IMG/VR virus record: IMGVR_UViG_3300027899_000001
Location: 310,001 to 374,000 of that record
DNA: 64,000 nucleotides
Strand: one strand, 5' to 3'
Within the stretch, counting starts at the first letter, position 1. The number at the start of each line of letters is the position of its first letter. Positions 1 to 64,000 of the stretch are shown in pieces. A model generated the notes under the pieces. It ran no database searches and was not told the origin of the DNA. It saw only the letters and a list, made by a program, of their open reading frames with translations. A program made the position numbers and the translations under genes.

Positions 1-515
1 TCATCATTTATAGTATAATGTTTAATTTCATACTCATCTAACCATTTTTTTATTTTGATTTTAAATCCTATACCCATATCATAAATAGGATCTGATTCTT
101 CTGTAAAAGCCTCTGATATAGTATTTTTATTAAGTTCGCTTTCTTTAAAAACTTTAAAATATTTTTTCCAACGTGAAATTGACGCAGTATTTGTTGCTTG
201 AGAATATGTTCTTTCTTTTCCATTTAATATATTCTTTCTTATATCTAAAAATATTGGATTAATAGTGTATCCATAAGGAACAAGATTTAATTGTAATTCA
301 TTTTTTGATAAATGTTTTATGTGATATACTATGTATAAACCAGTAGCGGGAAATGGCGTCTTATCATTAAATGCAAAATATTTACTTTCTTTAAGACATC
401 TAAGAACATCTCCTACTTCAAGATTTTCAAAACCCTTATAACCTATTCCCATATCTTTAATAGGATCAAACTCTTCAGTAAATTTTTCGTTAATATGTTC
501 TCTAATCAATTTCAT
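1..515 (-). CDS. Partial protein with two copies of the EKFxEExDPIxDMGIG motif (runs off window edge)
   Basis: Manual translation MKLIREHINEKFTEEFDPIKDMGIG...ISEAFTEESDPIYDMGIG...IKKWLDEYEI; no stop before base 1; same architecture as 28438..29262. Confidence 0.8.
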   Translation of the reverse strand, partial: MKLIREHINEKFTEEFDPIKDMGIGYKGFENLEVGDVLRCLKESKYFAFNDKTPFPATGLYIVYHIKHLSKNELQLNLVPYGYTINPIFLDIRKNILNGKERTYSQATNTASISRWKKYFKVFKESELNKNTISEAFTEESDPIYDMGIGFKIKIKKWLDEYEIKHYTIND

Positions 516-871
516 TAATCTTTAATGATGTATTTTTCTGTTGGAATTATATGATATGTAAGAGTAGTTATTCCTTTTCCTTTTACATTTATTAATCCGT
601 CTCTATTCATAATTATTTCATCGACAAGAACTTCACAATGTTTTCGTGTAGAGGAGTATTTTCCAGCTTCATATAGATCCATTATTCCAGATATTCGTTT
701 TCCATGAAATTGATATACAAATTTTACCCATTTTTGCCATACTAGATTTTCAAAATCTTTGTATATAGAAAAATATTTATCTTCAAATACTATATATCCT
801 ATACCTAAATCATGTATTGGATCTGACTCTTCAGTAAATTTTTCGTATAATTTCTCCTTTAATTTTTTCAC
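515..871 (-). CDS. DPIxDMGIG-motif family protein
   Basis: ORF track; N-terminal EKFTEESDPIHDLGIG; stop overlaps next start (TAATG). Confidence 0.75.
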   Translation of the reverse strand: MKKLKEKLYEKFTEESDPIHDLGIGYIVFEDKYFSIYKDFENLVWQKWVKFVYQFHGKRISGIMDLYEAGKYSSTRKHCEVLVDEIIMNRDGLINVKGKGITTLTYHIIPTEKYIIKD

Positions 872-959
872 TCGAGATATTATTATTTGTTTTATATATT
901 CCTATATAAACGACAAAAGAGAGACTGAGGGAGTCTCTCTTAAATCGACAAGAGGGTTG

Positions 960-1652
960 TTATAAATTTATCAACATACTAGCAACTCTTTTATTTCCCC
1001 TGTCATCAATACAGGCAATAAAATCGCCGCCAAAAAAATCTAATCGAGGAGTAACCTGAGGAGTATGTCCAAACACCTGATTTATTCCGTTATAAGGATC
1101 GTCAAGAACTTCCATGTAATCTGCCCAAAGTGGACCCGGAGTTCCTCTTCCGCCTCTCATTCTTCCAACTTTCCATATTAATTCTTGTCTATCATGAATT
1201 CTATTTAATGTGTCATGAATTAATTCGCCTTCTTTCATTTCAGGTTTAATAAAAAATTCATCATAATTTGTAGTGTATCCCGCGTGAGTAGCAAGAGTAT
1301 ATTTTTTAGTTGTATCATTAGTATATCCCCAAGCCATTTGAAACAAATCTGCATTATCATCAAAAATCTTTTTATATTCCCATGCAAATTCGTATTGTTT
1401 TCCGGTTATACCATCTATGCCGTGCATATATGCATAATCATGATTTCCGATAAGAAGCGTAACTTGATCTTTATTTTTACGAGCAAAGTTACAAATATTA
1501 TTAAGATTATATAACTGTATACTACGTTTAACAAAGAAACTATCTACATAATCGCCAAGAAACACGATTTTATAGAAATTTTTCATTCCTTCTTTAGCGA
1601 GTTCTTCCCACTCTATTAATCCATGTATATCCCCTATAAATAGTACTTTCAT
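960..1652 (-). CDS. Calcineurin-like metallophosphoesterase
   Basis: GDIHG, GDYVD, GNHD, THAG, GHTP motifs. Confidence 0.9.
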   Translation of the reverse strand: MKVLFIGDIHGLIEWEELAKEGMKNFYKIVFLGDYVDSFFVKRSIQLYNLNNICNFARKNKDQVTLLIGNHDYAYMHGIDGITGKQYEFAWEYKKIFDDNADLFQMAWGYTNDTTKKYTLATHAGYTTNYDEFFIKPEMKEGELIHDTLNRIHDRQELIWKVGRMRGGRGTPGPLWADYMEVLDDPYNGINQVFGHTPQVTPRLDFFGGDFIACIDDRGNKRVASMLINL

Positions 1653-1718
1653 TTTGTTTGTTTTTTAATTATATGTAAATATAAACAAAATACTTGACAG
1701 AAAAAAATTATTTACATA

Positions 1719-1991
1719 TTAATTTGATAATTCCATCTTTACATGTGCAACAATTTCAGATATTTCTTCTATTTTATTTTGAATTATATCCATTTCTGAT
1801 AAATATACGCTTAAATTTGTGCAAATTTCTTGAAGATATTCTTCATTAATTGGCTGTTTATCTAATTCATCTGTTAGTTCATTGAATTGATTTTGAACTT
1901 TAGTGTAATTTTCCTTAAGTACATTTAATCTATCTTTGAACTCACCAAGCAGATAAACTTTTGCGGTGTGTTCAAAACTTTGAGTTGTCAT
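1719..1991 (-). CDS. Hypothetical coiled-coil protein
   Basis: ORF track, co-oriented. Confidence 0.6.
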   Translation of the reverse strand: MTTQSFEHTAKVYLLGEFKDRLNVLKENYTKVQNQFNELTDELDKQPINEEYLQEICTNLSVYLSEMDIIQNKIEEISEIVAHVKMELSN

Positions 1992-2011
1992 TTTATGAAG
2001 TATTTAACATT

Positions 2012-2200
2012 TTATTTTTTTTCGACATTTTTTTCTATATTTTCTATTATGCTAAGATTACAAGGAAATGAATATATAACTTGTTTTCCTTTATCATAAA
2101 ATCTATATACACCATCTTGTACTGAAAAAGAATAAGCATATATATTATAATTAAGATTAGCGCCGCCTGGATTTATTACCAGAATTTTATATAAGTTCAT
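2012..2200 (-). CDS. Hypothetical protein
   Basis: ORF track. Confidence 0.55.
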   Translation of the reverse strand: MNLYKILVINPGGANLNYNIYAYSFSVQDGVYRFYDKGKQVIYSFPCNLSIIENIEKNVEKK

Positions 2201-2204
2201 TGTA

Positions 2205-2504
2205 TTAAAATCTAAACATTCCCATGGATTTTAAAATTTGTGCTTTATATTCTGGAGAATTTTGTATCTTCAGAATTTGTTTATACAAATCAGATTGTTT
2301 TAAGAAATATTCAGGTATGAATATTGGGCAAATCAACCATATTAAACAAGATCTAACAAACCAAAATGGATAGTAATAAATTTTACCCAATTTAGTAATA
2401 AATCTCCAATCTTCTTTTATATATTCTTTATATACATAAAGAGTAAAAAGGATACAAAAATCTATAAATTTTTTCATTTTTCGTTTATTTGTTTTCGTAT
2501 TCAT
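2205..2504 (-). CDS. Hypothetical protein
   Basis: ORF track. Confidence 0.55.
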   Translation of the reverse strand: MNTKTNKRKMKKFIDFCILFTLYVYKEYIKEDWRFITKLGKIYYYPFWFVRSCLIWLICPIFIPEYFLKQSDLYKQILKIQNSPEYKAQILKSMGMFRF

Positions 2505-2623
2505 CTTCTAAAATTATTTCATCATCAGATTGATCGTTATCATTATCTTTTATTAAATAACGAGCTTTTGGTTTTTCTTCTTTTTTCTTTAAACCAAATT
2601 TCTTTTCGTCTTCATCATAACCG

Positions 2624-2794
2624 TTATACATCTTCTTTATCTCTAGTAAAATACAAATAAATCGGGCAGAATATACAAAGTCCTATAGCAGACCATGTTA
2701 CTGCGGCAGGTGTAAATGGTACAAATAAAAACGAAATTGCCGCGCCTGTTATCCATCCTATTGTAATTGTTAACGCTCTGTAAAATGTTTTCAT
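2624..2794 (-). CDS. Small membrane protein (56 aa)
   Basis: Manual translation MKTFYRALTITIGWITGAAISFLFVPF...; directly downstream of promoter motif at 2817. Confidence 0.55.
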   Translation of the reverse strand: MKTFYRALTITIGWITGAAISFLFVPFTPAAVTWSAIGLCIFCPIYLYFTRDKEDV

Positions 2795-2860
2795 GATTAT
2801 AGTTTTTAATTATAGAGTAAATATAATCAATATTCTTGACAGAAAAAAATATTTAATGGA

Positions 2861-3166
2861 TTATTTCTTATTTGCCCATCCACGTCCATCAAATCTAACT
2901 CCACGAAGATTTATAGGCATTAATCTTGGTTCAGAATAATAATCAAAATGTCGAATCCATCCAACTTTACACATTTCATTAGCCATTCTTTTTAACAATT
3001 TCTTAACAAGTTCTGCAGTAGGCTTAGATACTATTTCATATGTTATCCATGTAGTTGATGTATCAGAATAACTAATTCGTGTTGGAGTAGCAGTACTATC
3101 AGCAGTGCTTACAGTATAATAACTAGGAGTAGTTAAAGTTGTTTCATTTCTATAATCTGGCGCCAT
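2861..3166 (-). CDS. Hypothetical protein, Thr/Ser-rich N-terminus
   Basis: ORF track. Confidence 0.55.
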   Translation of the reverse strand: MAPDYRNETTLTTPSYYTVSTADSTATPTRISYSDTSTTWITYEIVSKPTAELVKKLLKRMANEMCKVGWIRHFDYYSEPRLMPINLRGVRFDGRGWANKK

Positions 3167-3179
3167 AATTAAAAATTTG

Positions 3180-3251
3180 TGAAGATATCAGGACTCGAAC
3201 CCGAACCAAGAGAGTCGAAATCTCGTATGCTATCCATTACACTATATCTCC
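3180..3251 (-). tRNA. trnR-TCG: tRNA-Arg(TCG)
   Basis: Cloverleaf; acceptor GGAGATA/TATCTTC; loop TT-TCG-AC; T-loop TTCGAGT. Confidence 0.75.
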
Positions 3252-3264
3252 ATTTTATTATATA

Positions 3265-3654
3265 TCAATACCAACTTTGTTCTAACACTTTATTACCATA
3301 ATTAAGTTGGCATACTTTATATTTAACAGTTTCTTCTAGATTTTCAACCATATAAACCCATGATGACCAAGCTGTAGTAGTCTGATATTCTCTTCTTATA
3401 TAAAGCCTTTCACCTTGAACAAAACGACATTCTTTGGCATAAAGTAATATTAAACCATTTGTATCTGTTAAAGTAGTTGTAATGTATATTAACGAAGGGT
3501 CTCCTCTACGTTGTTTTTGTATATTATTATAATAAAGAAAATTTCCAGCATATTTTTTAGTAATAAATAGTTCATCTTCTACATATACACTACTTTTTTT
3601 AGATACAACACAAGACATTAAAAAAATTAATATAATGCTTATTGCTTTTTTCAT
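3265..3654 (-). CDS. Putative lipoprotein
   Basis: Signal peptide ending LMSC. Confidence 0.6.
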   Translation of the reverse strand: MKKAISIILIFLMSCVVSKKSSVYVEDELFITKKYAGNFLYYNNIQKQRRGDPSLIYITTTLTDTNGLILLYAKECRFVQGERLYIRREYQTTTAWSSWVYMVENLEETVKYKVCQLNYGNKVLEQSWY

Positions 3655-5078
3655 AAATCTAGATTTCCTTTTTGTTGATGAACGTTAGTATTCCTTTCCC
3701 TTTTAATTTTTCCCCAGCTTTTAGTTTTATTAAATACATATTGAAAATTTCCTTTCACTGCAAAGAATGCAACCATGAAATAAAGGAAAGACTCGATTAT
3801 AGAAACAAGTATTAAATTAAATACATCAACTTTTCTTCTATATTTATGAAATGTTAACTCTTCATAAAGAACTGCCCAAGTTGACAAGAATATAGAAAAG
3901 GAGTAAATAAATCCTGTTAATATCAAGAAAAATGGCCAATTAATTGCTGAAGTTGCAATAAGATATACAGTAAATAACATTCCTATTAAAGCAAGTAAAG
4001 GAGCAATAAATTCAAATATAAGCCAAAAAGGATATCCTATTAAACCAAGTTTACCATATTTTGGATTAAATAACATTTTACGATAATTTATTAAACAATC
4101 CATTAATCCTCTTGACCAACGAGATCTTTGATTACCAAGAGATTTAATATCTGATGGAACTTGAGTCCAACAAAGAGGATCAGGAATATAAGTGACAGTA
4201 TATTTGTGTTTATGTTCAGCCATGTAAGCTCTCATTTTAAGAACCATATCCATATCTTCACCCACAGATTTAACATCAAATCCACCACAGGCAACCATAG
4301 TCTTTCTATCAAACATACCCATAGCTCCTGATATAAGCATTAATCCATCAAGTTCGCTCCAAGCCATACGACCAAGAAGAAAGGCACGGGTATATTCTAA
4401 TACTTGTAATTTAGGAAGTAATTTATTAGGAAGATTTATTTTTACAACACGTCCTTTTTCTACTTCACAAGAATTTAAGATACGAATAACTCCTCCTGTT
4501 CCAATTACTTTACTATCTTTTTCTTCAAGGAAAGGTTTCACAAGTTTTACAATAGAGTCGGGTTCTATAATAGAGTCAGCATCTATAGTAATAACTAAAT
4601 CATTTTTACACACGTTTAATGCTGCATTAAGAGCATCAGATTTACTTCCAGCATTTTCTTTATCAATAACCATTATACGTTTATATTCAGGTAATGCTGA
4701 TTTGTATATTCCTCGTATTCTTCCACAAGGAATAAGATAATCAAAATAATACTCAACTTTTTCAAGTTCAAATGTATTTTTCATAAGTTCAAATGTTTTA
4801 TCACTTGAACCATCATTAACTATAATTGCGTCAAAATTAACGTAATGTAATCCTATAAGAGTTTTAACATTATCTACAATTGTTTTTTCTTCATTATACG
4901 CTGGTATTATTATAGATACAGGCGGAGATAACGGAGAAGTTGCAACATCACCATAATCTACATAACTATTCTTTCTTGTATATCTTCGTAAAGAAGTTGA
5001 AGAATATATTCCAAGAAAAATATAGGCTATGAAGATAACTAAAGTAAAAAAGAAAATAAAATTTACTAAGAATATCAT
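3651..5078 (-). CDS. Glycosyltransferase family 2 (processive, PgaC/NfrB-like)
   Basis: IIIPAYNE, DGS, DADS, GEDMD, QRSRW motifs plus TM helices. Confidence 0.9.
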   Translation of the reverse strand: MIFLVNFIFFFTLVIFIAYIFLGIYSSTSLRRYTRKNSYVDYGDVATSPLSPPVSIIIPAYNEEKTIVDNVKTLIGLHYVNFDAIIVNDGSSDKTFELMKNTFELEKVEYYFDYLIPCGRIRGIYKSALPEYKRIMVIDKENAGSKSDALNAALNVCKNDLVITIDADSIIEPDSIVKLVKPFLEEKDSKVIGTGGVIRILNSCEVEKGRVVKINLPNKLLPKLQVLEYTRAFLLGRMAWSELDGLMLISGAMGMFDRKTMVACGGFDVKSVGEDMDMVLKMRAYMAEHKHKYTVTYIPDPLCWTQVPSDIKSLGNQRSRWSRGLMDCLINYRKMLFNPKYGKLGLIGYPFWLIFEFIAPLLALIGMLFTVYLIATSAINWPFFLILTGFIYSFSIFLSTWAVLYEELTFHKYRRKVDVFNLILVSIIESFLYFMVAFFAVKGNFQYVFNKTKSWGKIKRERNTNVHQQKGNLDL

Positions 5079-5088
5079 GATTTTTATT

Positions 5089-6354
5089 TTAAATTATTCT
5101 ATGATCTAATACATGTTTTACAATAATGTTATAGTCTTTATAATCAGAGACTAACATCTTTTTAAGAGCGGCTTCACCTGCATCTCCACAATTATGAATT
5201 GCTTTGGCAGCTTCAATTTGTAAATCTGCAGAATCTTCTTTATCAAGAGCAATTTGTAAAAATCTAATAAATTTAGGTTCTCCTGATTTACCAATAGATC
5301 TAAGTATTTCTAGTTGATTTTCTGGAGTTTCGGCGTGATATCGTGTTTTTACATGTTTAAGACTATCTACAAGTTTTAGATCACCTATAACCTGAATAGT
5401 TAATTTTCTTACTGCTTCATCTGAATGATATAAAAGATTTTCAAGTTTCTTAAAATTCCAAACCTGTTTGTATTCTCTTATCATACGTAAACAAAACATA
5501 CATACAGAAGTATTTTCTAATAAAACCCATTTTCCAAAATCAGGAGGTTTAACATCTCTTTCAACCATAACTTGATGAAGAGTTATTTGTTCCCATAAAG
5601 AAAATTGAGTTTTTAGTTTTCCTAAAAACTCAAATGGATTTGCATTTTTATCTTCTTTTGATAAATCAACTAATGCAATTTGTGCTTCTATTCGAACTAG
5701 ATCATTTTTAGAATTAATACATCTATAAAGGTGTTTATTCTCTGATGTAATATTCATTGCATATAATTCCTTAAATCCTTTTATTTTTTTATGCCAATGT
5801 CTACTATGAATTTTTCTAATTGTATTTTTATGAAGATTTAATTCACGATAAAGTCTTTGTAATCTTTCATTATTTAATAAAGTAAGACTAAGATTAAGAT
5901 CACAAAACATATCAATTAATAATTGACGTTTATATCTACTCTTAGCATTTTCTTTAAAATAATCTACATATATTTTAAGTGTATAAAAATCATCTAATTT
6001 GCTACTCATATTAATAAGATAGTCCATAAGTTTCTTTTGATACAAAGGAAGCATCTTATCTCGTATTTTTTGACGTCTTTCAAGTTTTTTTCTATTTCCA
6101 AATATAAAAATAGAAAGAAACATCATTATTGATAACGTAACAATAATAGATCCTACAAGAAAATCTACTATTCTAATCGAATGATTAAAAATATTAATCT
6201 GGTACACCCATAGATTATAACTTTGGTTGGTTGCAGCTGCTTGAAATCCAAATCCCAAAATTAATAATACTATTAATAATACAAAAACTCCAATAATTTT
6301 TTTCATCTTAAATAATAAGTTAATGAGATTGCGCCAGTATATCGATTTCTCCAC
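5089..6354 (-). CDS. HEAT-repeat membrane-anchored protein
   Basis: N-terminal TM helices, C-terminal helical repeats; true start probably near 6306. Confidence 0.7.
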   Translation of the reverse strand: MEKSIYWRNLINLLFKMKKIIGVFVLLIVLLILGFGFQAAATNQSYNLWVYQINIFNHSIRIVDFLVGSIIVTLSIMMFLSIFIFGNRKKLERRQKIRDKMLPLYQKKLMDYLINMSSKLDDFYTLKIYVDYFKENAKSRYKRQLLIDMFCDLNLSLTLLNNERLQRLYRELNLHKNTIRKIHSRHWHKKIKGFKELYAMNITSENKHLYRCINSKNDLVRIEAQIALVDLSKEDKNANPFEFLGKLKTQFSLWEQITLHQVMVERDVKPPDFGKWVLLENTSVCMFCLRMIREYKQVWNFKKLENLLYHSDEAVRKLTIQVIGDLKLVDSLKHVKTRYHAETPENQLEILRSIGKSGEPKFIRFLQIALDKEDSADLQIEAAKAIHNCGDAGEAALKKMLVSDYKDYNIIVKHVLDHRII

Positions 6355-7097
6355 ATATCTGTATAATATTCTTCATATGAATATCCAACGCCAGCTCTTA
6401 GTTGTAATGTATTTAATTTATTGATATATGTAGTTACGTTTACACGTATTGTATGAGCAGTTAATACTGAGGTGTTAATCCAGGGTTCATCCTGTGCTGC
6501 ACCAGTCATTAAAGATAATTGGACATAGTTAACATCCTTCCAAAAATATCTTCCATTTAATTGATACGCGAGTCGAGCATCGGGATCTTTTAAATATACA
6601 TAAGTTTCTCCTTCAACCCAAAATCTGCCCGTATATTTTTCCAATCCACCTGTAATTGTAAATAAATTTTTATCATAATAGTAATATCGTAAGCCTCCAG
6701 ATGCAAGAAATCCTTTTCCTAATTGTTGCCATACTCTACCTATAGCTCTATGTTCTGGAAAATTAGGACCAGTTGAATATGCATAATTTAACCAAAGATT
6801 TGTAGTTTTAGTTAATTTATGATAAAAATCAAACTCGAATTGAATTTGAATTGGAATAGGAGTCATATCTCTCGTTATAGAATCAGGAACATATAACTGA
6901 CCTATATTAAAAGACTGAAAATACGCGCCATTAAATCCTTTATATCCACCGCCTATAGTGTAAATATTAAAGGCTCTTTCATCAGGTTGATAAAATATGT
7001 CTGTATTAAATCCACTAATTAAAGCGCCTGCACCTTCATTTTGTGCAAAAGTTTTAATAGATATAAACAATAAAATTAAAAAACATAATTTTTTCAT
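6303..7097 (-). CDS. YaiO-family outer-membrane beta-barrel protein
   Basis: Signal peptide, alternating beta-strand pattern, typical neighbour of GT2+HEAT genes. Confidence 0.65.
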   Translation of the reverse strand: MKKLCFLILLFISIKTFAQNEGAGALISGFNTDIFYQPDERAFNIYTIGGGYKGFNGAYFQSFNIGQLYVPDSITRDMTPIPIQIQFEFDFYHKLTKTTNLWLNYAYSTGPNFPEHRAIGRVWQQLGKGFLASGGLRYYYYDKNLFTITGGLEKYTGRFWVEGETYVYLKDPDARLAYQLNGRYFWKDVNYVQLSLMTGAAQDEPWINTSVLTAHTIRVNVTTYINKLNTLQLRAGVGYSYEEYYTDMWRNRYTGAISLTYYLR

Positions 7098-7261
7098 GTT
7101 CTGTGTATTTGTTAATAAAGAGCAAATATAATAAAAAAATTTGACAAATAAAAATATATTGTCATTTATTTACAACTTCTCCGCATTTTGGACATATCTT
7201 TGTATCTTGTTTATTAACAAAGAAAATTACTTCTCCACATGTTGGACATATTTTTGTATCT

Positions 7262-7507
7262 TTATCCATGTTCAATATTCCATTTATGATTTCTTTCTAC
7301 ACTATAAAAAATACAATTAGATATAATTACATTTTTACAGCCTTCTTCTAAATGTATACCTGAATCTCCATAATATTTAAATTCACATTTTTCTATAGAA
7401 ACATTAGAATTTGATACATGATGTTTTCTATAGAATATAAATGTCTTGTTTAATATTTGTGGAGTATCAGAATTTACTAATACATCAAATAAATCATCGT
7501 CAGTCAT
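7262..7507 (-). CDS. Hypothetical protein (beta-helix-like repeat)
   Basis: ORF track. Confidence 0.5.
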   Translation of the reverse strand: MTDDDLFDVLVNSDTPQILNKTFIFYRKHHVSNSNVSIEKCEFKYYGDSGIHLEEGCKNVIISNCIFYSVERNHKWNIEHG

Positions 7508-7509
7508 TA

Positions 7510-8007
7510 TTAAAAAATATTCATTGATACACTACTTATTTCTAAATCAAAATCTTTAAAATCTCTAAATTTTTCAGCATCAATTTTAGATCTTTCTATT
7601 ATTTTTTTATCATTCCATCCTCTTTTTTCCATTCGAGGTATTCTTACTTTATATAAGGGTGTATTGACAAAAATAATTAAACATTCTGGACGATGTATAG
7701 GAAGTATTTTACTTATTCCATCTGTTTCCATAATAAAGATATCAGCATTTTCCCACTCAAATAAACCTGTTCCATAGTAATTATCACCATACTGAACCCA
7801 TTCATAAAATAAATTATCTGTTATTCTTACTTTAAATTCATCTTTAGATATAAAATTATAATCAACTCCATCTGCTTCGCCTTCTCTTGGAGATCTTGAT
7901 GTATACGATACATCTCCCTTAAATCCTTTGTCTACAAATTTTTGACGAATATAATTTTTTCCTGCTGCACTTGGGCCAACTAAAATAATTCTTTTATGTT
8001 TATTCAT
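7510..8007 (-). CDS. gmk: Guanylate kinase
   Basis: GPSAAGK P-loop, YTSRSPREGEADGVDYNF, YGDNYYGT. Confidence 0.9.
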   Translation of the reverse strand: MNKHKRIILVGPSAAGKNYIRQKFVDKGFKGDVSYTSRSPREGEADGVDYNFISKDEFKVRITDNLFYEWVQYGDNYYGTGLFEWENADIFIMETDGISKILPIHRPECLIIFVNTPLYKVRIPRMEKRGWNDKKIIERSKIDAEKFRDFKDFDLEISSVSMNIF

Positions 8008-8053
8008 ATATGTTTAATTATTATATAAATGTAATATGTAATTGTTTTATTAT

Positions 8054-10585
8054 TTACCTTAAAAATGTAACATCGCCAACTTTTTCGAAGTAATCACCAT
8101 TTATGTATCTTCCTGAGGCTCTCCATACATAAACTCCTTGAGGCGCAAGATTTCCATCTTCAAAATATCCATCCCAGCCTTTCATTAAATCTCTACTTTC
8201 ATAGATAAGAACTCCCCATCTATTAAATATTTGAAGATAATATTCTATGACATTTTCAAAATGAGGTCTAAAAACATAATCCATTTCTGAATATACTCCT
8301 TCTTGCCATTGTCCACCAGTTGGTCCTGAACCATTCCATTTAAAAGCATTTGGAAATTTTATAGTTCCTCCTGACCATTTAACAGTTATGGGTAAATTAC
8401 TTAATACATTATCACTGCATCCGTAATCATTTTTTGCATATAATGTAACCCAGTAAGAACCTTCATTCTCATATTTATGCCAAGGATTTATATCATAACT
8501 TAATTCGGTTCCATCTCCAAAATCCCATGCATAATAATCTGCGTACTGAGAATAATTATAAAATGTAACTATTTGAGTATTACTATAAATATCTTTAGGA
8601 TAATAATCAAATGATGCAATAGGACTTTGAAATACAGTAACCATTCCTTGGTGAAAAGAAGATCCTGCAATATTATATACAGTTAATCTTACAATATAAG
8701 AACCTGGAAGATTATAAGTATGTACAGGATTAAATTCATTAGAATAAGATCTATCTCCAAAATCCCATAAATATGATTCTCCATATACACTTAAATTTCT
8801 AAATGTAACTACCATTGGATTACATCCTACAGTATCTGGAGCAAAATAAGCTAAAGGAACAGGAGGCAATACAACTTGAATATGAATAGTATCAAATGTC
8901 GTGCATCCCCATTGATCAGGAGGAATAGTATATGTAACTACATGTTCTCCTATATCTGCAATTTTTGGATCAAAGGTGGAGCCCACAACTCCTATTCCAC
9001 TCCAAATTCCGCCTTCAGGTGTTGCATGTAATACTACAGATGGTCTATTAAGAAAAATAGTTCCGACTTGTTGTATTTCTATATTAGGAATAGGCATTAC
9101 AGTTACAATAGTGCTATCTACATCTTGGCAATCTGTATTTACAATATTATAGACTATTAAATGATCTCCAGGACCTGTAATTTCTGGATGAAATACATTT
9201 CCAATCATTCCTAATCCTGTCCAAATTCCACCTAAATCATGTGTATTTACTGTAATAGGCGTACTATTCACACATAAAGTATCTACAGGAGTTATCGTTG
9301 CATTCGGAGTTGCTACAGTTATAGTTGTTGTATCACTATTACTACATCCACTTACATTTATACTATAAATAATTCTATGATTTCCCGATCCCGCCAAAAT
9401 AGGATCAAATACATTTCCTACAACTCCTGCTCCTATCCATGTGCCTCCTGGATCATGTGCTACTAAAGTAACAGGCGCATCAGAAGAACATACTATACTT
9501 GGTGCAGATATCGTTGGATCAGGAATTGGCGATACTCTTATATATGTTGTATCACTATCACTGCATCCTTCTCCACTTGTTATTGTATGTATAATTCTAT
9601 GATTTCCTGGGCCTGCAACTGTAGGATTAAAAATATTTCCCGAAACTCCGGGTCCTGACCATTCTCCATTTGGAGACACACTTGTTAAAGTTACAGGATT
9701 TGCATTTGAACACATCGAATCAACAGGATTGATTGCTGCATCGGGATAAGGAACTATTAATATAATAGCAGTTGTAACCACTGGAGGAAAATCTCCATTT
9801 ACTTTATCTCTTGGTTGTCCGGGAATACTTGGGTCATCATAAGGATTACAATAATTCCAGTTTCGTAATGTTACTTGAAAATATTGTCCAACTAATTTAT
9901 CATTAGCTACATTCATTACATCTGAATAAACACCCGATCCTGTAACAGGACCAGGAAGAGTAATTATGCGAGCTGTATCTGGATACATTGTAGAATGTCC
10001 ATCTATTGTAACAGGAATTCCTGTCATAGTTATATCAGTTCCATAAATCCATTGTATCCATCTTGTATTAATATTTGGATTATCTCTTTCTTGAGGTGGA
10101 ACACAATTAAATAAAGTTAAATCTTGAAATCTAACATCTGCTCCATTTCCAAAGCATATTGGATAAACAGTAGGATCAATATGCATACGTCCACCATTAT
10201 GATTATCATCATCCCATACAGTTACTATTTGTTCTTGTGCTGAAGAAGTGCAAAGAACACCATTAACTCTAAGCATCGCTTGAGGATGATAATTACAAAC
10301 ATCTCCAGCTGACGTATAGGTATTAGTTGCCGTTGCTTGAAAAATACCAGGACCTACCATAACTGCTGGAACATCTACAACAGTACCATTATTCCAATCA
10401 AATTGAATACTTACAGGCGTACCAGCATCATTAACTCCAGTATAACTTACATTCCAAACTGCTATAACAGGAGAACATAATTTATCTGGAGTAATATTAT
10501 TAGCTTTAGAAAATATTGTACAAGTTTGCCCAAAAATATTAAGCGAAAGAAATGATAAAATTAAATATAGAAACCATTTTTTCAT
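8054..10585 (-). CDS. PKD-domain protein with T9SS type-B (gliding-motility) C-terminal sorting domain
   Basis: Signal peptide, SGxGV repeats, YLWDFGD PKD motifs, C-terminal IFNRWGVLIYES...GWDG...GVYVW. Confidence 0.85.
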   Translation of the reverse strand: MKKWFLYLILSFLSLNIFGQTCTIFSKANNITPDKLCSPVIAVWNVSYTGVNDAGTPVSIQFDWNNGTVVDVPAVMVGPGIFQATATNTYTSAGDVCNYHPQAMLRVNGVLCTSSAQEQIVTVWDDDNHNGGRMHIDPTVYPICFGNGADVRFQDLTLFNCVPPQERDNPNINTRWIQWIYGTDITMTGIPVTIDGHSTMYPDTARIITLPGPVTGSGVYSDVMNVANDKLVGQYFQVTLRNWNYCNPYDDPSIPGQPRDKVNGDFPPVVTTAIILIVPYPDAAINPVDSMCSNANPVTLTSVSPNGEWSGPGVSGNIFNPTVAGPGNHRIIHTITSGEGCSDSDTTYIRVSPIPDPTISAPSIVCSSDAPVTLVAHDPGGTWIGAGVVGNVFDPILAGSGNHRIIYSINVSGCSNSDTTTITVATPNATITPVDTLCVNSTPITVNTHDLGGIWTGLGMIGNVFHPEITGPGDHLIVYNIVNTDCQDVDSTIVTVMPIPNIEIQQVGTIFLNRPSVVLHATPEGGIWSGIGVVGSTFDPKIADIGEHVVTYTIPPDQWGCTTFDTIHIQVVLPPVPLAYFAPDTVGCNPMVVTFRNLSVYGESYLWDFGDRSYSNEFNPVHTYNLPGSYIVRLTVYNIAGSSFHQGMVTVFQSPIASFDYYPKDIYSNTQIVTFYNYSQYADYYAWDFGDGTELSYDINPWHKYENEGSYWVTLYAKNDYGCSDNVLSNLPITVKWSGGTIKFPNAFKWNGSGPTGGQWQEGVYSEMDYVFRPHFENVIEYYLQIFNRWGVLIYESRDLMKGWDGYFEDGNLAPQGVYVWRASGRYINGDYFEKVGDVTFLR

Positions 10586-10785
10586 TAAATTTCTTTAAAC
10601 TTTGTCATTTGAATAGGCTTAAGACCATCAAAGCGAATTGTATATTCATACCATGCTGGATGCATTCCACGAATTCTATCAGTAAGTTCTTCAGCTTTAT
10701 ATGCTTTTTTCCAAACTTCACTATCATTAATATGAGAATTCATTTGTTTATCAAATGTGGGGCTAATTACCTTTTCGTCTGTCAT
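10585..10785 (-). CDS. Hypothetical protein
   Basis: ORF track, abuts neighbours. Confidence 0.55.
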   Translation of the reverse strand: MTDEKVISPTFDKQMNSHINDSEVWKKAYKAEELTDRIRGMHPAWYEYTIRFDGLKPIQMTKFKEI

Positions 10786-10789
10786 GTTT

Positions 10790-11077
10790 CTATTGTTTTA
10801 AATGAATGATATTTTCTATTTTTTGTTTTAGAGTTATTTCGTGTCTATCTTTTCTTATGTAATTATTCCAAATGTATATTGATATTGTGAATACAAATAC
10901 TGTCACAATAAATACTTTAATAAGATACGGAACAATGCTAATAAGTTTCTTAAATTTTTGAGTAAGTTTTAAAAAGAAATGATCACTATGATAAATACTT
11001 GGATCACATTTATTAAATTTATATTTATTATCTTTAATAAAAGTTTCAATATTTTCTTCTGTCCATTCCATAATCAA
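10790..11077 (-). CDS. Hypothetical single-pass membrane protein
   Basis: ORF track. Confidence 0.55.
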   Translation of the reverse strand: MIMEWTEENIETFIKDNKYKFNKCDPSIYHSDHFFLKLTQKFKKLISIVPYLIKVFIVTVFVFTISIYIWNNYIRKDRHEITLKQKIENIIHLKQ

Positions 11078-11301
11078 TCTTTATAGTACAAATATAATTA
11101 AAATATATGAATAAATCATTAAAATGTTGTTAAAAAATTGTTAATGACTATTATATTATATTTATTCATCCTGTAATTCCAAAGGCTTTAAGAAAATATA
11201 AAACACCGGCAATAATTAGTATAATTACTATTATGCCAAATAATTTAAAGCATCCGCCTAAACAAGAACATCCACTTTCCATATAATATAGTTTTAATTT
11301 G

Positions 11302-11375
11302 AGGCCACAATCGGGATCGAACCGACTTCTCTGCGTTACGAAGGCAGAATCCTATGCCATCTAGACGATGCGGCC
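11302..11375 (-). tRNA. trnT-CGT: tRNA-Thr(CGT)
   Basis: Cloverleaf; loop TT-CGT-AA with C31-C39 mismatch; U73 as in the other Thr tRNAs here. Confidence 0.7.
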
Positions 11376-11384
11376 ATTTTTCGG

Positions 11385-11443
11385 ACGGGGCCCGCCTCCC
11401 ATTTAGGTGCCACGATTTTCGTGTCTTTAATAACCTGCCCCGT
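11385..11443 (-). ncRNA. Unidentified GC-rich structured spacer RNA
   Basis: ACGGGGC/GCCCCGT closing stem, AGGT/ACCT and CACG/CGTG inner helices. Confidence 0.35.
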
Positions 11444-11450
11444 ATCGGCG

Positions 11451-11533
11451 CGGAGAGCAGAGTACTCGAAACTCAGTCCTTGTAGACCCACTCGCTTTCC
11501 AGACGGTGGCAGACCCTATCTGCGTTACTCTCC
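11451..11533 (-). tRNA. trnS-GGA: tRNA-Ser(GGA)
   Basis: Long V-arm cloverleaf, loop CT-GGA-AA, G73. Confidence 0.8.
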
Positions 11534-11608
11534 ATAATCTCTCAGTGTATACATCGTTTCAGTAATACACTCATCAATATTGTTCCAATTGATGTTGAGA
11601 GAAGTTTG

Positions 11609-11693
11609 CGGAGAGAGCGGGTAACGATCCCGCTTGAGTATTGCCCCAGCCTCAGTTTAGCAAACTGGCCTATTACCTTCCTAGCCTCTCTCC
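11609..11693 (-). tRNA. trnS-GCT: tRNA-Ser(GCT)
   Basis: Loop TT-GCT-AA, long V-arm, atypical T-loop. Confidence 0.75.
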
Positions 11694-11697
11694 AATT

Positions 11698-11967
11698 TTA
11701 TCTTAGAAGATTCTTAATTATCATTGTTTTTGAATCTTCTAAAACTTTTTTAGTAAGTTTTATTACTTCATCAGCTTCTCCTTGTGATTCTTTAAGAAGT
11801 TGTTTATATTTTTCTACAGATTCATTTAAAAAAGTAATGTAATTATTTTTAACTTTATCAAGTTCATCCATAGCTTTTATTTTATCTCTAAGAGCTTCAA
11901 TCAATTCATCTTTTCTTTTGAATTCTGCCAAAAGGCTTTGTGTTAAATCATTGTTTGTCGAACTCAT
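11698..11967 (-). CDS. Hypothetical coiled-coil protein
   Basis: ORF track, fills gap between tRNAs. Confidence 0.6.
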   Translation of the reverse strand: MSSTNNDLTQSLLAEFKRKDELIEALRDKIKAMDELDKVKNNYITFLNESVEKYKQLLKESQGEADEVIKLTKKVLEDSKTMIIKNLLR

Positions 11968-11989
11968 TGTATCATATATTAAATGTTTG

Positions 11990-12079
11990 CGGAGTATAAA
12001 GGAATCGAACCCTCGGCGAACTACTGAACGCCGGCCTAGTTTTCGAGACTAGTTGTGCACCCATTGCACTCTACACTCC
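11990..12079 (-). tRNA. trnS-CGA: tRNA-Ser(CGA)
   Basis: CTAGT-CTCGAAA-ACTAG anticodon arm, long V-arm. Confidence 0.85.
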
Positions 12080-12339
12080 TAAATTTTCTTTAAAGGAAAA
12101 TGAATTAAAATTTTATCTTCATCCACTTCATTTAAAGATTTTTCATCTTTATCTTCCTCATCGATTACATATGCATTGCTATAAGCAAATTTTATGTATT
12201 CCATAGAGTTTTCATATGTTTTTCCTTTCTTCTCTAAAAAGTCAAACATATCGGATATCATTGCTTCACTACTTTTGTAACTTACAATTTCAAGAGTAAC
12301 TCTACCCACTAAATTTTTTTCATCTACAAATATTCTCAT
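12079..12339 (-). CDS. Hypothetical protein
   Basis: ORF track. Confidence 0.55.
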   Translation of the reverse strand: MRIFVDEKNLVGRVTLEIVSYKSSEAMISDMFDFLEKKGKTYENSMEYIKFAYSNAYVIDEEDKDEKSLNEVDEDKILIHFPLKKI

Positions 12340-12360
12340 ATTCTTATATTAAAAAAGTTT

Positions 12361-12450
12361 TGGCGGATGAGGTGGGGTTCGAACCCACGGACCACTTACG
12401 CGATCATTAGTTTTCAAGACTAACGCCATAGACCACTCGGCCACCCATCC
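12361..12450 (-). tRNA. trnS-TGA: tRNA-Ser(TGA)
   Basis: Canonical class II cloverleaf with encoded CCA. Confidence 0.95.
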
Positions 12451-12456
12451 AATTTG

Positions 12457-12528
12457 AGCCGAAAAAGGGTTTCGAACCCCCAACCTATAGTTTACAAAAC
12501 TATTGCTCTACCATTGAGCTACTTCGGC
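12457..12528 (-). tRNA. trnT-TGT: tRNA-Thr(TGT)
   Basis: ATAGT-TTTGTAA-ACTAT. Confidence 0.9.
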
Positions 12529-12535
12529 GTTTTTG

Positions 12536-12608
12536 AGCCCCCATGAGAATTCGAATCCCAGTCTTCGGTGTACAAAACCGACATAATTACCATCTATACG
12601 ATGGAGGC
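12536..12608 (-). tRNA. trnT-TGT: tRNA-Thr(TGT), second divergent copy
   Basis: TCGGT-TTTGTAC-ACCGA. Confidence 0.8.
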
Positions 12609-12616
12609 ATTTTTTG

Positions 12617-12688
12617 AGCCCTTACGCAGCTTCGAACTGCGAGTTCTACGATACCAACGTAGTGTTTTTCCTATTGAACTATAAGGGC
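12617..12688 (-). tRNA. trnT-GGT: tRNA-Thr(GGT)
   Basis: CTACG-TTGGTAT-CGTAG. Confidence 0.85.
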
Positions 12689-12699
12689 ATTAAAAATCG

Positions 12700-12776
12700 T
12701 TCCGAAGGAGGGGGTCGAACCCTCATGTAACCAATTACCCTTTCAACAGTGTATAAGACAGGGGGGATACTCCGGA
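12700..12776 (-). tRNA. D-armless tRNA-like RNA, anticodon TAT (Ile-AUA?)
   Basis: Acceptor TCCGGAG/CTTCGGA, perfect T-arm, loop CT-TAT-AC (imperfect stem) directly after acceptor, long extra segment. Confidence 0.55.
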
Positions 12777-12777
12777 G

Positions 12778-12894
12778 TGGAGCGTGTTCCTGGATTTGAA
12801 CCAAGACTTCCGCAATTACGAGTGCGGTGTTCTACAAAGGATTTTCTCGTGAGAAATGGTACCAATTTCCTTTCCTTCCTTAAACTACACACGC
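12778..12894 (-). tRNA. tRNA-Thr(CGT)-like gene with ~40-nt D-loop insertion and 8-nt anticodon loop
   Basis: Encoded CCA, T-arm CTTGG-TTCAAAT-CCAGG, stem CCGCA/TGCGG, D-stem GTTT/GAAC enclosing AAAGGA...TCCTTT hairpin. Confidence 0.55.
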
Positions 12895-12901
12895 ATTAAA
12901 A

Positions 12902-13102
12902 AATTAACTATGAGCATAGCCGCCATTCTGTTCTATTCCACCATTTGTCTATGCCTCAACCTTGTTATTATAGACCAGCTCACCGTCTAAACTATTTTGA
13001 GTTGCATCCTCGGCGGTTCAATCGATTATTAGTCTCCCTCCTTAAGCTGTGATGTGGCGAACTTCCTCACCTTTCGGCGCGATGGATCCTCGGTAGTTAA
13101 TT
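12902..13102 (-). ncRNA. rnpB: Minimal RNase P RNA (catalytic domain only)
   Basis: P1 ends pair; P2 TCCATC/GGTGGA; P3 GCC-GAAA-GGT; P4 GAGGAAG-T-TCGCCA with AACAGAA-TGGCGG-CT (bulged U); P5 CATC/GATG then CAA; P15 CTC/GAG with GGT; TAGACAAAT junction. Confidence 0.85.
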
Positions 13103-13361
13103 ATATTCAAAGAACACATTCTATTACAACATATAAAAGTCCGCAACATAAAACTGCTCCAATTGAAGCAAATACTAACGCTTCTTTCCATGATGCTTTA
13201 TTGATATATCTATAGGTAATTAAATTACCTGTAAACAATCCTAAAGTAAAAACTAGTATGTCTAATATGTCCATGACTTTAATTTTTTTATAATGTAAAT
13301 ATAAACATTATTTCTGAATTAAAAAAATATTTTGCCAATTATTTTCAAAGAACTTGTAAAT

Positions 13362-13387
13362 AAAAAAGGGAGCTAAAAAGCTCCCTT
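13362..13387 (-). terminator. Intrinsic terminator (attenuator of tRNA array 1)
   Basis: AAGGGAGC-TTTTTA-GCTCCCTT followed by T-run. Confidence 0.85.
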
Positions 13388-13411
13388 AATTTATGATACA
13401 CGAGAGCATAT

Positions 13412-13471
13412 TTATTCCGTACCTGTTGTTGAACTGGTTATTGATATCGATATGTTATTAATTGCTTTCAT
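13412..13471 (-). promoter_or_regulatory. Leader peptide MKAINNISISITSSTTGTE (attenuator 1)
   Basis: 19-codon ORF rich in ATA/TCN/AGT/ACN directly before terminator. Confidence 0.75.
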
Positions 13472-13518
13472 TGTATATTATATATCATACTATATTTAAA
13501 GTTTTCGATTACTTAATG

Positions 13519-14460
13519 CTAAATATAAGGTGTTGGTGTTATTTTCATTTTTCCAAATTTCTCTTCATATTTTGCTAATTTAGCTTGGCCATCTCCGTTT
13601 AATAAATAGGCTCCTGTTTTTTTATCTATATGTATTTTTGGATGAACTATATCTTTAATACCATCTCCCCAATATCCTACATTTGTTAATGGATGATAAC
13701 TTCCTTTTCCATAAGTTAATTCATACAAAAATTTAGAAAGTTCTTTATCACTGGTTACTGTATTTTCATTTATGTATTTTAAGACTCTATAAATTTTATA
13801 TCCATGAGGATATGATTGTCCCTGTTGTGATTTTTGAACTCCTAAAAATAATTTAATTTTATCAAGTTTTTTCTGATCTCTTGGATGAACTAATTCTGGT
13901 AATTCATCTATATGATCTCTTAAATATTGTATAATTTTGTCATGTTGTGCAACTTTTGAAAATAATCTAAAATTATAATCTGTTTGAAAAAGTGCATTAA
14001 TCATTCCAATTTTTAACTTATCTCCTCTTTCAATACATTTCTTAAATAAAGAAAAATTACCAGCTTTGCATGCTACCGTTAATTCTTCTTCAGGTGAAAG
14101 TGTTGCAAGAGTTCCTTCTAAATTTAAAACATAATAAGCTTTTTGAGATAAATCTTCAAATTTTGCGCCCCTTTGTATTAAAGTATCTACAAATTCATGC
14201 ATTTCATAAGAAAAAGAATTTTGTAATGCTCTTTGAACGTTATAATCAGAATGATGATTTATTATATATGAAATAAAATCTTTTTTTCTTTTATAAAAAC
14301 ATTGATCTAAAGCATCATTTATTTGATTTTTTATATCAATTCTTCTCCAAAGTTCTAAAGTATCTAACCAATTCTGTATTTTATGATCCATGCCTATTCC
14401 CATATCATAAATAGGATCGGACTCTTCAGTAAATTTTTCGAATATACGCCAAGCTTTCAT
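13519..14460 (-). CDS. DPIxDMGIG-motif protein with ankyrin-like helical repeats
   Basis: N-terminal motif; LTVACKAGNFSLFKKCIERG segment. Confidence 0.7.
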   Translation of the reverse strand: MKAWRIFEKFTEESDPIYDMGIGMDHKIQNWLDTLELWRRIDIKNQINDALDQCFYKRKKDFISYIINHHSDYNVQRALQNSFSYEMHEFVDTLIQRGAKFEDLSQKAYYVLNLEGTLATLSPEEELTVACKAGNFSLFKKCIERGDKLKIGMINALFQTDYNFRLFSKVAQHDKIIQYLRDHIDELPELVHPRDQKKLDKIKLFLGVQKSQQGQSYPHGYKIYRVLKYINENTVTSDKELSKFLYELTYGKGSYHPLTNVGYWGDGIKDIVHPKIHIDKKTGAYLLNGDGQAKLAKYEEKFGKMKITPTPYI

Positions 14461-14476
14461 ATAAGATATATTTATT

Positions 14477-14797
14477 TTATATATCTTCTGTGGAAATAGT
14501 CTTTATTCTTTCAGCTATTTGTTGATTTTTAATTGTGAATACATTTCTTGTAGCTATCCAAGCATCTGCGGGATTAACTTCTGAAGTTAAAAATGTAGTA
14601 TACATTGGATAATAGAAATCAGTTAATTCTTGTTTTTCTTCTTCTAATAAAGGTAAATGACCAAATAAAATAAGAAAATCTTCTAATGGCATTATTTCAT
14701 CAACATTTATTTCGTCCCAGCTTTTCATTTTTATGTAATTTGTATTTTTTGTAAAATCTTGTATTTGAATAATCATACATATCAGGATTATAATCAA
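14477..14797 (-). CDS. Hypothetical protein (true start probably MKSW)
   Basis: ORF track. Confidence 0.5.
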   Translation of the reverse strand: MIIILICMIIQIQDFTKNTNYIKMKSWDEINVDEIMPLEDFLILFGHLPLLEEEKQELTDFYYPMYTTFLTSEVNPADAWIATRNVFTIKNQQIAERIKTISTEDI

Positions 14798-14912
14798 ACC
14801 AGTTTATTCCATCATAAAAACAAATAATTATCATATTAAATAATGCAACTGTTGTAATTAATATTGAAATTGCTAACCAAATTACTGCTATTATGATAAT
14901 TATTTTATCCAT
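14700..14912 (-). CDS. Small membrane protein
   Basis: ORF track, hydrophobic N-terminus. Confidence 0.5.
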   Translation of the reverse strand: MDKIIIIIAVIWLAISILITTVALFNMIIICFYDGINWFDYNPDMYDYSNTRFYKKYKLHKNEKLGRNKC

Positions 14913-14913
14913 G

Positions 14914-15150
14914 TCATTCTACTTTTGGTTTTCCACCTAATCTGCGAGTTATTCTTCCTTTTGTTAAATCATAAGGACTCATTTCAATTAGAACCTTATC
15001 TCCGGGAAGTATCTGTATCGAATTCATACGAATTTTTCCAGATAAGTGAGTTACTATTATATGTCCATTTGTTAATTGAGATCTAAAAATAGAATTTCCA
15101 AGTGCTTCTGTTATTACACCTTCTATTTCTACGTTTTGTTGCTTTGACAT
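14914..15150 (-). CDS. infA: Translation initiation factor IF-1
   Basis: [10 protein letters not shown]...[34 protein letters not shown]. Confidence 0.95.
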
Positions 15151-15153
15151 ATG

Positions 15154-15366
15154 TTATTGTTTTGAATAAAGTTTTACCCACTCAGGTTTTCCGTGATGCC
15201 ATAATCCACATACTTTACATTGATAAACAGTATAATCACTGTGCACAATACCTTGTCCTATAAGAAAATCAAGAGAATCTTGTGCGTATTTCTGTGAGCT
15301 AAATGATATTCTACGAACTTGATTAGGAATTTCTCCTGCTACGCATAAACCTTTTTCGCCTTTCAT
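15154..15366 (-). CDS. Small Zn-finger protein
   Basis: YQCKVCGLWHHG. Confidence 0.6.
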   Translation of the reverse strand: MKGEKGLCVAGEIPNQVRRISFSSQKYAQDSLDFLIGQGIVHSDYTVYQCKVCGLWHHGKPEWVKLYSKQ

Positions 15367-15368
15367 AA

Positions 15369-15629
15369 TTAATCTTTTTTATCTATGTTTGGTACTGAGT
15401 TTCCGCCTTTAATTAAAATTCCCATTATCCATGTTAAACATACTGATGTCCACCAAGGAAGTTTAGCAAGAATTATTCCAGATGCTACTGCTTTAGGAAA
15501 AAGAACAGGAAATGTATAGGGCCAAATCCAATATACAATTGTTCCACCAAGAAATGCTGCTATAGCAATTAAAGCTGCCGCAAAAACTATTGCTCCAATT
15601 GCTACAAATAATTTTAAAAATCCTTCCAT
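15369..15629 (-). CDS. Membrane protein
   Basis: Hydrophobic ORF. Confidence 0.6.
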   Translation of the reverse strand: MEGFLKLFVAIGAIVFAAALIAIAAFLGGTIVYWIWPYTFPVLFPKAVASGIILAKLPWWTSVCLTWIMGILIKGGNSVPNIDKKD

Positions 15630-15683
15630 GTTTAATTTTTTAGTAAGTAAATATAATACTAATTTCTGATATAAAAAAATATT

Positions 15684-16268
15684 TTAGTATTTTTTTTCAA
15701 CGTATTCAATTAATTTTTTAATATTTTTATCTGCAGATGTTCCAAATAAGCCTATACATTTATTTAAAAATTCTATTCGTTTTTCTTTATATACTTTATC
15801 AGAAGCATACGAATTTTCTTTTCTTATTAATTTTTCATTTTTTAATAAGCCTTCATATCCTTTTTTAAATTTAGAATTATCAGCTTCCCAAAAAATTCGT
15901 TCTAATGTTAACGTAGGTCTTTTACGATGTTTTGTAGTTTCTATTAAATCACAAACAACTTTTTTCATTTTAAGATCTTTTCCTATATAAGAATCTAAGA
16001 AAAATTGTATAGATTGATCTTCATTATCAGTTTTCTTTGGGTCATATATTGCATCATGAAAAAATGCAGCAAGTAAAAGTGCTTGTTTTTCATAAACGTT
16101 TAATCTTCGAAATTCTGGAGTTTCTCCTATATCTTCAATAATATCTCGAAGATGTATTTCATTATGATAAAATCTATCTGGCTTAGTCCAAAAGAATTTT
16201 AGAAGTTTAATAGATTGCTGTGATACATATAGATTTAATGTATCATTAAATGTGATAAATGGGTTCAT
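15684..16268 (-). CDS. HD-superfamily metal-dependent phosphohydrolase
   Basis: RFYHNEIH, AAFFHDAIYDP, DNEDQS. Confidence 0.85.
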   Translation of the reverse strand: MNPFITFNDTLNLYVSQQSIKLLKFFWTKPDRFYHNEIHLRDIIEDIGETPEFRRLNVYEKQALLLAAFFHDAIYDPKKTDNEDQSIQFFLDSYIGKDLKMKKVVCDLIETTKHRKRPTLTLERIFWEADNSKFKKGYEGLLKNEKLIRKENSYASDKVYKEKRIEFLNKCIGLFGTSADKNIKKLIEYVEKKY

Positions 16269-16319
16269 TATGTTATTTAATTAACTAGTATCTTTTTCAC
16301 ATTGACAATTTAAAAAGAG

Positions 16320-16390
16320 AGCGCATGATCAGAATCGAACTGACGTCGAAAGCTTGGAAGGCTCCCGCACTACCACTGTGCTACACGCGC
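16320..16390 (-). tRNA. trnG-TCC: tRNA-Gly(TCC)
   Basis: Loop CT-TCC-AA, U73. Confidence 0.85.
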
Positions 16391-16590
16391 TTGGTAATAT
16401 AATATCTAATTCTCCAGAATGCTCTTTTATACCAGGGAATAGATTTCCATTTATTATGATATTCAAACCATGTTTTTACTTGATCAAAAGAAAGAGTTTC
16501 AGCAGGTAAAGTATCAATACTTATTGGACCCCCTTCAGGTGTGGGAAATATAATTATTTCGCCTGTTTTTCTATCTTGTATTTCTAACAT
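16381..16590 (-). CDS. Hypothetical protein; stop lies inside tRNA-Gly 5' end
   Basis: ORF track. Confidence 0.5.
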   Translation of the reverse strand: MLEIQDRKTGEIIIFPTPEGGPISIDTLPAETLSFDQVKTWFEYHNKWKSIPWYKRAFWRIRYYITKRV

Positions 16591-16605
16591 AGTTTACTAT
16601 ATTTG

Positions 16606-16676
16606 AGCGCCACAGGGTAATCGAAACCCCATGTTCAGACTGGCAATCTGACGTAATACCTTTATACCAATGGCGC
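16606..16676 (-). tRNA. trnG-GCC: tRNA-Gly(GCC)
   Basis: TCAGA-TTGCCAG-TCTGA. Confidence 0.85.
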
Positions 16677-16679
16677 ATT

Positions 16680-17354
16680 TTACCAAAAAATAATTTCATA
16701 TATAATTAAAGGAAATTTTTCTTTAAATGCTATTTCTTTTAACTTTGTTTCATTTAATGTAACATTCCAAGAATTTTTTATTTCTACGACTTTATTATCA
16801 TTTATTAAAAAATCTGGTTGGTATGTTCTATTATTTCCCTTTTCGTCTTTATATTTAATTTTAAAATTTTCAGGTTCGTACGTAAATTTTAAAATTTCAT
16901 TGTTTTTATTTATATCATCAATATATATTTTTTCATATGAAGATCTAACATTAAATTGTTTTTTACCTGTATGTTTTTCTGAATAAACCTTAATAAGTTT
17001 TGTATTTTTAGGACTTTTTCCATACATTCCATTTTTTTCTCCTGAATTTTTTCCTAACATTTTTTTACTTATTGCTTTTCGTGCTTCAAGACTTATATTT
17101 TTTGAAGAACATGATCGTGAACAATATTTTTGATGTCTTTTATTCCAACGAATTTTAAATTTTTTTCCACATTTTTTACATATATTAACTACATCTGAAT
17201 GTGAATTTAATTTTCTTTTTTTACGTATTTTATCATTTATCAAAGAACGTTTTTCTTTTGTACTGAAACTTTTTGCGCATTTAGAAGAACAAAATCTTCC
17301 AGAACCATATAATCCATTGTGCTCTTTTTTACAAGTTTCACAAATATACTTCAT
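16680..17354 (-). CDS. Free-standing endonuclease, Cys-repeat DNA-binding region plus PD-(D/E)xK (TnsA-like) domain
   Basis: FCSSKCA, YCSRSC; RSSYE...YQPDFL...VEIK. Confidence 0.75.
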   Translation of the reverse strand: MKYICETCKKEHNGLYGSGRFCSSKCAKSFSTKEKRSLINDKIRKKRKLNSHSDVVNICKKCGKKFKIRWNKRHQKYCSRSCSSKNISLEARKAISKKMLGKNSGEKNGMYGKSPKNTKLIKVYSEKHTGKKQFNVRSSYEKIYIDDINKNNEILKFTYEPENFKIKYKDEKGNNRTYQPDFLINDNKVVEIKNSWNVTLNETKLKEIAFKEKFPLIIYEIIFW

Positions 17355-17409
17355 TGTTTTATTTTATATATTCATGAAATAATTTGAACTTGTGTCTTTA
17401 ACCTTGAGC

Positions 17410-17664
17410 TTAATATTTAGTACCACCTATCATTCCTCCGCCATATCGACGAAATTTATATGGGTGGTATGTAATATTCTTTTTATATTTTCTGTATGCT
17501 TTTCTCTTTGTCTTTTTGTTATGTTTAGAATGAAATTCTTTATTTCTTCCTAACTCTGTGTTTTCTAATAACATTAAGTTCTTTCTTTCATTATTAGAAC
17601 AATGTTTAGTTGAAGAACACCCTACTAGTAATAATATAAAGATAAGTATAAAAAGTTTTCGCAC
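17410..17664 (-). CDS. Putative lipoprotein
   Basis: LLVGC lipobox. Confidence 0.55.
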   Translation of the reverse strand: MRKLFILIFILLLVGCSSTKHCSNNERKNLMLLENTELGRNKEFHSKHNKKTKRKAYRKYKKNITYHPYKFRRYGGGMIGGTKY

Positions 17665-17674
17665 TATATAGATT

Positions 17675-17887
17675 TTATTTTAGTTGTTCTAGTATTTTTT
17701 CTATTTGTTTTTGTACATCATCAATTTCTTTTGATATACGTTCTAATTCAATTTGTTCTTCTGGCTCTGTTCTCCAACCATATAAATCTGCAAGTCTATT
17801 AGTTTCAAATATAAAGTTTTCTAATAACTTAGCTTTTAATTTAAGAAATCTCGCTAATGTTTCGTAATTAATAATCTTATCTTCCAT
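17675..17887 (-). CDS. Hypothetical protein
   Basis: ORF track. Confidence 0.55.
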   Translation of the reverse strand: MEDKIINYETLARFLKLKAKLLENFIFETNRLADLYGWRTEPEEQIELERISKEIDDVQKQIEKILEQLK

Positions 17888-17902
17888 ATATTTTTTATAT
17901 AT

Positions 17903-18208
17903 TCAAATCTTCCATTTTGTCTTTCGATTATGTTTCCACGTTCTATACATCCTTACTTGATGTTGCCAAATCAATTTAGATTTCCAATATCCTCTATACC
18001 CTCTGTTGTGTTTTTGATATTCTCCATATAATTCTGGATAAGGATCATCGTCTACTACTCTCAATATATGATATATTCGACGATTAGCTGTTGTTTTCAT
18101 TAATTTATCTCTTTTCATGGTACCATTGTTTTTTTCTTTTACTTTGGTCTTTCCATGAAGTAGAAAAATGTCTTCCCATCCATCTGTTACAACCTTCGTG
18201 AAGTCCAC
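17903..18208 (-). CDS. Small basic hypothetical protein
   Basis: ORF track; shares TTxNRRxY with next ORF. Confidence 0.45.
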   Translation of the reverse strand: MDFTKVVTDGWEDIFLLHGKTKVKEKNNGTMKRDKLMKTTANRRIYHILRVVDDDPYPELYGEYQKHNRGYRGYWKSKLIWQHQVRMYRTWKHNRKTKWKI

Positions 18209-18296
18209 AGAGATGACAAGAAGTTAATCTAAGAATTTGTATACGAGAAAGTCTATATACTCTTCTATTAGTTGTTGTTCTAAAATTGTCATTCAT
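18105..18296 (-). CDS. Small basic hypothetical protein
   Basis: ORF track. Confidence 0.5.
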   Translation of the reverse strand: MNDNFRTTTNRRVYRLSRIQILRLTSCHLCGLHEGCNRWMGRHFSTSWKDQSKRKKQWYHEKR

Positions 18297-18413
18297 AATC
18301 TTTAGGTTATTTTACCTAAAGACCATCATATGTTTTTTTCATATTGTTTATTTAATTGTGTAAATATAATAAAAATTTCTGATATATTAAAATCTTTATC
18401 TATATATTTTTTG

Positions 18414-18486
18414 TAACTCCACTGAGATTCGAACTCAGATCAAGAATTTAGGAAATTCTTATTCTAATCCATTGAAATATGGAGTC
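18414..18486 (-). tRNA. trnR-CCT: tRNA-Arg(CCT)
   Basis: AGAAT-TTCCTAA-ATTCT. Confidence 0.85.
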
Positions 18487-18487
18487 A

Positions 18488-19471
18488 TTAAAATTCAGGA
18501 CATGGAAGAGCTCTCATTCGTTGTTTTCCATTTCTTTCAAAAAATCTATTAAATTCATAGATAAATGAAATTTCATGAGCTCCAACTGTTGCTCTATTGA
18601 GACTAGAAATTGTAAAATCGTAACTATAGCCAACAAATATATTTTTTGTTTTTAATCCTGCTAAACCTATAACTGCATCTCCTGGTTGATTTGATAATCC
18701 TGGAATGCCTCTATACCAAAGTCCTAAAATAAGTGGAGGTCTTGCATAATAAACTCCTACATCTGCTTGATAAAACTTTCCTTGGGTTTGTAAATTAACT
18801 GCTAAAGAAACAACATCTTGTCGTTCTATTTTAAGTCTTTGTTTCTTTATTATTTGTATTCCTCCATATAAGTTTACCTTTACTGGAACTCTTGATTCAT
18901 CTCCATAAAAAGAAATTTTAGGAGTTAACATATGATCTACTGTTACTCCACTCCATATTCTATCATTATACGCTATTATCGATGAAGCAAAGTCTATACT
19001 TGCTGAATTATCAAAAGTTGGTGGAATAACTGGAGGAGTATTGTTTATATTACTATTAAATATAAGTTTGTTAATATCTAATCCTAAATATTGAAATTTG
19101 AAATTAACACCAGGCCTTACATGCCATGTATTATTAATTTTAATATCATAAGAATATAAAGCTCCTATTGTTGTATTACTTAAATCTCCTGATCCTGCTA
19201 CATCGTATGATGCAATTATTCCTATTCCTGAATTATATTGAGGTAACGCTTTATCAAATGAAACACTATAAGTGTTATAGATATTTGATATTCCAGGCCA
19301 CTGATTTCTATAATTCATTGTTAATCTATAATCTTCTGTAGCACCTGCAAAAGATGGCGCTAACCATAACTTGTTGGCATAAAATTGTGAATACGTTGGA
19401 TCTTGTGCAAAAGTATTTGAATAGATTACAAATAACAGAATAAATGAACATATGTATTTTACAATACGCAT
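18488..19471 (-). CDS. PorP/SprF family T9SS outer-membrane protein
   Basis: QDPTYSQFY...APSFAG...YRNQWPG...YSYDFTIS...HEISFIY. Confidence 0.9.
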   Translation of the reverse strand: MRIVKYICSFILLFVIYSNTFAQDPTYSQFYANKLWLAPSFAGATEDYRLTMNYRNQWPGISNIYNTYSVSFDKALPQYNSGIGIIASYDVAGSGDLSNTTIGALYSYDIKINNTWHVRPGVNFKFQYLGLDINKLIFNSNINNTPPVIPPTFDNSASIDFASSIIAYNDRIWSGVTVDHMLTPKISFYGDESRVPVKVNLYGGIQIIKKQRLKIERQDVVSLAVNLQTQGKFYQADVGVYYARPPLILGLWYRGIPGLSNQPGDAVIGLAGLKTKNIFVGYSYDFTISSLNRATVGAHEISFIYEFNRFFERNGKQRMRALPCPEF

Positions 19472-20085
19472 TTTATTATATTTAATATATTATCGTTATA
19501 TACTTCTAAATAATGTAATTCTATAATTTTCCATCCCTCGTTTTCAATTAAATTATGTCTATTTTGATAATAGGGTTTTAATGTTTTATTTTTATAATAA
19601 TGTTGATTGCCATTAACTTCTATTCCTAATTTTAATTCAGGAAACGCTATATCTATTGAAAAATATCTATTTGGAAATAATGGTTGATATTCTTCTTCGA
19701 ATGTTATCTTATTTTTCTTTAATATATCTTTTAAGTATTCACATGGTATCGAAATAAACTTTGTATTTTTTCTCCAGGGATGTTTTTCGGGGTTTTCTAA
19801 TAAATACTGTTTTCTTTTATTAGACATTTGAATTTTTGTTTTTTCACTGTGGGTTTTTCCTTTATATGAAGGAGAATGTACTTTAATTCTTTTTTCTTTA
19901 TATGATTTTGATAAAGTGTTTGCTTGTTTTTTTCTCTGCTCCGGTGTTATAGTAGATCTTACATAATTAAGGCCATTCACGTATATATTATATTTAGGAT
20001 TTAATTTACACCATCTACTATGATTAGCTTTTTGAGATATTGTTAAATTTTCAAATTTTTTATTACAGTATTTACAAGATGTCAT
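19459..20085 (-). CDS. Free-standing DUF559/Vsr-like endonuclease
   Basis: FSIDIAFPELKLGIEVNGNQHY. Confidence 0.75.
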   Translation of the reverse strand: MTSCKYCNKKFENLTISQKANHSRWCKLNPKYNIYVNGLNYVRSTITPEQRKKQANTLSKSYKEKRIKVHSPSYKGKTHSEKTKIQMSNKRKQYLLENPEKHPWRKNTKFISIPCEYLKDILKKNKITFEEEYQPLFPNRYFSIDIAFPELKLGIEVNGNQHYYKNKTLKPYYQNRHNLIENEGWKIIELHYLEVYNDNILNIIKCVL

Positions 20086-20133
20086 AGTTTATTATATATA
20101 TTCATGGATAAAATATGAGATTTATATATTTAG

Positions 20134-20208
20134 AGCCCTGGAAGGGATTCGAACCCTCATCGTTCCGTTACATTACTACAGCTTAGAAGACTGCTATGAT
20201 ACCAGGGC
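20134..20208 (-). tRNA. D-armless tRNA-like RNA, anticodon TCT (Arg-AGA?)
   Basis: Acceptor GCCCTGG/CCAGGGC, loop CT-TCT-AA right after acceptor, perfect T-arm. Confidence 0.6.
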
Positions 20209-20298
20209 AAATTTTGTATCATATGTGATACTTTGGAGTGAAAAACTACCATTAGTGTATCATATATAATTCATTAGTATCATAAAAGATACTTTTTG

Positions 20299-20373
20299 TA
20301 CGTCCCAAGGGATTCGAACCCTTAATCTCAAGTTTCGTAGACTTGTGCATTTATCCAGTTGTGCTAGGGACGT
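20299..20373 (-). tRNA. trnR-ACG: tRNA-Arg(ACG)
   Basis: CAAGT-CTACGAA-ACTTG. Confidence 0.9.
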
Positions 20374-20557
20374 ATTAATAATGTGAAAGTTTACAGTGAT
20401 TTTTTATATCCTGATAAATTCCAGATATAAAAAAATACATGAATAATGTTGGTGGTATAGTTATTCCTACAACGAAAATAAGAAACCAGAAAACTATTAT
20501 TATCATCAGAATTGCGAGTAATACGTTTATCATGGCAGTGTTTGTTTAATTATATAT

Positions 20558-21421
20558 TTATTTTTTTATTATCTTTAAAACTTGAATTATATTTCCTTTA
20601 CTATAATCAGTTATAAGTAATATGTATAAACCGGATTTATAATTTAACATATCTATTAATACTGTTTCGCTCATCATTTTTTCTTCATATAATAATGAAG
20701 CTTTTTGATCATATATTCTAAATACTATTCCTGTATTATCTTTTATTGATAAATTTAATTTATCAGTAACAGGATTAGGCCAAACATTAATATCAATTTT
20801 TATACTATCAACTGTAATAAATTCTTTAATAACAGGAATTAAAAGTAATTTTGTGCCATTTATTGTTTCAAATGTAACTTCATCTGACATTACATAATCT
20901 CTGCAATCTGCCTCTGTTATTTGGCCTTCGGTTAAAGAAAGAAATAAAGTTTTATTACTTCCTATTCCATTATAGATATTAAGCTTAAATTGAGTATCAA
21001 ATGTTGTAATAATAGGTTCAACAAATAAGTATTGTCCAGTAAATAAATCGCTCCCTAATTCAGCTTTTCTTAATGATGCATAATAAATCGTATCTACAGG
21101 ACCTTCATATTTGTATATAATTAAATTTGTATTTCCTGTAGTTTTAAATTCAAATGTTACTATATCATTTGGAAAACCAAAATTTATTATCTTAAAATCA
21201 TCTGGTTGTTTAAGACCATCCCAAACTCTCGCCGATAATAAAACCTTTGACCTGCAGATTATTCCTTGATTTTCATACCATGTACTATTTATTGTTCCTT
21301 CTGTTCCAAATCTTATTCTTCTAAAATTGGATTTATTACCTTTCAAAGAATCATATACAATATCTTGCGCAGATATTGATAAAGACAATAACCAAAAAAG
21401 AATAATAAGAAATACTTTCAC
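20558..21421 (-). CDS. Secreted protein with T9SS type-A C-terminal sorting domain
   Basis: Signal peptide; VWPNPVTDKL...IYDQKA...SGLYIL...KIIKK. Confidence 0.85.
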   Translation of the reverse strand: MKVFLIILFWLLSLSISAQDIVYDSLKGNKSNFRRIRFGTEGTINSTWYENQGIICRSKVLLSARVWDGLKQPDDFKIINFGFPNDIVTFEFKTTGNTNLIIYKYEGPVDTIYYASLRKAELGSDLFTGQYLFVEPIITTFDTQFKLNIYNGIGSNKTLFLSLTEGQITEADCRDYVMSDEVTFETINGTKLLLIPVIKEFITVDSIKIDINVWPNPVTDKLNLSIKDNTGIVFRIYDQKASLLYEEKMMSETVLIDMLNYKSGLYILLITDYSKGNIIQVLKIIKK

Positions 21422-21487
21422 ACATCGGAATAATTTTTAGTATATACTATATATTCCTATTTAAGTTTTCTTCCTAATAATGACACT

Positions 21488-21562
21488 GGGTGAAATATGG
21501 GATTCGAACCCATGCCTCATGATTCACAGTCATGCATGCTTACCACTAACACTAAAATCACC
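21488..21562 (-). tRNA. trnH-GTG: tRNA-His(GTG)
   Basis: CATGA-CTGTGAA-TCATG. Confidence 0.85.
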
Positions 21563-21742
21563 ATTTACTCTGTTTTTATAAAACGAATTTTGATTTCCTT
21601 TCCTTCTATATTAGATTTAAGATAAAGAAACATTTCTTCGCCTTCAATATTTTCATATACCATACTATTTTCAAAATTAAGATATGGTTTACCATCTACT
21701 TCTACAGCCGCTTTAATTTTTTCTTGTAATTTAACTTCCATA

Positions 21743-21976
21743 TTATTGTATCTGTATAAATTTTTCGTTTTCCATTCCTTTTCTTATCCATCTCATTAAA
21801 GTTATTGCTTTGAAAGTAGGATAAAGAAAAGTAGTTTTCCATTCATCTTCAGTAGAATCTATTTCTAATCGATAAACAGAATTTTCAACAACTATCGCAT
21901 AATATACTTTACCATCACATACGTGACTCATATGTGCTTCAGTTCCTTTAACTATTTCTTTTAATGTGTGTTTCAT
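21743..21976 (-). CDS. Hypothetical protein
   Basis: ORF track. Confidence 0.6.
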   Translation of the reverse strand: MKHTLKEIVKGTEAHMSHVCDGKVYYAIVVENSVYRLEIDSTEDEWKTTFLYPTFKAITLMRWIRKGMENEKFIQIQ

Positions 21977-21987
21977 ATTTTTATTTA

Positions 21988-22302
21988 TTAAAATAATTCA
22001 TTTCCTGTAAAGGGTATTAATAATTTAGGGCTAATATAATAAAAATTTCGTTTATAATCAGCATAATTTACTAAATTACATTGCCAATATATTTTTTCAG
22101 TTCTTCCAATTGGTTCAAGCCAATAATAATAAAATTGTTCATTGGTTAGTTCTATAGGAATCGATTGTTTAAAATGAGATTTTAATGGAAGAATAATATG
22201 TTCTTTTGTTAATTCTACATAATCTCCTCTTCCTCCATGAACTACTCTTTCATATCCTTTTGCGAAAAGAGTGCCATCTTTAAAATATAAATTCCTAATC
22301 AT
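21988..22302 (-). CDS. Hypothetical protein (start corrected to MIRNLY)
   Basis: The ORF-track N-terminus runs through tRNA-Met. Confidence 0.6.
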   Translation of the reverse strand: MIRNLYFKDGTLFAKGYERVVHGGRGDYVELTKEHIILPLKSHFKQSIPIELTNEQFYYYWLEPIGRTEKIYWQCNLVNYADYKRNFYYISPKLLIPFTGNELF

Positions 22303-22322
22303 ATGTATTATATGAAATTTTG

Positions 22323-22395
22323 TAGCGGGTACTGGTTTCGAACCTGCGACCTTTGGGTTATGACTCCAACGCTCTGCCAACTGAGCTAACCCGCC
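22323..22395 (-). tRNA. trnM-CAT: tRNA with CAT anticodon (elongator Met or Ile2)
   Basis: Canonical cloverleaf, loop GT-CAT-AA. Confidence 0.85.
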
Positions 22396-23116
22396 ATTTT
22401 ATAAACTTATTAAATTCTTTTTCAACAAACATTTTATCATATCTGCCCATATCTTTTATTATATAAGGAATGTAACCCATATCTTTAATTTGTTTAATTT
22501 TAATTTTATCTCTATTTTGAACTTGTTCTACCGAATGTTTTTTATTTATTTTTTCATAATGCCATTTTCCATTCCAAAGTACAGCAACTTTAATATCTTC
22601 TATAATTATATCTGCATCCCAACCATTAAACATTTGTTCATTTGTTAAAACTTTAATAAAATTTTGTATACATAAATTTGCAAAATATATTTCATTTTTA
22701 CTTCTTCTACTTTTAGATTGTAATTCTGCAGATTTTAAACCGCTTATACGATAAATATTTGATAAACATTCTTTTGAGCAACATTTTCTTCTTTTACGAT
22801 ATTCACATGTAAACTCCTTTCCACAGTTTTTACAAATACAAGAATAAATTTTCTTTTTTCGGTTTTTTCTTGCGCATGATACTGAACAACATATTTTATC
22901 TCTTCCATTCCATGGCACAATAAATATTTTTTTACATTGAGGGCATATTTTTTTAACTGCTGGATGCGCATTTTCATGAATAGCTTTACTTACTTTAGCA
23001 TTTATTTCTTTTCTTTTAGCTTTCGTACTAAATCCTCTTGCACATTTGCTTGAACAAAATCTTCCTGAACCGTATGTTCCTTGTTGTTCTTTTCCACAAT
23101 TTTCACAAATTTTCAT
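22358..23116 (-). CDS. Free-standing endonuclease (Cys repeats plus PD-(D/E)xK); 3' end overlaps tRNA-Met
   Basis: FCSSKCA; WDADII...WNGKWHY; C-terminus WRVSSVGRALES read from tRNA. Confidence 0.75.
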   Translation of the reverse strand: MKICENCGKEQQGTYGSGRFCSSKCARGFSTKAKRKEINAKVSKAIHENAHPAVKKICPQCKKIFIVPWNGRDKICCSVSCARKNRKKKIYSCICKNCGKEFTCEYRKRRKCCSKECLSNIYRISGLKSAELQSKSRRSKNEIYFANLCIQNFIKVLTNEQMFNGWDADIIIEDIKVAVLWNGKWHYEKINKKHSVEQVQNRDKIKIKQIKDMGYIPYIIKDMGRYDKMFVEKEFNKFIKWRVSSVGRALES

Positions 23117-23224
23117 TGTTTATTTATTATATGTATAAACAATATAAAAGTTTTGAACTTGTGCATTTGTAGTGGACACCGGTACTGTACTGAAGTGAAA
23201 CCAACGCACTCTTTGCATTTAATT

Positions 23225-23299
23225 TGGTGGCGGGAGGGGGAGTTGAACCCCCAACTAGAGCTTATGAAACTCTCGAGATGCCGATTTCTCTATCCCACA
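23225..23299 (-). tRNA. trnM-CAT: tRNA with CAT anticodon, 1:72 mismatch
   Basis: AGAGT-TTCATAA-GCTCT, encoded CCA. Confidence 0.75.
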
Positions 23300-23302
23300 G
23301 TG

Positions 23303-23387
23303 TGGAAGGTAAGGGATTCGAACCCATGTGAACTATTCGCCTCTTGCTTGTAAAGCAAGTGCTCTGAACCAGCTGAGCTAACCTTCC
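23303..23387 (-). tRNA. trnV-TAC: tRNA-Val(TAC) with long variable arm
   Basis: CTTGC-TTTACAA-GCAAG then AGGCGAATAGTTCAC extra arm. Confidence 0.8.
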
Positions 23388-23395
23388 ATAAAAAG

Positions 23396-23468
23396 TGATC
23401 CCGGAGGGGCTCGAACCCTCGACTCCAACATTAAAAGTGTTGTACTCTGCCAACTGAGTTACGAAATC
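23396..23468 (-). tRNA. trnK-TTT: tRNA-Lys(TTT)
   Basis: CAACA-CTTTTAA-TGTTG. Confidence 0.9.
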
Positions 23469-23470
23469 AG

Positions 23471-23550
23471 ATAGATAAGTAGGCAAACCGAATGTTCCCA
23501 ATGTAGGGAGGCTATATATGCCCTTTAAGCTCGAAACGGAACTTATCTAT
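23471..23550 (-). ncRNA. Unidentified 80-nt multibranch RNA
   Basis: 10-bp terminal stem ATAGATAAGT/ACTTATCTAT enclosing GGC/GCC and TCCC/GGGA hairpins. Confidence 0.35.
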
Positions 23551-23553
23551 TTG

Positions 23554-23632
23554 TGGGCAGAATGGGATTCGAACCCACATTTTCAACCAAATTACCTTGG
23601 TCGTGTGTATCAGACACGCTGGATATCTGTCC
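23554..23632 (-). tRNA. D-armless tRNA-like RNA, anticodon GAT (Ile)
   Basis: Acceptor GGACAGA/TCTGCCC; CGTGT-CTGATAC-ACACG; extra arm GACCAA-GGTAAT-TTGGTT; T-arm. Confidence 0.65.
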
Positions 23633-23641
23633 TAAAATTTG

Positions 23642-23726
23642 CGTTTGGTGAAGGATTCGAACCTTCGATCGGATTTCTCTCGACGGATTAACAGTCCGTT
23701 GTCGTGGGCCACTTGACTAACCAAAC
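23642..23726 (-). tRNA. trnN-GTT: tRNA-Asn(GTT) on Tyr-like class II body
   Basis: ACGGA-CTGTTAA-TCCGT, long V-arm, G73. Confidence 0.8.
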
Positions 23727-23734
23727 TTAATTTG

Positions 23735-23810
23735 CGGGCGATAAGGGATTCGAACCCTCCTGATCTCCGAAGTGACAGTCCGGCGTCCACGCCAAGCAGA
23801 CCCATCGCCC
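23735..23810 (-). tRNA. trnD-GTC: tRNA-Asp(GTC)
   Basis: CCGGA-CTGTCAC-TTCGG. Confidence 0.85.
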
Positions 23811-23918
23811 TGGTATAGTAAGACTTGGGATCTTACTATCTTTGACCTTTATTCAAGAACGCACTCTTTATAATTTCCCAAATCATGTGTTCCAGACTTT
23901 CGATTTAATAAAGGACTG

Positions 23919-23994
23919 TTCCCCTGATGGGAGTCGAACCCACATACAAACCCTCATTAAGAGTGAGGACCGGCGCCATTACGGATACAGAGGA
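23919..23994 (-). tRNA. trnK-CTT: tRNA-Lys(CTT)
   Basis: CCTCA-CTCTTAA-TGAGG. Confidence 0.8.
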
Positions 23995-24788
23995 GGATAT
24001 TTTTTATTCCAATTTTCTATTTTTTCTTGTAATTCTGTTAATGTCAAAGAACATTTTTTGTATTTACTTATATTATCATTATGTCTCATTAACTTACAAT
24101 TTGCAGGATGACTTATTAATTTAGGATCTACATTTTGTAAAAATCCTTCCTTTATAGAAAACATATGATCTCTACTTATGCCATTTAGATTATCTCCACG
24201 ATTTTTTGCTTTATACCATCCGTACTGTTCTACTAAAGAAAAATCAAATTCGTTAGGATATTCATTTAATGAAAAATTAAATTGACAAGCTAATCGATAT
24301 CTTTGATAATTTGTGTAATCTTTTATTAAATATTCATGTCTGCATTCTTTACAACAGTATTTTCTTATTTTTCCTTCTATTTTTTTATTACAGTTAATAC
24401 AAAAACTATATGTATCTTCTTTTAAATTTATTTTTCTATTTTTATTATTAACAAATCCTACTATTTCTCCTCTTCTAATTTTATCTTTAACAATTTTACT
24501 AAAATTCTTTTTTGATTCTTCTGTTCTTATATGTGTATTTGCACAAATTCTAGAACAATAATACTTTTCTTTTTTAGGTTTATCTGTATTACATTCTTTT
24601 ATTATTATTTCTTTATTACATTTACAACAATTTACATTAAATGAATTCCATTTATTTTCAAAATGTTCTTTACTTTTTTTTCGGGTTTCATCATTTTTAA
24701 AAAGATATCCTTTGTGTTCCCATCTATGATGATTTGCTTTTGCTTGAAAAGTTTCAAATTCTAAATTACATTCTCCACATTTATACAT
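23979..24788 (-). CDS. Free-standing HNH-type endonuclease; stop inside tRNA-Lys
   Basis: Cys repeats; ISRDHMFS...NCKLMRHNDNISK. Confidence 0.75.
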   Translation of the reverse strand: MYKCGECNLEFETFQAKANHHRWEHKGYLFKNDETRKKSKEHFENKWNSFNVNCCKCNKEIIIKECNTDKPKKEKYYCSRICANTHIRTEESKKNFSKIVKDKIRRGEIVGFVNNKNRKINLKEDTYSFCINCNKKIEGKIRKYCCKECRHEYLIKDYTNYQRYRLACQFNFSLNEYPNEFDFSLVEQYGWYKAKNRGDNLNGISRDHMFSIKEGFLQNVDPKLISHPANCKLMRHNDNISKYKKCSLTLTELQEKIENWNKKYPPLYP

Positions 24789-24858
24789 AATAGTTTTATT
24801 TTATATATTCATGTGGAGAACATAATTATTGAATTCGTGTGTTAAATTTTTGTTAAAG

Positions 24859-24931
24859 TGGAACCATCCGGCTTCGAACCGGAGACTGGTGCTTGCAGGG
24901 CACCTGTGTTTGCCAGCTATACCATGATCCC
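24859..24931 (-). tRNA. trnA-TGC: tRNA-Ala(TGC)
   Basis: G3:U70, GGTGC-CCTGCAA-GCACC. Confidence 0.9.
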
Positions 24932-24937
24932 TTTTTG

Positions 24938-25020
24938 CACGTAAGGTAGGATTCGAACCCACGAACTCTTTCGAGGCTGGTTTTGGAGACCAGTGCCTTT
25001 AACCACTCGGCAACTTACGC
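24938..25020 (-). tRNA. trnW-CCA: tRNA-Trp(CCA) with long variable arm
   Basis: CTGGT-CTCCAAA-ACCAG plus CTC-GAAA-GAG arm, Ser/Leu-type D-arm, G73. Confidence 0.8.
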
Positions 25021-25026
25021 ATTTTG

Positions 25027-25102
25027 CGATCCGTAGGGGTATCGAACCCCTTGTTTTACTTGGGTGACAGCCAAGTTCTTCATCCTCAAAGCCTAACGGA
25101 CC
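25027..25102 (-). tRNA. trnD-GTC: tRNA-Asp(GTC), second copy
   Basis: CTTGG-CTGTCAC-CCAAG. Confidence 0.75.
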
Positions 25103-25111
25103 ATTTAAATT

Positions 25112-25804
25112 TTAATTATTATTTTTAAAATATATTTGTTCATATTTTTTTATATCATTTAGAAATATAATTTCTACATTATTATAATGAGATAAAATAT
25201 ACTTCATTTTAATTTTATCTTTATTACTATACCAACCTTTTACTTCAAAAAATTTTTGTAAATTTGGACACCAGAAATCAGGAAAATATAAATGTTCTTT
25301 TTTATTATCATCAATCCAAATTAAATTTAAATTATCTTTATATGAAACAGGTTTTACCCAATCTTTATCTAGATAATTTAAAATTTCTGCAAATCGTTTT
25401 TCATATGTTCCTTGAACTTTAACTATAGTTCCATCTAATTTTTTAGTTTCGTACCATTTACATCTTCTACTGCCTCCACTAGCATGCTTACCCCCACCCC
25501 CTTTATTATTTTTAGAAATTTGTTCCTTTGCTATTTGTGTATGCTTATATAAACTTTTTCTACCTTTTATGGGTGAAATTTTACCTTTATTTGGATGCCA
25601 ATTTTTTCCTTTTTCTGTATGACAAGCCCATATATGAAATTTTACATTTTTAAATTCTTTATTACAATATGGACATTGTTTTATAAATTTTTCTTTTTTT
25701 ACTTTTACTTTTATTATTCCACATTTATCATAATGTTTTTTAAAATTTGATATACTAATTTCTTTGTTACATTTATCACAAACTTTTTTAGTTCTTGATT
25801 TCAT
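25112..25804 (-). CDS. Free-standing PD-(D/E)xK endonuclease (paralog of 50256..50921)
   Basis: VQGTYEKRFA...YFPDFWCPNLQKFFEVKG. Confidence 0.75.
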   Translation of the reverse strand: MKSRTKKVCDKCNKEISISNFKKHYDKCGIIKVKVKKEKFIKQCPYCNKEFKNVKFHIWACHTEKGKNWHPNKGKISPIKGRKSLYKHTQIAKEQISKNNKGGGGKHASGGSRRCKWYETKKLDGTIVKVQGTYEKRFAEILNYLDKDWVKPVSYKDNLNLIWIDDNKKEHLYFPDFWCPNLQKFFEVKGWYSNKDKIKMKYILSHYNNVEIIFLNDIKKYEQIYFKNNN

Positions 25805-25892
25805 ATGAATTATTTTTTATTTATTATATTCATATTAACTCTTTTAGTTTTGCTACTTTTAAAAGTAACTCCATTCCATTACTACTACTTAG

Positions 25893-25964
25893 TGCGGATA
25901 GAGGTAATCGAAACCTCATCTTAAGTTTGGAAGACTTGTACACTAGCCATTGTGCTATACCCGC
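25893..25964 (-). tRNA. trnG-TCC: tRNA-Gly(TCC), second copy
   Basis: CAAGT-CTTCCAA-ACTTA. Confidence 0.85.
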
Positions 25965-25969
25965 ATGAT

Positions 25970-26082
25970 ACTGAGAAAATTTAGAAGAATAAATTGCCGC
26001 GCCATTGCGGCTATTTCCCCTTATTATTATTTGGCGGGGAAATTCAGAATCGAACCGATGTAATTCTTACAGTTACTACAGT
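25970..26082 (-). ncRNA. YrlA-type Y RNA (Ro-binding stem plus permuted tRNA-like domain)
   Basis: ACTG-T-AG/CT-CAGT ends; T-arm TCGG-TTCGATT-CTGA; loop-closed acceptor TTTCCCC-GCCA..GGGGAAA; D-like arm GCCGC..GCGGC. Confidence 0.8.
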
Positions 26083-26087
26083 ATTTG

Positions 26088-26160
26088 TGACCCCACCCAG
26101 AGTCGAACTGGGACAACTTGCTTAAAAGGCAAGGATTCTATCCATTGAAATTATGAGGTC
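26088..26160 (-). tRNA. trnK-TTT: tRNA-Lys(TTT), second copy
   Basis: CTTGC-CTTTTAA-GCAAG. Confidence 0.85.
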
Positions 26161-26201
26161 AATTGCCAACATGTCAAAGATCGTTGTTCTAAGTAGAACG
26201 T

Positions 26202-26235
26202 AAAAAAGCGGGAACTTTTGAGGAACCCGCTTTTT
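26202..26235 (-). terminator. Intrinsic terminator (attenuator of tRNA array 2)
   Basis: AAAAAGCGGG...CCCGCTTTTTT. Confidence 0.8.
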
Positions 26236-26253
26236 AGATTATTATGATTGTCT

Positions 26254-26361
26254 TTATTTACCAATCAAATATATCATATATACTGCGGGCGTAAGTTTTC
26301 CTCTAATGCCATTATCATTAGCATTCCAGTTGTTCACCATATGTTTCGCCATGCGTATCAT
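26254..26361 (-). promoter_or_regulatory. Leader peptide MIRMAKHMVNNWNANDNGIRGKLTPAVYMIYLIGK (attenuator 2)
   Basis: 35-codon ORF upstream of terminator; composition mirrors array 2. Confidence 0.75.
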
Positions 26362-26566
26362 TTTCTGCGTTGTTTAATTTATTATTTTATTTATATATAT
26401 TAGCAAAGTTTTAATTTTTTACCACTAAATGCAAATTATTTATTTTTTTTCTTACTAATTTTATACATTGTAAATAGAAAAGTAAATGCTAACAAAATAA
26501 CTCCTAATTCAAATATAAATACTTTCCAAAATATTATAGTATCGTTCATAACATTTAATTTAGAGT

Positions 26567-26604
26567 GTAAATATAATACTAATTTCTGAATTAAAAAAAT
26601 ATTT
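26567..26604 (-). promoter_or_regulatory. Representative copy of the recurring promoter AAATATTTTTTT..TCAGAAAT-N4-TTATATTTAC
   Basis: TATATTTAC/TATATTTGC core seen at about 1675, 2817, 7122, 13295, 15647, 18360, 26567, 27853, 33683, 39063, 39712, 47245, 51163, 57731, 63814. Confidence 0.7.
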
Positions 26605-26610
26605 TATCAA

Positions 26611-27210
26611 TTATTTTCTAATAATATGATTATTTATTTTTTGAGGCATAGCTGCTTCTATTAGTTTATCTGAAAATTGAATATTAGGACATTTCTTTTG
26701 CGCTTTTTCAAGAAATACTTTATACTCGTTTATATATTTTTTATAGTTCGCGTATACATAAATTAATCTATTGCTTTCTCCAATTGCTATTGTATTTGAG
26801 TCTCCTACTCTTTGAACAGTTAAAAATTTAGATTTTGTAGGAAGAACTGTAGTCCAATTTTTATTTGTTTCTTGTAGTACTAATTGTTCAGCTTTTAACA
26901 CTGAAAGAATATCATTGTGAATATTATTAGGTCTAAATTCTAAAAATAAATCTCCGTTTTCTATTATTACTCCTCTAACATCTTTTCCAAAATTGGTTAA
27001 ATATTCTGGATTTCTCCATATTATAAAATCTTCATTTCTATAAAAAGGTTTTTTATCTCCTTTAAGTTTTTGTTTTTCTTGTTCTTCTTTATACTTTTTT
27101 TCAAATTCTTCATGTTCTCTTGGAACTCTTGATAAATTAGAATCTTGAGCAATAAACTTATCTGATATACTCTCTTCTATTTTAATATTTTCACGAACAA
27201 TCTTTAACAT
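26611..27210 (-). CDS. Hypothetical protein with KIVRE-type N-terminus
   Basis: ORF track. Confidence 0.65.
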   Translation of the reverse strand: MLKIVRENIKIEESISDKFIAQDSNLSRVPREHEEFEKKYKEEQEKQKLKGDKKPFYRNEDFIIWRNPEYLTNFGKDVRGVIIENGDLFLEFRPNNIHNDILSVLKAEQLVLQETNKNWTTVLPTKSKFLTVQRVGDSNTIAIGESNRLIYVYANYKKYINEYKVFLEKAQKKCPNIQFSDKLIEAAMPQKINNHIIRK

Positions 27211-27225
27211 TTTTAATTTATATAT

Positions 27226-27435
27226 TCAATTTAAACCTATAGCAGTGAAACCTATTAGATAAGTATTATACACTTTAAATATATGATATTCTTTTTTAAC
27301 AGCTTGATATTGAGCATATGCTTCAAGAGATATAAATTCATTAATAGTTACTTTAGCCTGATCAAAACAATATAACAATACATGATGCTGTCCAAGAGCT
27401 GCTGCATAAGTTGCAAAAATTTCTTTCTTTTTCAT
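27226..27435 (-). CDS. Hypothetical protein (start corrected to MKKKEIF)
   Basis: ORF track, trimmed to 4-nt overlap. Confidence 0.5.
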   Translation of the reverse strand: MKKKEIFATYAAALGQHHVLLYCFDQAKVTINEFISLEAYAQYQAVKKEYHIFKVYNTYLIGFTAIGLN

Positions 27436-27812
27436 AATAAATCTATCATTTCTTGAGTTAGTGTTCCTTGTAATAATGTACAATTTGCAGGAGACCCCCA
27501 ATATTCAATTTTATCTACTTCATAAAATCCTATTCTTTTGAACATTGAAGCTAATTTTTTAGTTATAGAAGCTGCTTGTAATAAAGTTTCAGGAGGAAAA
27601 TAAGAAAGTAACTGTTTTAACATTAATTTAAATTTTCCAGTTCCTCTATATTCTTTAAAAACTATACTTCCATTAAGAATAACCAAACCATTTGGATATT
27701 CTTTATTTATAATATAAAAATAGTCTATATTACCATATTGTGTTTCAAATATATGTGGCGTGAAGATCACCTCGTTATCATCGAGTGATTCTCTGACTAC
27801 TTTAGTATCCAT
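27432..27812 (-). CDS. GNAT-like acetyltransferase
   Basis: VFKEYRGTGKFK acetyl-CoA motif, MFKRIGF. Confidence 0.6.
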   Translation of the reverse strand: MDTKVVRESLDDNEVIFTPHIFETQYGNIDYFYIINKEYPNGLVILNGSIVFKEYRGTGKFKLMLKQLLSYFPPETLLQAASITKKLASMFKRIGFYEVDKIEYWGSPANCTLLQGTLTQEMIDLL

Positions 27813-27902
27813 CTTATATGGTTATATTAAAATTTATTTATGTTCTTAGAGAGTAAATATAATAAAATTTTTTGATATAAAAAAATATTTTATCAATTAT
27901 TT

Positions 27903-28103
27903 TTATTCTTCTTTTATATAAGCGTTTTTTACTTTAACGTTTTTCTTTACAGCATTTATAAACTGCCATGGATTTTCAATTCCATAAATTTCTTTTCTAT
28001 AATTATTATCATATATTATGACTACACAATATGTAACAGGTTTAAGAGGCACATACCCATTAAAAAAGGATTTTGGATTATATGATTTAAAAAAATCACT
28101 CAT
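27903..28103 (-). CDS. Hypothetical protein
   Basis: ORF track. Confidence 0.55.
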   Translation of the reverse strand: MSDFFKSYNPKSFFNGYVPLKPVTYCVVIIYDNNYRKEIYGIENPWQFINAVKKNVKVKNAYIKEE

Positions 28104-28441
28104 TTATGTACTTTAAATCCTTTATCTTTTAGTAGTGCTTGTATACCAGATCTATACCAACTAAACGCAGTTTGAGGATTACCTTTAACTGTAATATATT
28201 TTGTAATAAAATCTCCTATTTTTTGATCATATTTATGAGGAAACCAGTTATCAGCAGATCTTATTATATCTTCAGGAATTTCACGTGTTTCTAAGATTTG
28301 ATGTAAATGATCTACTATCCATTTATCTAATTCTAACCAAGTATTAAAATCGCGATGTACATAAAGTCCAATTCCCATATCTTCTATAGGATCCGATTCT
28401 TCTTTAAATACTTCATTTATATTTTCTCTAACTAATTTCAT
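28100..28441 (-). CDS. DPIxDMGIG-motif family protein
   Basis: MKLVRENINEVFKEESDPIEDMGIG. Confidence 0.75.
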   Translation of the reverse strand: MKLVRENINEVFKEESDPIEDMGIGLYVHRDFNTWLELDKWIVDHLHQILETREIPEDIIRSADNWFPHKYDQKIGDFITKYITVKGNPQTAFSWYRSGIQALLKDKGFKVHK

Positions 28442-29262
28442 TCGTAAAAAGGCATTTTAACTTTACAAATCTTTCTAATTTTCGCTTCAGTAATTCCATA
28501 ATGCATAGACATACAAACAGTTCCATCTATTCTTTTTGGAAATCCTTTTAATGATCTTATATCGTTATCTGATGCATTAAAATCTTCTTTTACATATTCA
28601 GGAAATCCTATGCATGATTGTATAGTTCCTGGAACACAAAAATTTCCATACACATGGTGAAATTTAATATATTCAGGAAGTTTTTTATATTTTGGATAAG
28701 TATTTCTAACACAATATAAATTTACTTGACCTTGTACTGTAATGCTTAAATCTTTATTTATAGTATAATCAATAATATTCATTTCTTTAAGCCAATCTTT
28801 AATCTTTTTAATGATTCCTATACCCATGTCTTGAATAGGATCAGTATCTTCAGCAAATTTTTCATTAACTGATTCATTTATTTTTAATACATCAAAATAT
28901 TCGTCCCAAACTTCTATAGGGGCAGATCCATATGTATAATAATATCCTCCCGAATCTATATACCTTCTTGCTGTTATAGCGTTCTGCACATTATCTCCAA
29001 AATTAATTATTACTAAACTTAAAATATTTTTTTCTTTGTTTACTTCTTTAACTATACTAGTATTGCCTTTACGAATTCTTGCGGTGACCTTTTCAATATT
29101 TTCGTCAAAAATAATATCATTGTTTTTTTGATATAAATCTTGTTTAACTATAATTATATCTCCTTTCTTTATTCTCGTAAATTTAGATCCAATACCTAAA
29201 TCCCATATGGGATCAGTTCCTTGTTCAAATTTTTCATTTATATGTTCTTTTACTATTTTCAT
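28438..29262 (-). CDS. DPIxDMGIG-motif protein with two motif-headed domains
   Basis: Motif at N-terminus and internally (NEKFAEDTDPIQDMGIG). Confidence 0.8.
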   Translation of the reverse strand: MKIVKEHINEKFEQGTDPIWDLGIGSKFTRIKKGDIIIVKQDLYQKNNDIIFDENIEKVTARIRKGNTSIVKEVNKEKNILSLVIINFGDNVQNAITARRYIDSGGYYYTYGSAPIEVWDEYFDVLKINESVNEKFAEDTDPIQDMGIGIIKKIKDWLKEMNIIDYTINKDLSITVQGQVNLYCVRNTYPKYKKLPEYIKFHHVYGNFCVPGTIQSCIGFPEYVKEDFNASDNDIRSLKGFPKRIDGTVCMSMHYGITEAKIRKICKVKMPFYE

Positions 29263-29286
29263 ATATTCTATTTATCTAACAAAACA

Positions 29287-29316
29287 AAAGGCCAAGATTA
29301 TAAAACCTTGGCCTTT
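29287..29316 (-). terminator. Intrinsic terminator after long Y-like RNAs
   Basis: AAAGGCCAAG...CTTGGCCTTT plus T-run. Confidence 0.8.
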
Positions 29317-29325
29317 CAATATCGT

Positions 29326-29583
29326 CTGAGAAAAATTAGGAAGCGTGTTTTTATAAGTTGTCTCTTATGCTCTAACCTACTTATCAATCTGTCCTGTACG
29401 TGATTAAAAGACGCCTAAGACACCGCACCTTCGGGAATTACGGCCCTTTCGGGAAAATTGATGTTCAGAATCAAGAGCGCTGTCATAGTTTGAATTTATC
29501 TAGGTTGCCGAAATCCATCAGCTGGGTTTTAACTATGTTGCCATAGAAAAAAGGTTTCGAAGTACCGCTTGACCTTACTACAG
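29326..29583 (-). ncRNA. Long Y-like RNA (258 nt) with unknown multibranch insert
   Basis: CTGTAGTAAGG..TACTTCGAAACC 5' motif, TTCTCAG 3' motif, several GNRA-capped hairpins. Confidence 0.65.
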
Positions 29584-29600
29584 ATGTTGTTTAAAATATA

Positions 29601-29826
29601 ACTGAGAATTGTTGTTTTGTGCGTTTTAAGGAATTATCTTTCCGAAAATCGTTGCGGTGATTTTCAATACCGTGCTGTGTTGTGTAGGCCGAAGCCGCAA
29701 ACCTTGAGCGTTATTTAACTGATTTAATTGGCATTGCTGCCGATCAATAGTATGACTCTTTCGAGCCAGAAGTTGCCGAGGCAACGTTTTGTTGGTTTCG
29801 AAGTATCACAAAAACTTCACTACAGT
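29601..29826 (-). ncRNA. Long Y-like RNA (226 nt) with tetraloop-rich insert
   Basis: ACTGTAGTGAAG..TACTTCGAAACC; GGCTC-GAAA-GAGTC, GGCA-GCAA-TGCC, GGC-TTCG-GCC; TTCTCAGT. Confidence 0.65.
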
Positions 29827-29942
29827 TTTATTATTAAAAATTTTAAAGAACTTTTATATACTATATATGGATTTAAAAAGTATTAGTTTTATAACTTAAT
29901 GCATTTATTTCATTAATATATAAAATAAAAGTAGTAAGTTTT

Positions 29943-30518
29943 ATGATTAAAGAAGAAAAACATCATTATGTATATTTAACTACTAATCTTATCAATGGTA
30001 AACAATATATTGGTGATAGAACATGTAAATGTAATCCTGAAAATGATAAGTATTTAGGAAGTGGCAGACCATATTTTCAAAATGCTATTAAAGAATATGG
30101 AAAAAATAATTTTAGCAAACAAATACTTGAATGTTTTAATACAAGAGAAGAAGCTTTTAATGCCCAAGAAAAATATATTATACAATATAATACGCTTATT
30201 CCTAATGGATATAATATAAGTCCTAAAGGTGGCCATAATGTTAAAGAATGTTGGAGCAAAGAATCTAAAGAAAAATGCAGTAACACTAAAAAAGGAAAAA
30301 TTGGATATTGGAAAAATAAAAAATTATCAGAAGAACATATTAAACATTTAAAAGAAAATCATAAAGGAATGTTAGGAAAATATCATTCAGATGATTCTAA
30401 ATTACAACTTAGTAATTCAATGAAAATCAAAAATAACGGAAAAGAAACAGAAGAACATAAACAAAAAATAAAATTAAGTATGCAAAATTATTGGGCAAAA
30501 AAGAAATTAGTGCATTAA
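29943..30518 (+). CDS. GIY-YIG homing endonuclease with NUMOD3-like repeats
   Basis: YVYLTTNLINGKQYIG, YLGSG, GYNISPKGG; opposite strand. Confidence 0.85.
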   Translation: MIKEEKHHYVYLTTNLINGKQYIGDRTCKCNPENDKYLGSGRPYFQNAIKEYGKNNFSKQILECFNTREEAFNAQEKYIIQYNTLIPNGYNISPKGGHNVKECWSKESKEKCSNTKKGKIGYWKNKKLSEEHIKHLKENHKGMLGKYHSDDSKLQLSNSMKIKNNGKETEEHKQKIKLSMQNYWAKKKLVH

Positions 30519-30522
30519 TTTT

Positions 30523-30735
30523 CTATCTTGTAATTGCAACATCTCCAGTAGAACTTATAACTACAACATAATGTGTATTATTCATATCTAGTTGATAAAC
30601 TGAAGCTTTTCCATCTAACGTTGTAACTTTATAAGAAGATTGCGGGGGTGCTACAACTTTAGTTGCAGCAAATACAGTTATAGCAAAAAGTAAAACAAGT
30701 GTTACTAAAACAATAATAAATTTTGGAGTTTTCAT
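30523..30735 (-). CDS. Small secreted/membrane protein
   Basis: Signal peptide. Confidence 0.55.
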   Translation of the reverse strand: MKTPKFIIVLVTLVLLFAITVFAATKVVAPPQSSYKVTTLDGKASVYQLDMNNTHYVVVISSTGDVAITR

Positions 30736-30736
30736 G

Positions 30737-31951
30737 TTATTTTATATTAAGTTGATATTTACAAAATTCTATCATTTTTTCATCTCCTGTATGTTTTCCT
30801 TCTGAATCAGACAATTTAATACAAGGTACCCATTCATCGTCAGGATCAGGTTTTGCTGCAATTAGTTTAATAACCATATTAAGTGGGTTAACTCCAACAT
30901 CATTAGATAAATTTGTGCCTATTCCCATTGCGCATTTAATTTCTTTATTACATGATTTTGTTAATTCAATTGCAAGATCAGGATTAAGATTATCTGAAAA
31001 AATTATAGTTTTATCATTGGGGTCAATTCCCATACTTTGATAATGTTTAATAACTTTTTCTGCAAAATGAAATGGATTTCCACTATCATGTCTTACACCA
31101 TCAAAAAGCTTTGAGAATTTTTTTCCAAATGATTTAAAGAATGATTCTGTTGTAAATGTATCTGTAAGAGCAATTCCAAGATCACCTTGATAAACATTTG
31201 ACCAGTTTTCAAGAGCTAAAAAATTTGCTTGTTTAAATCCATATTTTGCAGCATGAAACATAAACCATTCATGTGCATGAGTTCCTATTGGAGTAAGATT
31301 AAACATATGAGCAAAGTGTACATTAGAAGTTCCATTAAAATTATCTCTCATACTAAATGCTAAATCTTCTACAACTTCTTTTTGATTTTCATATGAATAT
31401 CTTCTACGAGTTCCAAATTCAGAAATCTTAACTCCATGATTATTAAATAATGCAGCTTTTTTTAGATTATTTTGTTCTCTTTCTACTCTTGAATTTATTT
31501 TTTCTCCCGTCATTTTAAAATACAATTCAGATATAAGAGCAAGAAGTGGAACTTCCCAAAGAATTGTACGATACCAGTAGCCTTCTACAGTTACTTGAAG
31601 TTCACTTCCATTTTGTATAACTCCAACTTCTGAAGGATTATATCTATATCCTGCCAAAAAATCAAAATACGCAGGATCGATATATTTACATTTAGTTTCA
31701 AAGAAGTGTTTTTCTGCAGTCAAAAGTTTAAGAGAAGACATATGAGAAATTTGTAATCTTAGTTCTTCTGCAAATCCTTCTGGAAAATTTACTTTTGAAC
31801 GAACTATTAATGCATATTTAACTTTTGCTCTTGGAAAAAGTTTTAACACTGCATTCATCATACTAAATTTATAAAGATCGTTATCGAGTATTGATGTAAT
31901 TATAGGTTCCATTTTATATTTTTTTAGCATGAAAATAAGTGACTCCATCAA
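30737..31951 (-). CDS. pncB: Nicotinate phosphoribosyltransferase
   Basis: SILDNDLYKFSM, EFGTRRR, GTHAHEW, LTDT, GVRHDSG, KLSDSEGK. Confidence 0.95.
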   Translation of the reverse strand: MMESLIFMLKKYKMEPIITSILDNDLYKFSMMNAVLKLFPRAKVKYALIVRSKVNFPEGFAEELRLQISHMSSLKLLTAEKHFFETKCKYIDPAYFDFLAGYRYNPSEVGVIQNGSELQVTVEGYWYRTILWEVPLLALISELYFKMTGEKINSRVEREQNNLKKAALFNNHGVKISEFGTRRRYSYENQKEVVEDLAFSMRDNFNGTSNVHFAHMFNLTPIGTHAHEWFMFHAAKYGFKQANFLALENWSNVYQGDLGIALTDTFTTESFFKSFGKKFSKLFDGVRHDSGNPFHFAEKVIKHYQSMGIDPNDKTIIFSDNLNPDLAIELTKSCNKEIKCAMGIGTNLSNDVGVNPLNMVIKLIAAKPDPDDEWVPCIKLSDSEGKHTGDEKMIEFCKYQLNIK

Positions 31952-32381
31952 TTTCTGTCATATCAAGAATTTTAAATTGATATGCACTAAATAATGCTGT
32001 TACAATTCTTGGTGTTAACGATCTATCAATTTTATTATCTAATAAATTAAATATAACATCTATAAGCTTTCCATATAATATATGAGTTTTTAAACTCAAC
32101 ATAGGTTTACTTGCTATAAATTTTCCATATACATAAGTATTCTTTTTTAAAAGATTATTAAAATCTTTAATAGTATCGTCTAAATATTTAATTTCATTTA
32201 ATTTTTTAAGATGAACAAGCGTTTTAATTCCTTTTAGTTCATCTTTATCATAGAAATAAAAATGTTTTCCCGAAAGAAATAAAACTTTTTCATCTTTAAC
32301 TTTTTTATGTTTTTGCACATATGCATGCATAACATGATCATATGTTTCATCTTTATATTGAATATCATTAAAACTTTTCAT
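31914..32381 (-). CDS. Hypothetical protein
   Basis: ORF track. Confidence 0.55.
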   Translation of the reverse strand: MKSFNDIQYKDETYDHVMHAYVQKHKKVKDEKVLFLSGKHFYFYDKDELKGIKTLVHLKKLNEIKYLDDTIKDFNNLLKKNTYVYGKFIASKPMLSLKTHILYGKLIDVIFNLLDNKIDRSLTPRIVTALFSAYQFKILDMTEIDGVTYFHAKKI

Positions 32382-32383
32382 TA

Positions 32384-32749
32384 TTATCTTATTCTAAATG
32401 TATCAAAAAATGTTCTAAACGATAGTCTTTTTTTCAAAATTATTGTTTCAGATACGTATTGAGTATCATTTTCATAATATTTTGTTCCTTTAGGAATTAT
32501 GAATTTAAATACAGTTAAGTAAGAATGAGCATCATCTGCCGCAATTTTAAAACTTTTATATGAATGATAGCCTATGTTAATAGAAACTTGATCATAATAA
32601 AAAGTAGCATCAAATTCTACTTTTTTATTTAAAAGATTTTTAGTATATTGAAAATCTGTAAACCAAGATATTCCTCTTCTAGTCATAGTTTTATAACAAA
32701 CTATATCTTTTTTTGCTGTTTTAAGAACATTTTTTCCAGTAAAACACAT
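32384..32749 (-). CDS. Hypothetical phage protein
   Basis: TAKKDIVCYK...GYHSY...FIIPKGTKYY. Confidence 0.6.
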   Translation of the reverse strand: MCFTGKNVLKTAKKDIVCYKTMTRRGISWFTDFQYTKNLLNKKVEFDATFYYDQVSINIGYHSYKSFKIAADDAHSYLTVFKFIIPKGTKYYENDTQYVSETIILKKRLSFRTFFDTFRIR

Positions 32750-32760
32750 ATTTTTAATTT

Positions 32761-33665
32761 TTAAAAGATTAGACTTCCTTCATCATCCCAACGACAATAT
32801 AATTTACTATTTTCTCTTAAGATAACATATTTAAGAGATTCGTTATTGCCTTTAGACATACAATCATCATCAATAACAACTGACATTCCATTTATAGAAT
32901 AAACTTTTGCACCAAACGGAAGAGTATAAAGAAATTCACCATTTCCCGCCTTTTTAGGAAACATTCTCTCAGTTCCTATATATGCATTTTCTCCTGTAAT
33001 ATATTTCTTAATAGCACTTATAGTTTCGTCTTTACATGCATTTTCTTTAACCCATTCACCTTCGTCATTTATAATAAATCCATCTTTATCTAACTCATAA
33101 TATATTTTTCTAAAAGTAACTTGATTTGCACCAAGAAATTTACATCTAGCTATAATTTCTTTTGGAGTATGATTATCATATTCTTTTAACATATTAAGAC
33201 TTAAACGAATATTAAATCCTCGTGATTTAAGTAAAGAAATTAATTCTGATAAGTTAAATTTTAATTTTTTAGAAACTCCAATTATATTTAAATTATTTTC
33301 ATCAGAAAAAATATCAGCAACAGAAAGACTTATCGTATTTACTTGAAGTTTTTGTAATAATCAATATTATCATCATCTAATAATACTCCAGTAGTTTGTA
33401 ACTCAACATTAGGAAATGGATAATTTAAATCTTTAAATAAAACAGATAAAACTTTTAAGAAATTTGTATTTTGCAAAGCTTCTCCTGTTCCTGTAAGAAT
33501 ACAAGTATTTACTCCATTCATTACAGCATACTTAATACGTTTTTCTATTTGAATATACATAAAAGTATCTTCATATGGAGAATCATGCATTCTACTTACA
33601 CAAAATGGACATTTATTTACACAACTTTTTGTAGGAACTACGATAGAAATTGTCTAAATGTTCAT
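32761..33665 (-). pseudogene. Radical SAM protein interrupted by TAG at codon 4 and a 1-nt frameshift near 33360
   Basis: MNI*TISIVVPTKSCVNKCPFCVSRMH (CxxxCxxC), LTGTGE, ELQTTG; continues in the -1 frame LQKLQVNTISLSV into ORF 32761..33192. Confidence 0.75.
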
Positions 33666-33731
33666 ATATTAATTATTATTGTGTAAATATAATACTAATT
33701 TCTGAATTAAAAAAATATTTTGCTATTTATT

Positions 33732-34382
33732 TTAAATATTTCCTATAAAAGAAAGTGTAAGAGAATCTACATAATAAACTTTAGCTTGTGTAAAAGCTTC
33801 TATAGTTTCTGACAAATCTGAATTTATTGATTTACACGCATCTTCAATAACATATGTATTAAAACCTTCCATTGCTGCATCTATTGCAGTTTCTTTCACA
33901 CAATAATCTAGAGCTAAACCACATACGTAAACTTCAACTACATTTCTTTCATTAAGAAAATCTTGAAGTTTTTTAGGAGCATCTGGATTTATTATTTTTG
34001 ATCTATCAAATGCACTATAAACATGATTATTCCTTTCCATGCCTTTTTTAAAGATATAAAAATCTTTTTTGCATTTTGATAAATTCAGATCTGGATGAAA
34101 TGAAGCACCTAATGTATCTGCTACACAATGATCAGGCCAAAGAATATCTTTTTCTCCATTTTCTCTTACGTAACTATCGTAAACAGAAGCTCCGGGATGT
34201 TGTGAGGCGAAAGCATCCATTTCTGGATCATGCCAATCTTGTGTAAATATAACTAAATCAAATCTTTCAAGGAGATCATTAACTACGGGTACAATTTTGT
34301 CTCCATCTGGTACTGCTAGTGATCCTCCAGGGCAAAAATCTCTTTGCAAATCGATCACTATTAATGCTTTTTTCTTTATCAT
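33732..34382 (-). CDS. pncA: Nicotinamidase
   Basis: VIDLQRDFCPGGSLAV, TQDWH, WPDHCV, GLALDYCVKETA. Confidence 0.95.
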   Translation of the reverse strand: MIKKKALIVIDLQRDFCPGGSLAVPDGDKIVPVVNDLLERFDLVIFTQDWHDPEMDAFASQHPGASVYDSYVRENGEKDILWPDHCVADTLGASFHPDLNLSKCKKDFYIFKKGMERNNHVYSAFDRSKIINPDAPKKLQDFLNERNVVEVYVCGLALDYCVKETAIDAAMEGFNTYVIEDACKSINSDLSETIEAFTQAKVYYVDSLTLSFIGNI

Positions 34383-34538
34383 ATCATCTTATAGTTTGAA
34401 TTTCATATTCATCATATCCATCTCTTGATTCATCTGAATCTATACATACAATTTCTAATCCAAATGATTGTAAAGCGTCTGATATATTGTCTACAATTTC
34501 ATCAGCTCTATCATCATAATCTACTCTAAATTTTGATT

Positions 34539-35474
34539 TCATAATTCTTCCTTTTTATTTTTAACATATCTATTGTATATACTATTTTCATTTTCTATTA
34601 TATCGTGTCTATATATATTGACAGGATTATTTCTTTTGAATTGAGATTTTAAATGTCGTTGAATGACAGAGTGTTGACGCATTTTATTAATTTCATCCAT
34701 ATATACTGCATTAACAGTTGGTGAATGTTTTTCAATAAAGTCTAAATATTCTTTAAGTATTCTATCAACTTCTTTATAACCATCTCTAGAATTTCCTGTC
34801 CAGTCTGGCATTATTTGTCCAAGATCTCCAAGATTTGTAACTCCAAGGCCATCAGTTGCAAGTGCAGTTATCGTATTTATTATTGTACTTCCTGCTTCAT
34901 AATTTCCAGCATATTCATTCATAGTTAACCATTCTGCCATATCATATACTTCTGTTTTCCAAAGATTTTGTATCATACCATAATCACCTACATCACCATG
35001 AAGAGTCCAAAAACCAAGAAGAAATTCTGTATAATTATCAGTAGAAAGAACTATTCCACGATGATATGAAGCTAAATCATACAAATAAATCATACGCAGT
35101 CTTGCTTTAAGATTTCCATTACGTATACGACTTGATGAACCTTCAGGATTAGGCGCATGAAACAGCATATTAGATTCCATTTTGGAATACATAAAATTAT
35201 ATTCTTCTTCAACGCTATGCTCTAAGAATTTTGTACAAAATACTTTTCCTGTTAATTTGGCTCTTTCTAATTCTTCTGGTTGATTTGAACTTACTGGCAA
35301 ACTTCTTCCTATAAGTGGAATATTTAATTCATCACAAACTGGTCTAGCAAGTGCTGCGCAAAGACAACTATCTATTCCACCTGAAATCCCTATAATAAGA
35401 GACTTTATATTATTGTTTGTAATATACAGACTTAATTCTTTTCGAATATTCGATACTGCTATTTGATAATTCAT
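34539..35474 (-). CDS. nadE: NH3-dependent NAD synthetase
   Basis: GISGGIDS, NLKARLRM, STDNYTE, FWTLHGD, KTEVY. Confidence 0.9.
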   Translation of the reverse strand: MNYQIAVSNIRKELSLYITNNNIKSLIIGISGGIDSCLCAALARPVCDELNIPLIGRSLPVSSNQPEELERAKLTGKVFCTKFLEHSVEEEYNFMYSKMESNMLFHAPNPEGSSSRIRNGNLKARLRMIYLYDLASYHRGIVLSTDNYTEFLLGFWTLHGDVGDYGMIQNLWKTEVYDMAEWLTMNEYAGNYEAGSTIINTITALATDGLGVTNLGDLGQIMPDWTGNSRDGYKEVDRILKEYLDFIEKHSPTVNAVYMDEINKMRQHSVIQRHLKSQFKRNNPVNIYRHDIIENENSIYNRYVKNKKEEL

Positions 35475-35482
35475 ATTATTTT

Positions 35483-35716
35483 TTATTTACGTATTATCCA
35501 AAATAATAACCAAAGTATAGTCGTGGGTATCCAAATTGCCCAAGTAAATATTGAAAATTTTTCACTATTTTTTGCCCAACATAAAAATGTTAAAATAGCA
35601 GAAGTAGCACTCATTAAAAATAATACACCTGGATAAATAGGGATAAAAAGATTTCCTACTATTAAAATTACAGTAGTAATTATTAAAGCCATTGTGAAAT
35701 TTTCAAAAATTTTCAT
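35483..35716 (-). CDS. Membrane protein
   Basis: Hydrophobic ORF. Confidence 0.55.
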   Translation of the reverse strand: MKIFENFTMALIITTVILIVGNLFIPIYPGVLFLMSATSAILTFLCWAKNSEKFSIFTWAIWIPTTILWLLFWIIRK

Positions 35717-35743
35717 ATTTATTTGTGTTTAATTATTAAAAAA

Positions 35744-36247
35744 TTATAAATCATTTTCTTTGTGTTTACACCAAGTTAGATATTCATCTTGATCTCTTAT
35801 CCATTGTAATAATTCTGGATCAGTAACTTGTTCATGTTCTATTTTAGACCATAATTCGTTATCTCTTTCATTTTTATCATATTGATTAACGAAATATATT
35901 TTCTTAATTCCCGCTGCTATTATATTTTTCAAACATTCACTGCAAGGTTCAAGTATACAATAAAGTTCTGCTTCTTCAATAGCAATTCCATGTTTGGCTG
36001 CAAAATTAATAGCATTCATTTCAGCATGAACCTCATATTTTTTAGACCAATTATGATGGGCTTCTCTATCAGTTAGAAAATTATAATTAGGAAAATGATC
36101 ACAACAATTTTCAAATCCTTTAGGTGTCCCATTTATTCCCGTGGAAATAATTCTTCTATCATGAACAATAAGAGCTCCCACTTGTCTTGAGACACATTTA
36201 GATTCTTGTCCAAGTAAATATGCTGTTTTAAGAAAGAAATGTTTCAT
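35744..36247 (-). CDS. dCMP deaminase
   Basis: SKCVSRQVGA, HAEMNAI, PCSEC. Confidence 0.9.
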   Translation of the reverse strand: MKHFFLKTAYLLGQESKCVSRQVGALIVHDRRIISTGINGTPKGFENCCDHFPNYNFLTDREAHHNWSKKYEVHAEMNAINFAAKHGIAIEEAELYCILEPCSECLKNIIAAGIKKIYFVNQYDKNERDNELWSKIEHEQVTDPELLQWIRDQDEYLTWCKHKENDL

Positions 36248-36495
36248 TTGAATTCTGCTTCTAAATTTCTTAAATGTTCATTAGTATATTCGTATTCTAT
36301 TTTATCTTCATAATCATAAAGATATATTTTATCTTTACATACTTTTGTTATTTTACACTTAAAATTTTTCCAAGAATAACAATTATATAAATTATCTACA
36401 ACTCCTGACCAATTATATTTTTTACCTTCAACTAGTTGAAAACCATCATGAGTTACAAATATCTTTTTGGGTTTTTTCTTAAATGGATTTTTCAT
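36244..36495 (-). CDS. Hypothetical protein
   Basis: ORF track. Confidence 0.55.
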   Translation of the reverse strand: MKNPFKKKPKKIFVTHDGFQLVEGKKYNWSGVVDNLYNCYSWKNFKCKITKVCKDKIYLYDYEDKIEYEYTNEHLRNLEAEFK

Positions 36496-36695
36496 GGTCT
36501 TAAGCTTTTTTGTTCATTTTCTTCTCCATCGCCATCCATTAAAGTAGCAATCATGTTAATAGATTCAAGAATAGATTGTCTTAACATTTTAATCCAAGTT
36601 TCATAATCCTCTACTTTTGTGATATTAGGACGAATTGTTACGTTTTTTAGATTTTCACAAACAGTTTTAAGCACTTTCTTTTCTAACTTTTCCAT
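36492..36695 (-). CDS. Hypothetical protein
   Basis: ORF track. Confidence 0.55.
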   Translation of the reverse strand: MEKLEKKVLKTVCENLKNVTIRPNITKVEDYETWIKMLRQSILESINMIATLMDGDGEENEQKSLRP

Positions 36696-36813
36696 ATTGT
36701 TATTTGTTTATTATAATGCTAATATATAAAAAATATGAATACGATGTGATTTTTTGTTGTTAATTTTTTGTTAAAAAAGCAAAAGGGAGAATTTCTTCTC
36801 CCTTTCTATTCTA

Positions 36814-45900: not shown

Positions 45901-45982
45901 TGGCCAAAAAGGGACTCGAACCCTTACGTCTTTCAACACATGCTTTTGAGGCATACGCGTCTACCAATTTCGCCATCTGGCC
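45901..45982 (-). tRNA. trnL-CAA: tRNA-Leu(CAA)
   Basis: Loop CT-CAA-AA, class II. Confidence 0.9.
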
Positions 45983-46281
45983 AGGCTAGCCTCCGCCGAT
46001 CTTTCATCAGTTTCTTTTGTTAAACCTTTTCTCCAATTTCTTTTTCCTACAAATCCGTCTATAGCTGGTTTTCCTTCTCTATGAATTAAACAGTGTAAAA
46101 AATGTGAATTTAAACTTTGATGATTATTGAATTCTTTTTCACATTCGCATCTATATAAATTTTCATTAATTTTATATTTTGATGGTTGTTTTTCTTTTTT
46201 AACATAGATTTTACAAAAAGTTTTATGCCCATTTATTCCTTGAGAACTTTCAAATTCTCTTCCACATTCACACTTATACAT
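45961..46281 (-). CDS. Truncated endonuclease-type Zn-finger protein; stop inside tRNA-Leu
   Basis: YKCECG..HxxxC repeats, WRKGLTKETDER; no nuclease domain. Confidence 0.55.
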   Translation of the reverse strand: MYKCECGREFESSQGINGHKTFCKIYVKKEKQPSKYKINENLYRCECEKEFNNHQSLNSHFLHCLIHREGKPAIDGFVGKRNWRKGLTKETDERSAEASLARWRNW

Positions 46282-46334
46282 TTTTAATTTATATATTCAT
46301 AAACAAATTTGGGAGAGTCAATGATTATTCTATG

Positions 46335-46422
46335 TGCTCTTGAAGGGGATCGAACCCTCAATCCTTTTTAAGGCATTAATTTTTGAGACTAACGTGTATT
46401 TCCTATTTTCCACCACAAGAGC
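46335..46422 (-). tRNA. trnL-CAA: tRNA-Leu(CAA), second copy
   Basis: TTAGT-CTCAAAA-ATTAA, class II. Confidence 0.8.
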
Positions 46423-46437
46423 AAAATTTATTTTTTG

Positions 46438-46511
46438 TACTGCGTGCGGAGCTCGAATCCGCGAATTCAGGATTGAAAGTCCTGTGTGTTAACCAACTTC
46501 ACCAACGCAGC
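46438..46511 (-). tRNA. trnE-TTC: tRNA-Glu(TTC)
   Basis: CAGGA-CTTTCAA-TCCTG. Confidence 0.9.
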
Positions 46512-46530
46512 ATATTTAATTTCAGAAATT

Positions 46531-46630
46531 CTGAGAATCGAGAATCACCGTGAAACTTTTGTCTATCACAAGGATGCCAACCCACCCTTCAACTGTTTTA
46601 ACGCCGAGTTGGGGTCGCTTTATCAGTTGC
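46531..46630 (-). ncRNA. Unidentified structured RNA with possible kissing loop
   Basis: CAACTG/CAGTTG, AAGGGTG-GGTTGG-CATCCTT, CCAACT partner, GTGA/TCAC. Confidence 0.4.
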
Positions 46631-46648
46631 ATTTAATAACTTAAAAAA

Positions 46649-46768
46649 ATCGTTACAAGGAATCAAACCCTGTTATTTCTTCGCTGAGTCCATACTATAG
46701 CTAGGATTATTCATTTACTTCATAGATTTCACTACCTCTTGGTTTTTAAGCGAATCGAGGATAACGAT
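46649..46768 (-). ncRNA. tmRNA-TLD-like 120-nt RNA
   Basis: ATCGTTA/TAACGAT stem, TTCGCT/AGCGAA helix, T-arm CAGGG-TTTGATT-CCTTG. Confidence 0.35.
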
Positions 46769-46788
46769 TTTTTATTTTTTCAAAGAAC

Positions 46789-47019
46789 TTATAATAATCT
46801 TTTATCTTTTTTATATTTTTTAAATTCTACGTCTGTATCTATTGTTGTATCTAATTTATCTTTGTATTCTTTCATTAACCATTTTGCAAATCCCAATTTT
46901 AATTTAGTAGTTTCAAGATCATCAATAGTAAATAACATATTATATTGTATTGAATAATCTGCTCTATCTATTAAACTATCCAATTGATCTGTTATAACTT
47001 TTGATACTGATCCTGTCAT
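46789..47019 (-). CDS. Hypothetical protein
   Basis: Similar to next ORF (AKWL / VKFL..IDxD). Confidence 0.55.
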   Translation of the reverse strand: MTGSVSKVITDQLDSLIDRADYSIQYNMLFTIDDLETTKLKLGFAKWLMKEYKDKLDTTIDTDVEFKKYKKDKRLL

Positions 47020-47028
47020 ATTATATTT

Positions 47029-47229
47029 TTATCTATTTAAAAATTTATTCCAAATTTCATCTGCATCAATTTCTTTATTTAAATTTCCTTTAAGCTCTAA
47101 AATAAGAAATTTTACGAAATTAATATCTTTATTCATAATAGCCACATCTTTTGTATTCATTGATAATACTTCTTGAACATCAGATAAATGACTCATTGCT
47201 ATTAAAGACGCTGTTGTTTTCATTATCAT
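47029..47229 (-). CDS. Hypothetical protein
   Basis: ORF track. Confidence 0.55.
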   Translation of the reverse strand: MIMKTTASLIAMSHLSDVQEVLSMNTKDVAIMNKDINFVKFLILELKGNLNKEIDADEIWNKFLNR

Positions 47230-47288
47230 TTTTTATTTTATAGTGTAAATATAATAAAAAGATTTGACAGAAAAAAATATTTAAGCAA

Positions 47289-47594
47289 CTATTTTTCAGT
47301 TTCTACAAAATTTTCATCTATAAAATTTGATAACTTTTTTGCTTCTGTTGGAGTTAATAAAATTTCATCTAAATGCATTTTACCTGTTTTCATATAGTGC
47401 CACATTACTTTCAATTTATCCCAAAATCTCGGTTTTTCTGAATAATTTCCATAACTAAACATTGCTAAAGTAAATTCTTGTCTTACTCTAGTTGTTTTAG
47501 ATATCGTATCGTCAAAGTATTCTGTTTCACTTTGTACTACTAATAAATGTGCTCCACATTCACATTCAATTATGGTTTTCTTTGTTTCTTCCAT
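47289..47594 (-). CDS. Hypothetical protein
   Basis: IECECGAH. Confidence 0.6.
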   Translation of the reverse strand: MEETKKTIIECECGAHLLVVQSETEYFDDTISKTTRVRQEFTLAMFSYGNYSEKPRFWDKLKVMWHYMKTGKMHLDEILLTPTEAKKLSNFIDENFVETEK

Positions 47595-47824
47595 TATTGT
47601 TCTATTTTATATAAATTATTATTAAATTCAAAATGATCTCCACAACAATTCTGAGATCCATCATCGTTTTCTAGTTCGCAAAATTGTTGTGTAGAACTTA
47701 TAAACTTATGAATACAATAATCACATTTAAATTCATGATTTTTAAAATCTACACAGTATTTTGAACATAAATGTTTATCATGTTCATATATGCAAGTCGT
47801 ACAGTTTTTAGCAATAGTAATCAT
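47594..47824 (-). CDS. Cys-rich small protein (start corrected to MITIAKNC)
   Basis: Track N-terminus runs through tRNA-Tyr. Confidence 0.5.
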   Translation of the reverse strand: MITIAKNCTTCIYEHDKHLCSKYCVDFKNHEFKCDYCIHKFISSTQQFCELENDDGSQNCCGDHFEFNNNLYKIEQ

Positions 47825-47839
47825 AATTTTAAATATTTG

Positions 47840-47920
47840 TGCCGCCGGAGGGACTCGAACCCCCAAGCCTTTCGGGTCTGATCTACAGTCAGGTGAGCCA
47901 ACCAATTGCTCAACGTCGGC
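47840..47920 (-). tRNA. trnY-GTA: tRNA-Tyr(GTA)
   Basis: Loop CT-GTA-GA, V-arm CC-GAAA-GG. Confidence 0.85.
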
Positions 47921-47960
47921 GTTTGGCTGTCTTTCCAGCCTGTCATTATCAATTCGTGAA

Positions 47961-48152
47961 TTATATTAATTTAACATTAATTGCATTCAATCCTTTTGGT
48001 CCTTCTTTTAAATCGAATTCGACTTTGTCGTTTTCGTTAATAGTATCTACACATCCTGTTACGTGTACAAAATACTCTTTAGAATCTCTGTTGTCTTTGA
48101 TAAATCCAAATCCTTTAACTGAGTTAAAAAATTTTACTGTTCCTTCATTCAT
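47961..48152 (-). CDS. csp: Cold-shock protein
   Basis: GTVKFFNSVKGFGFI, YFVHVT. Confidence 0.95.
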   Translation of the reverse strand: MNEGTVKFFNSVKGFGFIKDNRDSKEYFVHVTGCVDTINENDKVEFDLKEGPKGLNAINVKLI

Positions 48153-48200
48153 ATTATTAATTTATTTTAATTAGCATAGACACTATGTCTATGTTTACTT

Positions 48201-48566
48201 TTAACCATGTTCCATTTGTGAGTCATATTCAATTGCTTCAATAACTGAAACTGTTATATCTTTTATATCATCTATTTCTTTTATTTCCTTTTCCCAAAAG
48301 TGATTTGATATAAGTCTAGAATCTAATTCTTCATAGTTTACAATTTCTGTATATCCTGCTCCATAACCACTTCTTTTATTATATTCTGCTCTTTGGCTTA
48401 TCCAATCATTTAGGGCGTCAATAAACATATCTCTTTTCATTTTTATTAAACAAAATTTATCGTCAGAATAATATCCATAATTACCTGGTAGCCATACATA
48501 ATCTTCATCTGCTAAAACTATTGTTAAACCATCAAAATTAAATGTTACTAATTCTTTTTCTTTCAT
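48201..48566 (-). CDS. Hypothetical protein
   Basis: ORF track. Confidence 0.55.
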   Translation of the reverse strand: MKEKELVTFNFDGLTIVLADEDYVWLPGNYGYYSDDKFCLIKMKRDMFIDALNDWISQRAEYNKRSGYGAGYTEIVNYEELDSRLISNHFWEKEIKEIDDIKDITVSVIEAIEYDSQMEHG

Positions 48567-49366
48567 GATATTAATTTTTTAAATTCTTCTATTTGTTTAT
48601 ATAATTTTTCTTTATTAATTTCATTTATAGGGTTAACCCATTTTATTCTAATAACTTTCCACTCATGCTGTAATAAAAAATCATCTTTTATTTTATCTTT
48701 TTCTTTTCGTTCTTCATGTTGTTTTCCATCTATTTCTAAAGCTATTTTTTTATCTACAAATGCAAAATCAATCCACCATCTATTAACTTTATAGTCTCTA
48801 TGCCATCCAGTTATATTTTCATTTTCAAATAAAGATATAAAGTATTTTTCAGGATATGATGGCGCATTATCTTTTCTAGATTTCCATCCTATAAAAGTTC
48901 CGTTTGCAATTCTTTCGTGTGCTTTATCAGAAATCTTTTTCTTAGCAGATTCACTACAACCATGGTGTTTTCTTGCACATTCTCTAGAACAATATATTCG
49001 CCTTTTATATCTTGTTTTATATTCTTTTTTACATTCAGGACATATTTTTTGAATATATTCTAATGATAATATATCAGTTTCATGCTGTTTATACCTTAGA
49101 GTTTTTCCTATTTTTTCTTTAGTTTCTTTACTTAATATACGTTTTTTATTGTTGAAAGAATTTGAACAGCTTTTAGAACAAAAAGTACTATAGCGATGTT
49201 TATAATCAAAACCAACATTACAATTTTTACATTTTTTAGGAGCTTTATTATATTCAGCTATTCTTTTTTGTTTTAATAATGATAGTTTTTCTCTTCCTTT
49301 TTTAAATGCATTTCTTGCATTTTCTTGATGTTTTAATGAACCTTGATAATTTTTATCTTTAGACAT
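48563..49366 (-). CDS. Free-standing DUF559-like endonuclease
   Basis: Cys repeats; WWIDFAF..IALEIDGKQH. Confidence 0.8.
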   Translation of the reverse strand: MSKDKNYQGSLKHQENARNAFKKGREKLSLLKQKRIAEYNKAPKKCKNCNVGFDYKHRYSTFCSKSCSNSFNNKKRILSKETKEKIGKTLRYKQHETDILSLEYIQKICPECKKEYKTRYKRRIYCSRECARKHHGCSESAKKKISDKAHERIANGTFIGWKSRKDNAPSYPEKYFISLFENENITGWHRDYKVNRWWIDFAFVDKKIALEIDGKQHEERKEKDKIKDDFLLQHEWKVIRIKWVNPINEINKEKLYKQIEEFKKLIS

Positions 49367-49426
49367 ATTGTTTTTATATTATATATCTAAAAATTAGTCG
49401 AGTTTTAATTATTCGAACAAAAAATG

Positions 49427-49506
49427 TAGGGTGAACGGGATTCGAACCCGCGTAAAAACTCCTGATCCCAAATCAGGCGAGATAAACCTGGCTCCTCTAC
49501 CACCCT
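49427..49506 (-). tRNA. trnP-TGG: tRNA-Pro(TGG)
   Basis: CCTGA-TTTGGGA-TCAGG. Confidence 0.85.
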
Positions 49507-49514
49507 ATTTATTG

Positions 49515-49598
49515 TGCTCTCTGTCGGACTCGAACCGACATCCATTTAAGGACAGCTTCTTAGGCTGATGCGTCTTATTCCAGTTGCGCCAAGAGAGC
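49515..49598 (-). tRNA. trnL-AAG: tRNA-Leu(AAG)
   Basis: Loop CT-AAG-AA; body near-identical to Leu(TAG) at 49694. Confidence 0.85.
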
Positions 49599-49604
49599 AT
49601 TTTG

Positions 49605-49689
49605 TGCCTCTGAAGGGAGTCGAACCCTCATGGTCTTTCGACCCACGGATTTTAAGTCCGTTGCGTACTACCAATTTCGCCACAGAGGC
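49605..49689 (-). tRNA. trnL-TAA: tRNA-Leu(TAA)
   Basis: ACGGA-CTTAAAA-TCCGT. Confidence 0.9.
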
Positions 49690-49693
49690 ATTG

Positions 49694-49777
49694 TGCTCTC
49701 TGTCGGACTCGAACCGACATCCAACTAAGGCGTGCTCCTAAGGCACGTGCGTCTTAATCCAGTTGCGCCAAGAGAGC
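49694..49777 (-). tRNA. trnL-TAG: tRNA-Leu(TAG)
   Basis: CGTGC-CTTAGGA-GCACG. Confidence 0.9.
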
Positions 49778-49807
49778 AAAAATCAACATGTCAAAGACCT
49801 AAAATTG

Positions 49808-49880
49808 TGGAGCAAATTGTATCGAAACAATACCTTATGTTCTTCAGACATACGTGACACACCTATTACACCATTGCTCC
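49808..49880 (-). tRNA. trnF-GAA: tRNA-Phe(GAA)
   Basis: TATGT-CTGAAGA-ACATA. Confidence 0.8.
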
Positions 49881-49945
49881 ATTTATGGCTGGTGATTTGA
49901 ATCCCATTTAATCGTTCTACCTTAACGAACCATATTTTTTATTTG

Positions 49946-50026
49946 CTGCCCTGAGTGGATTCGAACCACTATCCCAAGTTTCAAAGACTCAGATAATTAA
50001 CTTTCGCACCTTTATACGACAGGGCA
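49946..50026 (-). tRNA. trnQ-TTG: tRNA-Gln(TTG) with small GC-GAAA-GT D-loop insertion
   Basis: Acceptor TGCCCTG/CAGGGCA, G73, loop CT-TTG-AA. Confidence 0.7.
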
Positions 50027-50030
50027 ATAA

Positions 50031-50100
50031 ACTGAGAAATTCGGTTAGAGCATTTTTTCTAATTTCCAGGTTTCGAAGTATCTCTTTACCTTACTACAGT
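50031..50100 (-). ncRNA. Short Y-like RNA
   Basis: ACTG-T-AG/CT-CAGT, GGTAAAGAG/CTCTAACC, TACTTCGAAACC. Confidence 0.7.
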
Positions 50101-50103
50101 TTG

Positions 50104-50178
50104 CTGTTCTACCTGGATTCGAACCAGGATGGACCTGGCTTCAGAGGCCAGCGCGATATCCAGTTACGCTATAGAACA
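50104..50178 (-). tRNA. trnQ-CTG: tRNA-Gln(CTG)
   Basis: CTGGC-CTCTGAA-GCCAG, G73. Confidence 0.9.
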
Positions 50179-50184
50179 ATTTAA

Positions 50185-50262
50185 GTTGAGAAATGTGGAG
50201 TGAGTGTCTTTTTTATTAGATTTGCATGTCTTTTACGAAGTAACTCATTTCCTTACTACAAC
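50185..50262 (-). ncRNA. Short Y-like RNA
   Basis: GTTG-T-AG/CT-CAAC, GGAAATGAGT/ACTCACTCC, TACTTCG. Confidence 0.7.
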
Positions 50263-50921
50263 TTTATATTAAATATTTTTTCATAATTTTGAATATCTGA
50301 TAAAAATATCATTTCAATATTATTATAATTACTCAAAATATATCTCATTTTCTTTTTATCTTCTTCTTCATATCTTCCTTTAACTTCAAAGAACTTTTTT
50401 AAATTTGGACACCAAAAATCTGGATAATATGTGTGAATTTCCCCGAATTCATTTGTCCAAGATAAACCATCAGAAAAAGGCTTTATCCAATCTTTATCTA
50501 TAATATTTAAAATAACTGCGAAACGTTTTTCATAGGTTCCTTGTACTTTTATCTTTGTTCCATCAGGTTTTATAATTTCATACCATTTACATTTTCCGCC
50601 AGTTATCCATCCTTTATTATTTATAGATATTTTTCTTTTTGTTTCTAAATCTCTTGGACCATTTTTTCTTCCTTTCAATTTAGAAGGTCTTCCTTTTTTA
50701 GTATCCCAAACTCTATTTTCAGAATGAATAGCCCAAATATGAAATTTTACGCCTCTAGGATTATCATATTCTTTTTCACATATTGGACATTTATGAAAAC
50801 CATTAGGTTGTTTATAAATATTAACTTTATTTTGTCTATTACCACATTTTTCATAATGTTTCTTAAAATTTGATAAACTTATTTCTTTATTACATTTATC
50901 ACAAATTCTTTTATTTACCAT
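50256..50921 (-). CDS. Free-standing PD-(D/E)xK endonuclease; TAG stop inside Y-like RNA
   Basis: Paralog of 25112..25804. Confidence 0.75.
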   Translation of the reverse strand: MVNKRICDKCNKEISLSNFKKHYEKCGNRQNKVNIYKQPNGFHKCPICEKEYDNPRGVKFHIWAIHSENRVWDTKKGRPSKLKGRKNGPRDLETKRKISINNKGWITGGKCKWYEIIKPDGTKIKVQGTYEKRFAVILNIIDKDWIKPFSDGLSWTNEFGEIHTYYPDFWCPNLKKFFEVKGRYEEEDKKKMRYILSNYNNIEMIFLSDIQNYEKIFNIKL

Positions 50922-50968
50922 ATTTTTATTTTATATATTCATATAGTAATTCTTTAATTTACTACTTA

Positions 50969-51020
50969 ATGTAACACTTGTTCATTACTACATTGCTGAG
51001 AAAGCCGAAAAGTGTGTAAT
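50969..51020 (-). ncRNA. Possibly permuted Ro-binding stem
   Basis: ACACTT-TTCG..CTCA-GCAA-TG-T-AG..TGAA-C-AAGTGT-TACAT. Confidence 0.45.
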
Positions 51021-51045
51021 TAGCTTTTAACTTTTCCCCCATTTG

Positions 51046-51128
51046 AGACCGAGAAGGGATTCGAACCCTTGTGAGCTTTCGCTAATGGTTTTGCAGACCA
51101 TCCTTTTCAACCACTCAAGCACTCAGTC
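51046..51128 (-). tRNA. trnC-GCA: tRNA-Cys(GCA) with long variable arm
   Basis: ATGGT-CTGCAAA-ACCAT, AGC-GAAA-GCT arm, U73. Confidence 0.85.
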
Positions 51129-51307
51129 AAATTTTATTCCAATATTTCAAATAACTTATAATGCAAATATAATACTAATTTCTGAATTAAAAAAATATTT
51201 TTGCATTTATTTTCTATTTTTTTTACTTATCTTAAAAATTGTATACAAATATAAACAATAATCTTGATATAAAAAAATAATTTAACACTTATTTTAAAGA
51301 ACTATAT

Positions 51308-51339
51308 AAACAAAGAACCCTCCGTATTTTGGAGGGTTC
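51308..51339 (-). terminator. Intrinsic terminator (attenuator of tRNA array 3)
   Basis: GAACCCTCC-AAAATAC-GGAGGGTTC-TTTGTTT. Confidence 0.85.
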
Positions 51340-51367
51340 AGAAAGGAGTATATAATAAATGATATTA

Positions 51368-51478
51368 TTACCTACGCTTAACTATTCCCTCCGTTTTAAC
51401 AAAATAACATAACGGTAGCTGCTCGCTAACTTGTGGGAGTTGTTGTGAAAAAGAAGAATATGTAGGTTTCAATATCAT
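51368..51478 (-). promoter_or_regulatory. Leader peptide MILKPTYSSFSQQLPQVSEQLPLCYFVKTEGIVKRR (attenuator 3)
   Basis: 36-codon ORF upstream of terminator; Q/L/P/E/C/Y/F run. Confidence 0.75.
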
Positions 51479-51570
51479 CACTTAATATTTCTTAATTTTA
51501 ATATATATCAATGTATATTTGTAAATTATATATACTGAATGCAAAAAGTTTTAAAAAAATGAAAAATAAT

Positions 51571-51792
51571 TTAATCATTAAAAATTTTAACCAAATATAA
51601 TGCTTCTTGTCTTTGTAAAAGTTCTTCATTTAATCTATCATGCAGATCTTCTATATTTACTAAACCATTCTTTTTGGCTGCTTTAACGTAATTATTTATT
51701 AGAACCTTACAATTAGTTATCTGATCTTCATTTTGACAAGAATTTATAATTCCTAATATTTTTTTAACTGGTACAGAATTTTTATTTTTCAT
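51571..51792 (-). CDS. Hypothetical protein
   Basis: ORF track. Confidence 0.55.
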   Translation of the reverse strand: MKNKNSVPVKKILGIINSCQNEDQITNCKVLINNYVKAAKKNGLVNIEDLHDRLNEELLQRQEALYLVKIFND

Positions 51793-51809
51793 GGCATTAT
51801 ATAATTTTT

Positions 51810-52208
51810 TTATTTCATTGTTATCTTATACGTGTGACTATCATCTAAAGAATACGGAGTTCCTCTTCTAGTATAAACACGAACTTCATAAATTCTATCA
51901 GACATATTTACACTACTAAAGTCTAATTTTATTTTAACTACTTCTATAGAAATATTTTTAGCCCATTTATATGTGTTAAAATTAAAAAAATCACCCGTTA
52001 TTATTTTTCCTAATAATTTTTGTTTAAATAATTTGCGTAATTGAGCACGTCTTTTTTTAATTATAGTACTAATGTCTTTTTGTACATTTGTATAATATAT
52101 TTCATTTTGATCTCTTAAAATAAAATTCTCTTTGTATCCTATACCCATATCTTTTACTGGATCGGAATCTTCAACAAATTTTTCATTTATATGTTCTTTA
52201 ACTATCAT
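51810..52208 (-). CDS. DPIxDMGIG-motif family protein
   Basis: EKFVEDSDPVKDMGIG; GKIITGDFF shared with 52913. Confidence 0.75.
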   Translation of the reverse strand: MIVKEHINEKFVEDSDPVKDMGIGYKENFILRDQNEIYYTNVQKDISTIIKKRRAQLRKLFKQKLLGKIITGDFFNFNTYKWAKNISIEVVKIKLDFSSVNMSDRIYEVRVYTRRGTPYSLDDSHTYKITMK

Positions 52209-52211
52209 AAT

Positions 52212-52618
52212 TTAAATCATTCTTAATGTATACATATTTTTGTAGTCTTCTAAAACAAAAGAATTTCCATCTTCATCATATACGCGAACTTCAGAAAGAG
52301 TATCACACCCATATCCATCATGAAAACTTACTCTTATTCTAACTACATTTACAGTTTTATTTTTTAGTGGTCTATAATAATCTCCTTTTTTAACTAAAAA
52401 AGTTCCTGTCATTTCTTTACCAACTAGTTTTTCTTTTAATTCTTTACGTAAAGTTTTTCTATATTTTTCTACTATCTTTTGAAATTGTTGATATGTGTAT
52501 GAACCATATTCTTTTTTTGTTTAGAAAAATCATATTCTTCCTTATGACCTATACCCATTTGACGAATAGGATCACCTTCTTCTTTAAACTTTTCAAATAT
52601 ATGTTCTTTAACTATCAT
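52212..52618 (-). pseudogene. DPIxDMGIG-motif protein split by a -1 frameshift at A-AAA-AAG (~52512-52518)
   Basis: MIVKEHIFEKFKEEGDPIRQMGIG...SKQKK then -1 frame EYGSYTY...LVGKEMTGTFL matching flanking paralogs. Confidence 0.65.
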
Positions 52619-52905
52619 GCGGGTATTCTCCAATGTGTTTTTAAAAATTCTTCTTCAGTATTAAAAGTTGTTATATCAATATTTTTTGTTATTATAAAAT
52701 TATACCATAATTGTTCCCATTGATCAACATTTTGTAATTTTCCTGCTTTGTGTCTTTTCATTAGATCTTTTACATAATTCCAATTATTTATAATTTCTAA
52801 AACAGTTTCATTATGAATTATATATTCAGGCACGGACTGTTGAGCTTGCATATTTTGTTGTCCTGGTCCAAAGAACGCTTGAAAAAAATGTGGTGGTTGT
52901 TGCAT
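52615..52905 (-). CDS. Hypothetical protein, Gln-rich N-terminus
   Basis: ORF track. Confidence 0.55.
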   Translation of the reverse strand: MQQPPHFFQAFFGPGQQNMQAQQSVPEYIIHNETVLEIINNWNYVKDLMKRHKAGKLQNVDQWEQLWYNFIITKNIDITTFNTEEEFLKTHWRIPA

Positions 52906-52912
52906 ATTTATT

Positions 52913-53305
52913 TTATTTAGCTGTTATTACATATTCTTGTTCACCCCAACTAGAGGTATTCATATTATATTTTCTTCCTTTATTTGATGTTACTATTAAT
53001 TCTCTTACATATCCATAATCTAAATCTACTACAACTTCAACACTTTTTATTAATAATGATCTTGTCATTTCTTTATATTCTGTAAAAAAATCACCCGTCA
53101 CAATTTTTCCAACAAATTTTTCACTCAGTTCTTTTTGTAATGAACTTTCCATTATTTTTAAAAGTTTTCTTTTTTCTTTATTAAATTTTTTCGCGTGAGT
53201 TGTACATAACACTTCCATATCAATTTTTTCTTTGTATCCTATACCCATATCGTGTATAGGATCAGATTGTTCCTGAAATTTTTCAAATATGAAGTGAGCT
53301 TTCAT
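52913..53305 (-). CDS. DPIxDMGIG-motif family protein
   Basis: EKFQEQSDPIHDMGIG. Confidence 0.75.
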   Translation of the reverse strand: MKAHFIFEKFQEQSDPIHDMGIGYKEKIDMEVLCTTHAKKFNKEKRKLLKIMESSLQKELSEKFVGKIVTGDFFTEYKEMTRSLLIKSVEVVVDLDYGYVRELIVTSNKGRKYNMNTSSWGEQEYVITAK

Positions 53306-53310
53306 TTAGA

Positions 53311-54087
53311 TTATTTTATTTTGAATAATTTTCTAAATAATCCTCGTGATGCTTTATGAGCATCTGCTTTTGCTGATAGATTTTCAGGATTTGAATCAGC
53401 ATCAATAGCAGTCCAAACTTCCCACTGAAATCCCCATTCAGCAAAAGGAAAATAAGTATATCCTTGATCGCCCCATTCTGCTGTCCATGAATTTCTAATA
53501 ATAAATTTATCTTTAAGATATCCAGCAACACAAACTGCATGTCCACCTAACATTTCTTGACCAGTAAAATCTGGTTTCCAAAAATCCATTTTATCTGAAT
53601 TAAATACTGGAAATGCAATATAACAAGGTCCATTAGCAAATAAAGCTTTTTTAAGTGAATCTACTGTATTGATTTGAGCATATCCTTGAATTTTATATTT
53701 AGCTGCTTTAAATTTTAATTCTGGCGTAATAGCTTTAAATTGTCCATAAGGATAATCTTTTTCTGTAACAATTCCAATCTTATATAAAATATCCATTGTA
53801 TCTCTTGGTGTCATTCCAGAAGATTCTTGATTTGATCTTAAATTATATACAAATTGAGGTGATAAATATTCTCTAAGTTCAACATCTGTTAATTCTTCCC
53901 ATTCTTTAAGTGCTGCTGCAGTTTGTGCAGAGCATGTACCTTGCTGACCTTGATCTCTTACTGGTCTCATTTGAGGTCTCAAATCCCATATTTCTGGAAG
54001 AACTACTCTGTTAGGATATATTGATTCTAACATAAAGTCCCTTTTATCTACGGGAGATTTTTCAAGATTAAATAAATACTTTTGCAT
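53311..54087 (-). CDS. Papain-like C1 cysteine peptidase
   Basis: VRDQGQQGTCSA, GGHAV, IRNSW..WGDQGY. Confidence 0.9.
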   Translation of the reverse strand: MQKYLFNLEKSPVDKRDFMLESIYPNRVVLPEIWDLRPQMRPVRDQGQQGTCSAQTAAALKEWEELTDVELREYLSPQFVYNLRSNQESSGMTPRDTMDILYKIGIVTEKDYPYGQFKAITPELKFKAAKYKIQGYAQINTVDSLKKALFANGPCYIAFPVFNSDKMDFWKPDFTGQEMLGGHAVCVAGYLKDKFIIRNSWTAEWGDQGYTYFPFAEWGFQWEVWTAIDADSNPENLSAKADAHKASRGLFRKLFKIK

Positions 54088-54096
54088 ATTATTAAA

Positions 54097-54618
54097 TTAT
54101 TTTAATTTATCTACTACACTTTTTATTTTTTCTGCGCTTTTTATAATGTGATCTAATGTATCTAAAAAATATTGATTAACTGGAGTATACTTATTACGAA
54201 AATCTACTGATGATCTTTTGTCTCCTGGCATAATTTCTTTATCTTGCCATATATTATATACTGGTTCAAAATATATTTTTATTGTTCTATATGAATATGA
54301 ACTTGGAATGCCTGCACCTGTCACTCTATATAATGCCGTAATTATATCTGGAAATTTTACATCATCTTCATACCATAATTGATTAGCGCCTTGTTTTACA
54401 CAAAATTTAATAAGATTTATTCTTTCAAATGTATTTTCTGCATAATGAGTTACTCCGATTACTAATATATCATTATATGTTGATTGAGAAGTAATTTCTT
54501 CTCTAGAGTATTCCGGAAATTTTTTTAATATTTGAGCAAGTGGACCAATACCCATGTCTTTAATAGGATCTGATTCTTCAGAGAATTTTTCATTAAGATA
54601 TTCACGTACACGGTCCAT
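54097..54618 (-). CDS. DPIxDMGIG-motif family protein
   Basis: EKFSEESDPIKDMGIG. Confidence 0.75.
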   Translation of the reverse strand: MDRVREYLNEKFSEESDPIKDMGIGPLAQILKKFPEYSREEITSQSTYNDILVIGVTHYAENTFERINLIKFCVKQGANQLWYEDDVKFPDIITALYRVTGAGIPSSYSYRTIKIYFEPVYNIWQDKEIMPGDKRSSVDFRNKYTPVNQYFLDTLDHIIKSAEKIKSVVDKLK

Positions 54619-54656
54619 GAAGAGATTTTTTATTATATATTCATAGTCCAGAACAG

Positions 54657-54690
54657 CAAAAAACCCTTAGAATCATCTAAGGGTTTTATT
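54657..54690 (-). terminator. Intrinsic terminator
   Basis: AAAACCCTTAGA..TCTAAGGGTTTT. Confidence 0.7.
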
Positions 54691-54706
54691 TTTGAGATAA
54701 GGAATA

Positions 54707-54784
54707 CTATTTCTTATCAGGTTTTGGTGTCTCTGAATTGCTTGGAAGCATCTTAGTAAGATCTTCAGGCTTCATTCCAATGAA
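54707..54784 (-). pseudogene. Orphaned flotillin C-terminal fragment
   Basis: FIGMKPEDLTKMLPSNSETPKPDKK* versus FIGVKPEDAIAMLKPKTEVDKK*. Confidence 0.75.
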
Positions 54785-54848
54785 TTAAAAAAATTTAATG
54801 CATTAAGTACCTCAAAAAATTAAATTTTCATTAATATATAAAATAAAG

Positions 54849-55553
54849 ATGAACTACCAAAAAATTTATGAATCTATAATTCAAAAAGCTAAATCTGAAA
54901 ATAGAGTAAAACACAAAGAAGTATATTATGAAAATCATCATATTATGCCTAAATGTTTAGGTGGAAATAACGATATATCAAATTTAATTTTATTAACGGC
55001 AAAAGAACATTTTATATGTCATAAATTATTAACATATATTTATCCAACGAATAGAAAAATAATATGTGCTTTACATATGATGACATATTCTTGTAATGAA
55101 AATTCTATTAAATCTTCAAGAGATTATAAATTTGTAAAAGAGCTTTTATCAGATAATAGTAAAGGAAAAAAACATCCTATGTTTGGAAAACATCATTCAG
55201 AAGATGCAATAAATAAAATGAAAAAACCACATAAAAAATATTCGAAAGATTATATGTTAAGCTTAAAAGAAATTCGTAAAGGAGAAAAAAATCCTATGTA
55301 TGGCAAAAAACAAACTAAAGAATCAAATGAAAAAAATTCTCAATCTCATATAGGAAAAAAACATACAACAGAAAGTAAGAAAAAAATGTCTATAACTCGT
55401 ATATCAAAACATTTTAAACATACAGAACAAACAAAAAAGAAACAAGGAGAATGGCAAAAAGGAAAAACATATATAGAACTATATGGAGAAGAAAAGGCAT
55501 CACAAATGAAAGAAAAACAAAGACTTGCTAAATTACAAAAAAATAGGAAGTAA
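54849..55553 (+). CDS. HNH homing endonuclease with NUMOD3 repeats
   Basis: ENHHIMPKCLGG..NL..LTAKEHFICHKLL. Confidence 0.9.
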   Translation: MNYQKIYESIIQKAKSENRVKHKEVYYENHHIMPKCLGGNNDISNLILLTAKEHFICHKLLTYIYPTNRKIICALHMMTYSCNENSIKSSRDYKFVKELLSDNSKGKKHPMFGKHHSEDAINKMKKPHKKYSKDYMLSLKEIRKGEKNPMYGKKQTKESNEKNSQSHIGKKHTTESKKKMSITRISKHFKHTEQTKKKQGEWQKGKTYIELYGEEKASQMKEKQRLAKLQKNRK

Positions 55554-55582
55554 TTACTTCCTATTTTTAAATAAATTTAATT

Positions 55583-57142
55583 TTATTTTTTATCTACTTC
55601 TGTTTTTGGTTTAAGCATAGCTATTGCGTCTTCTGGTTTTACTCCTATAAAATTTAATAAAGATGTCATATCGAAACCTGTTCCTTTTAAACCTTCAAAC
55701 ATTTTAGTAAGTACTTCTACTGGTATAGTTCCAAATTTTGATGTAGCAGAACCTCCTTCTTTTCCAGATCCAAAATCTACTATTTTAATATCTTTAACAT
55801 TTCCGAGATGTGATGTACTTGCTGCCATAACTCCTGCAAATTCTTTTATAACATTTGGTCCAAGAGTTTGAAGAGCTGACAAAACTTCTAAAAAACGGCC
55901 AGTTTGATCAAGTTTTGCATAAGCTTCAGCTTTTTCCAATGTACCTTTAGCTTCTGCAGAAAGTTTAGCATAAATTGCATTACCTTCAGCCTGTCCTTTT
56001 TTCGTAATAATAGCAGCTTCACCCTCAGCTTCTGCATTCTTTTTCAACACAATTGCCTTAGCTTCACCTTCTGCTTTAATACGCTGTGCTTCTCTTTGTC
56101 CTTCAGCTTCAAGAATATAAGCCTGTTTTGCCGCATCTGCATTAATGATTTTCTGTTGTTTTTGAGCTTCAGCTGGAACAATCATTTCAGCTTCATATTG
56201 TTTCTGAGTTTTAAGAGCTCTTTGTTCTTGAACAGCAATATTAGCCTTTTCTGCTGCAGCTTCTGTAGCTGCTCTTGCTTCTACTACATTTTTCATTGCC
56301 TGTGCTTGAGATAAAGGACCAGCCTGATTTGCAATTTCATTCTGTCTATCAGTTTCAGCCTTCATTTCAGCCTTCCTTACATTCATACTTCTATTAGCTT
56401 CTGCAATCTTCATTTCATTCTGGTTTGCAGCTTCAACTGCTAGTCTATTAGCATCAGTTGTTTTGATTGTAGAATCTCTCAAAGCTTCTGCAGTACCAAT
56501 TTCTGCGTCTCTCTTGATTTCAGCAGTTCTTTTCTTACCAAGGTTAATAATATAACCATCTTTATCAGTTACATTCTGAATGTTAAGAGAATCTACAGTA
56601 ATACCAAGTTTCTTAAAATCTTCTGATGCATCTTCAAGAACAGCCTGATTAAGTTTTTGCTTGTCACCGATTAATTCTTCAATAGTCATTTTACCTACTA
56701 CAGAACGAAGGTGACCTTCAAGATTTTGAAAAATAATTTTATCAACTTCATCATCATCTTTTCCAAGGAATCTTTCAACTGCGATTTCCAATAGTGCTTT
56801 ATCACTTGAGAATTTAGTATTAGCTACGCCTTCTACGGTTGTCATAACTCCGTTTTTATTAGGTGCATTATCCACCTTTATGTTAATTACTCGGTTAGAC
56901 AAATCCATCATCTGTACTTCTTCCAAAAAAGGAAGCTTAAATACACCGCCACCTGTGATAAGACGATATCCTTTCGTGCCACCGCCCGCGGCTTTATTTT
57001 TTCTACCATAAAGAACAGCAGCTTTATTAGGAGCGATTCGAATATAGTTTTTTACTAGTATGGCTATTAATCCTACTAAAACTATAATGGAAACAAGCGT
57101 GATAGCTGCAACAACTAACATTGATTTTGCTTCTGGGTTCAT
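55583..57142 (-). CDS. Flotillin (SPFH/band 7) protein
   Basis: N-terminal TM, EGHLRSVVGKMTIEEL, EA/AE coiled coil. Confidence 0.9.
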   Translation of the reverse strand: MNPEAKSMLVVAAITLVSIIVLVGLIAILVKNYIRIAPNKAAVLYGRKNKAAGGGTKGYRLITGGGVFKLPFLEEVQMMDLSNRVINIKVDNAPNKNGVMTTVEGVANTKFSSDKALLEIAVERFLGKDDDEVDKIIFQNLEGHLRSVVGKMTIEELIGDKQKLNQAVLEDASEDFKKLGITVDSLNIQNVTDKDGYIINLGKKRTAEIKRDAEIGTAEALRDSTIKTTDANRLAVEAANQNEMKIAEANRSMNVRKAEMKAETDRQNEIANQAGPLSQAQAMKNVVEARAATEAAAEKANIAVQEQRALKTQKQYEAEMIVPAEAQKQQKIINADAAKQAYILEAEGQREAQRIKAEGEAKAIVLKKNAEAEGEAAIITKKGQAEGNAIYAKLSAEAKGTLEKAEAYAKLDQTGRFLEVLSALQTLGPNVIKEFAGVMAASTSHLGNVKDIKIVDFGSGKEGGSATSKFGTIPVEVLTKMFEGLKGTGFDMTSLLNFIGVKPEDAIAMLKPKTEVDKK

Positions 57143-57174
57143 TTGTTTATTTGTATTTAGTTAATATAAGAAAT

Positions 57175-57699
57175 TTAGATTTTTTCAACGATAAGTAAAC
57201 CTTCTTGTGCTTCAATAACTTTAACAGTTTGGCTTTTTCTTAAAGGCTTGTCACTTTTATCTTTACATGTATAATATAAATTATCTACATAAATTTCACC
57301 AAGACCTTGATCGCCTGAAGCAATTGTTATAGTTCCTGATTTTCCTACAAGATTTTTTGCATCTTTCACTTCTCCTGCCTGTTGACTATAAAAGGCTTTA
57401 ATTATTAGAAAAGCAAAAAACATCATTACAAATCCTATTAAAAATCCCAAGAATAGTTGTCCGCCTATACTCCAATTAAGAAGAGTTTTAGCACATATAC
57501 CAGCTACTCCAAATCCTGCTAGAAAAGCAGAAATAGTACGAATAGAAAATAGACCAGGAGAATCTGTGTCTGTATCTGCATGTCCATCAAAATCGTGATG
57601 GAAATCAAAATGTGTATCAAAATCGTGGTCTATGCCACCGAAGATTGCTAGAGAAAATACTACCAATCCTACAATAAGAAATACTAAATAAAGTGTCAT
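57175..57699 (-). CDS. NfeD-like membrane protein (flotillin partner)
   Basis: DHD-rich loop, FSIR..AFLAGFG, C-terminal OB fold. Confidence 0.8.
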   Translation of the reverse strand: MTLYLVFLIVGLVVFSLAIFGGIDHDFDTHFDFHHDFDGHADTDTDSPGLFSIRTISAFLAGFGVAGICAKTLLNWSIGGQLFLGFLIGFVMMFFAFLIIKAFYSQQAGEVKDAKNLVGKSGTITIASGDQGLGEIYVDNLYYTCKDKSDKPLRKSQTVKVIEAQEGLLIVEKI

Positions 57700-57788
57700 T
57701 TTTCGTTTGTTTTTAATTATTAAATGTTATGTAAATATAAACATTATTCTTGATGTGAAATAATAGTTTTTGTTAATGTTATGTTAAT

Positions 57789-58388
57789 TTATTTAGTTAT
57801 TTTTTCTTCAACTGTCATTGATAACATATCTGCGCAATGTATAAGTCTTACTAATGGATGATCTATAGCTGTATTGTATGCGTAATTCTGAGGAGAATTT
57901 GCAAAGTTAACACTCATTTCAGTAGCACCCATATGCCATCTTATTGCCATTGCTTCTGCATCTGTAAGTTTCATATATTTTGAAATTAAATGTACGCTTT
58001 TTTCTCCATGTCCATACGGAAACTTATCTTCTACAACATAAGCAAGATATTTTTCCCATTTATCTTCTGTATTTTTTCTAAATTTTTCTTGTTGTTTATA
58101 ATAATTTGTTTTACAAACATCATGAAATAATGCAGAAATGATAACAGATTCTTTAAGATATTCTAAATCTGGTTTATTACTAATAATAAAATTAAAATTA
58201 TGAAGTGCAAATTTAAGCACTAACATAGTATGGTCAAGTAAACCTCCTTCATAGTTTCCATGAAATTTTGTAGAAGCAGGAGCTGTATAAAAATCGGTAT
58301 CTGTTTGTAACCAATTTAACAATTCAGTTATTCCCGGTCTTGTAATAAAGGATACTGCTTGATTAAATCCTTCTCTTGATGGTGTCAT
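57789..58388 (-). CDS. HD-domain phosphohydrolase
   Basis: APASTKFHG..GGLLDH, HDVCK, GHGEKS, AIRWHMG. Confidence 0.9.
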   Translation of the reverse strand: MTPSREGFNQAVSFITRPGITELLNWLQTDTDFYTAPASTKFHGNYEGGLLDHTMLVLKFALHNFNFIISNKPDLEYLKESVIISALFHDVCKTNYYKQQEKFRKNTEDKWEKYLAYVVEDKFPYGHGEKSVHLISKYMKLTDAEAMAIRWHMGATEMSVNFANSPQNYAYNTAIDHPLVRLIHCADMLSMTVEEKITK

Positions 58389-58390
58389 TT

Positions 58391-59062
58391 TTATTTTTGT
58401 TTAAATGTTATTAATAATTCTTTGTTTTCTATTGAGAAATATGATAAAAGTTCTGTATTTGTTAAATTAAATGTTTCTTGATACATTTTTATATAAGATT
58501 GTTGATCTATTGTTTCTATGATGAATCTTAATTGTTGTTCATAATATAATGAAGTTGCATATCTGTCTCCATATATATTTTCAAATCCATTATCTTGAAT
58601 TAAATTATCAACATTTTTCTTTACTAAATATTCGGTTCTTAATAATTGCAAGTAAGGTTCTATAGATTCATTTACATCATTATATGTGCATCTAACTTCT
58701 CCATTATCAAATGTGCCAACATTAAAAATAGATTTAGTATATAACGCCTTGCCCTTTGTTCCTAAATGCGATTCTGCGATTCCTTGTGCTAATACTAATC
58801 TAATATCTACTTTATATTGTTCACATTTTCGAACTAAAAAATTTACATTAATTTTTGAATCGGGCGCTATATTATCAACCACTTTTTTAACTTCTGTAAC
58901 TAAATGTTCATGTATCTGTTGTCTTACAAGTATAGGAAAAACCGTTTGATTTTTACTATAATTTTCTTGTGTGGTCATCGGCGATGAAAAAGTTTTATAA
59001 TTCGGATTACCAACATTTAAGAAAAAAAGTATTATAATTATTATTAAAGTTTTAAAAATCAT
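58391..59062 (-). CDS. Glucosaminidase/lysozyme-like cell-wall hydrolase
   Basis: LAQGIAESHLG..SIFNVG..YAT. Confidence 0.7.
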   Translation of the reverse strand: MIFKTLIIIIILFFLNVGNPNYKTFSSPMTTQENYSKNQTVFPILVRQQIHEHLVTEVKKVVDNIAPDSKINVNFLVRKCEQYKVDIRLVLAQGIAESHLGTKGKALYTKSIFNVGTFDNGEVRCTYNDVNESIEPYLQLLRTEYLVKKNVDNLIQDNGFENIYGDRYATSLYYEQQLRFIIETIDQQSYIKMYQETFNLTNTELLSYFSIENKELLITFKQK

Positions 59063-59084
59063 TCATTAAATTTATGTTTGTTTA

Positions 59085-59612
59085 TCACTCAGTAAAGAGT
59101 GATATACTTCCAACATGATGCTCAAAGTCATCATCTTGAGAAGGTTTAATCGGAGTAATAACCATTACTTCCACATCATGTTCACCATATATTTCATTTA
59201 TATATCTTTGTGACGTCGTTAATTTTCCATCTTCTTCAATATGTTTAAGTATCATATAGGCTTTATCTTTAATATGGCCATCAATTAATTTAAGTGCATT
59301 GAAAGATAACTCTTCTTCCTCTTCAACTATTCTAGCTATGCAATTAAGTAATCTGCTTTTTATTAAAATATATTTTCCATAAGGAAGTCCCAAAGAATAA
59401 TTAAGAACATCTTTTGAAAAAACGCCACCCTTGCCTCTTCCCCAAGCTTTAAAAAATGTTCCAGTTACATGATCAGGAAGAACCACAGTATGATGGCCTT
59501 CAAATAAAGTAACAATATAATTATCTATAACATTTGGAGTAATTTGATCAATAGTAACATCAGTAATTACATCACTTACTTCTTCTCCTGTTTGTATTTT
59601 ATCTTTCATCAT
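59085..59612 (-). CDS. Hypothetical protein
   Basis: ORF track. Confidence 0.6.
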   Translation of the reverse strand: MMKDKIQTGEEVSDVITDVTIDQITPNVIDNYIVTLFEGHHTVVLPDHVTGTFFKAWGRGKGGVFSKDVLNYSLGLPYGKYILIKSRLLNCIARIVEEEEELSFNALKLIDGHIKDKAYMILKHIEEDGKLTTSQRYINEIYGEHDVEVMVITPIKPSQDDDFEHHVGSISLFTE

Positions 59613-59815
59613 TTTATTTTTATTAGTTTATATGCCATTATTTCTATTAATTCTTTAGCGGTAATAAATTGTTTATCTTCTATTAATTTTTTTACAGTTC
59701 CAGACCAAGTACTTGGATCAACTATCATATCAGGTTCAGTAAGATATTCATATACCTTTACAAGATTGCCTTCTGTATATTTTTGTACAAGTATTTTTAC
59801 TCTGGGCTCTTTCAT
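59609..59815 (-). CDS. Hypothetical protein
   Basis: ORF track. Confidence 0.5.
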   Translation of the reverse strand: MKEPRVKILVQKYTEGNLVKVYEYLTEPDMIVDPSTWSGTVKKLIEDKQFITAKELIEIMAYKLIKIK

Positions 59816-60036
59816 AAGTTTATTTCTTCTTGTGTTTCAATAACTATAAGCCAATCTATTGTATTATTTCTTCCTGCTACTCTAGCTGGAGTTATGCTTA
59901 TAACTTTTCCATTTTTACCCATTGAATTATTAATGTCCTCTAATTCCTTCATTGTTAAAGATTCATTTTGAGAGGTACATAAGTATACAATTTTTTGCAT
60001 ATTATTCTGATTTACAAAGTTTATAAGTTTCGTCAA
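59812..60036 (-). CDS. Hypothetical protein
   Basis: ORF track. Confidence 0.45.
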   Translation of the reverse strand: MTKLINFVNQNNMQKIVYLCTSQNESLTMKELEDINNSMGKNGKVISITPARVAGRNNTIDWLIVIETQEEINL

Positions 60037-60196
60037 AACACATTTGAAGAGCTAAATTTACATTTTTTCTGGACATGTATCTATAAGTTTCTTCACAACT
60101 TCCTTCTACTTGAACATCAAAGTTTTCAAAGTTTTCTTTACAAAATACATTTACTTTTTCAACCACTTGTTTATATATTTCTTCTCTTTCCATCAC
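60002..60196 (-). CDS. Hypothetical protein
   Basis: ORF track. Confidence 0.45.
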   Translation of the reverse strand: MMEREEIYKQVVEKVNVFCKENFENFDVQVEGSCEETYRYMSRKNVNLALQMCFDETYKLCKSE

Positions 60197-60612
60197 TTTT
60201 GATTTATAACTTTTTCAAATTCTTTTAATTCTTTAATCATTTCATCTGGATAAAATGTAAGAGCATCTCTTACTGTTTTAGGATCTAATTCAAATGCTTT
60301 ACAATATTCTTTTATTAAATCATTACTTATATTAAGCTTTTTTTCTTTAACTTCTGCTACTTTTTTAACGCCTTTAGTATATATCCATTTAGGAAGATAT
60401 CCTTTATAAGTTTTTCTTAAATATAAATGCCAAAAATCAATAACTGCTTCTTGATTTATTTTATTATGTTGTAAAGCATTTGCTTGAAGAGGATGTTGAA
60501 TTGCAAATCTTCTATTACACATGAAAAAGTGTTTTCTTTTCTCACCAACAGAGAGGTTTAGATATTCACGAGGATTTGTGAAGATAATATCAATAAAAGG
60601 AAATAATTCCAT
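60193..60612 (-). CDS. Hypothetical protein (possibly clamp-loader small subunit-like)
   Basis: FMCNRRFA..; weak resemblance only. Confidence 0.5.
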   Translation of the reverse strand: MELFPFIDIIFTNPREYLNLSVGEKRKHFFMCNRRFAIQHPLQANALQHNKINQEAVIDFWHLYLRKTYKGYLPKWIYTKGVKKVAEVKEKKLNISNDLIKEYCKAFELDPKTVRDALTFYPDEMIKELKEFEKVINQK

Positions 60613-60722
60613 AGTTTATTAAGTTTTTATTCTAGAGACAGGATTTCCTAGAGAGTTAAAGGTATTAATTATATGGTAGCTAAGAAAAAAGTTTTGCATT
60701 TTTTGTTAAAATTTTGTTAATG

Positions 60723-61103
60723 TTATTTCCAAGGTAAGTTTGTTACAGGGAATAACGTAGTGCCATTTTGAGGTGGTGGAGATTGATATTGTTCATTTTG
60801 TGTTATAGCTGGAGGTGGTTGAGAATTCTTAGTTTTATTATAAGGATTTTTTTCACCCACAGAATCATAATTATAAGTTCTTGTTAAATCTTCTTTAGTA
60901 ATTATCATAGGTTTTACTTCTCTAACTATAAATAATGAGGGTTTATTTTGTATATACTGAACAAACTGCCATTTTCCAGTTTTTTCAACAGTTTCAATAA
61001 TAGAAGAAAGTAAAATTTTCATGTCTGAATAATTTTGTCCTTCAAGTTGAAGAGTTTCAGGAATTAATTTTTGTAATTCTGAAATTGTAACTACGTGTGT
61101 CAT
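60723..61103 (-). CDS. Hypothetical protein
   Basis: ORF track. Confidence 0.55.
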   Translation of the reverse strand: MTHVVTISELQKLIPETLQLEGQNYSDMKILLSSIIETVEKTGKWQFVQYIQNKPSLFIVREVKPMIITKEDLTRTYNYDSVGEKNPYNKTKNSQPPPAITQNEQYQSPPPQNGTTLFPVTNLPWK

Positions 61104-61122
61104 TTGTTTATGATTTTAATTA

Positions 61123-62295
61123 TTAAAATAATGCTGTTCCAGATATTCTATCAATTTGTTTGAATATAGATGCTTCATTTTCATTTTTCTTTTCACTAAT
61201 ATATCTAGTTCCTTCAAGAAGATCTTTCATATTTAAGCTGCTATAATTAACTCGAGGTTTATCAAGTTCTTTTTGTTTAACTTCATTAAATTTATTAATG
61301 ATTTCTTCTGGAAATACATCAGGACTTAACACAACAAGTTTAATTTGTCGTCTAAGTCTATCATCAATTTTGAAGGTGGGCTTAGTTTTAGATACAGCTT
61401 TTATTAATTTCATTACATCATTTCTTCTTTCCCATAAAGTATCATGATCCATAAGTTCATCTGATTCTATTTTGATGCCTTCATATATCTTTTCAAATTT
61501 AGAATTTGTTATTCTAACTTCAACATCTTTTTCATTTAACCAAGTATGTATTGCAGGAATATTATCTCCATCATCTCCACAGAAAATTTTACGAAGCATA
61601 ATCATTCTTCCATTGACAACTTCCATCTTAGTTTTTTCTGCATTTATGATTTTTCTAAAATCTTCTTTATCTACATTTATAGTTCCTTTAAGATTCATGA
61701 AATCTACTGCATCTGCAGTGTTTATCCAATCTTCAAAATGTTGAGGAACATAGAGTTTACGAGAAGAATTTTTTCCTTGCATAAAAGGATTATATACAGT
61801 TGTATAAGCTATTTTTCCTGACTCATATGGCCAAAAACTTACTAACTGTCTCATATCTTCATCACCAGATACGATTATTGCATGTTGATGTTGTTTATGT
61901 TGTATTTCATCTGCCCAAAGAGTTAATAAATCGTCAGATTCGGCTGTAGAAATTCCAGAAACTGTTATTCCGTTATTTTCAGCTATTTTACAAAATTCTT
62001 CTAATGCTGAATAAATATTATTCCAGTTTATATTTGTAGATTTTATTCTCTGCGCTTTATAACCATCATTTTCTTCTATTTTTATTTCTTTTCTCCATGA
62101 ACGATCATCTTTAGTAAAAATTACTCTAGAAGGGTTGATTAAACGAATTATAGAAGATATATCTATTGATATTTTTCTAATAAGTTGATCTATTTCATTT
62201 TGAGAATCAAATGTCATTGTTTTAGATCCATACCCAGATATAATAAAAAGACTTCTATATACTAAATTGTTTAAATCAAATAATAAGTTAATCAT
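61123..62295 (-). CDS. 5'-3' exonuclease / RNase H (PIN fold)
   Basis: DLNNL, D..SWRK, YKAQR, ESDD, SGDEDM.QL, GDDGDNIP. Confidence 0.9.
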   Translation of the reverse strand: MINLLFDLNNLVYRSLFIISGYGSKTMTFDSQNEIDQLIRKISIDISSIIRLINPSRVIFTKDDRSWRKEIKIEENDGYKAQRIKSTNINWNNIYSALEEFCKIAENNGITVSGISTAESDDLLTLWADEIQHKQHQHAIIVSGDEDMRQLVSFWPYESGKIAYTTVYNPFMQGKNSSRKLYVPQHFEDWINTADAVDFMNLKGTINVDKEDFRKIINAEKTKMEVVNGRMIMLRKIFCGDDGDNIPAIHTWLNEKDVEVRITNSKFEKIYEGIKIESDELMDHDTLWERRNDVMKLIKAVSKTKPTFKIDDRLRRQIKLVVLSPDVFPEEIINKFNEVKQKELDKPRVNYSSLNMKDLLEGTRYISEKKNENEASIFKQIDRISGTALF

Positions 62296-62299
62296 ATGT

Positions 62300-63001
62300 T
62301 TATTTTTTAAATTTACAATTGTTAAAATGATATCTTGTCATATTTGGACCCTTTCCAATTAATCCACAATGCGGACATATTTTTTTAATATGTTCATGGT
62401 GTTTTCCTATTTGTGCTGCACTCATTTTTTGTTTTGATTTTTCTGTATGTTTTAATCCTATACGCGAATTAGACATATTATCCTTTATTTGTTTTGATTT
62501 TTTTATTCCATAAAATTCTTCATACGTTTTTCCTTTGCGTTTTTTATTATATTTTTTTAACCCCCAAGTATGATAATTTTTACCAAATGCTCCATTGTTA
62601 GATCCCTGTAGTTTTTTTCCATTTTTAAACATTCCGTTATGTTTACCAGAACTTTTAATACTTAATTTTTCTTTAGTTTCATAAGACAATGATTTATTTG
62701 ATCTTAATGATCTTGCTAATTCATAATCTCTAGCAGAAATATATTTTTTATTTTTATTTACACAAGTCATCATATGAAATGCATATATAATTTTGGTATT
62801 TTCGGAATGAATATAACACAATAATTTATGACATACATAATGTTCTCTTGCTGTTAATAAAATTTTATTTTCTTTATCATCAGTGCCTCCTATACATTTA
62901 GGAATTATATGATGATTTTCATAATATTTTCCATTTTCTTTTAATCTATTTTCTAATTTTGCTTTGTTAATTATAGACTCATAAATTTTTTGATAATTCA
63001 T
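62300..63001 (-). CDS. HNH homing endonuclease with NUMOD3 repeats
   Basis: Paralog of 54849..55553. Confidence 0.85.
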   Translation of the reverse strand: MNYQKIYESIINKAKLENRLKENGKYYENHHIIPKCIGGTDDKENKILLTAREHYVCHKLLCYIHSENTKIIYAFHMMTCVNKNKKYISARDYELARSLRSNKSLSYETKEKLSIKSSGKHNGMFKNGKKLQGSNNGAFGKNYHTWGLKKYNKKRKGKTYEEFYGIKKSKQIKDNMSNSRIGLKHTEKSKQKMSAAQIGKHHEHIKKICPHCGLIGKGPNMTRYHFNNCKFKK

Positions 63002-63194
63002 TTTCCTGGATAAATTTAGTTTCAGGAAGAATATATAAAAATTTTCTTTTATTCATTTTTTTATATTTAATAATTCCGCCGCGTCTCCAATTGTTTAATG
63101 TTTGGCGATGAATCTTAAATATATTTAAAATTTCCCTTTGCGAATATAATTTTTGTTCTTCCATATATTTTATATATTCATGAAATTTATACAA
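62979..63194 (-). CDS. MerR-like HTH protein
   Basis: IHRQTLNNWRRGGII. Confidence 0.55.
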   Translation of the reverse strand: MYKFHEYIKYMEEQKLYSQREILNIFKIHRQTLNNWRRGGIIKYKKMNKRKFLYILPETKFIQENELSKNL

Positions 63195-63339
63195 GTTTTT
63201 ACATCTATGTTAAATTTATGTTAATTTTTTATATTACCAGTTTTCCAAAAATATTTTATATTTTGTCTTTGTTCTATTGTAAGTGTTTTACCCTTCATAA
63301 ATTTTATAGAATGTTCAATATCATCTTTAGTTATTTTTG

Positions 63340-63810
63340 TCATGTATTGAGTTTTTTAATTATTTCTTCACGTTTTCCTGTTTGTTTTATTCCTTCATAA
63401 AATCTTGTGCATATTACAAATCTTTTTTCTGGAAGCCAAAGAGATAAATCTAAATCATCTACTGCAGTCCAATGAAGAGGTTTTATTCTATTCACATGCT
63501 CAAGTATTTCTTCTGATCTATATTTTTCCAGTAATTGCATTGTTCTTCCTTTAAGAGATACTGTAACATCTATGGGAGCTTTTTTAACTCCCATCATTTC
63601 GACAAATATTTCTTGTAAAGAAGTCAACGAATAATGATCTTTCCAATCACTTGATAGTATAATATCTGTATCAGTCTCATCTATTATTTCATTCAATACT
63701 CTTACTGCTTTTTTATTTACTCTATGAACATATCCCCACTTTGTAAGTTTTGGATGTATTTCACTTCCCAATGACAATACACCATCAATATCTAAGTATA
63801 GAAATTTCAT
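63340..63810 (-). CDS. HAD-superfamily phosphatase (RNA-repair associated type)
   Basis: YLDIDGVL, ILSSDWK, AVDDLD. Confidence 0.8.
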   Translation of the reverse strand: MKFLYLDIDGVLSLGSEIHPKLTKWGYVHRVNKKAVRVLNEIIDETDTDIILSSDWKDHYSLTSLQEIFVEMMGVKKAPIDVTVSLKGRTMQLLEKYRSEEILEHVNRIKPLHWTAVDDLDLSLWLPEKRFVICTRFYEGIKQTGKREEIIKKLNT

Positions 63811-64000
63811 AATGTAAATATAATAAAAAATTATGATATTAGAATATAATAGGAGTTAATATTTTGTTAAATTGTAAGATCAATTACTTCTATGTATTCT
63901 ATTAAAACGCCATGACGACTAGTGCCAGAACCAGAACAACTCATAGCATAGTGTACACTTGTTATATTAACTTTAGGATTTTCTTCGATCCATTCATTTA

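What the first reader, a model, noticed from the sequence alone, without database searches (positions are those of the whole stretch)
1..54618. Family of unrelated proteins sharing an N-terminal EKFxEExDPIxDMGIG tag
Seen: the ~25-residue motif heads ORFs at <1..515, 515..871, 13519, 28100, 28438, 51810, 52212/52618, 52913 and 54097. It recurs internally in two of them, in front of a second domain, while the downstream sequences mostly differ. Established: T4 internal head proteins share an N-terminal capsid-targeting sequence cleaved after Glu by the prohead protease. Inference: a packaging or injection tag, or a recombination handle for domain shuffling, used to deliver a library of effectors; internal copies suggest polyprotein processing.
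Basis: partly seen in the sequence, partly recalled or inferred. Interest (0 to 1): 0.7.

Follow-up and report, generated by a model that had tools for sequence, protein, structure and literature searches.

The report
Shared leader peptide on megaphage proteins
An uncultivated 405-kb T4-like freshwater phage spends a tenth of its genome on about 87 small protein-binding modules that each begin with the same flexible 18-25-residue leader. The leader most likely serves to load them into the phage head and to cut them apart, so that they can enter the host with the DNA.

Summary
The window holds 11 copies of the motif in 9 ORFs, all on the minus strand; chance predicts none. The whole 405-kb genome holds 87 copies in 63 ORFs (10% of the DNA).

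Conservation is at the protein level. Synonymous codons are used about as the genome uses them.

Structure models show the tag as a flexible leader or linker, not a domain. It precedes modules of about 100 aa: ankyrin, LRR-like, SH3-like and unmatched folds.

The phage is T4-like and related to Lak megaphages. It has a gp23-type capsid protein and a gp21-type prohead protease fused to a scaffold.

- The tag's first ten residues (MKLVREHINE) echo T4's capsid-targeting sequence (MKTYQEFIAE).
- Its [ILV]-N-E matches the capsid protein's maturation site (LNE|A), which aligns with T4's LTE|A.
- [ILV]NE is most enriched in the scaffold.

The tag occurs in 1,649 metagenomic protein clusters. None was confirmed in 185,579 cellular genomes or found in GenBank phages, and it has no Pfam family.

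Best reading (about 0.5): a head-loading and processing leader for a library of ejected binder proteins. The polyproteins would be cut at each tag. No virion data exist, so this stays an inference. A DNA-level recombination handle is not supported.

The parts
3..515 (-). Tagged two-module ORF of 273 aa; its 3' end runs off the window's left edge to genome 309694. The N-terminal tag is at 441-515 and the internal tag core at 66-119. Module 1 is SH3-like and module 2 is LRR-like. The prohead protease-scaffold and capsid genes lie next downstream on this strand, after one short plus-strand ORF.
515..871 (-). Tagged single-module ORF of 118 aa with a GTG start. The tag is at 797-871. A promoter-like ATATATAAA lies upstream.
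13519..14460 (-). Tagged ORF of 313 aa with the short leader variant MKAWRIFEKF. The tag is at 14392-14460. A promoter-like motif lies upstream.
28100..28441 (-). Tagged ORF of 113 aa from the small alpha/beta cargo family (11 paralogous modules in the genome). The tag is at 28367-28441. In the AF2 model residues 1-13 are disordered and the domain (about 28-113) is confident.
28438..29262 (-). Tagged two-module ORF of 274 aa. The N-terminal tag is at 29188-29262 and the internal tag core at 28816-28869. The SH3-like and LRR-like domains are modelled as beads on a string, and the internal V-N-E-K-F segment has pLDDT below 50.
51810..52208 (-). Tagged ORF of 132 aa. The tag is at 52137-52208. 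It is a paralog of 52913-53305.
52212..52633 (-). Frameshifted third paralog of the 51810/52913 family. The tagged N-terminus (tag 52547-52618) is in one frame and the C-terminal two thirds (52212-52412) in another.
52913..53305 (-). Tagged ORF of 130 aa with the short leader variant MKAHFIFEKF. The tag is at 53237-53305.
54097..54618 (-). Tagged ORF of 173 aa. The tag is at 54544-54618. Its paralog lies at genome 79949-80464. A promoter-like motif lies upstream.
53311..54087 (-). Context: an untagged papain-family (C1) cysteine peptidase gene sits inside the tag cluster. It is a possible alternative processing enzyme.

Best explanation
The motif is a flexible leader peptide, not a domain. It marks a large, lineage-specific family of small soluble proteins in a T4-like megaphage that probably infects Bacteroidota. 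I propose it has two parts. The first part, M-K-[IL]-V-[RK]-E-[HY]-[IL]-N-E at N-termini, reduced to [ILV]-N-E at internal copies, would work like the T4 capsid-targeting sequence and end in a cleavage site for the phage's gp21-type prohead protease. The second part, the invariant K-F-x-E-E-S-D-P-I-x-D-[ML]-G-I-G, would stay on each released module and hold it to the scaffold core or to the inner face of the capsid shell. Its D-[ML]-G-I-G resembles the L-G-I core of encapsulin cargo-loading peptides. Proteins with several modules would be cut at each tag into units of about 125 aa. The cargo is ankyrin, LRR-like, SH3-like and unmatched small folds, mostly basic and never membrane-like. It would be carried in the head and enter the host with the DNA, where such binding modules could block host defence or take over host proteins.

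Shown: the family, its anatomy, protein-level conservation, the tag's disorder, the T4-type protease, the L-N-E site in the capsid protein by homology, and the restriction to phage and metagenome sequences.

Inferred: targeting, cleavage, packaging, ejection and what the cargo does.
For: (1) The genome is T4-like. It has a Gp23 capsid protein and a Peptidase_S77 (gp21) protease fused to a 781-aa scaffold. Its nearest capsid relatives are Lak megaphages at 48% identity.

(2) In N-terminal copies the ten leader residues give M1, K2, E6, [IL]8 and E10. T4 ipII and ipIII read MKTYQEFIAE. In T4, residues 8 and 10 govern processing and the first 10 residues suffice for targeting (PMC9026906).

(3) In the tag the P3 position is aliphatic in 85 of 87 copies and P1 is Glu in 85 of 87. 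Internal copies keep exactly this site.

(4) The capsid protein's L41-N42-E43|A-A-M-G-G aligns with T4 gp23's L63-T64-E65|A-E-I-G-G. That is the end of T4's 65-residue propeptide (PMC5694885). The site is kept in relative G006.

(5) The protease-scaffold is the protein most enriched in [ILV]NE in the proteome: 10 sites, Poisson P 1.4e-7. Several sites are nearly invariant in 60 homologs although their flanks vary.

(6) AF2 gives pLDDT below 50 for residues 1-13 of a single-module protein. For a two-module protein it gives pLDDT below 50 for residues 131-137, which hold the internal V-N-E-K-F, between two confident domains, with pTM 0.50.

(7) The module is the unit. Tag spacing has a median of 126 aa (IQR 116-141) over 350 intervals in 150 unrelated metagenomic proteins. 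The SH3-like then LRR-like pair occurs fused four times and once as two adjacent genes. Many best hits link a fused module to a stand-alone gene.

(8) Two tagged genes lie next upstream of protease-scaffold and capsid protein on the same strand, with one short opposite-strand ORF between.

(9) A motif like the T4 late promoter, ATATATAA[AT], precedes the portal, sheath, fibre and protease-scaffold genes. It heads 16 of 29 transcription units that hold tagged genes against 32 of 132 others (P 0.0016).

(10) Cargo is more basic than other proteins of 80-300 aa: 70% against 44% have pI above 8. None of 63 tagged ORFs has a membrane-like segment, against 62 of 453 genes overall.

(11) In one relative an ankyrin module sits inside the prohead scaffold protein itself.

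(12) The tag is found in 1,649 metagenomic clusters and on many IMG/VR contigs, with no confirmed copy in 185,579 cellular genomes.
Against: There are no virion, proteomic or expression data; the phage is uncultivated and no RNA run is on record as holding this stretch. The most conserved block lies after the proposed cut, unlike T4, where the conserved peptide is the part removed. Likeness to the T4 CTS is 5 of 10 residues over 10 residues, and likeness to encapsulin peptides is a 5-residue core; both could be chance. Lys-Phe follows the proposed cut in the tag, whereas Ala follows it in the capsid protein. [ILV]-x-E is a common tripeptide. The tag is absent from Lak-A2, from LR756500, and from a 323-kb relative whose protease is 75% identical. 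Head loading in this clade therefore does not need it. The promoter-like motif also precedes many small genes, among them HNH-type and Cys/His-rich ones, and its timing is unknown. The complex prediction of protease domain with tag gave no verdict.
Confidence: 0.5

Rival explanations
1. The tag is a processing and docking leader that works in the infected cell's cytoplasm, not in the head. Polyproteins would be cut there, for example by the papain-like C1 peptidase encoded inside a tag cluster, whose liking for a hydrophobic P2 residue would fit a cut after K-F-x. Alternatively the acidic D-P-I-x-D-M-G-I-G peptide would bind a common host or phage hub, so that many binder modules are recruited to one place or switched on together.
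For: The C1 peptidase at window 53311-54087 lies between tagged genes. It is absent from the tag-less relative G006 and present in the tag-bearing fragments G007 and G001. Phe at the second residue after the Glu is invariant in 86 of 87 copies. The best conserved block lies downstream of the [ILV]NE site, as expected for a binding peptide. The tag is disordered, as short linear motifs are.
Against: This does not explain why the leader copies the T4 CTS pattern in length and key positions. It also does not explain why [ILV]-N-E equals the capsid maturation site and is concentrated in the scaffold. The co-occurrence with the peptidase rests on incomplete fragments; it was not found in G004, which has 58 tags. 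No hub partner is known.
Confidence: 0.2
2. The tag is an anchor that fixes interchangeable binding modules to the outside of the virion, on a decoration protein, head fibre or tail-fibre branch. This would give a variable adhesin coat, as conserved N-terminal anchors do for sets of tailspikes in other phages.
For: Ankyrin, LRR-like and SH3-like folds are binding modules. A conserved N-terminus with variable C-termini is also the pattern of multi-tailspike phages (own knowledge). The promoter-like motif is shared with structural genes.
Against: Internal tags inside multi-module proteins, and the [ILV]-N-E site kept at every junction, are not expected of an anchor. Modules of about 100 aa that are mostly basic do not resemble known receptor-binding or decoration proteins. 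An ankyrin insert sits in an internal scaffold protein of a relative.
Confidence: 0.1
3. The repeat is kept mainly at the DNA level, as a recombination handle or gene-conversion tract that shuffles and amplifies cassettes. The peptide itself would have little function.
For: The genes lie in tandem arrays with fused and split versions. The tag is far more alike among copies (about 69% aa identity) than the cargo (50% or less).
Against: At identical residues the same codon is used in 65% of pairs, against 61% expected from genome codon usage. Nucleotide identity (73%) is about equal to amino-acid identity (69%). Copies on other phages keep the peptide, not the DNA. Invariant Glu, Phe, Asp, Pro and Gly point to selection on the protein.
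Confidence: 0.05
4. The tag is simply the first element of one ordinary folded domain, and all the proteins are diverged paralogs of a single family.
For: Several cargo groups are clearly paralogous.
Against: The cargo includes Pfam ankyrin repeats, an LRR-like solenoid and an SH3-like barrel, and a separate alpha/beta fold. The tag does not pack against any of them in the models. It also occurs between domains.
Confidence: 0.05

Closest known systems
T4 capsid-targeting sequence (CTS) of internal proteins IPI, IPII and IPIII, cleaved by the gp21 prohead protease
   Same: Both are short N-terminal leaders shared by otherwise diverse small, mostly basic proteins of a T4-type phage. The length (10 residues) and pattern M-K-x-x-x-E-x-I-x-E agree. 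Both end in [LI]-x-E, the protease's site. A gp21-family protease is present, and the capsid maturation site is homologous.
   Different: Here there are 87 copies, not 3. The leader also occurs inside proteins, at every module junction. The best conserved 15 residues lie after the presumed cut and would remain on the mature protein. The cargo is ankyrin, LRR-like and SH3-like modules. Neither cleavage nor packaging has been shown.
Ejection-protein paralog families of giant phages (SPN3US gp53/gp54, phiKZ inner-body proteins) with conserved N-terminal propeptides
   Same: These are paralogs that have diverged greatly but keep near-identical N-termini holding protease sites. They are packaged in the head and ejected (PMC5694885).
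   Different: Those phages have a different cleavage motif (A/S-x-E), long propeptides (over 100 aa), few paralogs, and no tandem tag-module polyproteins. They belong to a different phage lineage.
Encapsulin cargo-loading (targeting) peptides
   Same: Both are short flexible peptides on diverse cargo. The encapsulin core is L-G-I (consensus DGSLGIGSLKG, native NTGGDLGIRK) and it binds a pocket on the inside of an HK97-fold shell (PMC7925596). The tag's invariant core is D-[ML]-G-I-G.
   Different: Encapsulin peptides are usually C-terminal, and the shell there is an encapsulin rather than a gp23-type phage capsid. The likeness covers only five residues and was not tested by any binding model.
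Polyvalent proteins of phages and conjugative elements (Iyer et al. 2017, cited in PMC7824862)
   Same: These are multi-module proteins thought to travel with the DNA into the host and to act in conflict with host defences.
   Different: By my own knowledge of the 2017 paper, which I did not read here, polyvalent proteins are very large, rich in enzymatic domains and often carry their own peptidase. Here the modules are small non-enzymatic binders, each with the same leader, and many are separate genes.

Membership tests
T4-type capsid-targeting sequence / internal head proteins | Short leader (10-19 residues) at the extreme N-terminus of the precursor | tested here: met
   In the 60 N-terminal copies Asp-Pro sits at about residue 14-20 in most cases (up to residue 36), and at residue 14-17 in 121 of 150 metagenomic proteins. 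Another 27 copies are internal, which T4 does not show.
T4-type capsid-targeting sequence / internal head proteins | Leader ends in the prohead protease site [LI]-x-E | tested here: met
   P3 is I, L or V in 85 of 87 copies and P1 is Glu in 85 of 87. The capsid protein's homologous site is L-N-E|A.
T4-type capsid-targeting sequence / internal head proteins | Phage encodes a gp21-family (Peptidase_S77) prohead protease and a gp23-type capsid protein | tested here: met
T4-type capsid-targeting sequence / internal head proteins | Conservation is confined to the removed propeptide, and the mature parts share nothing | tested here: not met
   The strongest conservation (K-F-x-E-E-S-D-P-I-x-D-M-G-I-G) lies after the presumed cut.
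T4-type capsid-targeting sequence / internal head proteins | Sequence homology to the T4 CTS | tested here: inconclusive
   5 of 10 identities with MKTYQEFIAE; the stretch is too short for statistics.
T4-type capsid-targeting sequence / internal head proteins | Proteins are present in virions, cleaved after the Glu, and the leader is enough to load foreign proteins | not testable with these tools
   The phage is uncultivated. Only one DNA run holds it.
Encapsulin cargo-loading peptide | Core of two hydrophobic residues separated by Gly (L-G-I), in a flexible segment | tested here: met
   D-[ML]-G-I-G is nearly invariant. The segment has low to middling pLDDT. The consensus comes from PMC7925596.
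Encapsulin cargo-loading peptide | C-terminal position, and an operon with an encapsulin shell gene | tested here: not met
   The tag is N-terminal or internal. The shell is a gp23-type phage capsid protein.
Encapsulin cargo-loading peptide | Binds the inner face of the shell protein | not tested
Polyvalent proteins | Very large proteins that combine several enzymatic conflict domains, often with a processing peptidase | tested here: not met
   Pfam finds only ankyrin repeats in this genome's tagged proteins. In 40 metagenomic multi-tag proteins, ankyrin occurs in 24, with isolated single hits otherwise.
Any curated protein family for the tag itself (Pfam-A) | The tag matches a family model | tested here: not met
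   No Pfam family covers the tag at E up to 0.1. The matching metagenomic proteins looked up are unnamed, 'hypothetical protein', or in one case 'ankyrin repeat protein'.
Ankyrin repeat (cargo of one subfamily) | Match to the Pfam Ank models above the curated cut-off | tested here: met
   Ank_2 scores 83 and 62 bits for genome ORFs 244750-245451 and 245454-246500. 24 of 40 metagenomic multi-tag proteins match.

The most novel reading that the evidence does not exclude
A clade of freshwater megaphages of about 400 kb loads its head with a library of some 90 different small binder modules (ankyrin, LRR-like, SH3-like and folds with no match). It does so with a two-part leader. A T4-type targeting and cleavage peptide cuts polyproteins into units. 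An encapsulin-like D-[ML]-G-I-G anchor then holds every unit to the HK97-fold shell or its scaffold until ejection. The phage would thus inject a ready-made, fast-evolving arsenal against host defences. This would link phage internal proteins and encapsulin cargo loading through one mechanism.
Probability: 0.3. Interest if true: 0.85.

Novelty: new variant of a known kind. Interest (0 to 1): 0.68.

Why it matters
If the reading is right, this is by far the largest known set of head-targeted proteins in any phage. It takes 10% of a 405-kb genome, and 1,649 sequence clusters exist in nature.

It also gives a simple sequence rule (leader plus [ILV]-N-E) for predicting which genes of uncultivated megaphages encode injected proteins.

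It would show that eukaryote-like repeat modules (ankyrin, LRR) in a phage of bacteria can be ammunition against the bacterial host, not signs of a eukaryotic link.

The possible kinship with encapsulin cargo peptides bears on how HK97-fold shells recruit cargo.

The leader could become a loading tag for engineered capsids.

Even if the packaging idea fails, the tag is a new, unannotated, very widespread short linear motif that needs a partner to be found.

Tried and rejected
- **Complex prediction.** Protease domain (alignment A4) with the tag (A1) scored 0.00, no verdict. It counts neither for nor against.
- **Fold searches.** Foldseek against PDB gave no match at E 0.001 or better for the small alpha/beta cargo or for the two-module model. 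VIA-align gave only middling Z (5.3-6.7) to LRR domains and SH3-like barrels, so those fold names are provisional.
- **Megablast of window 51000-57200 against GenBank phages.** No match.
- **tblastn of the six-module protein against GenBank phages.** Only the LRR-like part hit, in a Mahaphage-size record and two Vibrio phages; the tag never hit.
- **Tag profile in close relatives.** Nothing in Lak-A2 or LR756500, and nothing in the 323-kb relative G006. A de novo search of G006 for any other large family with shared N-termini found none, only a few MK..V.ESLNE-type leaders.
- **Literature.** A search for 'DMGIG' found nothing relevant. Papers on moraphages, Jug phages and jumbo-phage comparative genomics do not mention such a tag.
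- **Laying Logan contigs on 51000-56900.** This confirmed the sequence, including the frameshift. The 'joints' at tag and promoter positions have sides of only 28-33 nt and come from other copies, so they are not evidence of recombination.
- **Alternative genetic code.** Not needed. ORFs cover 94% of the genome under table 11 and all three stop codons are in use.
- **Giant eukaryotic virus.** Rejected. There is no NCLDV capsid match, though that search matched nothing in the control genomes either, and T4-type capsid, portal, sheath and protease genes are present.
- **One alignment of 90 proteins** failed internally. It was repeated with 40.

Full report
**1. What is there**

A six-frame scan for D-P-[IVL]-x-[DEQN]-[ML]-G-[IVL]-G, allowing one substitution, finds 11 copies in the window. 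All are on the minus strand and all lie inside ORFs. A degenerate DNA version finds 10; 100 shuffles give none. Two copies are internal, in the ORF that runs off the left edge and in 28438-29262. The pair 52212/52618 is a single paralog broken by a frameshift. An independent Logan contig of the one public run that holds this DNA, a freshwater metagenome that may be its source, reads the same there.

**2. The genome**

The window is bases 310,001-374,000 of a 405,016-bp IMG/VR virus record with direct terminal repeats. GC content is 29%.

- It has a T4 gp23-type major capsid protein, a second gp23/24-like protein and a gp21-type prohead protease (Peptidase_S77). No NCLDV capsid matched, though that search matched nothing in the control genomes either.
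- PHROGs add a portal, a tail sheath and collagen-like tail fibres.
- The nearest capsid proteins in GenBank are those of Lak megaphages (48% identity), then a 462-kb uncultured phage. Tenacibaculum jumbo phages are at 30%.
- Genes related to type IX secretion in the window point to a Bacteroidota host.
- Table 11 suffices.

**3. Census and anatomy**

Genome-wide there are 87 copies in 63 ORFs. Together these ORFs take 41.2 kb, or 10.2% of the DNA.

- Sixty copies head an ORF. Asp-Pro sits at about residue 14-20 in most of them, and in a few as far in as residue 36.
- Twenty-seven copies are internal or lie after a long N-terminal region. One ORF carries six. Successive copies are about 100-150 aa apart.
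- N-terminal copies read M-K-[IL]-V-[RK]-E-[HY]-[IL]-N-E-K-F-x-E-E-S-D-P-[IV]-x-D-[ML]-G-I-G. A shorter variant begins M-[KR]-A-x-x-[IV]-[FYN]-E-K-F.
- Internal copies keep only [ILV]-N-E-K-F-x-E-E-S-D-P-I-x-D-[ML]-G-I-G.
- At conserved residues, codon choice follows genome usage. Two copies with the same residue use the same codon in 65% of cases, against 61% expected. Selection therefore acts on the peptide, not the DNA.

**4. The cargo**

After the tag come modules of about 100 aa.

- BLAST groups them into an LRR-like family (16 modules), a small alpha/beta family (11), an ankyrin family (10), several pairs, and many singletons.
- Ankyrin is confirmed by Pfam.
- A profile search adds an SH3-like family of six.
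- AF2 models place the LRR-like and SH3-like labels on middling structural matches only, Z 5.3-6.7.
- The alpha/beta family has no PDB match.
- The LRR-like module is always the last module of its protein (16 of 16).
- The SH3-like then LRR-like pair occurs fused four times and once as two adjacent genes.
- Many best hits link a module of a fused protein to a stand-alone gene.
- Paralogous cargo is at most 50% identical, while tags average 69%. The module with its tag is thus the evolutionary and presumably the functional unit.

None of the 63 ORFs has a membrane-like segment, against 62 of 453 genes overall. Cargo is more basic than other proteins of 80-300 aa: 70% against 44% have pI above 8, P 0.02.

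**5. The tag is a flexible leader**

- In the model of the 113-aa protein (window 28103-28441), residues 1-13 have pLDDT below 50, while the domain from about residue 28 is confident.
- In the 274-aa two-module protein, both domains are confident.
- In that same model, residues 1-8 and 131-137 fall below 50. The second stretch holds the internal V-N-E-K-F.
- A pTM of 0.50 for this model shows no fixed arrangement of the two domains.
- In both models only D-P-I-x forms a short helical turn.

**6. The link to head assembly**

- T4 ipII and ipIII begin MKTYQEFIAE|A. The tag's leader shares M1, K2, E6, I8 and E10.
- In T4 the first ten residues suffice for loading into the head, and residues 8 and 10 govern cleavage (PMC9026906). 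T-even internal proteins are described as diverse defence proteins that share only this sequence (PMC3012670).
- The capsid protein here reads ...H-A-L-N-E|A-A-M-G-G. This aligns with T4 gp23's ...S-F-L-T-E|A-E-I-G-G, the end of T4's 65-residue propeptide. The site is kept in a 72%-identical relative.
- The 781-aa protease-scaffold fusion holds ten [ILV]-N-E sites. It is the most enriched protein of the proteome (Poisson P 1.4e-7). Several sites stay nearly invariant in 60 homologs although their flanks vary.
- Sites at residues 163-202 lie just past the protease domain. A cut there would free the protease from the scaffold.
- Other [ILV]NE-rich proteins lie beside tag arrays.
- Two tagged genes sit next upstream of protease-scaffold and capsid protein on the same strand, with one short opposite-strand ORF between.
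- ATATATAA[AT], which resembles the T4 late promoter TATAAATA (own knowledge), precedes the portal, sheath, fibre and protease-scaffold genes. It heads 16 of 29 transcription units with tagged genes against 32 of 132 others, P 0.0016.
- In one relative the scaffold protein itself carries an ankyrin insert.

**7. Distribution**

- A profile of the tag finds 1,649 clusters (50% identity) among 1.84 billion proteins. Single proteins carry up to ten tags. Spacing has a median of 126 aa and an IQR of 116-141.
- Those looked up are metagenomic and unnamed, apart from one called 'ankyrin repeat protein'. One lies among phage replication genes.
- Pfam finds ankyrin in 24 of 40 multi-tag proteins.
- IMG/VR fragments of related phages carry 24 to 58 copies.
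- No copy was confirmed in 185,579 species genomes, and none was found in GenBank phages.
- A 323-kb relative whose protease is 75% identical has none. It has only a few proteins with MK..V.ESLNE-type leaders, as this genome also has on some untagged proteins.
- The short leader may therefore be older, and the full tag a lineage-specific extension that went with a large expansion.

**8. Interpretation**

The best-supported reading is a head-loading and processing leader. The N-terminal decapeptide targets, the prohead protease cuts after [ILV]-N-E at every tag, and the modules are carried in the head and ejected.

The second half of the tag would stay on each module. It is needed at internal copies too, so I infer it is an anchor. 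Its D-[ML]-G-I-G resembles the L-G-I core of encapsulin cargo peptides, which bind the inside of an HK97-fold shell (PMC7925596). This likeness is a lead, not a test.

Weak points:
- No virion data exist.
- Conservation lies after the proposed cut.
- The motifs compared are short.
- Close relatives lack the tag.
- The complex prediction gave no verdict.

I put this reading at about 0.5. The rivals are:
- A cytoplasmic processing or docking motif, possibly served by the papain-like peptidase inside a tag cluster: 0.2.
- An external display anchor: 0.1.
- A DNA-level handle: 0.05, contradicted.
- Part of one ordinary domain: 0.05, contradicted.

**9. Novelty**

No Pfam family covers the tag, and no paper found here describes it. 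In kind it resembles the T4 capsid-targeting sequence and the conserved propeptides of giant-phage ejection proteins. It differs in scale, in its internal copies, and in the retained conserved block. I class it as a new variant of a known kind. Interest is fairly high because it offers a testable sequence rule for injected proteins of uncultivated megaphages.

Noticed in passing
window 53311-54087 (-): A papain-family (C1) cysteine peptidase gene without a tag sits between tagged genes. It is single-copy in the genome, absent from the tag-less 323-kb relative G006, and present in the tag-bearing fragments G007 (68% identity) and G001 (35%).
   Followed up: partly
window 52212-52633 (-): A third paralog of the 51810/52913 family is split by a frameshift after the tag, near a run of A. 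An independent Logan contig of the one public run that holds this DNA (possibly its source) reads the same. It could be a pseudogene, a shared read error or a programmed shift.
   Followed up: partly
window 18488-19471 (-) and 8054-10585 (-): A PorP/SprF-type type IX secretion membrane protein, and an 843-aa protein with PKD domains and a CHU_C type IX sorting domain, are encoded by the phage. They point to a Bacteroidota host and to phage use of host secretion.
   Followed up: no
window 30737-31951 (-), 34539-35474 (-): NAD salvage genes, a nicotinate phosphoribosyltransferase and an NAD synthase, as reported for other jumbo phages.
   Followed up: no
window 36814-38517 (-), 55583-57142 (-): A TROVE (Ro-like) domain protein and a 519-aa SPFH/Band 7 flotillin-like protein.
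   Followed up: no
genome-wide; in the window upstream of the ORFs at 515-871, 13519-14460, 28438-29262 and 54097-54618: A promoter-like motif, [GA]ATATATAAAATAAA, often sits just after a hairpin terminator and 14-30 nt before the start codon. It precedes the portal, sheath, fibre and protease-scaffold genes. It also heads 16 of 29 transcription units with tagged genes, and it precedes many small genes, among them HNH-type and Cys/His-rich ones.
   Followed up: partly
genome 155040-156890, 157439-157984, 239549-243001, 246497-248653 (outside the window): Untagged proteins unusually rich in [ILV]-N-E lie beside tag arrays. They are candidates for further prohead core or internal proteins.
   Followed up: partly
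protein P0196 (protease-scaffold of a relative), residues about 600-690: An ankyrin-repeat insert lies inside the prohead protease-scaffold fusion of a related metagenomic phage.
   Followed up: partly
genome 37374-37730, 80951-81550, 265844-266251, 274974-276281; G006 85695-85988, 190548-191339, 274834-275313: Untagged proteins start with MK..V.E(S).LNE-type decapeptides, in this phage and in the tag-less relative. They may carry the older, minimal form of the leader.
   Followed up: partly
genome 306658-309003 (L001:10658-13003, -): The prohead protease is fused to a scaffold of about 570 aa that has W-x-x-E-[IV]-A-K...[LV]-N-E repeats. More than 5,000 homologs of this fusion exist in metagenomes, so the clade is abundant.
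   Followed up: partly

What the first reader, a model, noticed from the sequence alone, without database searches (positions are those of the whole stretch)
8054..21421. Phage encodes its own T9SS cargo and PorP/SprF adaptor
Seen: an 843-aa PKD protein with type-B CTD (8054), a PorP/SprF protein (18488) and a type-A CTD protein (20558). Established: type-B CTD substrates need a cognate PorP/SprF partner for surface display. Inference: the phage uses host T9SS to display its own adhesin or receptor mask on infected cells.
Basis: partly seen in the sequence, partly recalled or inferred. Interest (0 to 1): 0.6.

Follow-up and report, generated by a model that had tools for sequence, protein, structure and literature searches.

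The report
Jumbo phage carries matched T9SS cargo and shuttle
A 405-kb phage of uncultured Bacteroidales carries its own copy of a host surface protein, the outer-membrane shuttle that this kind of protein needs for export by the host's type IX secretion system, and a second, phage-only secreted protein, so it is probably equipped to change the surface of the cell it infects.

Summary
8054-10585 encodes an 843-aa PKD protein with a type-B (CHU_C) C-terminal domain (CTD). 18488-19471 encodes a full-length PorP/SprF protein. 20558-21421 encodes a 287-aa type-A CTD protein. All three have Sec signal peptides.

The record is a real 405-kb myovirus with terminase, sheath, capsid and protease genes. 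The genes are not host contamination: their GC3 is 0.12 against 0.30-0.56 in bacterial orthologues, three assemblies agree, depth is even, and PorP and the cargo sit in syntenic positions in a second, diverged phage.

New here:
- Cargo and PorP are both host-derived (61-72% identical to Bacteroidales orthologues), and each forms a phage clade.
- In a complete Bacteroidales genome with 11 PorP paralogues and 16 compared type-B CTDs, the phage PorP matches one paralogue only.
- That paralogue's adjacent cargo gene carries the same unusual CTD subclass as the phage cargo, so the two look like a cognate pair.
- The type-A protein belongs to a small family seen only in phage-like contexts.
- A host-derived three-gene exopolysaccharide module lies next to the cargo gene.

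"Receptor mask" is speculation: the cargo keeps all strongly conserved head-domain residues of the host protein.

The parts
8054..10585 (-). 843-aa T9SS type-B cargo (P0001). Layout: Sec signal peptide (1-20), conserved about 260-aa N-terminal head, four about 73-aa Ig-like repeats (about 281-575), two PKD domains (about 576-735), and a divergent type-B CTD (about 736-843).
   Evidence: Pfam PKD_4, PKD and CHU_C are above their cut-offs. Full-length 843-aa orthologues at 64-72% identity occur in many Bacteroidales MAGs. It keeps 301 of 306 family-invariant columns. It forms a phage clade with P0134 and P0130, SH-aLRT 100. In the model, the repeats and PKD domains fold confidently and the head does not.
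18488..19471 (-). 327-aa PorP/SprF-family outer-membrane shuttle (P0002), with a signal peptide and a C-terminal ...PCPEF.
   Evidence: PF11751 E 8e-59 over the full model; TIGR03519 210 bits. It is 69-70% identical to the PorP of a second phage. It is 58-65% identical to one orthologue group present in at least 588 Bacteroidales species genomes. It is 61% identical to one of the 11 paralogues in complete genome G002 and at most 26% to the other ten. The two phage PorPs form a clade, SH-aLRT 99.
20558..21421 (-). 287-aa phage-specific T9SS type-A cargo (P0003): signal peptide, beta-sandwich passenger (about 20-210) and type-A CTD (213-287).
   Evidence: PF18962 and TIGR04183 are above their cut-offs. 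The CTD fold matches 8qb1_A. There are 17 relatives by word search and 15 hits for the passenger alone among 1.84 billion representatives. Every informative context is phage-like. The passenger was not found in 201 Bacteroidales genomes.
6303..7097 (-). YaiO-family outer-membrane beta-barrel. First gene of an adjacent host-derived exopolysaccharide module; its link to the T9SS genes is inferred only.
   Evidence: PF19413 E 2.2e-23; TIGR04390 65.5 bits. It is 33-35% identical to the first gene of a collinear bacterial three-gene operon.
5089..6354 (-). 421-aa HEAT-repeat protein, middle gene of the module.
   Evidence: PF13646 HEAT_2 33.6 bits. It is 41% identical to the middle gene of the bacterial operon.
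3651..5078 (-). 475-aa family-2 glycosyltransferase resembling processive synthases of the PgaC/IcaA type, last gene of the module.
   Evidence: Glyco_tranf_2_3, Glycos_transf_2 and Chitin_synth_2 match. TIGR03937 E 2.4e-38, below its cut-off. It is 58% identical to the third gene of the bacterial operon.

Best explanation
[quoted passage not shown] - A matched type-B pair captured from the host lineage: an 843-aa all-beta surface protein and the PorP/SprF shuttle of the subfamily that serves its unusual CTD subclass.
- A phage-specific 287-aa type-A cargo.

Inferred mechanism:
1. All three proteins cross the inner membrane by Sec.
2. PorP is inserted in the outer membrane as a beta-barrel.
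3. The host translocon exports the 843-aa protein through its type-B CTD and hands it to the phage PorP, which holds it on the cell surface.
4. The type-A protein uses the host's PorV route.

The phage probably brings its own shuttle because type-B cargo needs its cognate shuttle, and the host copy would limit export once the phage makes much cargo or shuts off host transcription.

Likely purpose: to keep up or raise display of a host-type surface (adhesin-like) protein and add a phage-specific one during a long infection. This would be part of a wider remodelling of the envelope that also includes the neighbouring host-derived exopolysaccharide synthase module.

Shown: the genes, their signals, their origin, the pairing logic and their retention. 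Inferred: secretion, binding and purpose.
For: Domains and signal peptides.

The record is a phage: hallmark genes, including capsid and protease genes just upstream of the window; IMG/VR lists direct terminal repeats and CheckV gives 100% completeness.

The genes belong to the phage:
- GC3 is 0.12-0.125, against 0.30-0.56 in bacterial orthologues and a mean of 0.17 over phage ORFs.
- A separate 378-kb assembly has the same gene order.
- One 18.7-kb Logan contig spans window 7841 to about 26594 with no differences, at the same depth as its neighbour (36.2 against 36.5).

Retention in a second phage:
- A second phage about 60% diverged (G001) has PorP at the syntenic end of the tRNA region, 70% identical.
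- A 9.8-kb contig from the same metagenome, collinear with window 16268-8054, carries the cargo orthologue at 68.6% identity.
- Both genes form supported phage clades inside the bacterial families.
- PorP keeps 155 of 185 bacterial-invariant columns and the cargo keeps 301 of 306. None of 159 strongly conserved head-domain columns is changed in all three phage-clade members.

Pairing, in complete genome G002:
- The phage PorP is 61% identical to one of 11 paralogues and at most 26% to the rest.
- The phage CTD is 66% identical to the 843-aa orthologue's CTD.
- It is 44-46% identical to only two other CTDs: the gene directly upstream of that PorP paralogue, and one orphan.
- These four CTDs share one motif-A replacement.

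Literature: orphan type-B cargoes share a shuttle that is encoded elsewhere, and co-producing the shuttle aids secretion (PMC12618676). PorP binds PG1035 and SprF binds SprB (PMC9143113).
Against: - There is no direct evidence of expression, secretion or binding.
- The CTD fails the NCBIfam type-B cut-off, and the Pfam match covers only model positions 24-69 of 86.
- Motif A, which was required for SprB secretion in F. johnsoniae, is replaced.
- Cargo and PorP are 8 kb apart in the phage, not adjacent.
- In bacteria the 843-aa orthologue is an orphan, so its shuttle is inferred from CTD similarity alone.
- The head domain has no assigned function; the model is poor there and the Atlas search gives only Ig/PKD-like leads.
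- The host is unknown.
Confidence: 0.55

Rival explanations
1. Superinfection exclusion or receptor replacement. The host PorP-adhesin complex, or another T9SS-displayed protein, is the phage's receptor. The phage-made PorP and cargo would displace or cover it, so that infected cells and their debris stop adsorbing phage.
For: The phage PorPs sit on a long stem (0.55, against about 0.05 for bacterial tips). They share 16 changes at positions that are at least 95% conserved in bacteria, including a cluster at residues 62-65. That could reflect escape from recognition. An exopolysaccharide module next door could also cover receptors. From my own knowledge, not checked here: T9SS and gliding mutants of Flavobacterium are often phage-resistant.
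Against: The cargo is not altered: 301 of 306 invariant columns are kept and no strongly conserved head-domain column is changed. A mask or decoy would be expected to differ from the receptor. Nothing is known of this phage's receptor. Faster evolution of PorP may only reflect the phage's mutation rate and AT pressure.
Confidence: 0.2
2. PorP acts mainly on the secretion machine rather than as an anchor. An excess of phage-made shuttle would compete at the host translocon and redirect or block export of host cargo; the 843-aa protein would be secondary.
For: PorP is the more diverged of the two genes and is kept in both phages. Two other huge phages carry three or four type-B CTD genes but no PorP, so cargo and shuttle need not travel together.
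Against: The cargo is co-retained in the same phage lineage at the same divergence (68.6% against 69-70%) and under strong constraint. The known role of PorP-like proteins is cargo-specific.
Confidence: 0.08
3. The PKD/Ig-rich proteins are virion parts (decoration or fibre), and the CTD-like domains are only beta-sandwich modules.
For: Ig-like and PKD domains are common on phage particles (my own knowledge). The capsid and protease genes lie a few kb upstream of the window.
Against: All three proteins have Sec signal peptides, which would take them out of the cytoplasm where virions assemble. PorP is an outer-membrane barrel family. The cargo is a full-length orthologue of a bacterial protein.
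Confidence: 0.04
4. Host DNA misassembled into the phage contig, or recent non-functional passenger genes.
For: Two of the three genes have close bacterial orthologues.
Against: GC3 has shifted to the phage's value. Three assemblies agree and depth is even. The genes are embedded among phage tRNAs and homing-endonuclease-like genes on the same strand. Syntenic orthologues in a diverged phage form phage clades. The reading frames are intact and invariant residues are conserved.
Confidence: 0.02

Closest known systems
Cognate type-B CTD cargo and PorP/SprF shuttle pairs of Bacteroidota (SprB-SprF, Fjoh_3952-Fjoh_3951, the orphan shuttle Fjoh_1677, PorP-PG1035)
   Same: [quoted passage not shown] The phage PorP is an orthologue of a bacterial PorP that lies directly downstream of a cargo gene with the same CTD subclass. 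The arrangement in which an orphan cargo is served by a shuttle encoded elsewhere has a precedent in Fjoh_1677.
   Different: This pair is encoded by a virus. Cargo and shuttle are 8 kb apart, separated by tRNAs and endonuclease-like genes. The CTD subclass lacks the canonical motif A. Binding has not been shown.
Cryophage: phage-encoded T9SS type-A cargo proteins (Bellas et al. 2020, PMC7468147)
   Same: A phage of a Bacteroidota host encodes proteins with T9SS sorting domains, presumed to use the host system. P0003 is of this kind.
   Different: Cryophage cargoes are type A only, and the three named are an endoglucanase, a GH39 glycoside hydrolase and a PA14-domain protein. No shuttle or other T9SS component was reported there. 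Here there is also a type-B cargo with its PorP/SprF shuttle, and the type-A passenger is a small beta-sandwich protein from a phage-only family.
Host-derived auxiliary genes of large phages (for example cyanophage psbA) and phage-encoded outer-membrane proteins such as lambda Lom or the PA-2 Lc porin (my own knowledge, not checked here)
   Same: A host gene is captured, shifted to the phage's base composition and kept under purifying selection. Its product acts in the host envelope during infection.
   Different: Here the captured unit is a substrate and shuttle pair for a secretion system, not an enzyme or a single porin.
Type-B CTD genes in two huge phages of about 640 kb (LR745206.1, LR756502.1)
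   Same: Each record holds three or four CHU_C matches above the Pfam cut-off.
   Different: No PorP_SprF was found in either record with PF11751. They would depend on host shuttles.

Membership tests
PorP/SprF family T9SS membrane protein (PF11751, TIGR03519) | Full-length HMM match above the curated cut-offs | tested here: met
   PF11751 199.8 bits against 22.3, model positions 3-273 of 273. TIGR03519 210.4 bits against 90.55.
PorP/SprF family T9SS membrane protein (PF11751, TIGR03519) | Export signals of an outer-membrane barrel: Sec signal peptide and C-terminal aromatic residue | tested here: met
   The N-terminus is hydrophobic and ends ...TFA before Q. The C-terminus is ...PCPEF, invariant across the 16 aligned orthologues. 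This was read by eye; no signal-peptide predictor was run.
PorP/SprF family T9SS membrane protein (PF11751, TIGR03519) | Genetic linkage to a type-B CTD cargo gene | tested here: inconclusive
   In the phage the cargo gene is 8 kb away. In bacteria the orthologous PorP lies directly downstream of a PKD-PKD-CTD gene of the same CTD subclass.
PorP/SprF family T9SS membrane protein (PF11751, TIGR03519) | Binds its cognate type-B CTD | not testable with these tools
No solved relative exists by sequence.
T9SS type-B sorting domain (PF13585 CHU_C, TIGR04131) | C-terminal HMM match above the curated cut-off | tested here: inconclusive
   Pfam is met (34.3 and 38.7 bits against 27) but covers only model positions 23-24 to 69 of 86. 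NCBIfam is not met (21.1 against 35).
T9SS type-B sorting domain (PF13585 CHU_C, TIGR04131) | Conserved sequence blocks in the last 100 residues (the paper's motifs A-E; its figure is not held, so I matched blocks by eye) | tested here: inconclusive
   Compared with 12 canonical CTDs of G002, the IFNRWG-like, WDG, GVYxW-like and terminal G-x-V-x-hydrophobic-basic blocks are present. The TPNGDGxND-like block is replaced by an N..G plus P(T/S)GG insertion. The 843-aa orthologue, the PorP-adjacent 460-aa protein and one orphan share this replacement.
T9SS type-B sorting domain (PF13585 CHU_C, TIGR04131) | N-terminal Sec signal peptide | tested here: met
   A hydrophobic N-terminus is followed by ...FG before Q. 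Read by eye.
T9SS type-A sorting domain (PF18962, TIGR04183) | C-terminal HMM match above the cut-off, and the CTD fold | tested here: met
   PF18962 30.3 and 33.8 bits against 27. TIGR04183 23.1 against 23, which is marginal. The modelled C-terminal domain matches the solved mirolase CTD 8qb1_A (probability 1.00, TM 0.73 by target, rmsd 2.1 Å).
T9SS type-A sorting domain (PF18962, TIGR04183) | PorV-dependent export and removal of the CTD by PorU | not testable with these tools
   Needs experiment.
Tailed jumbo phage (myovirus) | Hallmark genes and a complete genome | tested here: met
   PHROGs matches: terminase large subunit (E 2e-46), tail sheath (E 2e-91), major head protein and head maturation protease. 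The record has 405,016 bp; IMG/VR lists direct terminal repeats and CheckV gives 100% completeness. The repeat itself is not present in the sequence held.

The most novel reading that the evidence does not exclude
The phage-made PorP and cargo pair, together with the neighbouring exopolysaccharide module and the phage-only type-A protein, is a dedicated surface-conversion system. It would replace or cover the host's own PorP-anchored adhesin complex, which would be the phage's receptor, and so give superinfection exclusion through a hijacked secretion system. This would make PorP/SprF shuttles a battleground between Bacteroidota and their phages.
Probability: 0.15. Interest if true: 0.8.

Novelty: new variant of a known kind. 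Interest (0 to 1): 0.62.

Why it matters
Phages were known to carry T9SS type-A cargo (Cryophage). In the paper libraries, INPHARED and IMG/VR searched here, I found no virus reported or seen to encode a T9SS component, apart from this phage lineage.

A virus that brings both a type-B substrate and its matching shuttle matters for three reasons:
- It shows that shuttle supply limits type-B export enough to be worth carrying on a phage genome.
- It offers a natural, diverged cargo and shuttle pair for studying the still unsolved specificity code of type-B CTDs. Its CTD subclass lacks the canonical motif A.
- It adds a route, with the adjacent host-derived exopolysaccharide operon, by which jumbo phages may rebuild the surface of abundant uncultured Bacteroidales in freshwater sediments, peat and soils.

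Tried and rejected
No verdict.
- Misassembly or host contamination: rejected.
- The 1911-aa beta-helix protein next to PorP in the second phage as its cargo: rejected. It has no CHU_C match and is a homologue of the 5523-aa giant protein of G000.
- Phage PorP as the core PorP of a porKLMN operon: not supported. In the two bacterial contexts read, its orthologue sits between a PKD-CTD gene and an OmpH gene, downstream of an ECF sigma factor gene.
- Function of the cargo's head domain: the Pfam and NCBIfam scans of the whole 843-aa protein matched nothing in the head (residues about 21-280). AlphaFold gave pLDDT below 50 for residues 114-276. The Atlas search gave only Ig/PKD-like leads.
- Function of the P0003 passenger: Foldseek gave only generic Fn3-like tandem matches with low TM, and the Atlas search gave nothing.
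- Wider search for viral PorP: only the second phage in IMG/VR, and one weak hit (22.5% identity) on a 13-kb faecal 'Bacteriophage sp.' record in INPHARED that I did not examine further.
- Stop-codon recoding: no signal for TAG or TGA.
- A solved PorP structure by sequence: none.
- RNA evidence: no RNA run holds the stretch.

Full report
**What is there.** The window is 28% GC and almost all of its ORFs lie on the minus strand. It holds 39 tRNA genes by ARAGORN and 36 by Rfam.
- 8054-10585 (-) encodes an 843-aa protein with two PKD domains and a C-terminal CHU_C, the type-B CTD (Pfam 34.3 bits against cut-off 27).
- 18488-19471 (-) encodes a 327-aa protein that matches PorP_SprF over the whole model (E 8e-59; TIGR03519 210 bits against 90.6).
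- 20558-21421 (-) encodes a 287-aa protein with Por_Secre_tail, the type-A CTD (30.3 bits against 27; TIGR04183 23.1 against 23).

All three begin with a hydrophobic signal peptide followed by Gln. From my own knowledge this is the usual signal-peptidase context in Bacteroidota. Each family occurs once in the whole genome. One weakness: the type-B CTD fails the NCBIfam cut-off (21.1 against 35), and the Pfam match covers only the middle of the model.

**It is a phage, and the genes belong to it.** The window is bases 310001-374000 of a 405,016-bp IMG/VR virus record. IMG/VR lists direct terminal repeats and CheckV estimates 100% completeness. The repeat is not in the sequence held. PHROGs finds a terminase large subunit, a tail sheath, a major head protein and a head maturation protease. 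The last two lie 1-5 kb upstream of the window. Table 11 gives 91% coding coverage, and there is no sign of TAG or TGA recoding.

Four lines of evidence speak against a host-derived misassembly:
- GC3 of the three genes is 0.12-0.125. Bacterial orthologues have 0.30-0.56 and phage ORFs average 0.17.
- A separate 378-kb ENA assembly has the same order: type-A gene, endonuclease-like gene, PorP, then the 843-aa gene.
- Logan's contigs of the one public run that holds the stretch (a freshwater metagenome, probably the source sample) include a single 18.7-kb contig. It covers window 7841 to about 26594 without a difference, at depth 36.2; the neighbouring contig has 36.5.
- A second, diverged phage has the same genes in the same places, as described next.

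**A second phage.** IMG/VR contig 3300032053_000050 (G001) is 72 kb, 18% complete and 27.5% GC. It is collinear with G000 positions 385 kb down to 328 kb, with protein identities of about 35-82%. PorP (70% identical) sits at the end of the tRNA region in both phages. After PorP the contig continues into homologues of the G000 structural block at 10.6-36 kb. The 1911-aa protein that follows PorP there is a homologue of a 5523-aa giant protein of G000 and has no CHU_C, so it is not PorP's cargo.

A 9.8-kb contig from the same metagenome (27.6% GC) is collinear with window 16268-8054. It ends with an 843-aa orthologue of the cargo at 68.6% identity. I cannot prove that this contig and G001 are one genome. 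Either way, the cargo occurs in a second phage context at the same divergence as PorP.

**Where the genes came from.**
- *PorP.* It has thousands of relatives at 58-65% identity. They form one tight orthologue group (mean pairwise identity 83% among 14 aligned bacterial members). The group is present in at least 588 species genomes of uncultured Bacteroidales from fens, peat, permafrost, lake sediment, soil and digesters. Rooted with paralogues, the two phage PorPs form a clade (SH-aLRT 99) on a long stem inside this group.
- *The 843-aa protein.* It has full-length orthologues, mostly of exactly 843 aa, at 64-72% identity in the same kind of genomes. P0001, the second-phage copy P0134 and a short-contig sequence P0130 form a clade with support 100.

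So each gene was most likely captured once, before these phages diverged, and then kept.

Constraint is strong. PorP keeps 155 of 185 bacterial-invariant columns. The cargo keeps 301 of 306. Of 159 head-domain columns that are at least 95% conserved in bacteria, none is changed in all three phage-clade members.

**Are they a cognate pair?** In the two bacterial contexts read, the 843-aa orthologue is an orphan with no PorP next to it. The PorP orthologue, in contrast, lies directly downstream of a 444-460-aa PKD-PKD-CTD gene. The local order is ECF sigma factor gene, PKD-CTD gene, PorP, OmpH. Residues 587-843 of the phage cargo are 39% identical to that neighbour (E 4e-48).

I tested specificity in the complete 4.99-Mb genome G002 (OY970276.1). 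It has 11 PorP_SprF paralogues and 18 CHU_C matches, and eight of the paralogues have a CHU_C gene directly upstream. I compared the last 105 residues of 16 of those CTDs.
- The phage PorP is 61% identical to one paralogue and at most 26% to the other ten.
- The phage CTD is 66% identical to the CTD of the 843-aa orthologue.
- It is 44-46% identical to just two others: the 460-aa gene upstream of that same PorP paralogue, and a 6815-aa orphan.
- It is at most 35% identical, over partial lengths, to the remaining twelve.

These four CTDs share one signature. The canonical TPNGDGxND-like block is replaced by an N..G plus P(T/S)GG insertion, while the IFNRWG, WDG, GVYxW and GDVT(F/L)L blocks are kept.

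The published rule is that each type-B cargo needs its own PorP/SprF shuttle, and that orphan cargoes can share a shuttle encoded elsewhere (PMC12618676). PorP binds PG1035 and SprF binds SprB (PMC9143113). On that basis the phage carries the shuttle subfamily that matches its cargo's CTD subclass. This is inference from genomes.

**The type-A protein is a different case.** It has 17 relatives by word search. An exhaustive search of 1.84 billion representatives with the passenger alone (residues 20-210) found 15 hits. Ten of them have E-values up to 1e-10, and nine of those are 277-290 aa long. Every informative context is phage-like:
- this phage;
- a 167-kb circular VirSorter contig with RecT-like, ligase, chaperonin and ribonucleotide reductase genes;
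- two contigs of about 10-12 kb full of small ORFs, one of them with S21 and IF-1 genes.

In 201 genomes of G002's order, nearly all listed matches cover only the CTD region (from about residue 170-210) and none reaches the first 100 residues of the passenger. INPHARED has no hit. The model (pLDDT 72) shows beta-sandwich domains. The last one superposes on the solved CTD of mirolase; the passenger has only generic Fn3-like similarity.

**Neighbourhood.** Downstream of the cargo gene lie a guanylate kinase gene and then three genes: a YaiO-family outer-membrane barrel, a HEAT-repeat protein and a processive family-2 glycosyltransferase. In two of the five candidate-host genomes the same three genes form a collinear operon, at 34%, 41% and 58% identity. 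The phage therefore carries a second host-derived envelope module, probably a synthase-dependent exopolysaccharide system. From my own knowledge the combination resembles E. coli yaiO-yaiP. That it acts together with the T9SS genes is only a suggestion from position.

**How it most likely works.**
- *Shown:* intact genes, export signals, origin, subclass matching and co-retention.
- *Inferred:* Sec export; insertion of PorP in the outer membrane; export of the cargo by the host translocon; hand-over to and anchoring by the phage PorP; and export of the type-A protein through the host's PorV route.

Because the cargo is constrained like its host orthologue, I favour 'maintain or boost a host-type surface protein and add a phage-specific one' (0.55) over 'mask the receptor' (0.2). 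The faster-evolving PorP and the exopolysaccharide module keep the exclusion idea alive.

**Comparison and novelty.** Phage-encoded type-A cargo is published (Cryophage, PMC7468147). Two deposited phages of about 640 kb hold three or four CHU_C genes each but no PorP_SprF. Five full-text searches found no report of a phage-encoded PorP/SprF, and IMG/VR pattern scans found this PorP subfamily only in the second phage. These searches are not exhaustive. I rate the finding a new variant of a known kind: a virus that encodes a T9SS shuttle together with its matched type-B substrate.

**Limits.** The host is unidentified. There are no expression data. The run that was laid is probably the source sample, so it is not independent. 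The motif comparison was made by eye against CTDs of one genome. The trees used the quick method.

Noticed in passing
window 3651-7097 (-): A three-gene module (YaiO-family outer-membrane barrel, HEAT-repeat protein, PgaC/IcaA-like family-2 glycosyltransferase). It is collinear with a bacterial operon in two candidate-host genomes at 34%, 41% and 58% identity, and is probably a phage-borne exopolysaccharide synthase and export system.
   Followed up: partly
window 43926-43999 (-): A tRNA with anticodon CTA, which would read TAG (ARAGORN calls it Pyl; Rfam tRNA 59.8 bits). The genome shows no sign of TAG recoding: only two TAG joins of long frames, and 51 of 513 ORFs end in TAG.
   Followed up: partly
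window 3179-51128: A very large tRNA set (39 genes by ARAGORN) in several arrays on one strand. Endonuclease-like genes are interspersed: TnsA/Endo I-like at 16680-17354, RAP/DUF559-like at 19459-20085 (overlapping the PorP start by 13 bases), and DUF559 at 48563-49366.
   Followed up: no
window 14914-15150 (-): A 78-aa translation initiation factor IF-1 homologue (PF01176, E 5.5e-23). It is conserved at 70% identity in the second phage contig L136. An IF-1 gene also lies near the P0003 relative on L139.
   Followed up: no
window 30737-31951 and 34539-35474 (-): Genes for nicotinate phosphoribosyltransferase and NAD synthase, an NAD salvage pair.
   Followed up: no
window 36814-38517 (-): A 567-aa protein with a TROVE (Ro60-like) domain, 77% identical in the second phage. 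I did not look for a partner Y-like RNA; the Rfam gathering scan lists only tRNAs.
   Followed up: no
window 55583-57142 (-) and 53311-54087 (-): An SPFH/Band 7 (flotillin-like) protein of 519 aa and a papain-family cysteine protease of 258 aa.
   Followed up: no
window 7262-8007 (-): A guanylate kinase gene (7510-8007) and an 81-aa ORF with a weak right-handed beta-helix match (7262-7507) lie between the cargo gene and the exopolysaccharide module.
   Followed up: no
LR745206.1 and LR756502.1 (L134, L135): Two deposited uncultured phages of about 640 kb each hold three or four CHU_C (type-B CTD) matches above the Pfam cut-off but no PorP_SprF. Type-B cargo in huge phages seems wider than this lineage.
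   Followed up: partly
L002 9455-9754; G001 53644-60414: In the second phage ARAGORN calls a permuted tmRNA that overlaps two tRNA calls (doubtful). PorP there is followed directly by a 1911-aa signal-peptide-bearing beta-helix protein that is homologous to a 5523-aa giant protein of G000 (10592-27163). Gene order therefore differs between the two phages at this point.
   Followed up: partly
L003 7884-12966; L004: In Bacteroidales the PorP orthologue sits in a conserved cluster: ECF sigma factor, 444-aa PKD-PKD-CTD protein, PorP, OmpH, and a 420-aa protein with weak family-2 glycosyltransferase matches. The role of this cluster is unknown.
   Followed up: no

Follow-up and report, generated by a model that had tools for sequence, protein, structure and literature searches.

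Does a large phage encode, at the head of one of its tRNA gene arrays, an RNase P RNA, the ribozyme that trims tRNA 5' ends, and if so, of what kind is it and what might it do? To address this question we analysed a 64-kb window of DNA, referred to here as the window, which matches the 405-kb IMG/VR record UViG 3300027899_000001. The window is 29% GC and carries 39 tRNA genes called by ARAGORN, all on the minus strand, one of them a CUA-anticodon suppressor tRNA. A preliminary description of the sequence had proposed that the tRNA array is headed by a miniature RNase P RNA lacking the specificity domain (S-domain) and serving in 5' maturation of phage tRNAs, some of them D-armless. We confirm the structure and the position of this RNA, support its reading as a phage-borne RNase P RNA reduced to the catalytic domain (C-domain), and find that the rationale based on D-armless tRNAs is not borne out across the family.

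Structure of the miniature RNase P RNA

The RNA lies on the minus strand at 13102..12902 and measures 201 nt from the 5' end to the 3' end of P1. To test its identity directly, the window was searched with Rfam models. At gathering thresholds only tRNAs were reported; however, with permissive filters applied to 12650-13350, the archaeal RNase P model RF00373 aligned end to end (model positions 1-288) to 13091..12912, with a score of 44.7 bits and an E value of 2.2e-11, against a gathering score of 84. RF00373 was the model kept within the RNase P clan CL00002, where clan competition hides the scores of the other members. The deletion in the alignment falls exactly over the S-domain. These results show that, although the homology is far more than chance, standard annotation would miss the gene. 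Minimum-free-energy folding of the single sequence gave no signal on either strand (z -0.09 and -0.79), which is expected for an RNA with two pseudoknots.

All the elements named in the preliminary description can be read from the sequence. P1 is formed by a 5' strand at 13089..13102 (AAUUAACUA, a CC bulge and GAG) and a 3' strand at 12902..12914 (CUC, A and UAGUUAAUU); it is 7-18 bp long in every family member, with a different sequence in nearly every one, and all 11 modelled pairs covary. P2 pairs UCCAUC (13081..13086) with GGUGGA (12937..12942), with 98-99% of cells paired and 6 of 6 pairs covarying. The P3 hairpin, CGCC-GAAA-GGUG (13068..13079), has 4 bp here, while in most members it is a 3-bp stem capped by a GNAA tetraloop. 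CR-I and the 5' strand of P4 occupy 13055..13068 (GAGGAAGUUCGCCA), where GAGGAAGUUCGCC pairs with the GGCGGCU of CR-V, ACAGAAUGGCGGCUA, at 12917..12931, leaving one bulged U at 13061 or 13060; this is the P4 pseudoknot that RNase P RNAs form between CR-I (GAGGAAAGUCC-like) and CR-V (ACAGAAnnnnGGCUUA-like). P5 pairs CAUC (13051..13054) with GAUG (13005..13008), with 100% pairing and 4 of 4 pairs covarying in 58 sequences. The P6 pseudoknot, only a possibility in the preliminary description, pairs CAGCU (13045..13049) with AGCUG (12976..12980) in the P17 loop.

J5/15 is CAA (13002..13004), and the P15-P16-P17 arm spans 12955..13001, where P15 is CUC/GAG, P16 is GUU/AAC, P17 is UAGAC/GUCUA and the 3' side of the internal loop holds GGU at 12959-12961; P15 and P16 are 96-99% paired and all their pairs covary. 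P15 is separated from P2 only by GGCAU-AGACAAAU-GG, in which AGACAAAU (12943..12950) is CR-IV, and there is no P18. The two strands of P5 are 42 nt apart, and the S-domain is not wholly gone: at 13012..13041 there remains a P7-like stem, GGAGG/CCGCC with one A-G mismatch, followed by GA, a weak capped stub (13034-13024) and the linker GAUUGAA. The family consensus for this remnant is stem, GGGAG, hairpin and CGUUAAnCUACC.

A family of related RNAs

To determine whether this RNA is an isolated case, we searched for relatives. A pattern joining the two P4 strands at mini-RNA spacing found 35 IMG/VR contigs, one of which (405,016 bp) is the source of the window; all are visibly homologous although locus GC runs from 29 to 66%. 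A second pattern that does not use the 5' strand of P4 found 73 loci, of which 48 were new, and a covariance model built from the first set scored 47 of those 48 at 73-165 bits. With the family model R1, which gives 156 bits for the RNA of the window, at least 69 metagenome loci score above 100 bits. Searches by blastn with three members against 50,697 GenBank phage records hit only the metagenomic huge-phage records LR756501, LR756502 and LR756503, and the model confirmed members in LR756501 (735 kb, 117 bits) and LR756502 (642 kb, 112 bits), both unannotated. Altogether, at least 150 phage and metagenome contigs carry relatives. In contrast, the first pattern, scanned over 596 Gb of bacterial and archaeal genomes, gave six hits, of which only two are true members, on MAG contigs of 2.3 kb and 13 kb; the larger holds a tRNA array and looks like a binned phage fragment. 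Two more of the six are RNase P RNAs of Micrarchaeota.

The full structure, including both pseudoknots, was then tested on a MAFFT alignment of 26 distinct members. In this alignment 88% of cells pair, a value reached in 0 of 500 shuffles, against 61% after shuffling and 32-41% when partners are slid by 1-3 columns, and 47 of 55 pairs show compensatory changes. On a model-fitted alignment of 58 members the nested helices pair in 90.7% of cells, against 57.6% when shuffled; this alignment leans toward the structure, so the MAFFT result is the cleaner one. P4 is paired in 463 of 464 cells, with four covarying pairs, and its pseudoknot with P2 is supported by covariation; P6 shows at least 5 contiguous complementary bases in 51 of 58 members, using more than 15 different sequences. 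CR-I, CR-IV, CR-V, J5/15 and the L15 GGU are conserved in 58 of 58 aligned homologues. GAGGAAGUUC is invariant across these 58, although they were collected with patterns requiring either this motif or the ACAGAA...GGC motif. ACAGAA, GGCUA and the AG....AU of CR-IV are invariant in the family alignment A1, GCAA is at least 90% conserved, and AAAcAG is invariant or nearly so. The GC content of carrier loci runs from 26% to 66% with the core unchanged, which argues for selection on function. Nevertheless, the copy in LR756501 has ACAGGA and an altered L15, so not every member may be active.

Members range from 195 to 347 nt, and all the extra length sits in the stub hairpin between GGGAG and CGUUAAnCUACC, where the S-domain would attach and where insertions are evidently tolerated. 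Some members carry a tRNA/tmRNA-like insert inside the RNA, while Rfam gave no family for the large inserts in six of the loci.

Linkage to tRNA genes and the phage carrier

In the window, an intrinsic-terminator-like hairpin followed by a U-run (13366..13387, minus strand), identified by a consensus scan only, closes the upstream gene, and the transcription unit holding the RNA probably starts after it. A 55-aa ORF ends at 13107, and the RNA is followed by two tRNA-like elements and then by the rest of array 1, seven ARAGORN-called tRNAs (Thr x3, Ser x3, Thr) interspersed with small ORFs at 11301..12688 on the minus strand. A sigma-70 promoter scan gave hits at chance frequency (8 against 7.8 expected); the one that overlaps P1 is not evidence, and the likely host belongs to the Bacteroidota, whose promoters differ. 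The element X1 (12778..12894, minus strand) starts 7 nt downstream of P1 and has an acceptor stem, a T arm, an encoded CCA, an 8-nt anticodon-like loop and a ~57-nt insert at the D-arm position, with a partial tRNA match of 13.6 bits. The element X2 (12700..12776, minus strand; 77 nt) has a 7-bp acceptor stem and a T arm but an aberrant body. Neither is called by ARAGORN.

To examine whether this linkage is general, tRNA genes were called in 61 loci with the RNA. All 733 are on the strand of the RNA; 54 loci have at least one co-oriented tRNA in the fetched flanks, and a tRNA lies within 10 nt downstream in 19 loci and within 10 nt upstream in 17. However, in 7 of the 61 loci no tRNA was called in the fetched flanks, and none was found within 3 kb in LR756501 or LR756502. 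The RNA is almost certainly part of polycistronic tRNA precursors, and its ends would be made by the same events that free the tRNAs. Across the family the neighbouring genes are 866 ordinary tRNAs called by ARAGORN, so that service to D-armless tRNAs, the reason offered in the preliminary description, does not explain the loss of the S-domain, even though two aberrant elements do sit next to the RNA here. The -1 base of these pre-tRNAs is U in 626 of 866 cases across the whole GC range, generally the base that bacterial RNase P prefers. With respect to CCA the phages split into two groups: some encode it in nearly all tRNAs, while others, including the window (5 of 39), mostly end N73-C-AAA. 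No link between the L15 sequence and encoded CCA was found, since GGU is kept in both groups and CGGGUU occurs in both.

Regarding the carrier, window ORFs include a type IX secretion PorP/SprF protein and a CHU_C-tailed PKD protein, which point to a Bacteroidota host, together with a TROVE (Ro60-like) protein, an RNA-repair HAD domain, IF-1, NAD-salvage enzymes, a dCMP deaminase and several homing endonucleases with PHROG matches. No Ribonuclease_P (RnpA) domain appeared among the families examined for 74 window ORFs, or in the 10 largest ORFs, and no neighbour protein family occurs in more than 20 of 167 loci, the commonest being HNH endonucleases, a phosphoesterase and similar. A dedicated phage protein partner is therefore unsupported, and the RnpA of the host is the default candidate.

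Relationship to known RNase P RNAs and probable function

To establish which kind of RNase P RNA this is, we compared it with E. coli rnpB (M1 RNA). The helices P1-P6 and P15-P17 and the two pseudoknots are shared, and the joining regions are near-identical. GCAA corresponds to E. coli 246-249, so that CAA in J5/15 matches C247-A248-A249, where A248 appears to contact the -1 base of the substrate; AAAcAG corresponds to AAAUAG (254-259) and cGGGU to C290-U294, including GGGU (291-294) with the CCA-binding G292, G293 and U294, loop sequences matching E. coli 254-259 and 291-295. The family AGAUgAAUG corresponds to AGAUGAAUG (328-336) and is identical in many members, E. coli having AGAUGAAU at 328-335 as CR-IV, and ACAGAA corresponds to 347-352. 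The family GAGGAAGUUC...GGCUA faces GAGGAAAGUCC...GGCUUA in E. coli, where U69 is bulged; P4 is thus one A-U pair shorter, and a U-G replaces C70-G357. The order P5, P6 strand, next stem is that of P5-P6-P7 in E. coli, and the linker after the stub (GUUAAACUACC in many members) resembles E. coli G230-UAAACUCCACC. On that basis we infer that the remnant is P7 plus one capped stub (P9- or P10-like). The RNA is therefore a bacterial type-A catalytic domain of about 200 nt against 377, without P18 and without P8, P9 and P11-P14, and with them CR-II and CR-III; about 165 nt lie between the P5 strands in E. coli. The family model does not detect E. coli rnpB.

Similarly reduced type T RNAs, to which the preliminary description had pointed, are also about 200 nt long, keep the catalytic domain and have lost most of the S-domain, with the S-side stem ending in a small loop (PMC3579882). 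However, type T is defined by a 3-bp P2, a shortened P15 and a 2-nt J5/15, scores at most about 10 bits with RF00373 and works with archaeal proteins in hyperthermophiles at 61-78% GC, while the phage RNA has a 6-bp P2, a 3-nt J5/15 and 44.7 bits with RF00373. It is not a relative of type T but an independent, convergent reduction of a bacterial type-A RNA. The Micrarchaeota RNAs found in our scan (about 180-200 nt) have the same short P4 variant (GAGGAAGUUC...GGCUA) but show the opposite reduction: they keep the S-domain core (ACAGAAACGA...UGAAACGG), whose motifs bear no resemblance to the remnant in the phage RNA, lack P15-P17 and L15, and score 75-92 bits with RF00373 and only 32-41 bits with the phage model. 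Engineered C-domain-only RNAs, such as Eco CP RPR, are laboratory truncations that still cleave substrates with reduced efficiency (PMC5839562), whereas the phage RNA is a natural, conserved and widespread form that keeps a P7 stub and lacks P18. Theta (minimal HDV-like) ribozymes, also embedded in phage tRNA arrays, including those of stop-codon-recoded phages, are proposed to free phage tRNA maturation from host enzymes (10.1101/2023.06.13.544163), and one likely example sits in a family locus; they are self-cleaving, act in cis and handle the 3' trailer, while the RNA described here is a homologue of the trans-acting RNase P for the 5' leader.

Taking into consideration that the RNA keeps the elements known in E. 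coli to form the RNase P active site and to contact the substrate (GAGGAA, the bulged U, ACAGAA, GCAA, GGU and AGnnnnAU), that these are maintained by compensatory evolution across very different phages, that it is physically tied to tRNA genes and that type T RNA, which also lacks most of the S-domain, is reported to remain catalytically active (PMC7191817), we consider it likely, with catalysis itself inferred from sequence and not from biochemistry, that this is an active RNase P RNA that matures the phage's own pre-tRNAs. In the proposed mechanism it is transcribed with the tRNA array, released from the polycistronic precursor by the same cuts that free the neighbouring tRNAs, and then cleaves the 5' leaders of the pre-tRNAs, most likely as a holoenzyme with the host's RnpA, although this partner is conjecture. 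Substrate binding would rest on contacts retained by the C-domain, namely the acceptor stem, the -1 base with J5/15 and the 3' end with the L15 GGU, and the loss of contact with the tRNA elbow could be offset by these contacts, by RnpA and by the high local concentration of co-transcribed substrates. In the window, where few tRNAs encode CCA, the GGU contact would need prior CCA addition or would use C74 alone. The benefit to the phage may be extra or host-independent tRNA-processing capacity, although the host already has RNase P and the need for a second one is unexplained.

Other explanations seem less probable. The RNA could be a non-catalytic mimic that soaks up host RnpA or pre-tRNA 3' ends, throttling host tRNA maturation or regulating phage tRNA supply; the missing S-domain and P18, the shortened P4 and the lack of a phage protein partner in the proteins examined would fit, as would the inactivity in vitro of the RNase P-like RNA of camelpox virus (PMC3001073). 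We regard this as unlikely, since a decoy would not need the bulged U, ACAGAA, J5/15 GCAA and L15 GGU held invariant or nearly so across carriers of 26-66% GC, nor P4 and P6 maintained by compensatory change, and the S-domain-less type T RNA remains active. It also seems unlikely that the RNA is an active ribozyme with a narrower or different target, acting only in cis on its own transcript or cleaving other phage RNAs or tRNA-like elements such as X1 and X2 or the nested tmRNA-like inserts. Its abutment on tRNAs by 0-10 nt in about a third of loci, the aberrant elements directly downstream, the nested inserts and the relaxed substrate choice that would follow from the loss of elbow recognition speak for such a role; the loci without a called tRNA, the overwhelmingly canonical neighbours and the absence of anything in the sequence tying it to a non-tRNA target speak against it. 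That it is not a phage gene at all, but a decaying fragment of a captured host rnpB, a chance resemblance or a gene on cellular contigs, is very unlikely: no structural hallmark gene was seen in the 64-kb window and the Rfam score is below gathering, but at least 150 contigs carry covarying copies, cellular genomes yielded only the two short MAG contigs, and the ORFs of the window hit phage PHROGs.

A further and tentative possibility is that many large phages carry a self-contained tRNA-maturation ribozyme, a natural minimal RNase P working without elbow recognition and perhaps without any protein, co-transcribed with its substrates so that phage tRNA supply, including the suppressor tRNAs of recoded phages, is independent of, or orthogonal to, host RNase P. 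In some members the same RNA also hosts a nested tRNA/tmRNA-like gene, the excision of which would leave a two-piece ribozyme held together by P1, P2, P4, P5 and P6.

In the papers we could search, which cover few subscription journals and include the 2020 huge-phage paper and two jumbo-phage reviews, no phage-encoded RNase P RNA is described, and RNase P RNA appears as a cellular and organellar gene. The only viral precedent found, the RNase P-like RNA of the orthopoxvirus camelpox (PMC3001073), comes from a eukaryotic virus, is unrelated to tRNA genes and showed only some secondary-structure resemblance, without pre-tRNA processing activity in vitro. A conserved, abundant phage family would expose an annotation gap, as Rfam gathering thresholds miss every member, including those in the largest published phage genomes, and would offer a compact ribozyme with many natural sequence variants for structural and engineering work. 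It would also give a second, independent natural experiment, after archaeal type T, on how little RNA suffices for RNase P function, this time on the backbone of the well-studied bacterial type A, and would add RNase P to the translation-related genes that huge phages carry.

tRNA-like elements and tRNA genes of the window

In the window, two tRNA-like elements on the minus strand, at 12778-12894 (X1) and 12700-12776 (X2), are called neither by ARAGORN nor by Rfam. X1 is 117 nt long and shows an acceptor stem, a T arm, an encoded CCA and an 8-nt anticodon-like loop (CUCGUAAU), with a structured insert of ~57 nt at the D-arm position. X2 is 77 nt long and has a 7-bp acceptor stem and a T arm; however, no recognisable D or anticodon arms were observed.

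When the 39 tRNAs of the window were considered together (for example those at 12456-12688), only 5 of 39 were found to encode CCA, while 26 of 39 end N73-C-AA(A). In addition, 27 of 39 have U at position -1, usually within an AAAU leader, and tandem tRNAs are separated by spacers such as CAAAAAAU. Related phages split cleanly into CCA-encoding and non-encoding groups. A suppressor tRNA with anticodon CUA, which ARAGORN labels Pyl, is located at 43926-43999 (minus strand), suggesting that TAG is read as a sense codon in this phage. Several related loci (L004, L018, L023 and L030) carry one or two such tRNAs.

Insertions, partial matches and divergent forms of the RNA

In three members of the RNA family, at locus L048 (340-685, minus strand), locus L085 (5481-5827, plus strand) and locus L060 (473-682, plus strand), the stub hairpin holds an insert of ~150 nt with a 7-bp acceptor stem, a T arm and an ACCA end. 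The insert also contains a short frame, AKQRFIIKLDPQG-stop, whose differences between loci are synonymous. ARAGORN calls it a tmRNA only at a relaxed threshold, and only in L048; it is a possible miniature tmRNA-like gene nested inside the RNase P RNA, whose excision would split the ribozyme in two. At three other loci, L050 (3977-4171), L051 (3442-3574) and L056 (13436-13577), the family model matches only the 3' half of the RNA, from CGUUAA onward, and the 5' half is not adjacent; either a much larger insertion sits in the stub or these genes are split.

The member found in the 735-kb record LR756501 (locus L090, 2966-3196) has ACAGGA instead of ACAGAA and lacks a clear GGU in L15. No tRNA lies within 3 kb. 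This member may be a diverged or inactive copy. Five metagenome contigs (L094, L099, L107, L131 and L146), one of them of 227 kb, match the P4 pattern but score only 46-52 bits with the family model, and may represent a further subtype of small RNase P RNA. In two Micrarchaeota MAGs, at L038 (3899-4077) and L039 (4580-4779), we observed RNase P RNAs of about 180-200 nt that keep CR-II and CR-III but lack P15-P17. One of these scores below the Rfam gathering threshold (75.2 against 84), and this may be an under-annotated small archaeal form in DPANN. Finally, at locus L089, an HDV-like ribozyme match (RF02682, 40 bits against a gathering score of 44) lies at 1366-1434 (plus strand), directly after a tRNA ending at 1365; it is probably a theta ribozyme in the same array as a mini RNase P RNA.

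Protein-coding genes of the window

The window encodes, on the minus strand, a type IX secretion PorP/SprF-family protein (18488-19471) and an 843-aa PKD-repeat protein with a CHU_C T9SS sorting signal (8054-10585). Both are unusual phage cargo and point to a Bacteroidota host. A 567-aa ORF with a TROVE (Ro60-like) domain is found at 36814-38517 (minus strand) and, among the 74 medium-sized ORFs, one carries an RNA-repair HAD_SAK_2 domain, another an IF-1 domain and two a RAP domain. Taken together, the TROVE, HAD_SAK_2, IF-1 and RAP domains suggest an RNA quality-control or repair module among the tRNA arrays.

What the first reader, a model, noticed from the sequence alone, without database searches (positions are those of the whole stretch)
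13362..13471. Attenuator 1: Ser/Thr/Ile leader above the Ser/Thr array
Seen: codons ATA TCG ATA TCA ATA ACC AGT TCA ACA ACA GGT ACG match anticodons TAT, CGA, TGA, GGT, GCT, TGT and CGT in the array below. GCTCTC, 5 nt after the stop, can pair with terminator arm GGGAGC (antiterminator) or with the upstream GTACGGA (protector), the classical 1:2, 2:3, 3:4 layout. Inference: stalling at Thr/Ser/ATA codons gives read-through.
Basis: partly seen in the sequence, partly recalled or inferred. Interest (0 to 1): 0.85.

Follow-up and report, generated by a model that had tools for sequence, protein, structure and literature searches.

The report
Leader-peptide attenuator before phage tRNA genes
A 19-codon mini-gene packed with isoleucine, serine and threonine codons, followed by a switchable transcription stop, lies upstream of a huge phage's Ile/Thr/Ser tRNA genes and is conserved in nine related phage contigs, so the phage probably measures how well these codons are read and adjusts its own tRNA output, a use of attenuation I found no report of.

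Summary
It consists of a 19-codon ORF (13471->13412) with 11 Ile-ATA/Ser/Thr codons, GCTCTC 4 nt after the stop, and an intrinsic terminator (13387->13366). Nine related metagenomic phage contigs keep the ORF in frame and Ile/Ser/Thr-rich. They also keep (T)ATGCTCTC 3-7 nt after the stop (one has ACTCTC) and a terminator whose arms change in a compensatory way yet stay pairable with GCTCTC. Wherever enough sequence is held, a mini RNase P-like RNA and an Ile/Thr/Ser tRNA array follow.

The window holds two more modules of the same design. One (51478->51315) has a Tyr/Phe/Leu/Gln/Pro/Cys/Glu leader before the Cys-Gln-Phe-Leu-Pro array and has seven orthologs. The other (26361->26202) has a leader carrying all ten amino-acid types of the Lys/Gly/Asp/Trp/Ala/Asn/Val/Met/His/Arg block. 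The three leaders partition the 20 amino acids as the tRNA blocks do (permutation 0 of 200,000).

Best explanation: ribosome-mediated attenuators that sense decoding capacity and gate transcription into the matching tRNA block.

Not supported: the proposed GTACGGA "protector" pairing. Function is untested.

The parts
13412..13471 (-). Leader ORF M1, 19 codons plus TAA (MKAINNISISITSSTTGTE)
   Evidence: ATG, frame and stop are conserved in eight full-length orthologs, with a ninth cut at its 5' end.
13418..13453 (-). Run of 12 codons, 11 of them Ile-ATA, Ser or Thr (proposed regulatory codons)
   Evidence: This is the only 12-codon stretch in the six frames with at least 11 Ile/Ser/Thr.
13402..13410 (-). 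Conserved TATGCTCTC. GCTCTC (13407-13402) is the antiterminator strand (segment 2).
   Evidence: GCTCTC is kept in nine of ten sequences and is ACTCTC in L090. It pairs 6/6 with the terminator 5' arm.
13359..13387 (-). Intrinsic terminator: 9-bp stem, TTTT loop, T-run (segments 3 and 4)
   Evidence: -14.9 kcal/mol. Compensatory G-C/A-U change among orthologs.
13275..13361 (-). Promoter-like motif (-7 box TTTATATTTACA at 13305-13294), member of a family of at least 13 copies
   Evidence: The TAnnTTTG-type box of Bacteroidetes sigma-A is described in PMC9723704 and PMC7366714.
13107..13274 (-). 55-aa hydrophobic ORF, first gene after the promoter-like motif
12912..13091 (-). Miniature RNase P-like RNA (catalytic-domain motifs kept, specificity domain mostly missing)
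   Evidence: RF00373, 36-45 bits, below the gathering score of 84. Conserved in relatives.
12778..12894 (-). tRNA-Thr-like gene with an insertion of about 45 nt (anticodon loop CTCGTAA)
   Evidence: Conserved in L009, L036, L050, L045 and L091.
12697..12784 (-). Divergent tRNA-Ile(UAU)-like gene
   Evidence: Compensatory acceptor-stem changes against L050. Canonical Ile(TAT) in L036, L045 and L090.
11301..12688 (-). tRNA array: Thr GGT, Thr TGT (twice), Ser TGA, Ser CGA, Ser GCT, Thr CGT, with two small ORFs interspersed
26202..26361 (-). Module M4: 35-codon leader, antiterminator GCCCGC (26290-26285) plus GAGGAA, terminator 26235->26202. No promoter motif lies before tRNA-Lys at 26160.
51315..51478 (-). 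Module M2: 36-codon leader, antiterminator ACGGAGGG (51394-51387) inside the ORF, terminator 51339->51315. Two promoter motifs follow, then tRNA-Cys.

Best explanation
The feature is a ribosome-mediated (leader-peptide) transcription attenuator of a huge phage. It gates transcription coming from the upstream operon (IF-1 homolog ... 313-aa gene) into the unit that encodes a mini RNase P-like RNA and the Ile(UAU)/Thr/Ser tRNAs.

Shown:
- a conserved short ORF rich in Ile-ATA, Ser and Thr codons;
- a conserved GCTCTC 3-7 nt after its stop;
- a terminator whose 5' arm can pair either with GCTCTC or with its own 3' arm.

Inferred mechanism: if the ribosome reads the leader quickly, it reaches the stop codon. 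Its footprint then covers GCTCTC while RNA polymerase makes the terminator, so the terminator forms and transcription ends. If decoding of ATA, Ser or Thr codons is slow, the ribosome stalls at codons 7-16 and leaves GCTCTC free. Slow decoding could come from scarce, uncharged or damaged tRNA. GCTCTC then pairs with GGGAGC as soon as that arm is made, the terminator cannot form, and polymerase reads on into the tRNA unit. This is a negative feedback on tRNA supply.

The promoter-like motif behind the terminator would give a basal, attenuator-independent input. The same design is used at least twice more in this window, each leader matching its own tRNA block.
For: 1. Anatomy is confirmed.

2. 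Conservation. Nine further contigs carry the module (L009, L036, L045, L050, L061, L090-L093). The ATG, the frame (indels in multiples of three) and the stop are kept. The leaders share I-S-T-S followed by a variable Ser/Thr/Ile tail. Each is enriched at p = 5e-7 to 3e-4.

3. L036 and L050 are almost identical in about 200 nt of flanks. They differ at 5 of the last 8 codons, and every change is non-synonymous yet stays within Ile/Ser/Thr-type composition.

4. Codon choice. ATA is 26 of 29 Ile codons against 49% in the genome. The rare TCG is 8 of 52 Ser codons against 3.8%.

5. GCTCTC pairs 6/6 with the terminator arm in 8 of 9 complete orthologs. The arm toggles GGGAGC/GAGAGC with a compensating 3' arm, even between the close relatives L091 and L092. 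The U of GCUCUC pairs with either state. The antiterminator has -7 to -8.6 kcal/mol in all, and it forms in the minimum-energy fold of the nascent transcript in L009, L061 and L045.

6. Linkage. The RNase P-like RNA and the Ile/Thr/Ser tRNAs follow in W, L009, L036, L045, L050, L061, L090 and L091, with 0-3 ORFs in between.

7. Generality.
- Module M2 has eight orthologs with the core TYFSFLQQLPQFSEQLPLCYF, of which 18 of 21 residues belong to the array's amino acids. Rare codons are enriched: CTC 20% against 1.2%, CTA 20% against 5.5%, CCG 33% against 4%. Its antiterminator keeps pairing while both partners change.
- Module M4 carries all ten amino-acid types of its block and has no promoter before the tRNAs.
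- Module M3 in another phage (L006, L089) has 19 and 20 amino-acid types in 33 residues before a mixed array of 19 tRNAs (P = 0.006 and 0.0003).

8. In the window the leader-by-block table is [12,1,5], [8,18,9], [5,5,24]. Chi-square gives p = 1e-6 and 0 of 200,000 permutations reach it.

9. Only the three leader-associated terminators have a significant upstream complement of their 5' arm (p = 0.015-0.044). The six other terminators give p = 0.2-0.9.

10. Precedent. [quoted passage not shown] Leader-peptide attenuation is proposed in Flavobacterium (PMC9723704).
Against: - There is no experimental or transcript evidence. Translation of the ORF is inferred only from conservation.
- A promoter-like motif lies between the terminator and the regulated genes in M1 and M2 and in all their orthologs. 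The attenuator cannot be the sole control.
- The antiterminator (-8) is much weaker than the terminator (-15).
- No conserved 1:2 (anti-antiterminator) pairing was found. A start-region pairing is predicted only in W, L036 and L050.
- L090 has ACTCTC, giving 5/6 pairs.
- GCTCTC shows compatibility with the arm rather than true covariation in M1.
- Orthologs are related, so the per-ortholog p-values are not independent.
- M4 was found after the hypothesis was formed, and no ortholog of it could be retrieved.
- The tRNA blocks contain a few exceptions: Met CAT at 42264-42341, the CUA suppressor, and Arg TCG at 3179-3251.
- The host is unknown, and so is whether transcription and translation are coupled in it.
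Confidence: 0.7

Rival explanations
1. A translation-dependent terminator or insulator without codon specificity. The short ORF only reports whether ribosomes are active at all. A ribosome at the stop masks GCTCTC, so the terminator works. Without translation the antiterminator forms. The purpose would be to shield the strong promoter behind the terminator from upstream transcription.
For: The terminator is directly followed by a promoter-like motif in M1 and M2 and in all their orthologs. The stop codon lies within a ribosome footprint of the antiterminator strand. No 1:2 pairing is conserved.
Against: This reading does not explain why leader composition tracks the tRNA block behind each module. 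It does not explain the enrichment of rare codons. It does not explain why the M1 tail changes fast yet stays Ile/Ser/Thr-rich. M4 has no promoter to shield.
Confidence: 0.12
2. The read-through has the opposite effect. Transcription passing the terminator occludes the promoter-like motif and lowers expression of the tRNA unit. Alternatively, the switch mainly sets the 3' end and stability of the upstream mRNA.
For: The terminator and promoter motif stand in tandem only a few nt apart.
Against: It would give positive feedback, with poor decoding leading to fewer tRNAs, which has no obvious use. M4 has the same design with no promoter behind it, so there read-through can only switch the tRNAs on.
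Confidence: 0.08
3. The short ORFs encode functional micropeptides. The terminators are ordinary operon ends, and GCTCTC is conserved for another reason such as a processing site.
For: The M2 peptide is well conserved in sequence. In L009 and L061 the M1 ORF starts 1-2 nt after the stop of a small basic ORF, like an ordinary coupled gene.
Against: Three or four unrelated peptides would each have to mirror, by coincidence, the amino-acid set of the tRNAs behind them. Each would also need to carry or precede a copy of its terminator's 3' arm. The M1 tail is not conserved in sequence, only in composition.
Confidence: 0.07
4. A chance ORF in the 3' untranslated region of the 313-aa gene, plus an ordinary terminator.
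For: Ser/Thr-rich 12-codon stretches occur 9 times in the six frames of the window. AT-rich DNA yields many short ORFs (360 of 15-30 codons).
Against: The ORF, its frame, its composition and GCTCTC are conserved in nine other contigs while spacers and loops diverge. The ORF ranks first of 360.
Confidence: 0.02

Closest known systems
thr operon attenuator (thrL) of E. coli and other leader-peptide attenuators of amino-acid operons (trp, his, leu, ilv, pheA)
   Same: [quoted passage not shown]
   Different: Here the regulated genes are tRNAs and an RNase P-like RNA, not biosynthetic enzymes. Ser codons are included. No conserved 1:2 hairpin is present. The module sits at the end of an operon with a promoter motif behind it. 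It is phage-encoded. Rfam's leader families give no match at E <= 5.
ilvGMEDA/ilvBN-type multivalent leaders (established knowledge, not tested here)
   Same: One leader samples codons of several amino acids at once.
   Different: The phage leaders sample 3, 7 or 10 amino-acid types, and all 20 in L089. The sets correspond to tRNA genes, not to a shared biosynthetic pathway.
pheST (pheM leader) attenuation of phenylalanyl-tRNA synthetase (established knowledge, not tested here)
   Same: Leader-peptide attenuation applied to a component of the translation apparatus.
   Different: The target there is a synthetase gene and the leader senses one amino acid.
T-box riboswitches
   Same: Feedback that links tRNA status to read-through of a terminator.
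   Different: A T-box binds uncharged tRNA directly and needs no ORF. No T-box or other Rfam cis-regulatory family matches here.

Membership tests
Ribosome-mediated (leader-peptide) transcription attenuators | Short ORF upstream of the regulated genes that is kept as an ORF | tested here: met
   ATG, frame and stop are conserved in eight full-length orthologs, with a ninth cut at its 5' end. Indels come in multiples of three.
Ribosome-mediated (leader-peptide) transcription attenuators | Leader enriched in codons tied to the function of the regulated genes | tested here: met
   11 of 19 codons are Ile-ATA, Ser or Thr, which ranks first of 360 ORFs. The leader-by-block table gives p = 1e-6.
Ribosome-mediated (leader-peptide) transcription attenuators | Intrinsic terminator after the leader | tested here: met
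   9-bp stem plus T-run, -14.9 kcal/mol. Compensatory change among orthologs.
Ribosome-mediated (leader-peptide) transcription attenuators | Antiterminator (2:3) mutually exclusive with the terminator | tested here: met
   GCTCTC:GGGAGC has 6 bp and -8.0 kcal/mol. It is kept in 8 of 9 complete orthologs. It is significant only at leader-associated terminators.
Ribosome-mediated (leader-peptide) transcription attenuators | Stop codon placed so that a terminating ribosome covers segment 2 | tested here: met
   The gap between stop and GCTCTC is 3-7 nt in all ten sequences. The footprint size is established knowledge, not measured here.
Ribosome-mediated (leader-peptide) transcription attenuators | Anti-antiterminator or pause hairpin (1:2) | tested here: not met
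A start-region pairing is predicted only in W, L036 and L050.
Ribosome-mediated (leader-peptide) transcription attenuators | Regulated genes depend on read-through (no promoter between terminator and genes) | tested here: not met
   A promoter-like motif lies at 13361->13275 and in all M1 and M2 orthologs. The feature is met for module M4.
Ribosome-mediated (leader-peptide) transcription attenuators | Termination efficiency depends on leader translation and on supply of the cognate charged tRNA | not testable with these tools
   Needs coupled transcription-translation or in vivo reporters.
Rfam Thr_leader and other curated leader RNA families | Match to the covariance model | tested here: not met
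   cmscan of 11200-13600 at E <= 5 lists no leader family on the minus strand.
T-box leader | Specifier loop and T-box sequence matching the Rfam model | tested here: not met
   No match.

The most novel reading that the evidence does not exclude
Huge phages carry a set of codon-sampling leader peptides that together cover all 20 amino acids and specific isoacceptor codons. Each gates transcription into the block of phage tRNA genes that decodes it. The phage would thereby sense in real time which tRNAs are limiting, for instance after host tRNA degradation or anticodon-nuclease defence, and raise exactly those tRNAs together with an RNase P-like processing RNA.
Probability: 0.55. Interest if true: 0.9.

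Novelty: new variant of a known kind. Interest (0 to 1): 0.85.

Why it matters
Why large phages carry dozens of tRNA genes, and how they use them, is an open question. Nothing is known about how their expression is set. If these leaders work as inferred, they are the first attenuators that regulate tRNA genes. They would also be the first evidence that a virus monitors decoding capacity codon by codon.

The design makes clear, cheap predictions. Recoding the leader, mutating GCTCTC, or limiting one tRNA should each change read-through. The leaders also give a sequence signature for finding transcription units in uncultivated phage genomes. They could serve as compact natural sensors of tRNA availability.

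My full-text searches found no description of such elements. This shows only that none is present in the library searched.

Tried and rejected
It has -1.6 kcal/mol, is bulged and is not conserved.
- The pattern AATAARTATGCTCTCGT in viral contigs gave six hits besides the source contig and L009. All six lie in unrelated sequence and are chance matches.
- The huge phages LR756501/2/3 share only the RNase P-like RNA, in a different context with no tRNAs nearby. They were of no use for the module.
- The 313-aa protein in viral contigs found only the source contig.
- The search for orthologs of module M4 failed. blastn and tblastn against all held loci gave only spurious hits, and the one in L060 lies inside a long ORF. 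Homologs of the 199-aa neighbour lie in a different context.
- The L009 90-aa ORF and the L093 WYL_2 ORF show no similarity.
- Whole-region folding without the terminator 3' arm is no more stable than shuffles (z = -0.09). The signal therefore lies in specific pairings, not in overall structure.
- The stop-codon recoding check was inconclusive and not pursued. The 313-aa ORF ends in TAG, but reading it through adds only one codon (read from the sequence).
- No Rfam family matches the GC-rich stretch at 29.3-29.6 kb.

Full report
CONTEXT. The window has 29% G+C. Almost all ORFs and 39-40 tRNA genes lie on the minus strand. It comes from a 405-kb viral contig, IMGVR_UViG_3300027899_000001. The finding must therefore be read on the minus strand, and coordinates below run downward.

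THE OBSERVATION.
- After the 313-aa ORF (14460->13519) comes an ATG ORF of 19 codons, 13471->13412, encoding MKAINNISISITSSTTGTE.
Eleven of the twelve are Ile-ATA, Ser or Thr.
- After the TAA come ATAT, then GCTCTC (13407-13402), a 14-nt spacer, and a 9-bp hairpin with a TTTT loop and a T-run (13387->13366).
- GCTCTC pairs with GGGAGC of the 5' arm in 6 bp with one G.U. This hairpin has -8.0 kcal/mol against -14.9 for the terminator.
- The proposed pairing of GTACGGA with GCTCTC is a bulged helix of -1.6 kcal/mol.
- The downstream tRNAs Thr GGT, Thr TGT (twice), Ser TGA, Ser CGA, Ser GCT and Thr CGT are confirmed.
- An Ile(TAT) gene appears only at a lowered ARAGORN threshold, as a divergent tRNA-like gene.

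After the terminator come:
- a promoter-like motif (13361->13275);
- a 55-aa ORF;
- an RNase P-like RNA (13091->12912);
- two unusual tRNA-like genes.

IS IT MORE THAN CHANCE?
- Among 360 ATG-ORFs of 15-30 codons in all six frames of the window, this ORF has the highest Ile-ATA/Ser/Thr share. It gives p = 2e-5 against the codon usage of long ORFs.
- Ser/Thr-rich 12-codon stretches as such are not very rare, at 9 in the six frames. Only this one reaches 11 of 12 with Ile included.
- The complementarity of GCTCTC to the terminator arm has p = 0.02-0.04.
- Taken alone these numbers are suggestive. The decisive evidence is comparative.

RELATIVES.

How they were found. The core of the RNase P-like RNA was used as an unbiased anchor. 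It retrieved one related viral contig (L009) and 57 metagenomic loci. The AT-rich loci among them carry Thr/Ser arrays downstream. Homologs of the 313-aa protein gave four more loci.

What is conserved. Ten sequences carry the module: W, L009, L036, L045 (cut at the 5' end), L050, L061, L090, L091, L092 and L093.
- All complete copies keep the ATG, the reading frame and a stop.
- The leaders have 18-20 codons. They share the motif I-S-T-S (usually ATA TCG ACN TCN), followed by a variable tail made almost only of Ser, Thr and Ile.
- Each is enriched at p = 5e-7 to 3e-4.

Evidence that composition is selected rather than peptide sequence.
- L036 and L050 are nearly identical over some 200 nt of flanking non-coding DNA. 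They differ at 5 of the last 8 leader codons. All changes are non-synonymous, yet they stay within the same composition. This is what one expects if codon class matters and peptide sequence does not.
- Ile is ATA in 26 of 29 cases against 49% in the genome.
- The rare TCG makes up 8 of 52 Ser codons against 3.8% in the genome.

The antiterminator strand and the terminator.
- GCTCTC lies 3-7 nt after the stop in nine of ten sequences. L090 has ACTCTC.
- Spacers (13-26 nt) and loops diverge.
- The terminator arm is GGGAGC or GAGAGC, with the 3' arm compensating. This holds even between the close pair L091 and L092.
- The U in GCUCUC pairs with either state, so the alternative helix is always available.
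- Its energy is -7 to -8.6 kcal/mol in all orthologs. In L009, L061 and L045 it is part of the minimum-energy fold of the transcript before the 3' arm is made.

Linkage to the array.
- Where enough sequence is held, the RNase P-like RNA and the Ile/Thr/Ser tRNAs follow, with 0-3 ORFs in between.
- The ATA-reading tRNA is canonical Ile(TAT) in L036, L045 and L090. It is a divergent form in W, L050 and L091.
- L061 and L058 carry a CAT-anticodon tRNA at that slot. It could be the lysidine type, but this is an inference.

THE SAME DESIGN ELSEWHERE.

Only three terminators in the window are preceded by a short ORF rather than by a long gene. Each stands before a tRNA block.

Module M2 (51478->51315).
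- It precedes Cys, Gln, Phe, three Leu, Pro, then Tyr, Glu, Leu and Gln.
- Seven orthologs were found through the neighbouring 73-aa ORF.
- They share the core TYFSFLQQLPQFSEQLPLCYF. Eighteen of its 21 residues belong to the amino acids of the block.
- The three Leu codons are CTC, CTA and TTA, matching the AAG, TAG and TAA tRNAs.
- The rare codons CTC, CTA, CCG and GAG are strongly over-used.
- A copy of the terminator's 3' arm (ACGGAGGG) lies inside the end of the ORF. In the orthologs both partners vary (GGAGGG or GGGGG; CCCTCC, CCCTCG or CCCTTC), yet pairing persists at -8.8 to -16.7 kcal/mol.

Module M4 (26361->26202).
- It follows a promoter motif and a 37-aa ORF, and it has no promoter between its terminator and tRNA-Lys.
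- Its leader core AKHMVNNWNANDNGIRGK contains all ten amino-acid types of the tRNAs between it and M1: Lys, Gly, Asp, Trp, Ala, Asn, Val, Met, His and Arg.
- Its antiterminator (GAGGAA ... GCCCGC) pairs with the 5' arm plus part of the unusually long loop. It wins even in the full-length minimum-energy fold.

Combined tests within the window.
- The three leaders partition the 20 amino acids as the tRNA blocks do.
- The leader-by-block table is [12,1,5], [8,18,9], [5,5,24]. Chi-square gives p = 1e-6, and no permutation of 200,000 reaches the observed diagonal.
- As a control, the six other terminators in the window show no upstream complement of their 5' arm (p = 0.2-0.9). The three leader-associated ones give p = 0.015-0.044.

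Module M3, in an unrelated phage lineage. L006 and L089 carry a 33-codon ORF with 19 and 20 different amino acids. Its end copies the terminator arm, and it precedes a mixed array of 19 tRNAs.

MECHANISM.

Shown: the ORF, the two mutually exclusive helices and their conservation, the proximity of the stop to the antiterminator strand, and the leader/tRNA correspondence.

Inferred:
- A ribosome that reads through to the stop covers GCTCTC. The bacterial footprint reaches about 12-15 nt past the P site; this is established knowledge, not measured here. The terminator then forms.
- A ribosome stalled at codons 7-16 leaves GCTCTC free to capture GGGAGC, and polymerase continues.
- The signal would be decoding capacity for ATA, Ser and Thr codons. 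The response would be more RNase P-like RNA and more of exactly those tRNAs.
- thrL gives a precedent for an attenuator that reports tRNA quality (PMC4132733).
- Leader-peptide attenuation and the TAnnTTTG -7 box are described for the likely host phylum (PMC9723704 and PMC7366714).

The promoter-like motif has at least 13 copies on the coding strand. Its box lies 15-30 nt before start codons. It would give an attenuator-independent input in M1 and M2. Its activity and timing are unknown.

WEAKNESSES.
- No transcript or ribosome data exist.
- The internal promoter motif limits what the attenuator can control.
- The antiterminator is weaker than the terminator.
- No conserved 1:2 helix was found.
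- Orthologs are not independent.
- M4 was found after the idea was formed and has no retrieved ortholog.
- A few tRNAs sit in the 'wrong' block.
- The host is unknown.

COMPARISON AND NOVELTY. The element works like the thr, ilv and his class of leader-peptide attenuators and meets five of their structural criteria. It fails the 1:2 hairpin criterion and, for M1, the 'no intervening promoter' criterion. It matches no curated Rfam leader family. The new points are the target (tRNA genes and an RNase P-like RNA), the carrier (a phage), and the way several leaders divide the codon table among tRNA blocks. Five full-text searches found no report of this.

VERDICT. The feature is real and conserved. 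It is most likely a ribosome-mediated attenuator tuned to the tRNAs it precedes (confidence 0.7). It is a new variant of a known kind, of high interest.

Noticed in passing
window 12912-13091 (-): Miniature RNase P-like RNA of about 180 nt. It keeps the GAGGAAGUUC and ACAGAA motifs of the catalytic domain and lacks most of the specificity domain. It scores below Rfam's threshold. It is conserved in many AT-rich huge-phage contigs and in LR756501/2/3. The huge-phage papers listed never mention RNase P RNA.
   Followed up: partly
window 12778-12894 (-): Conserved tRNA-Thr-like gene with an insertion of about 45 nt after the D region. The anticodon loop is CTCGTAA here and CTAGTAA or GTAGTAA in relatives. 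Neither ARAGORN at default settings nor Rfam calls it.
   Followed up: partly
window 12697-12784 (-): tRNA-Ile(UAU)-like gene that seems to lack a normal D arm. Its acceptor stem shows compensatory changes against L050 and L091. Canonical Ile(TAT) genes stand at the same place in L036, L045 and L090.
   Followed up: partly
window 51315-51478 (-) and 26202-26361 (-): Two further leader-terminator modules (M2, M4) whose leaders mirror the amino acids of the tRNA blocks behind them. M4 has no promoter motif before the tRNAs.
   Followed up: yes
L006:762-916 and L089 (about 3245-3400): In another phage lineage, a 33-codon ORF with 19 or 20 different amino acids ends in a copy of the following terminator's arm. 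It precedes a large mixed tRNA array.
   Followed up: partly
window, at least 13 sites on the minus strand (e.g. 1685, 2827, 7132, 13305, 15657, 26577, 27863, 33693, 39073, 47255, 51173, 51255): Family of promoter-like motifs about 60 nt long: a T-run, then TCAGAAAT or TGTCAAG, then TTATATTT[AG]C. The box lies 15-30 nt before start codons or tRNA 5' ends.
   Followed up: partly
window 43926-43999 (-): tRNA with anticodon CUA (amber suppressor type, labelled Pyl by ARAGORN). ORF statistics gave no clear sign of TAG recoding in this window.
   Followed up: no
window 67-126, 442-501, 798-857, 14393-14452, 28368-29248, 52138-54604 (minus-strand genes): Eleven paralogous genes share a conserved N-terminal segment, including the 313-aa ORF just upstream of the leader. 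Two homologs of that ORF in other contigs carry ankyrin-repeat Pfam hits.
   Followed up: no
window 14914-15150 (-): Phage-encoded homolog of translation initiation factor IF-1. The L090 ortholog carries the Pfam eIF-1a domain. It lies in the operon that ends at the leader.
   Followed up: no
window about 29320-29600 (-): G+C-rich stretch without a long ORF, directly before the terminator at 29317->29286. No Rfam family matches.
   Followed up: partly
window 20134-20208, 23546-23587, 26029-26063 (-): Additional tRNA or tRNA-like elements. One is called only by Rfam. Two are seen only as T-arm-like repeats that ARAGORN does not call.
   Followed up: no
window 25112-25804 and 50256-50921 (-): Two paralogous ORFs of about 220-230 aa, 77-82% identical in DNA segments, each inserted between tRNA genes of different arrays. 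They may be mobile.
   Followed up: no
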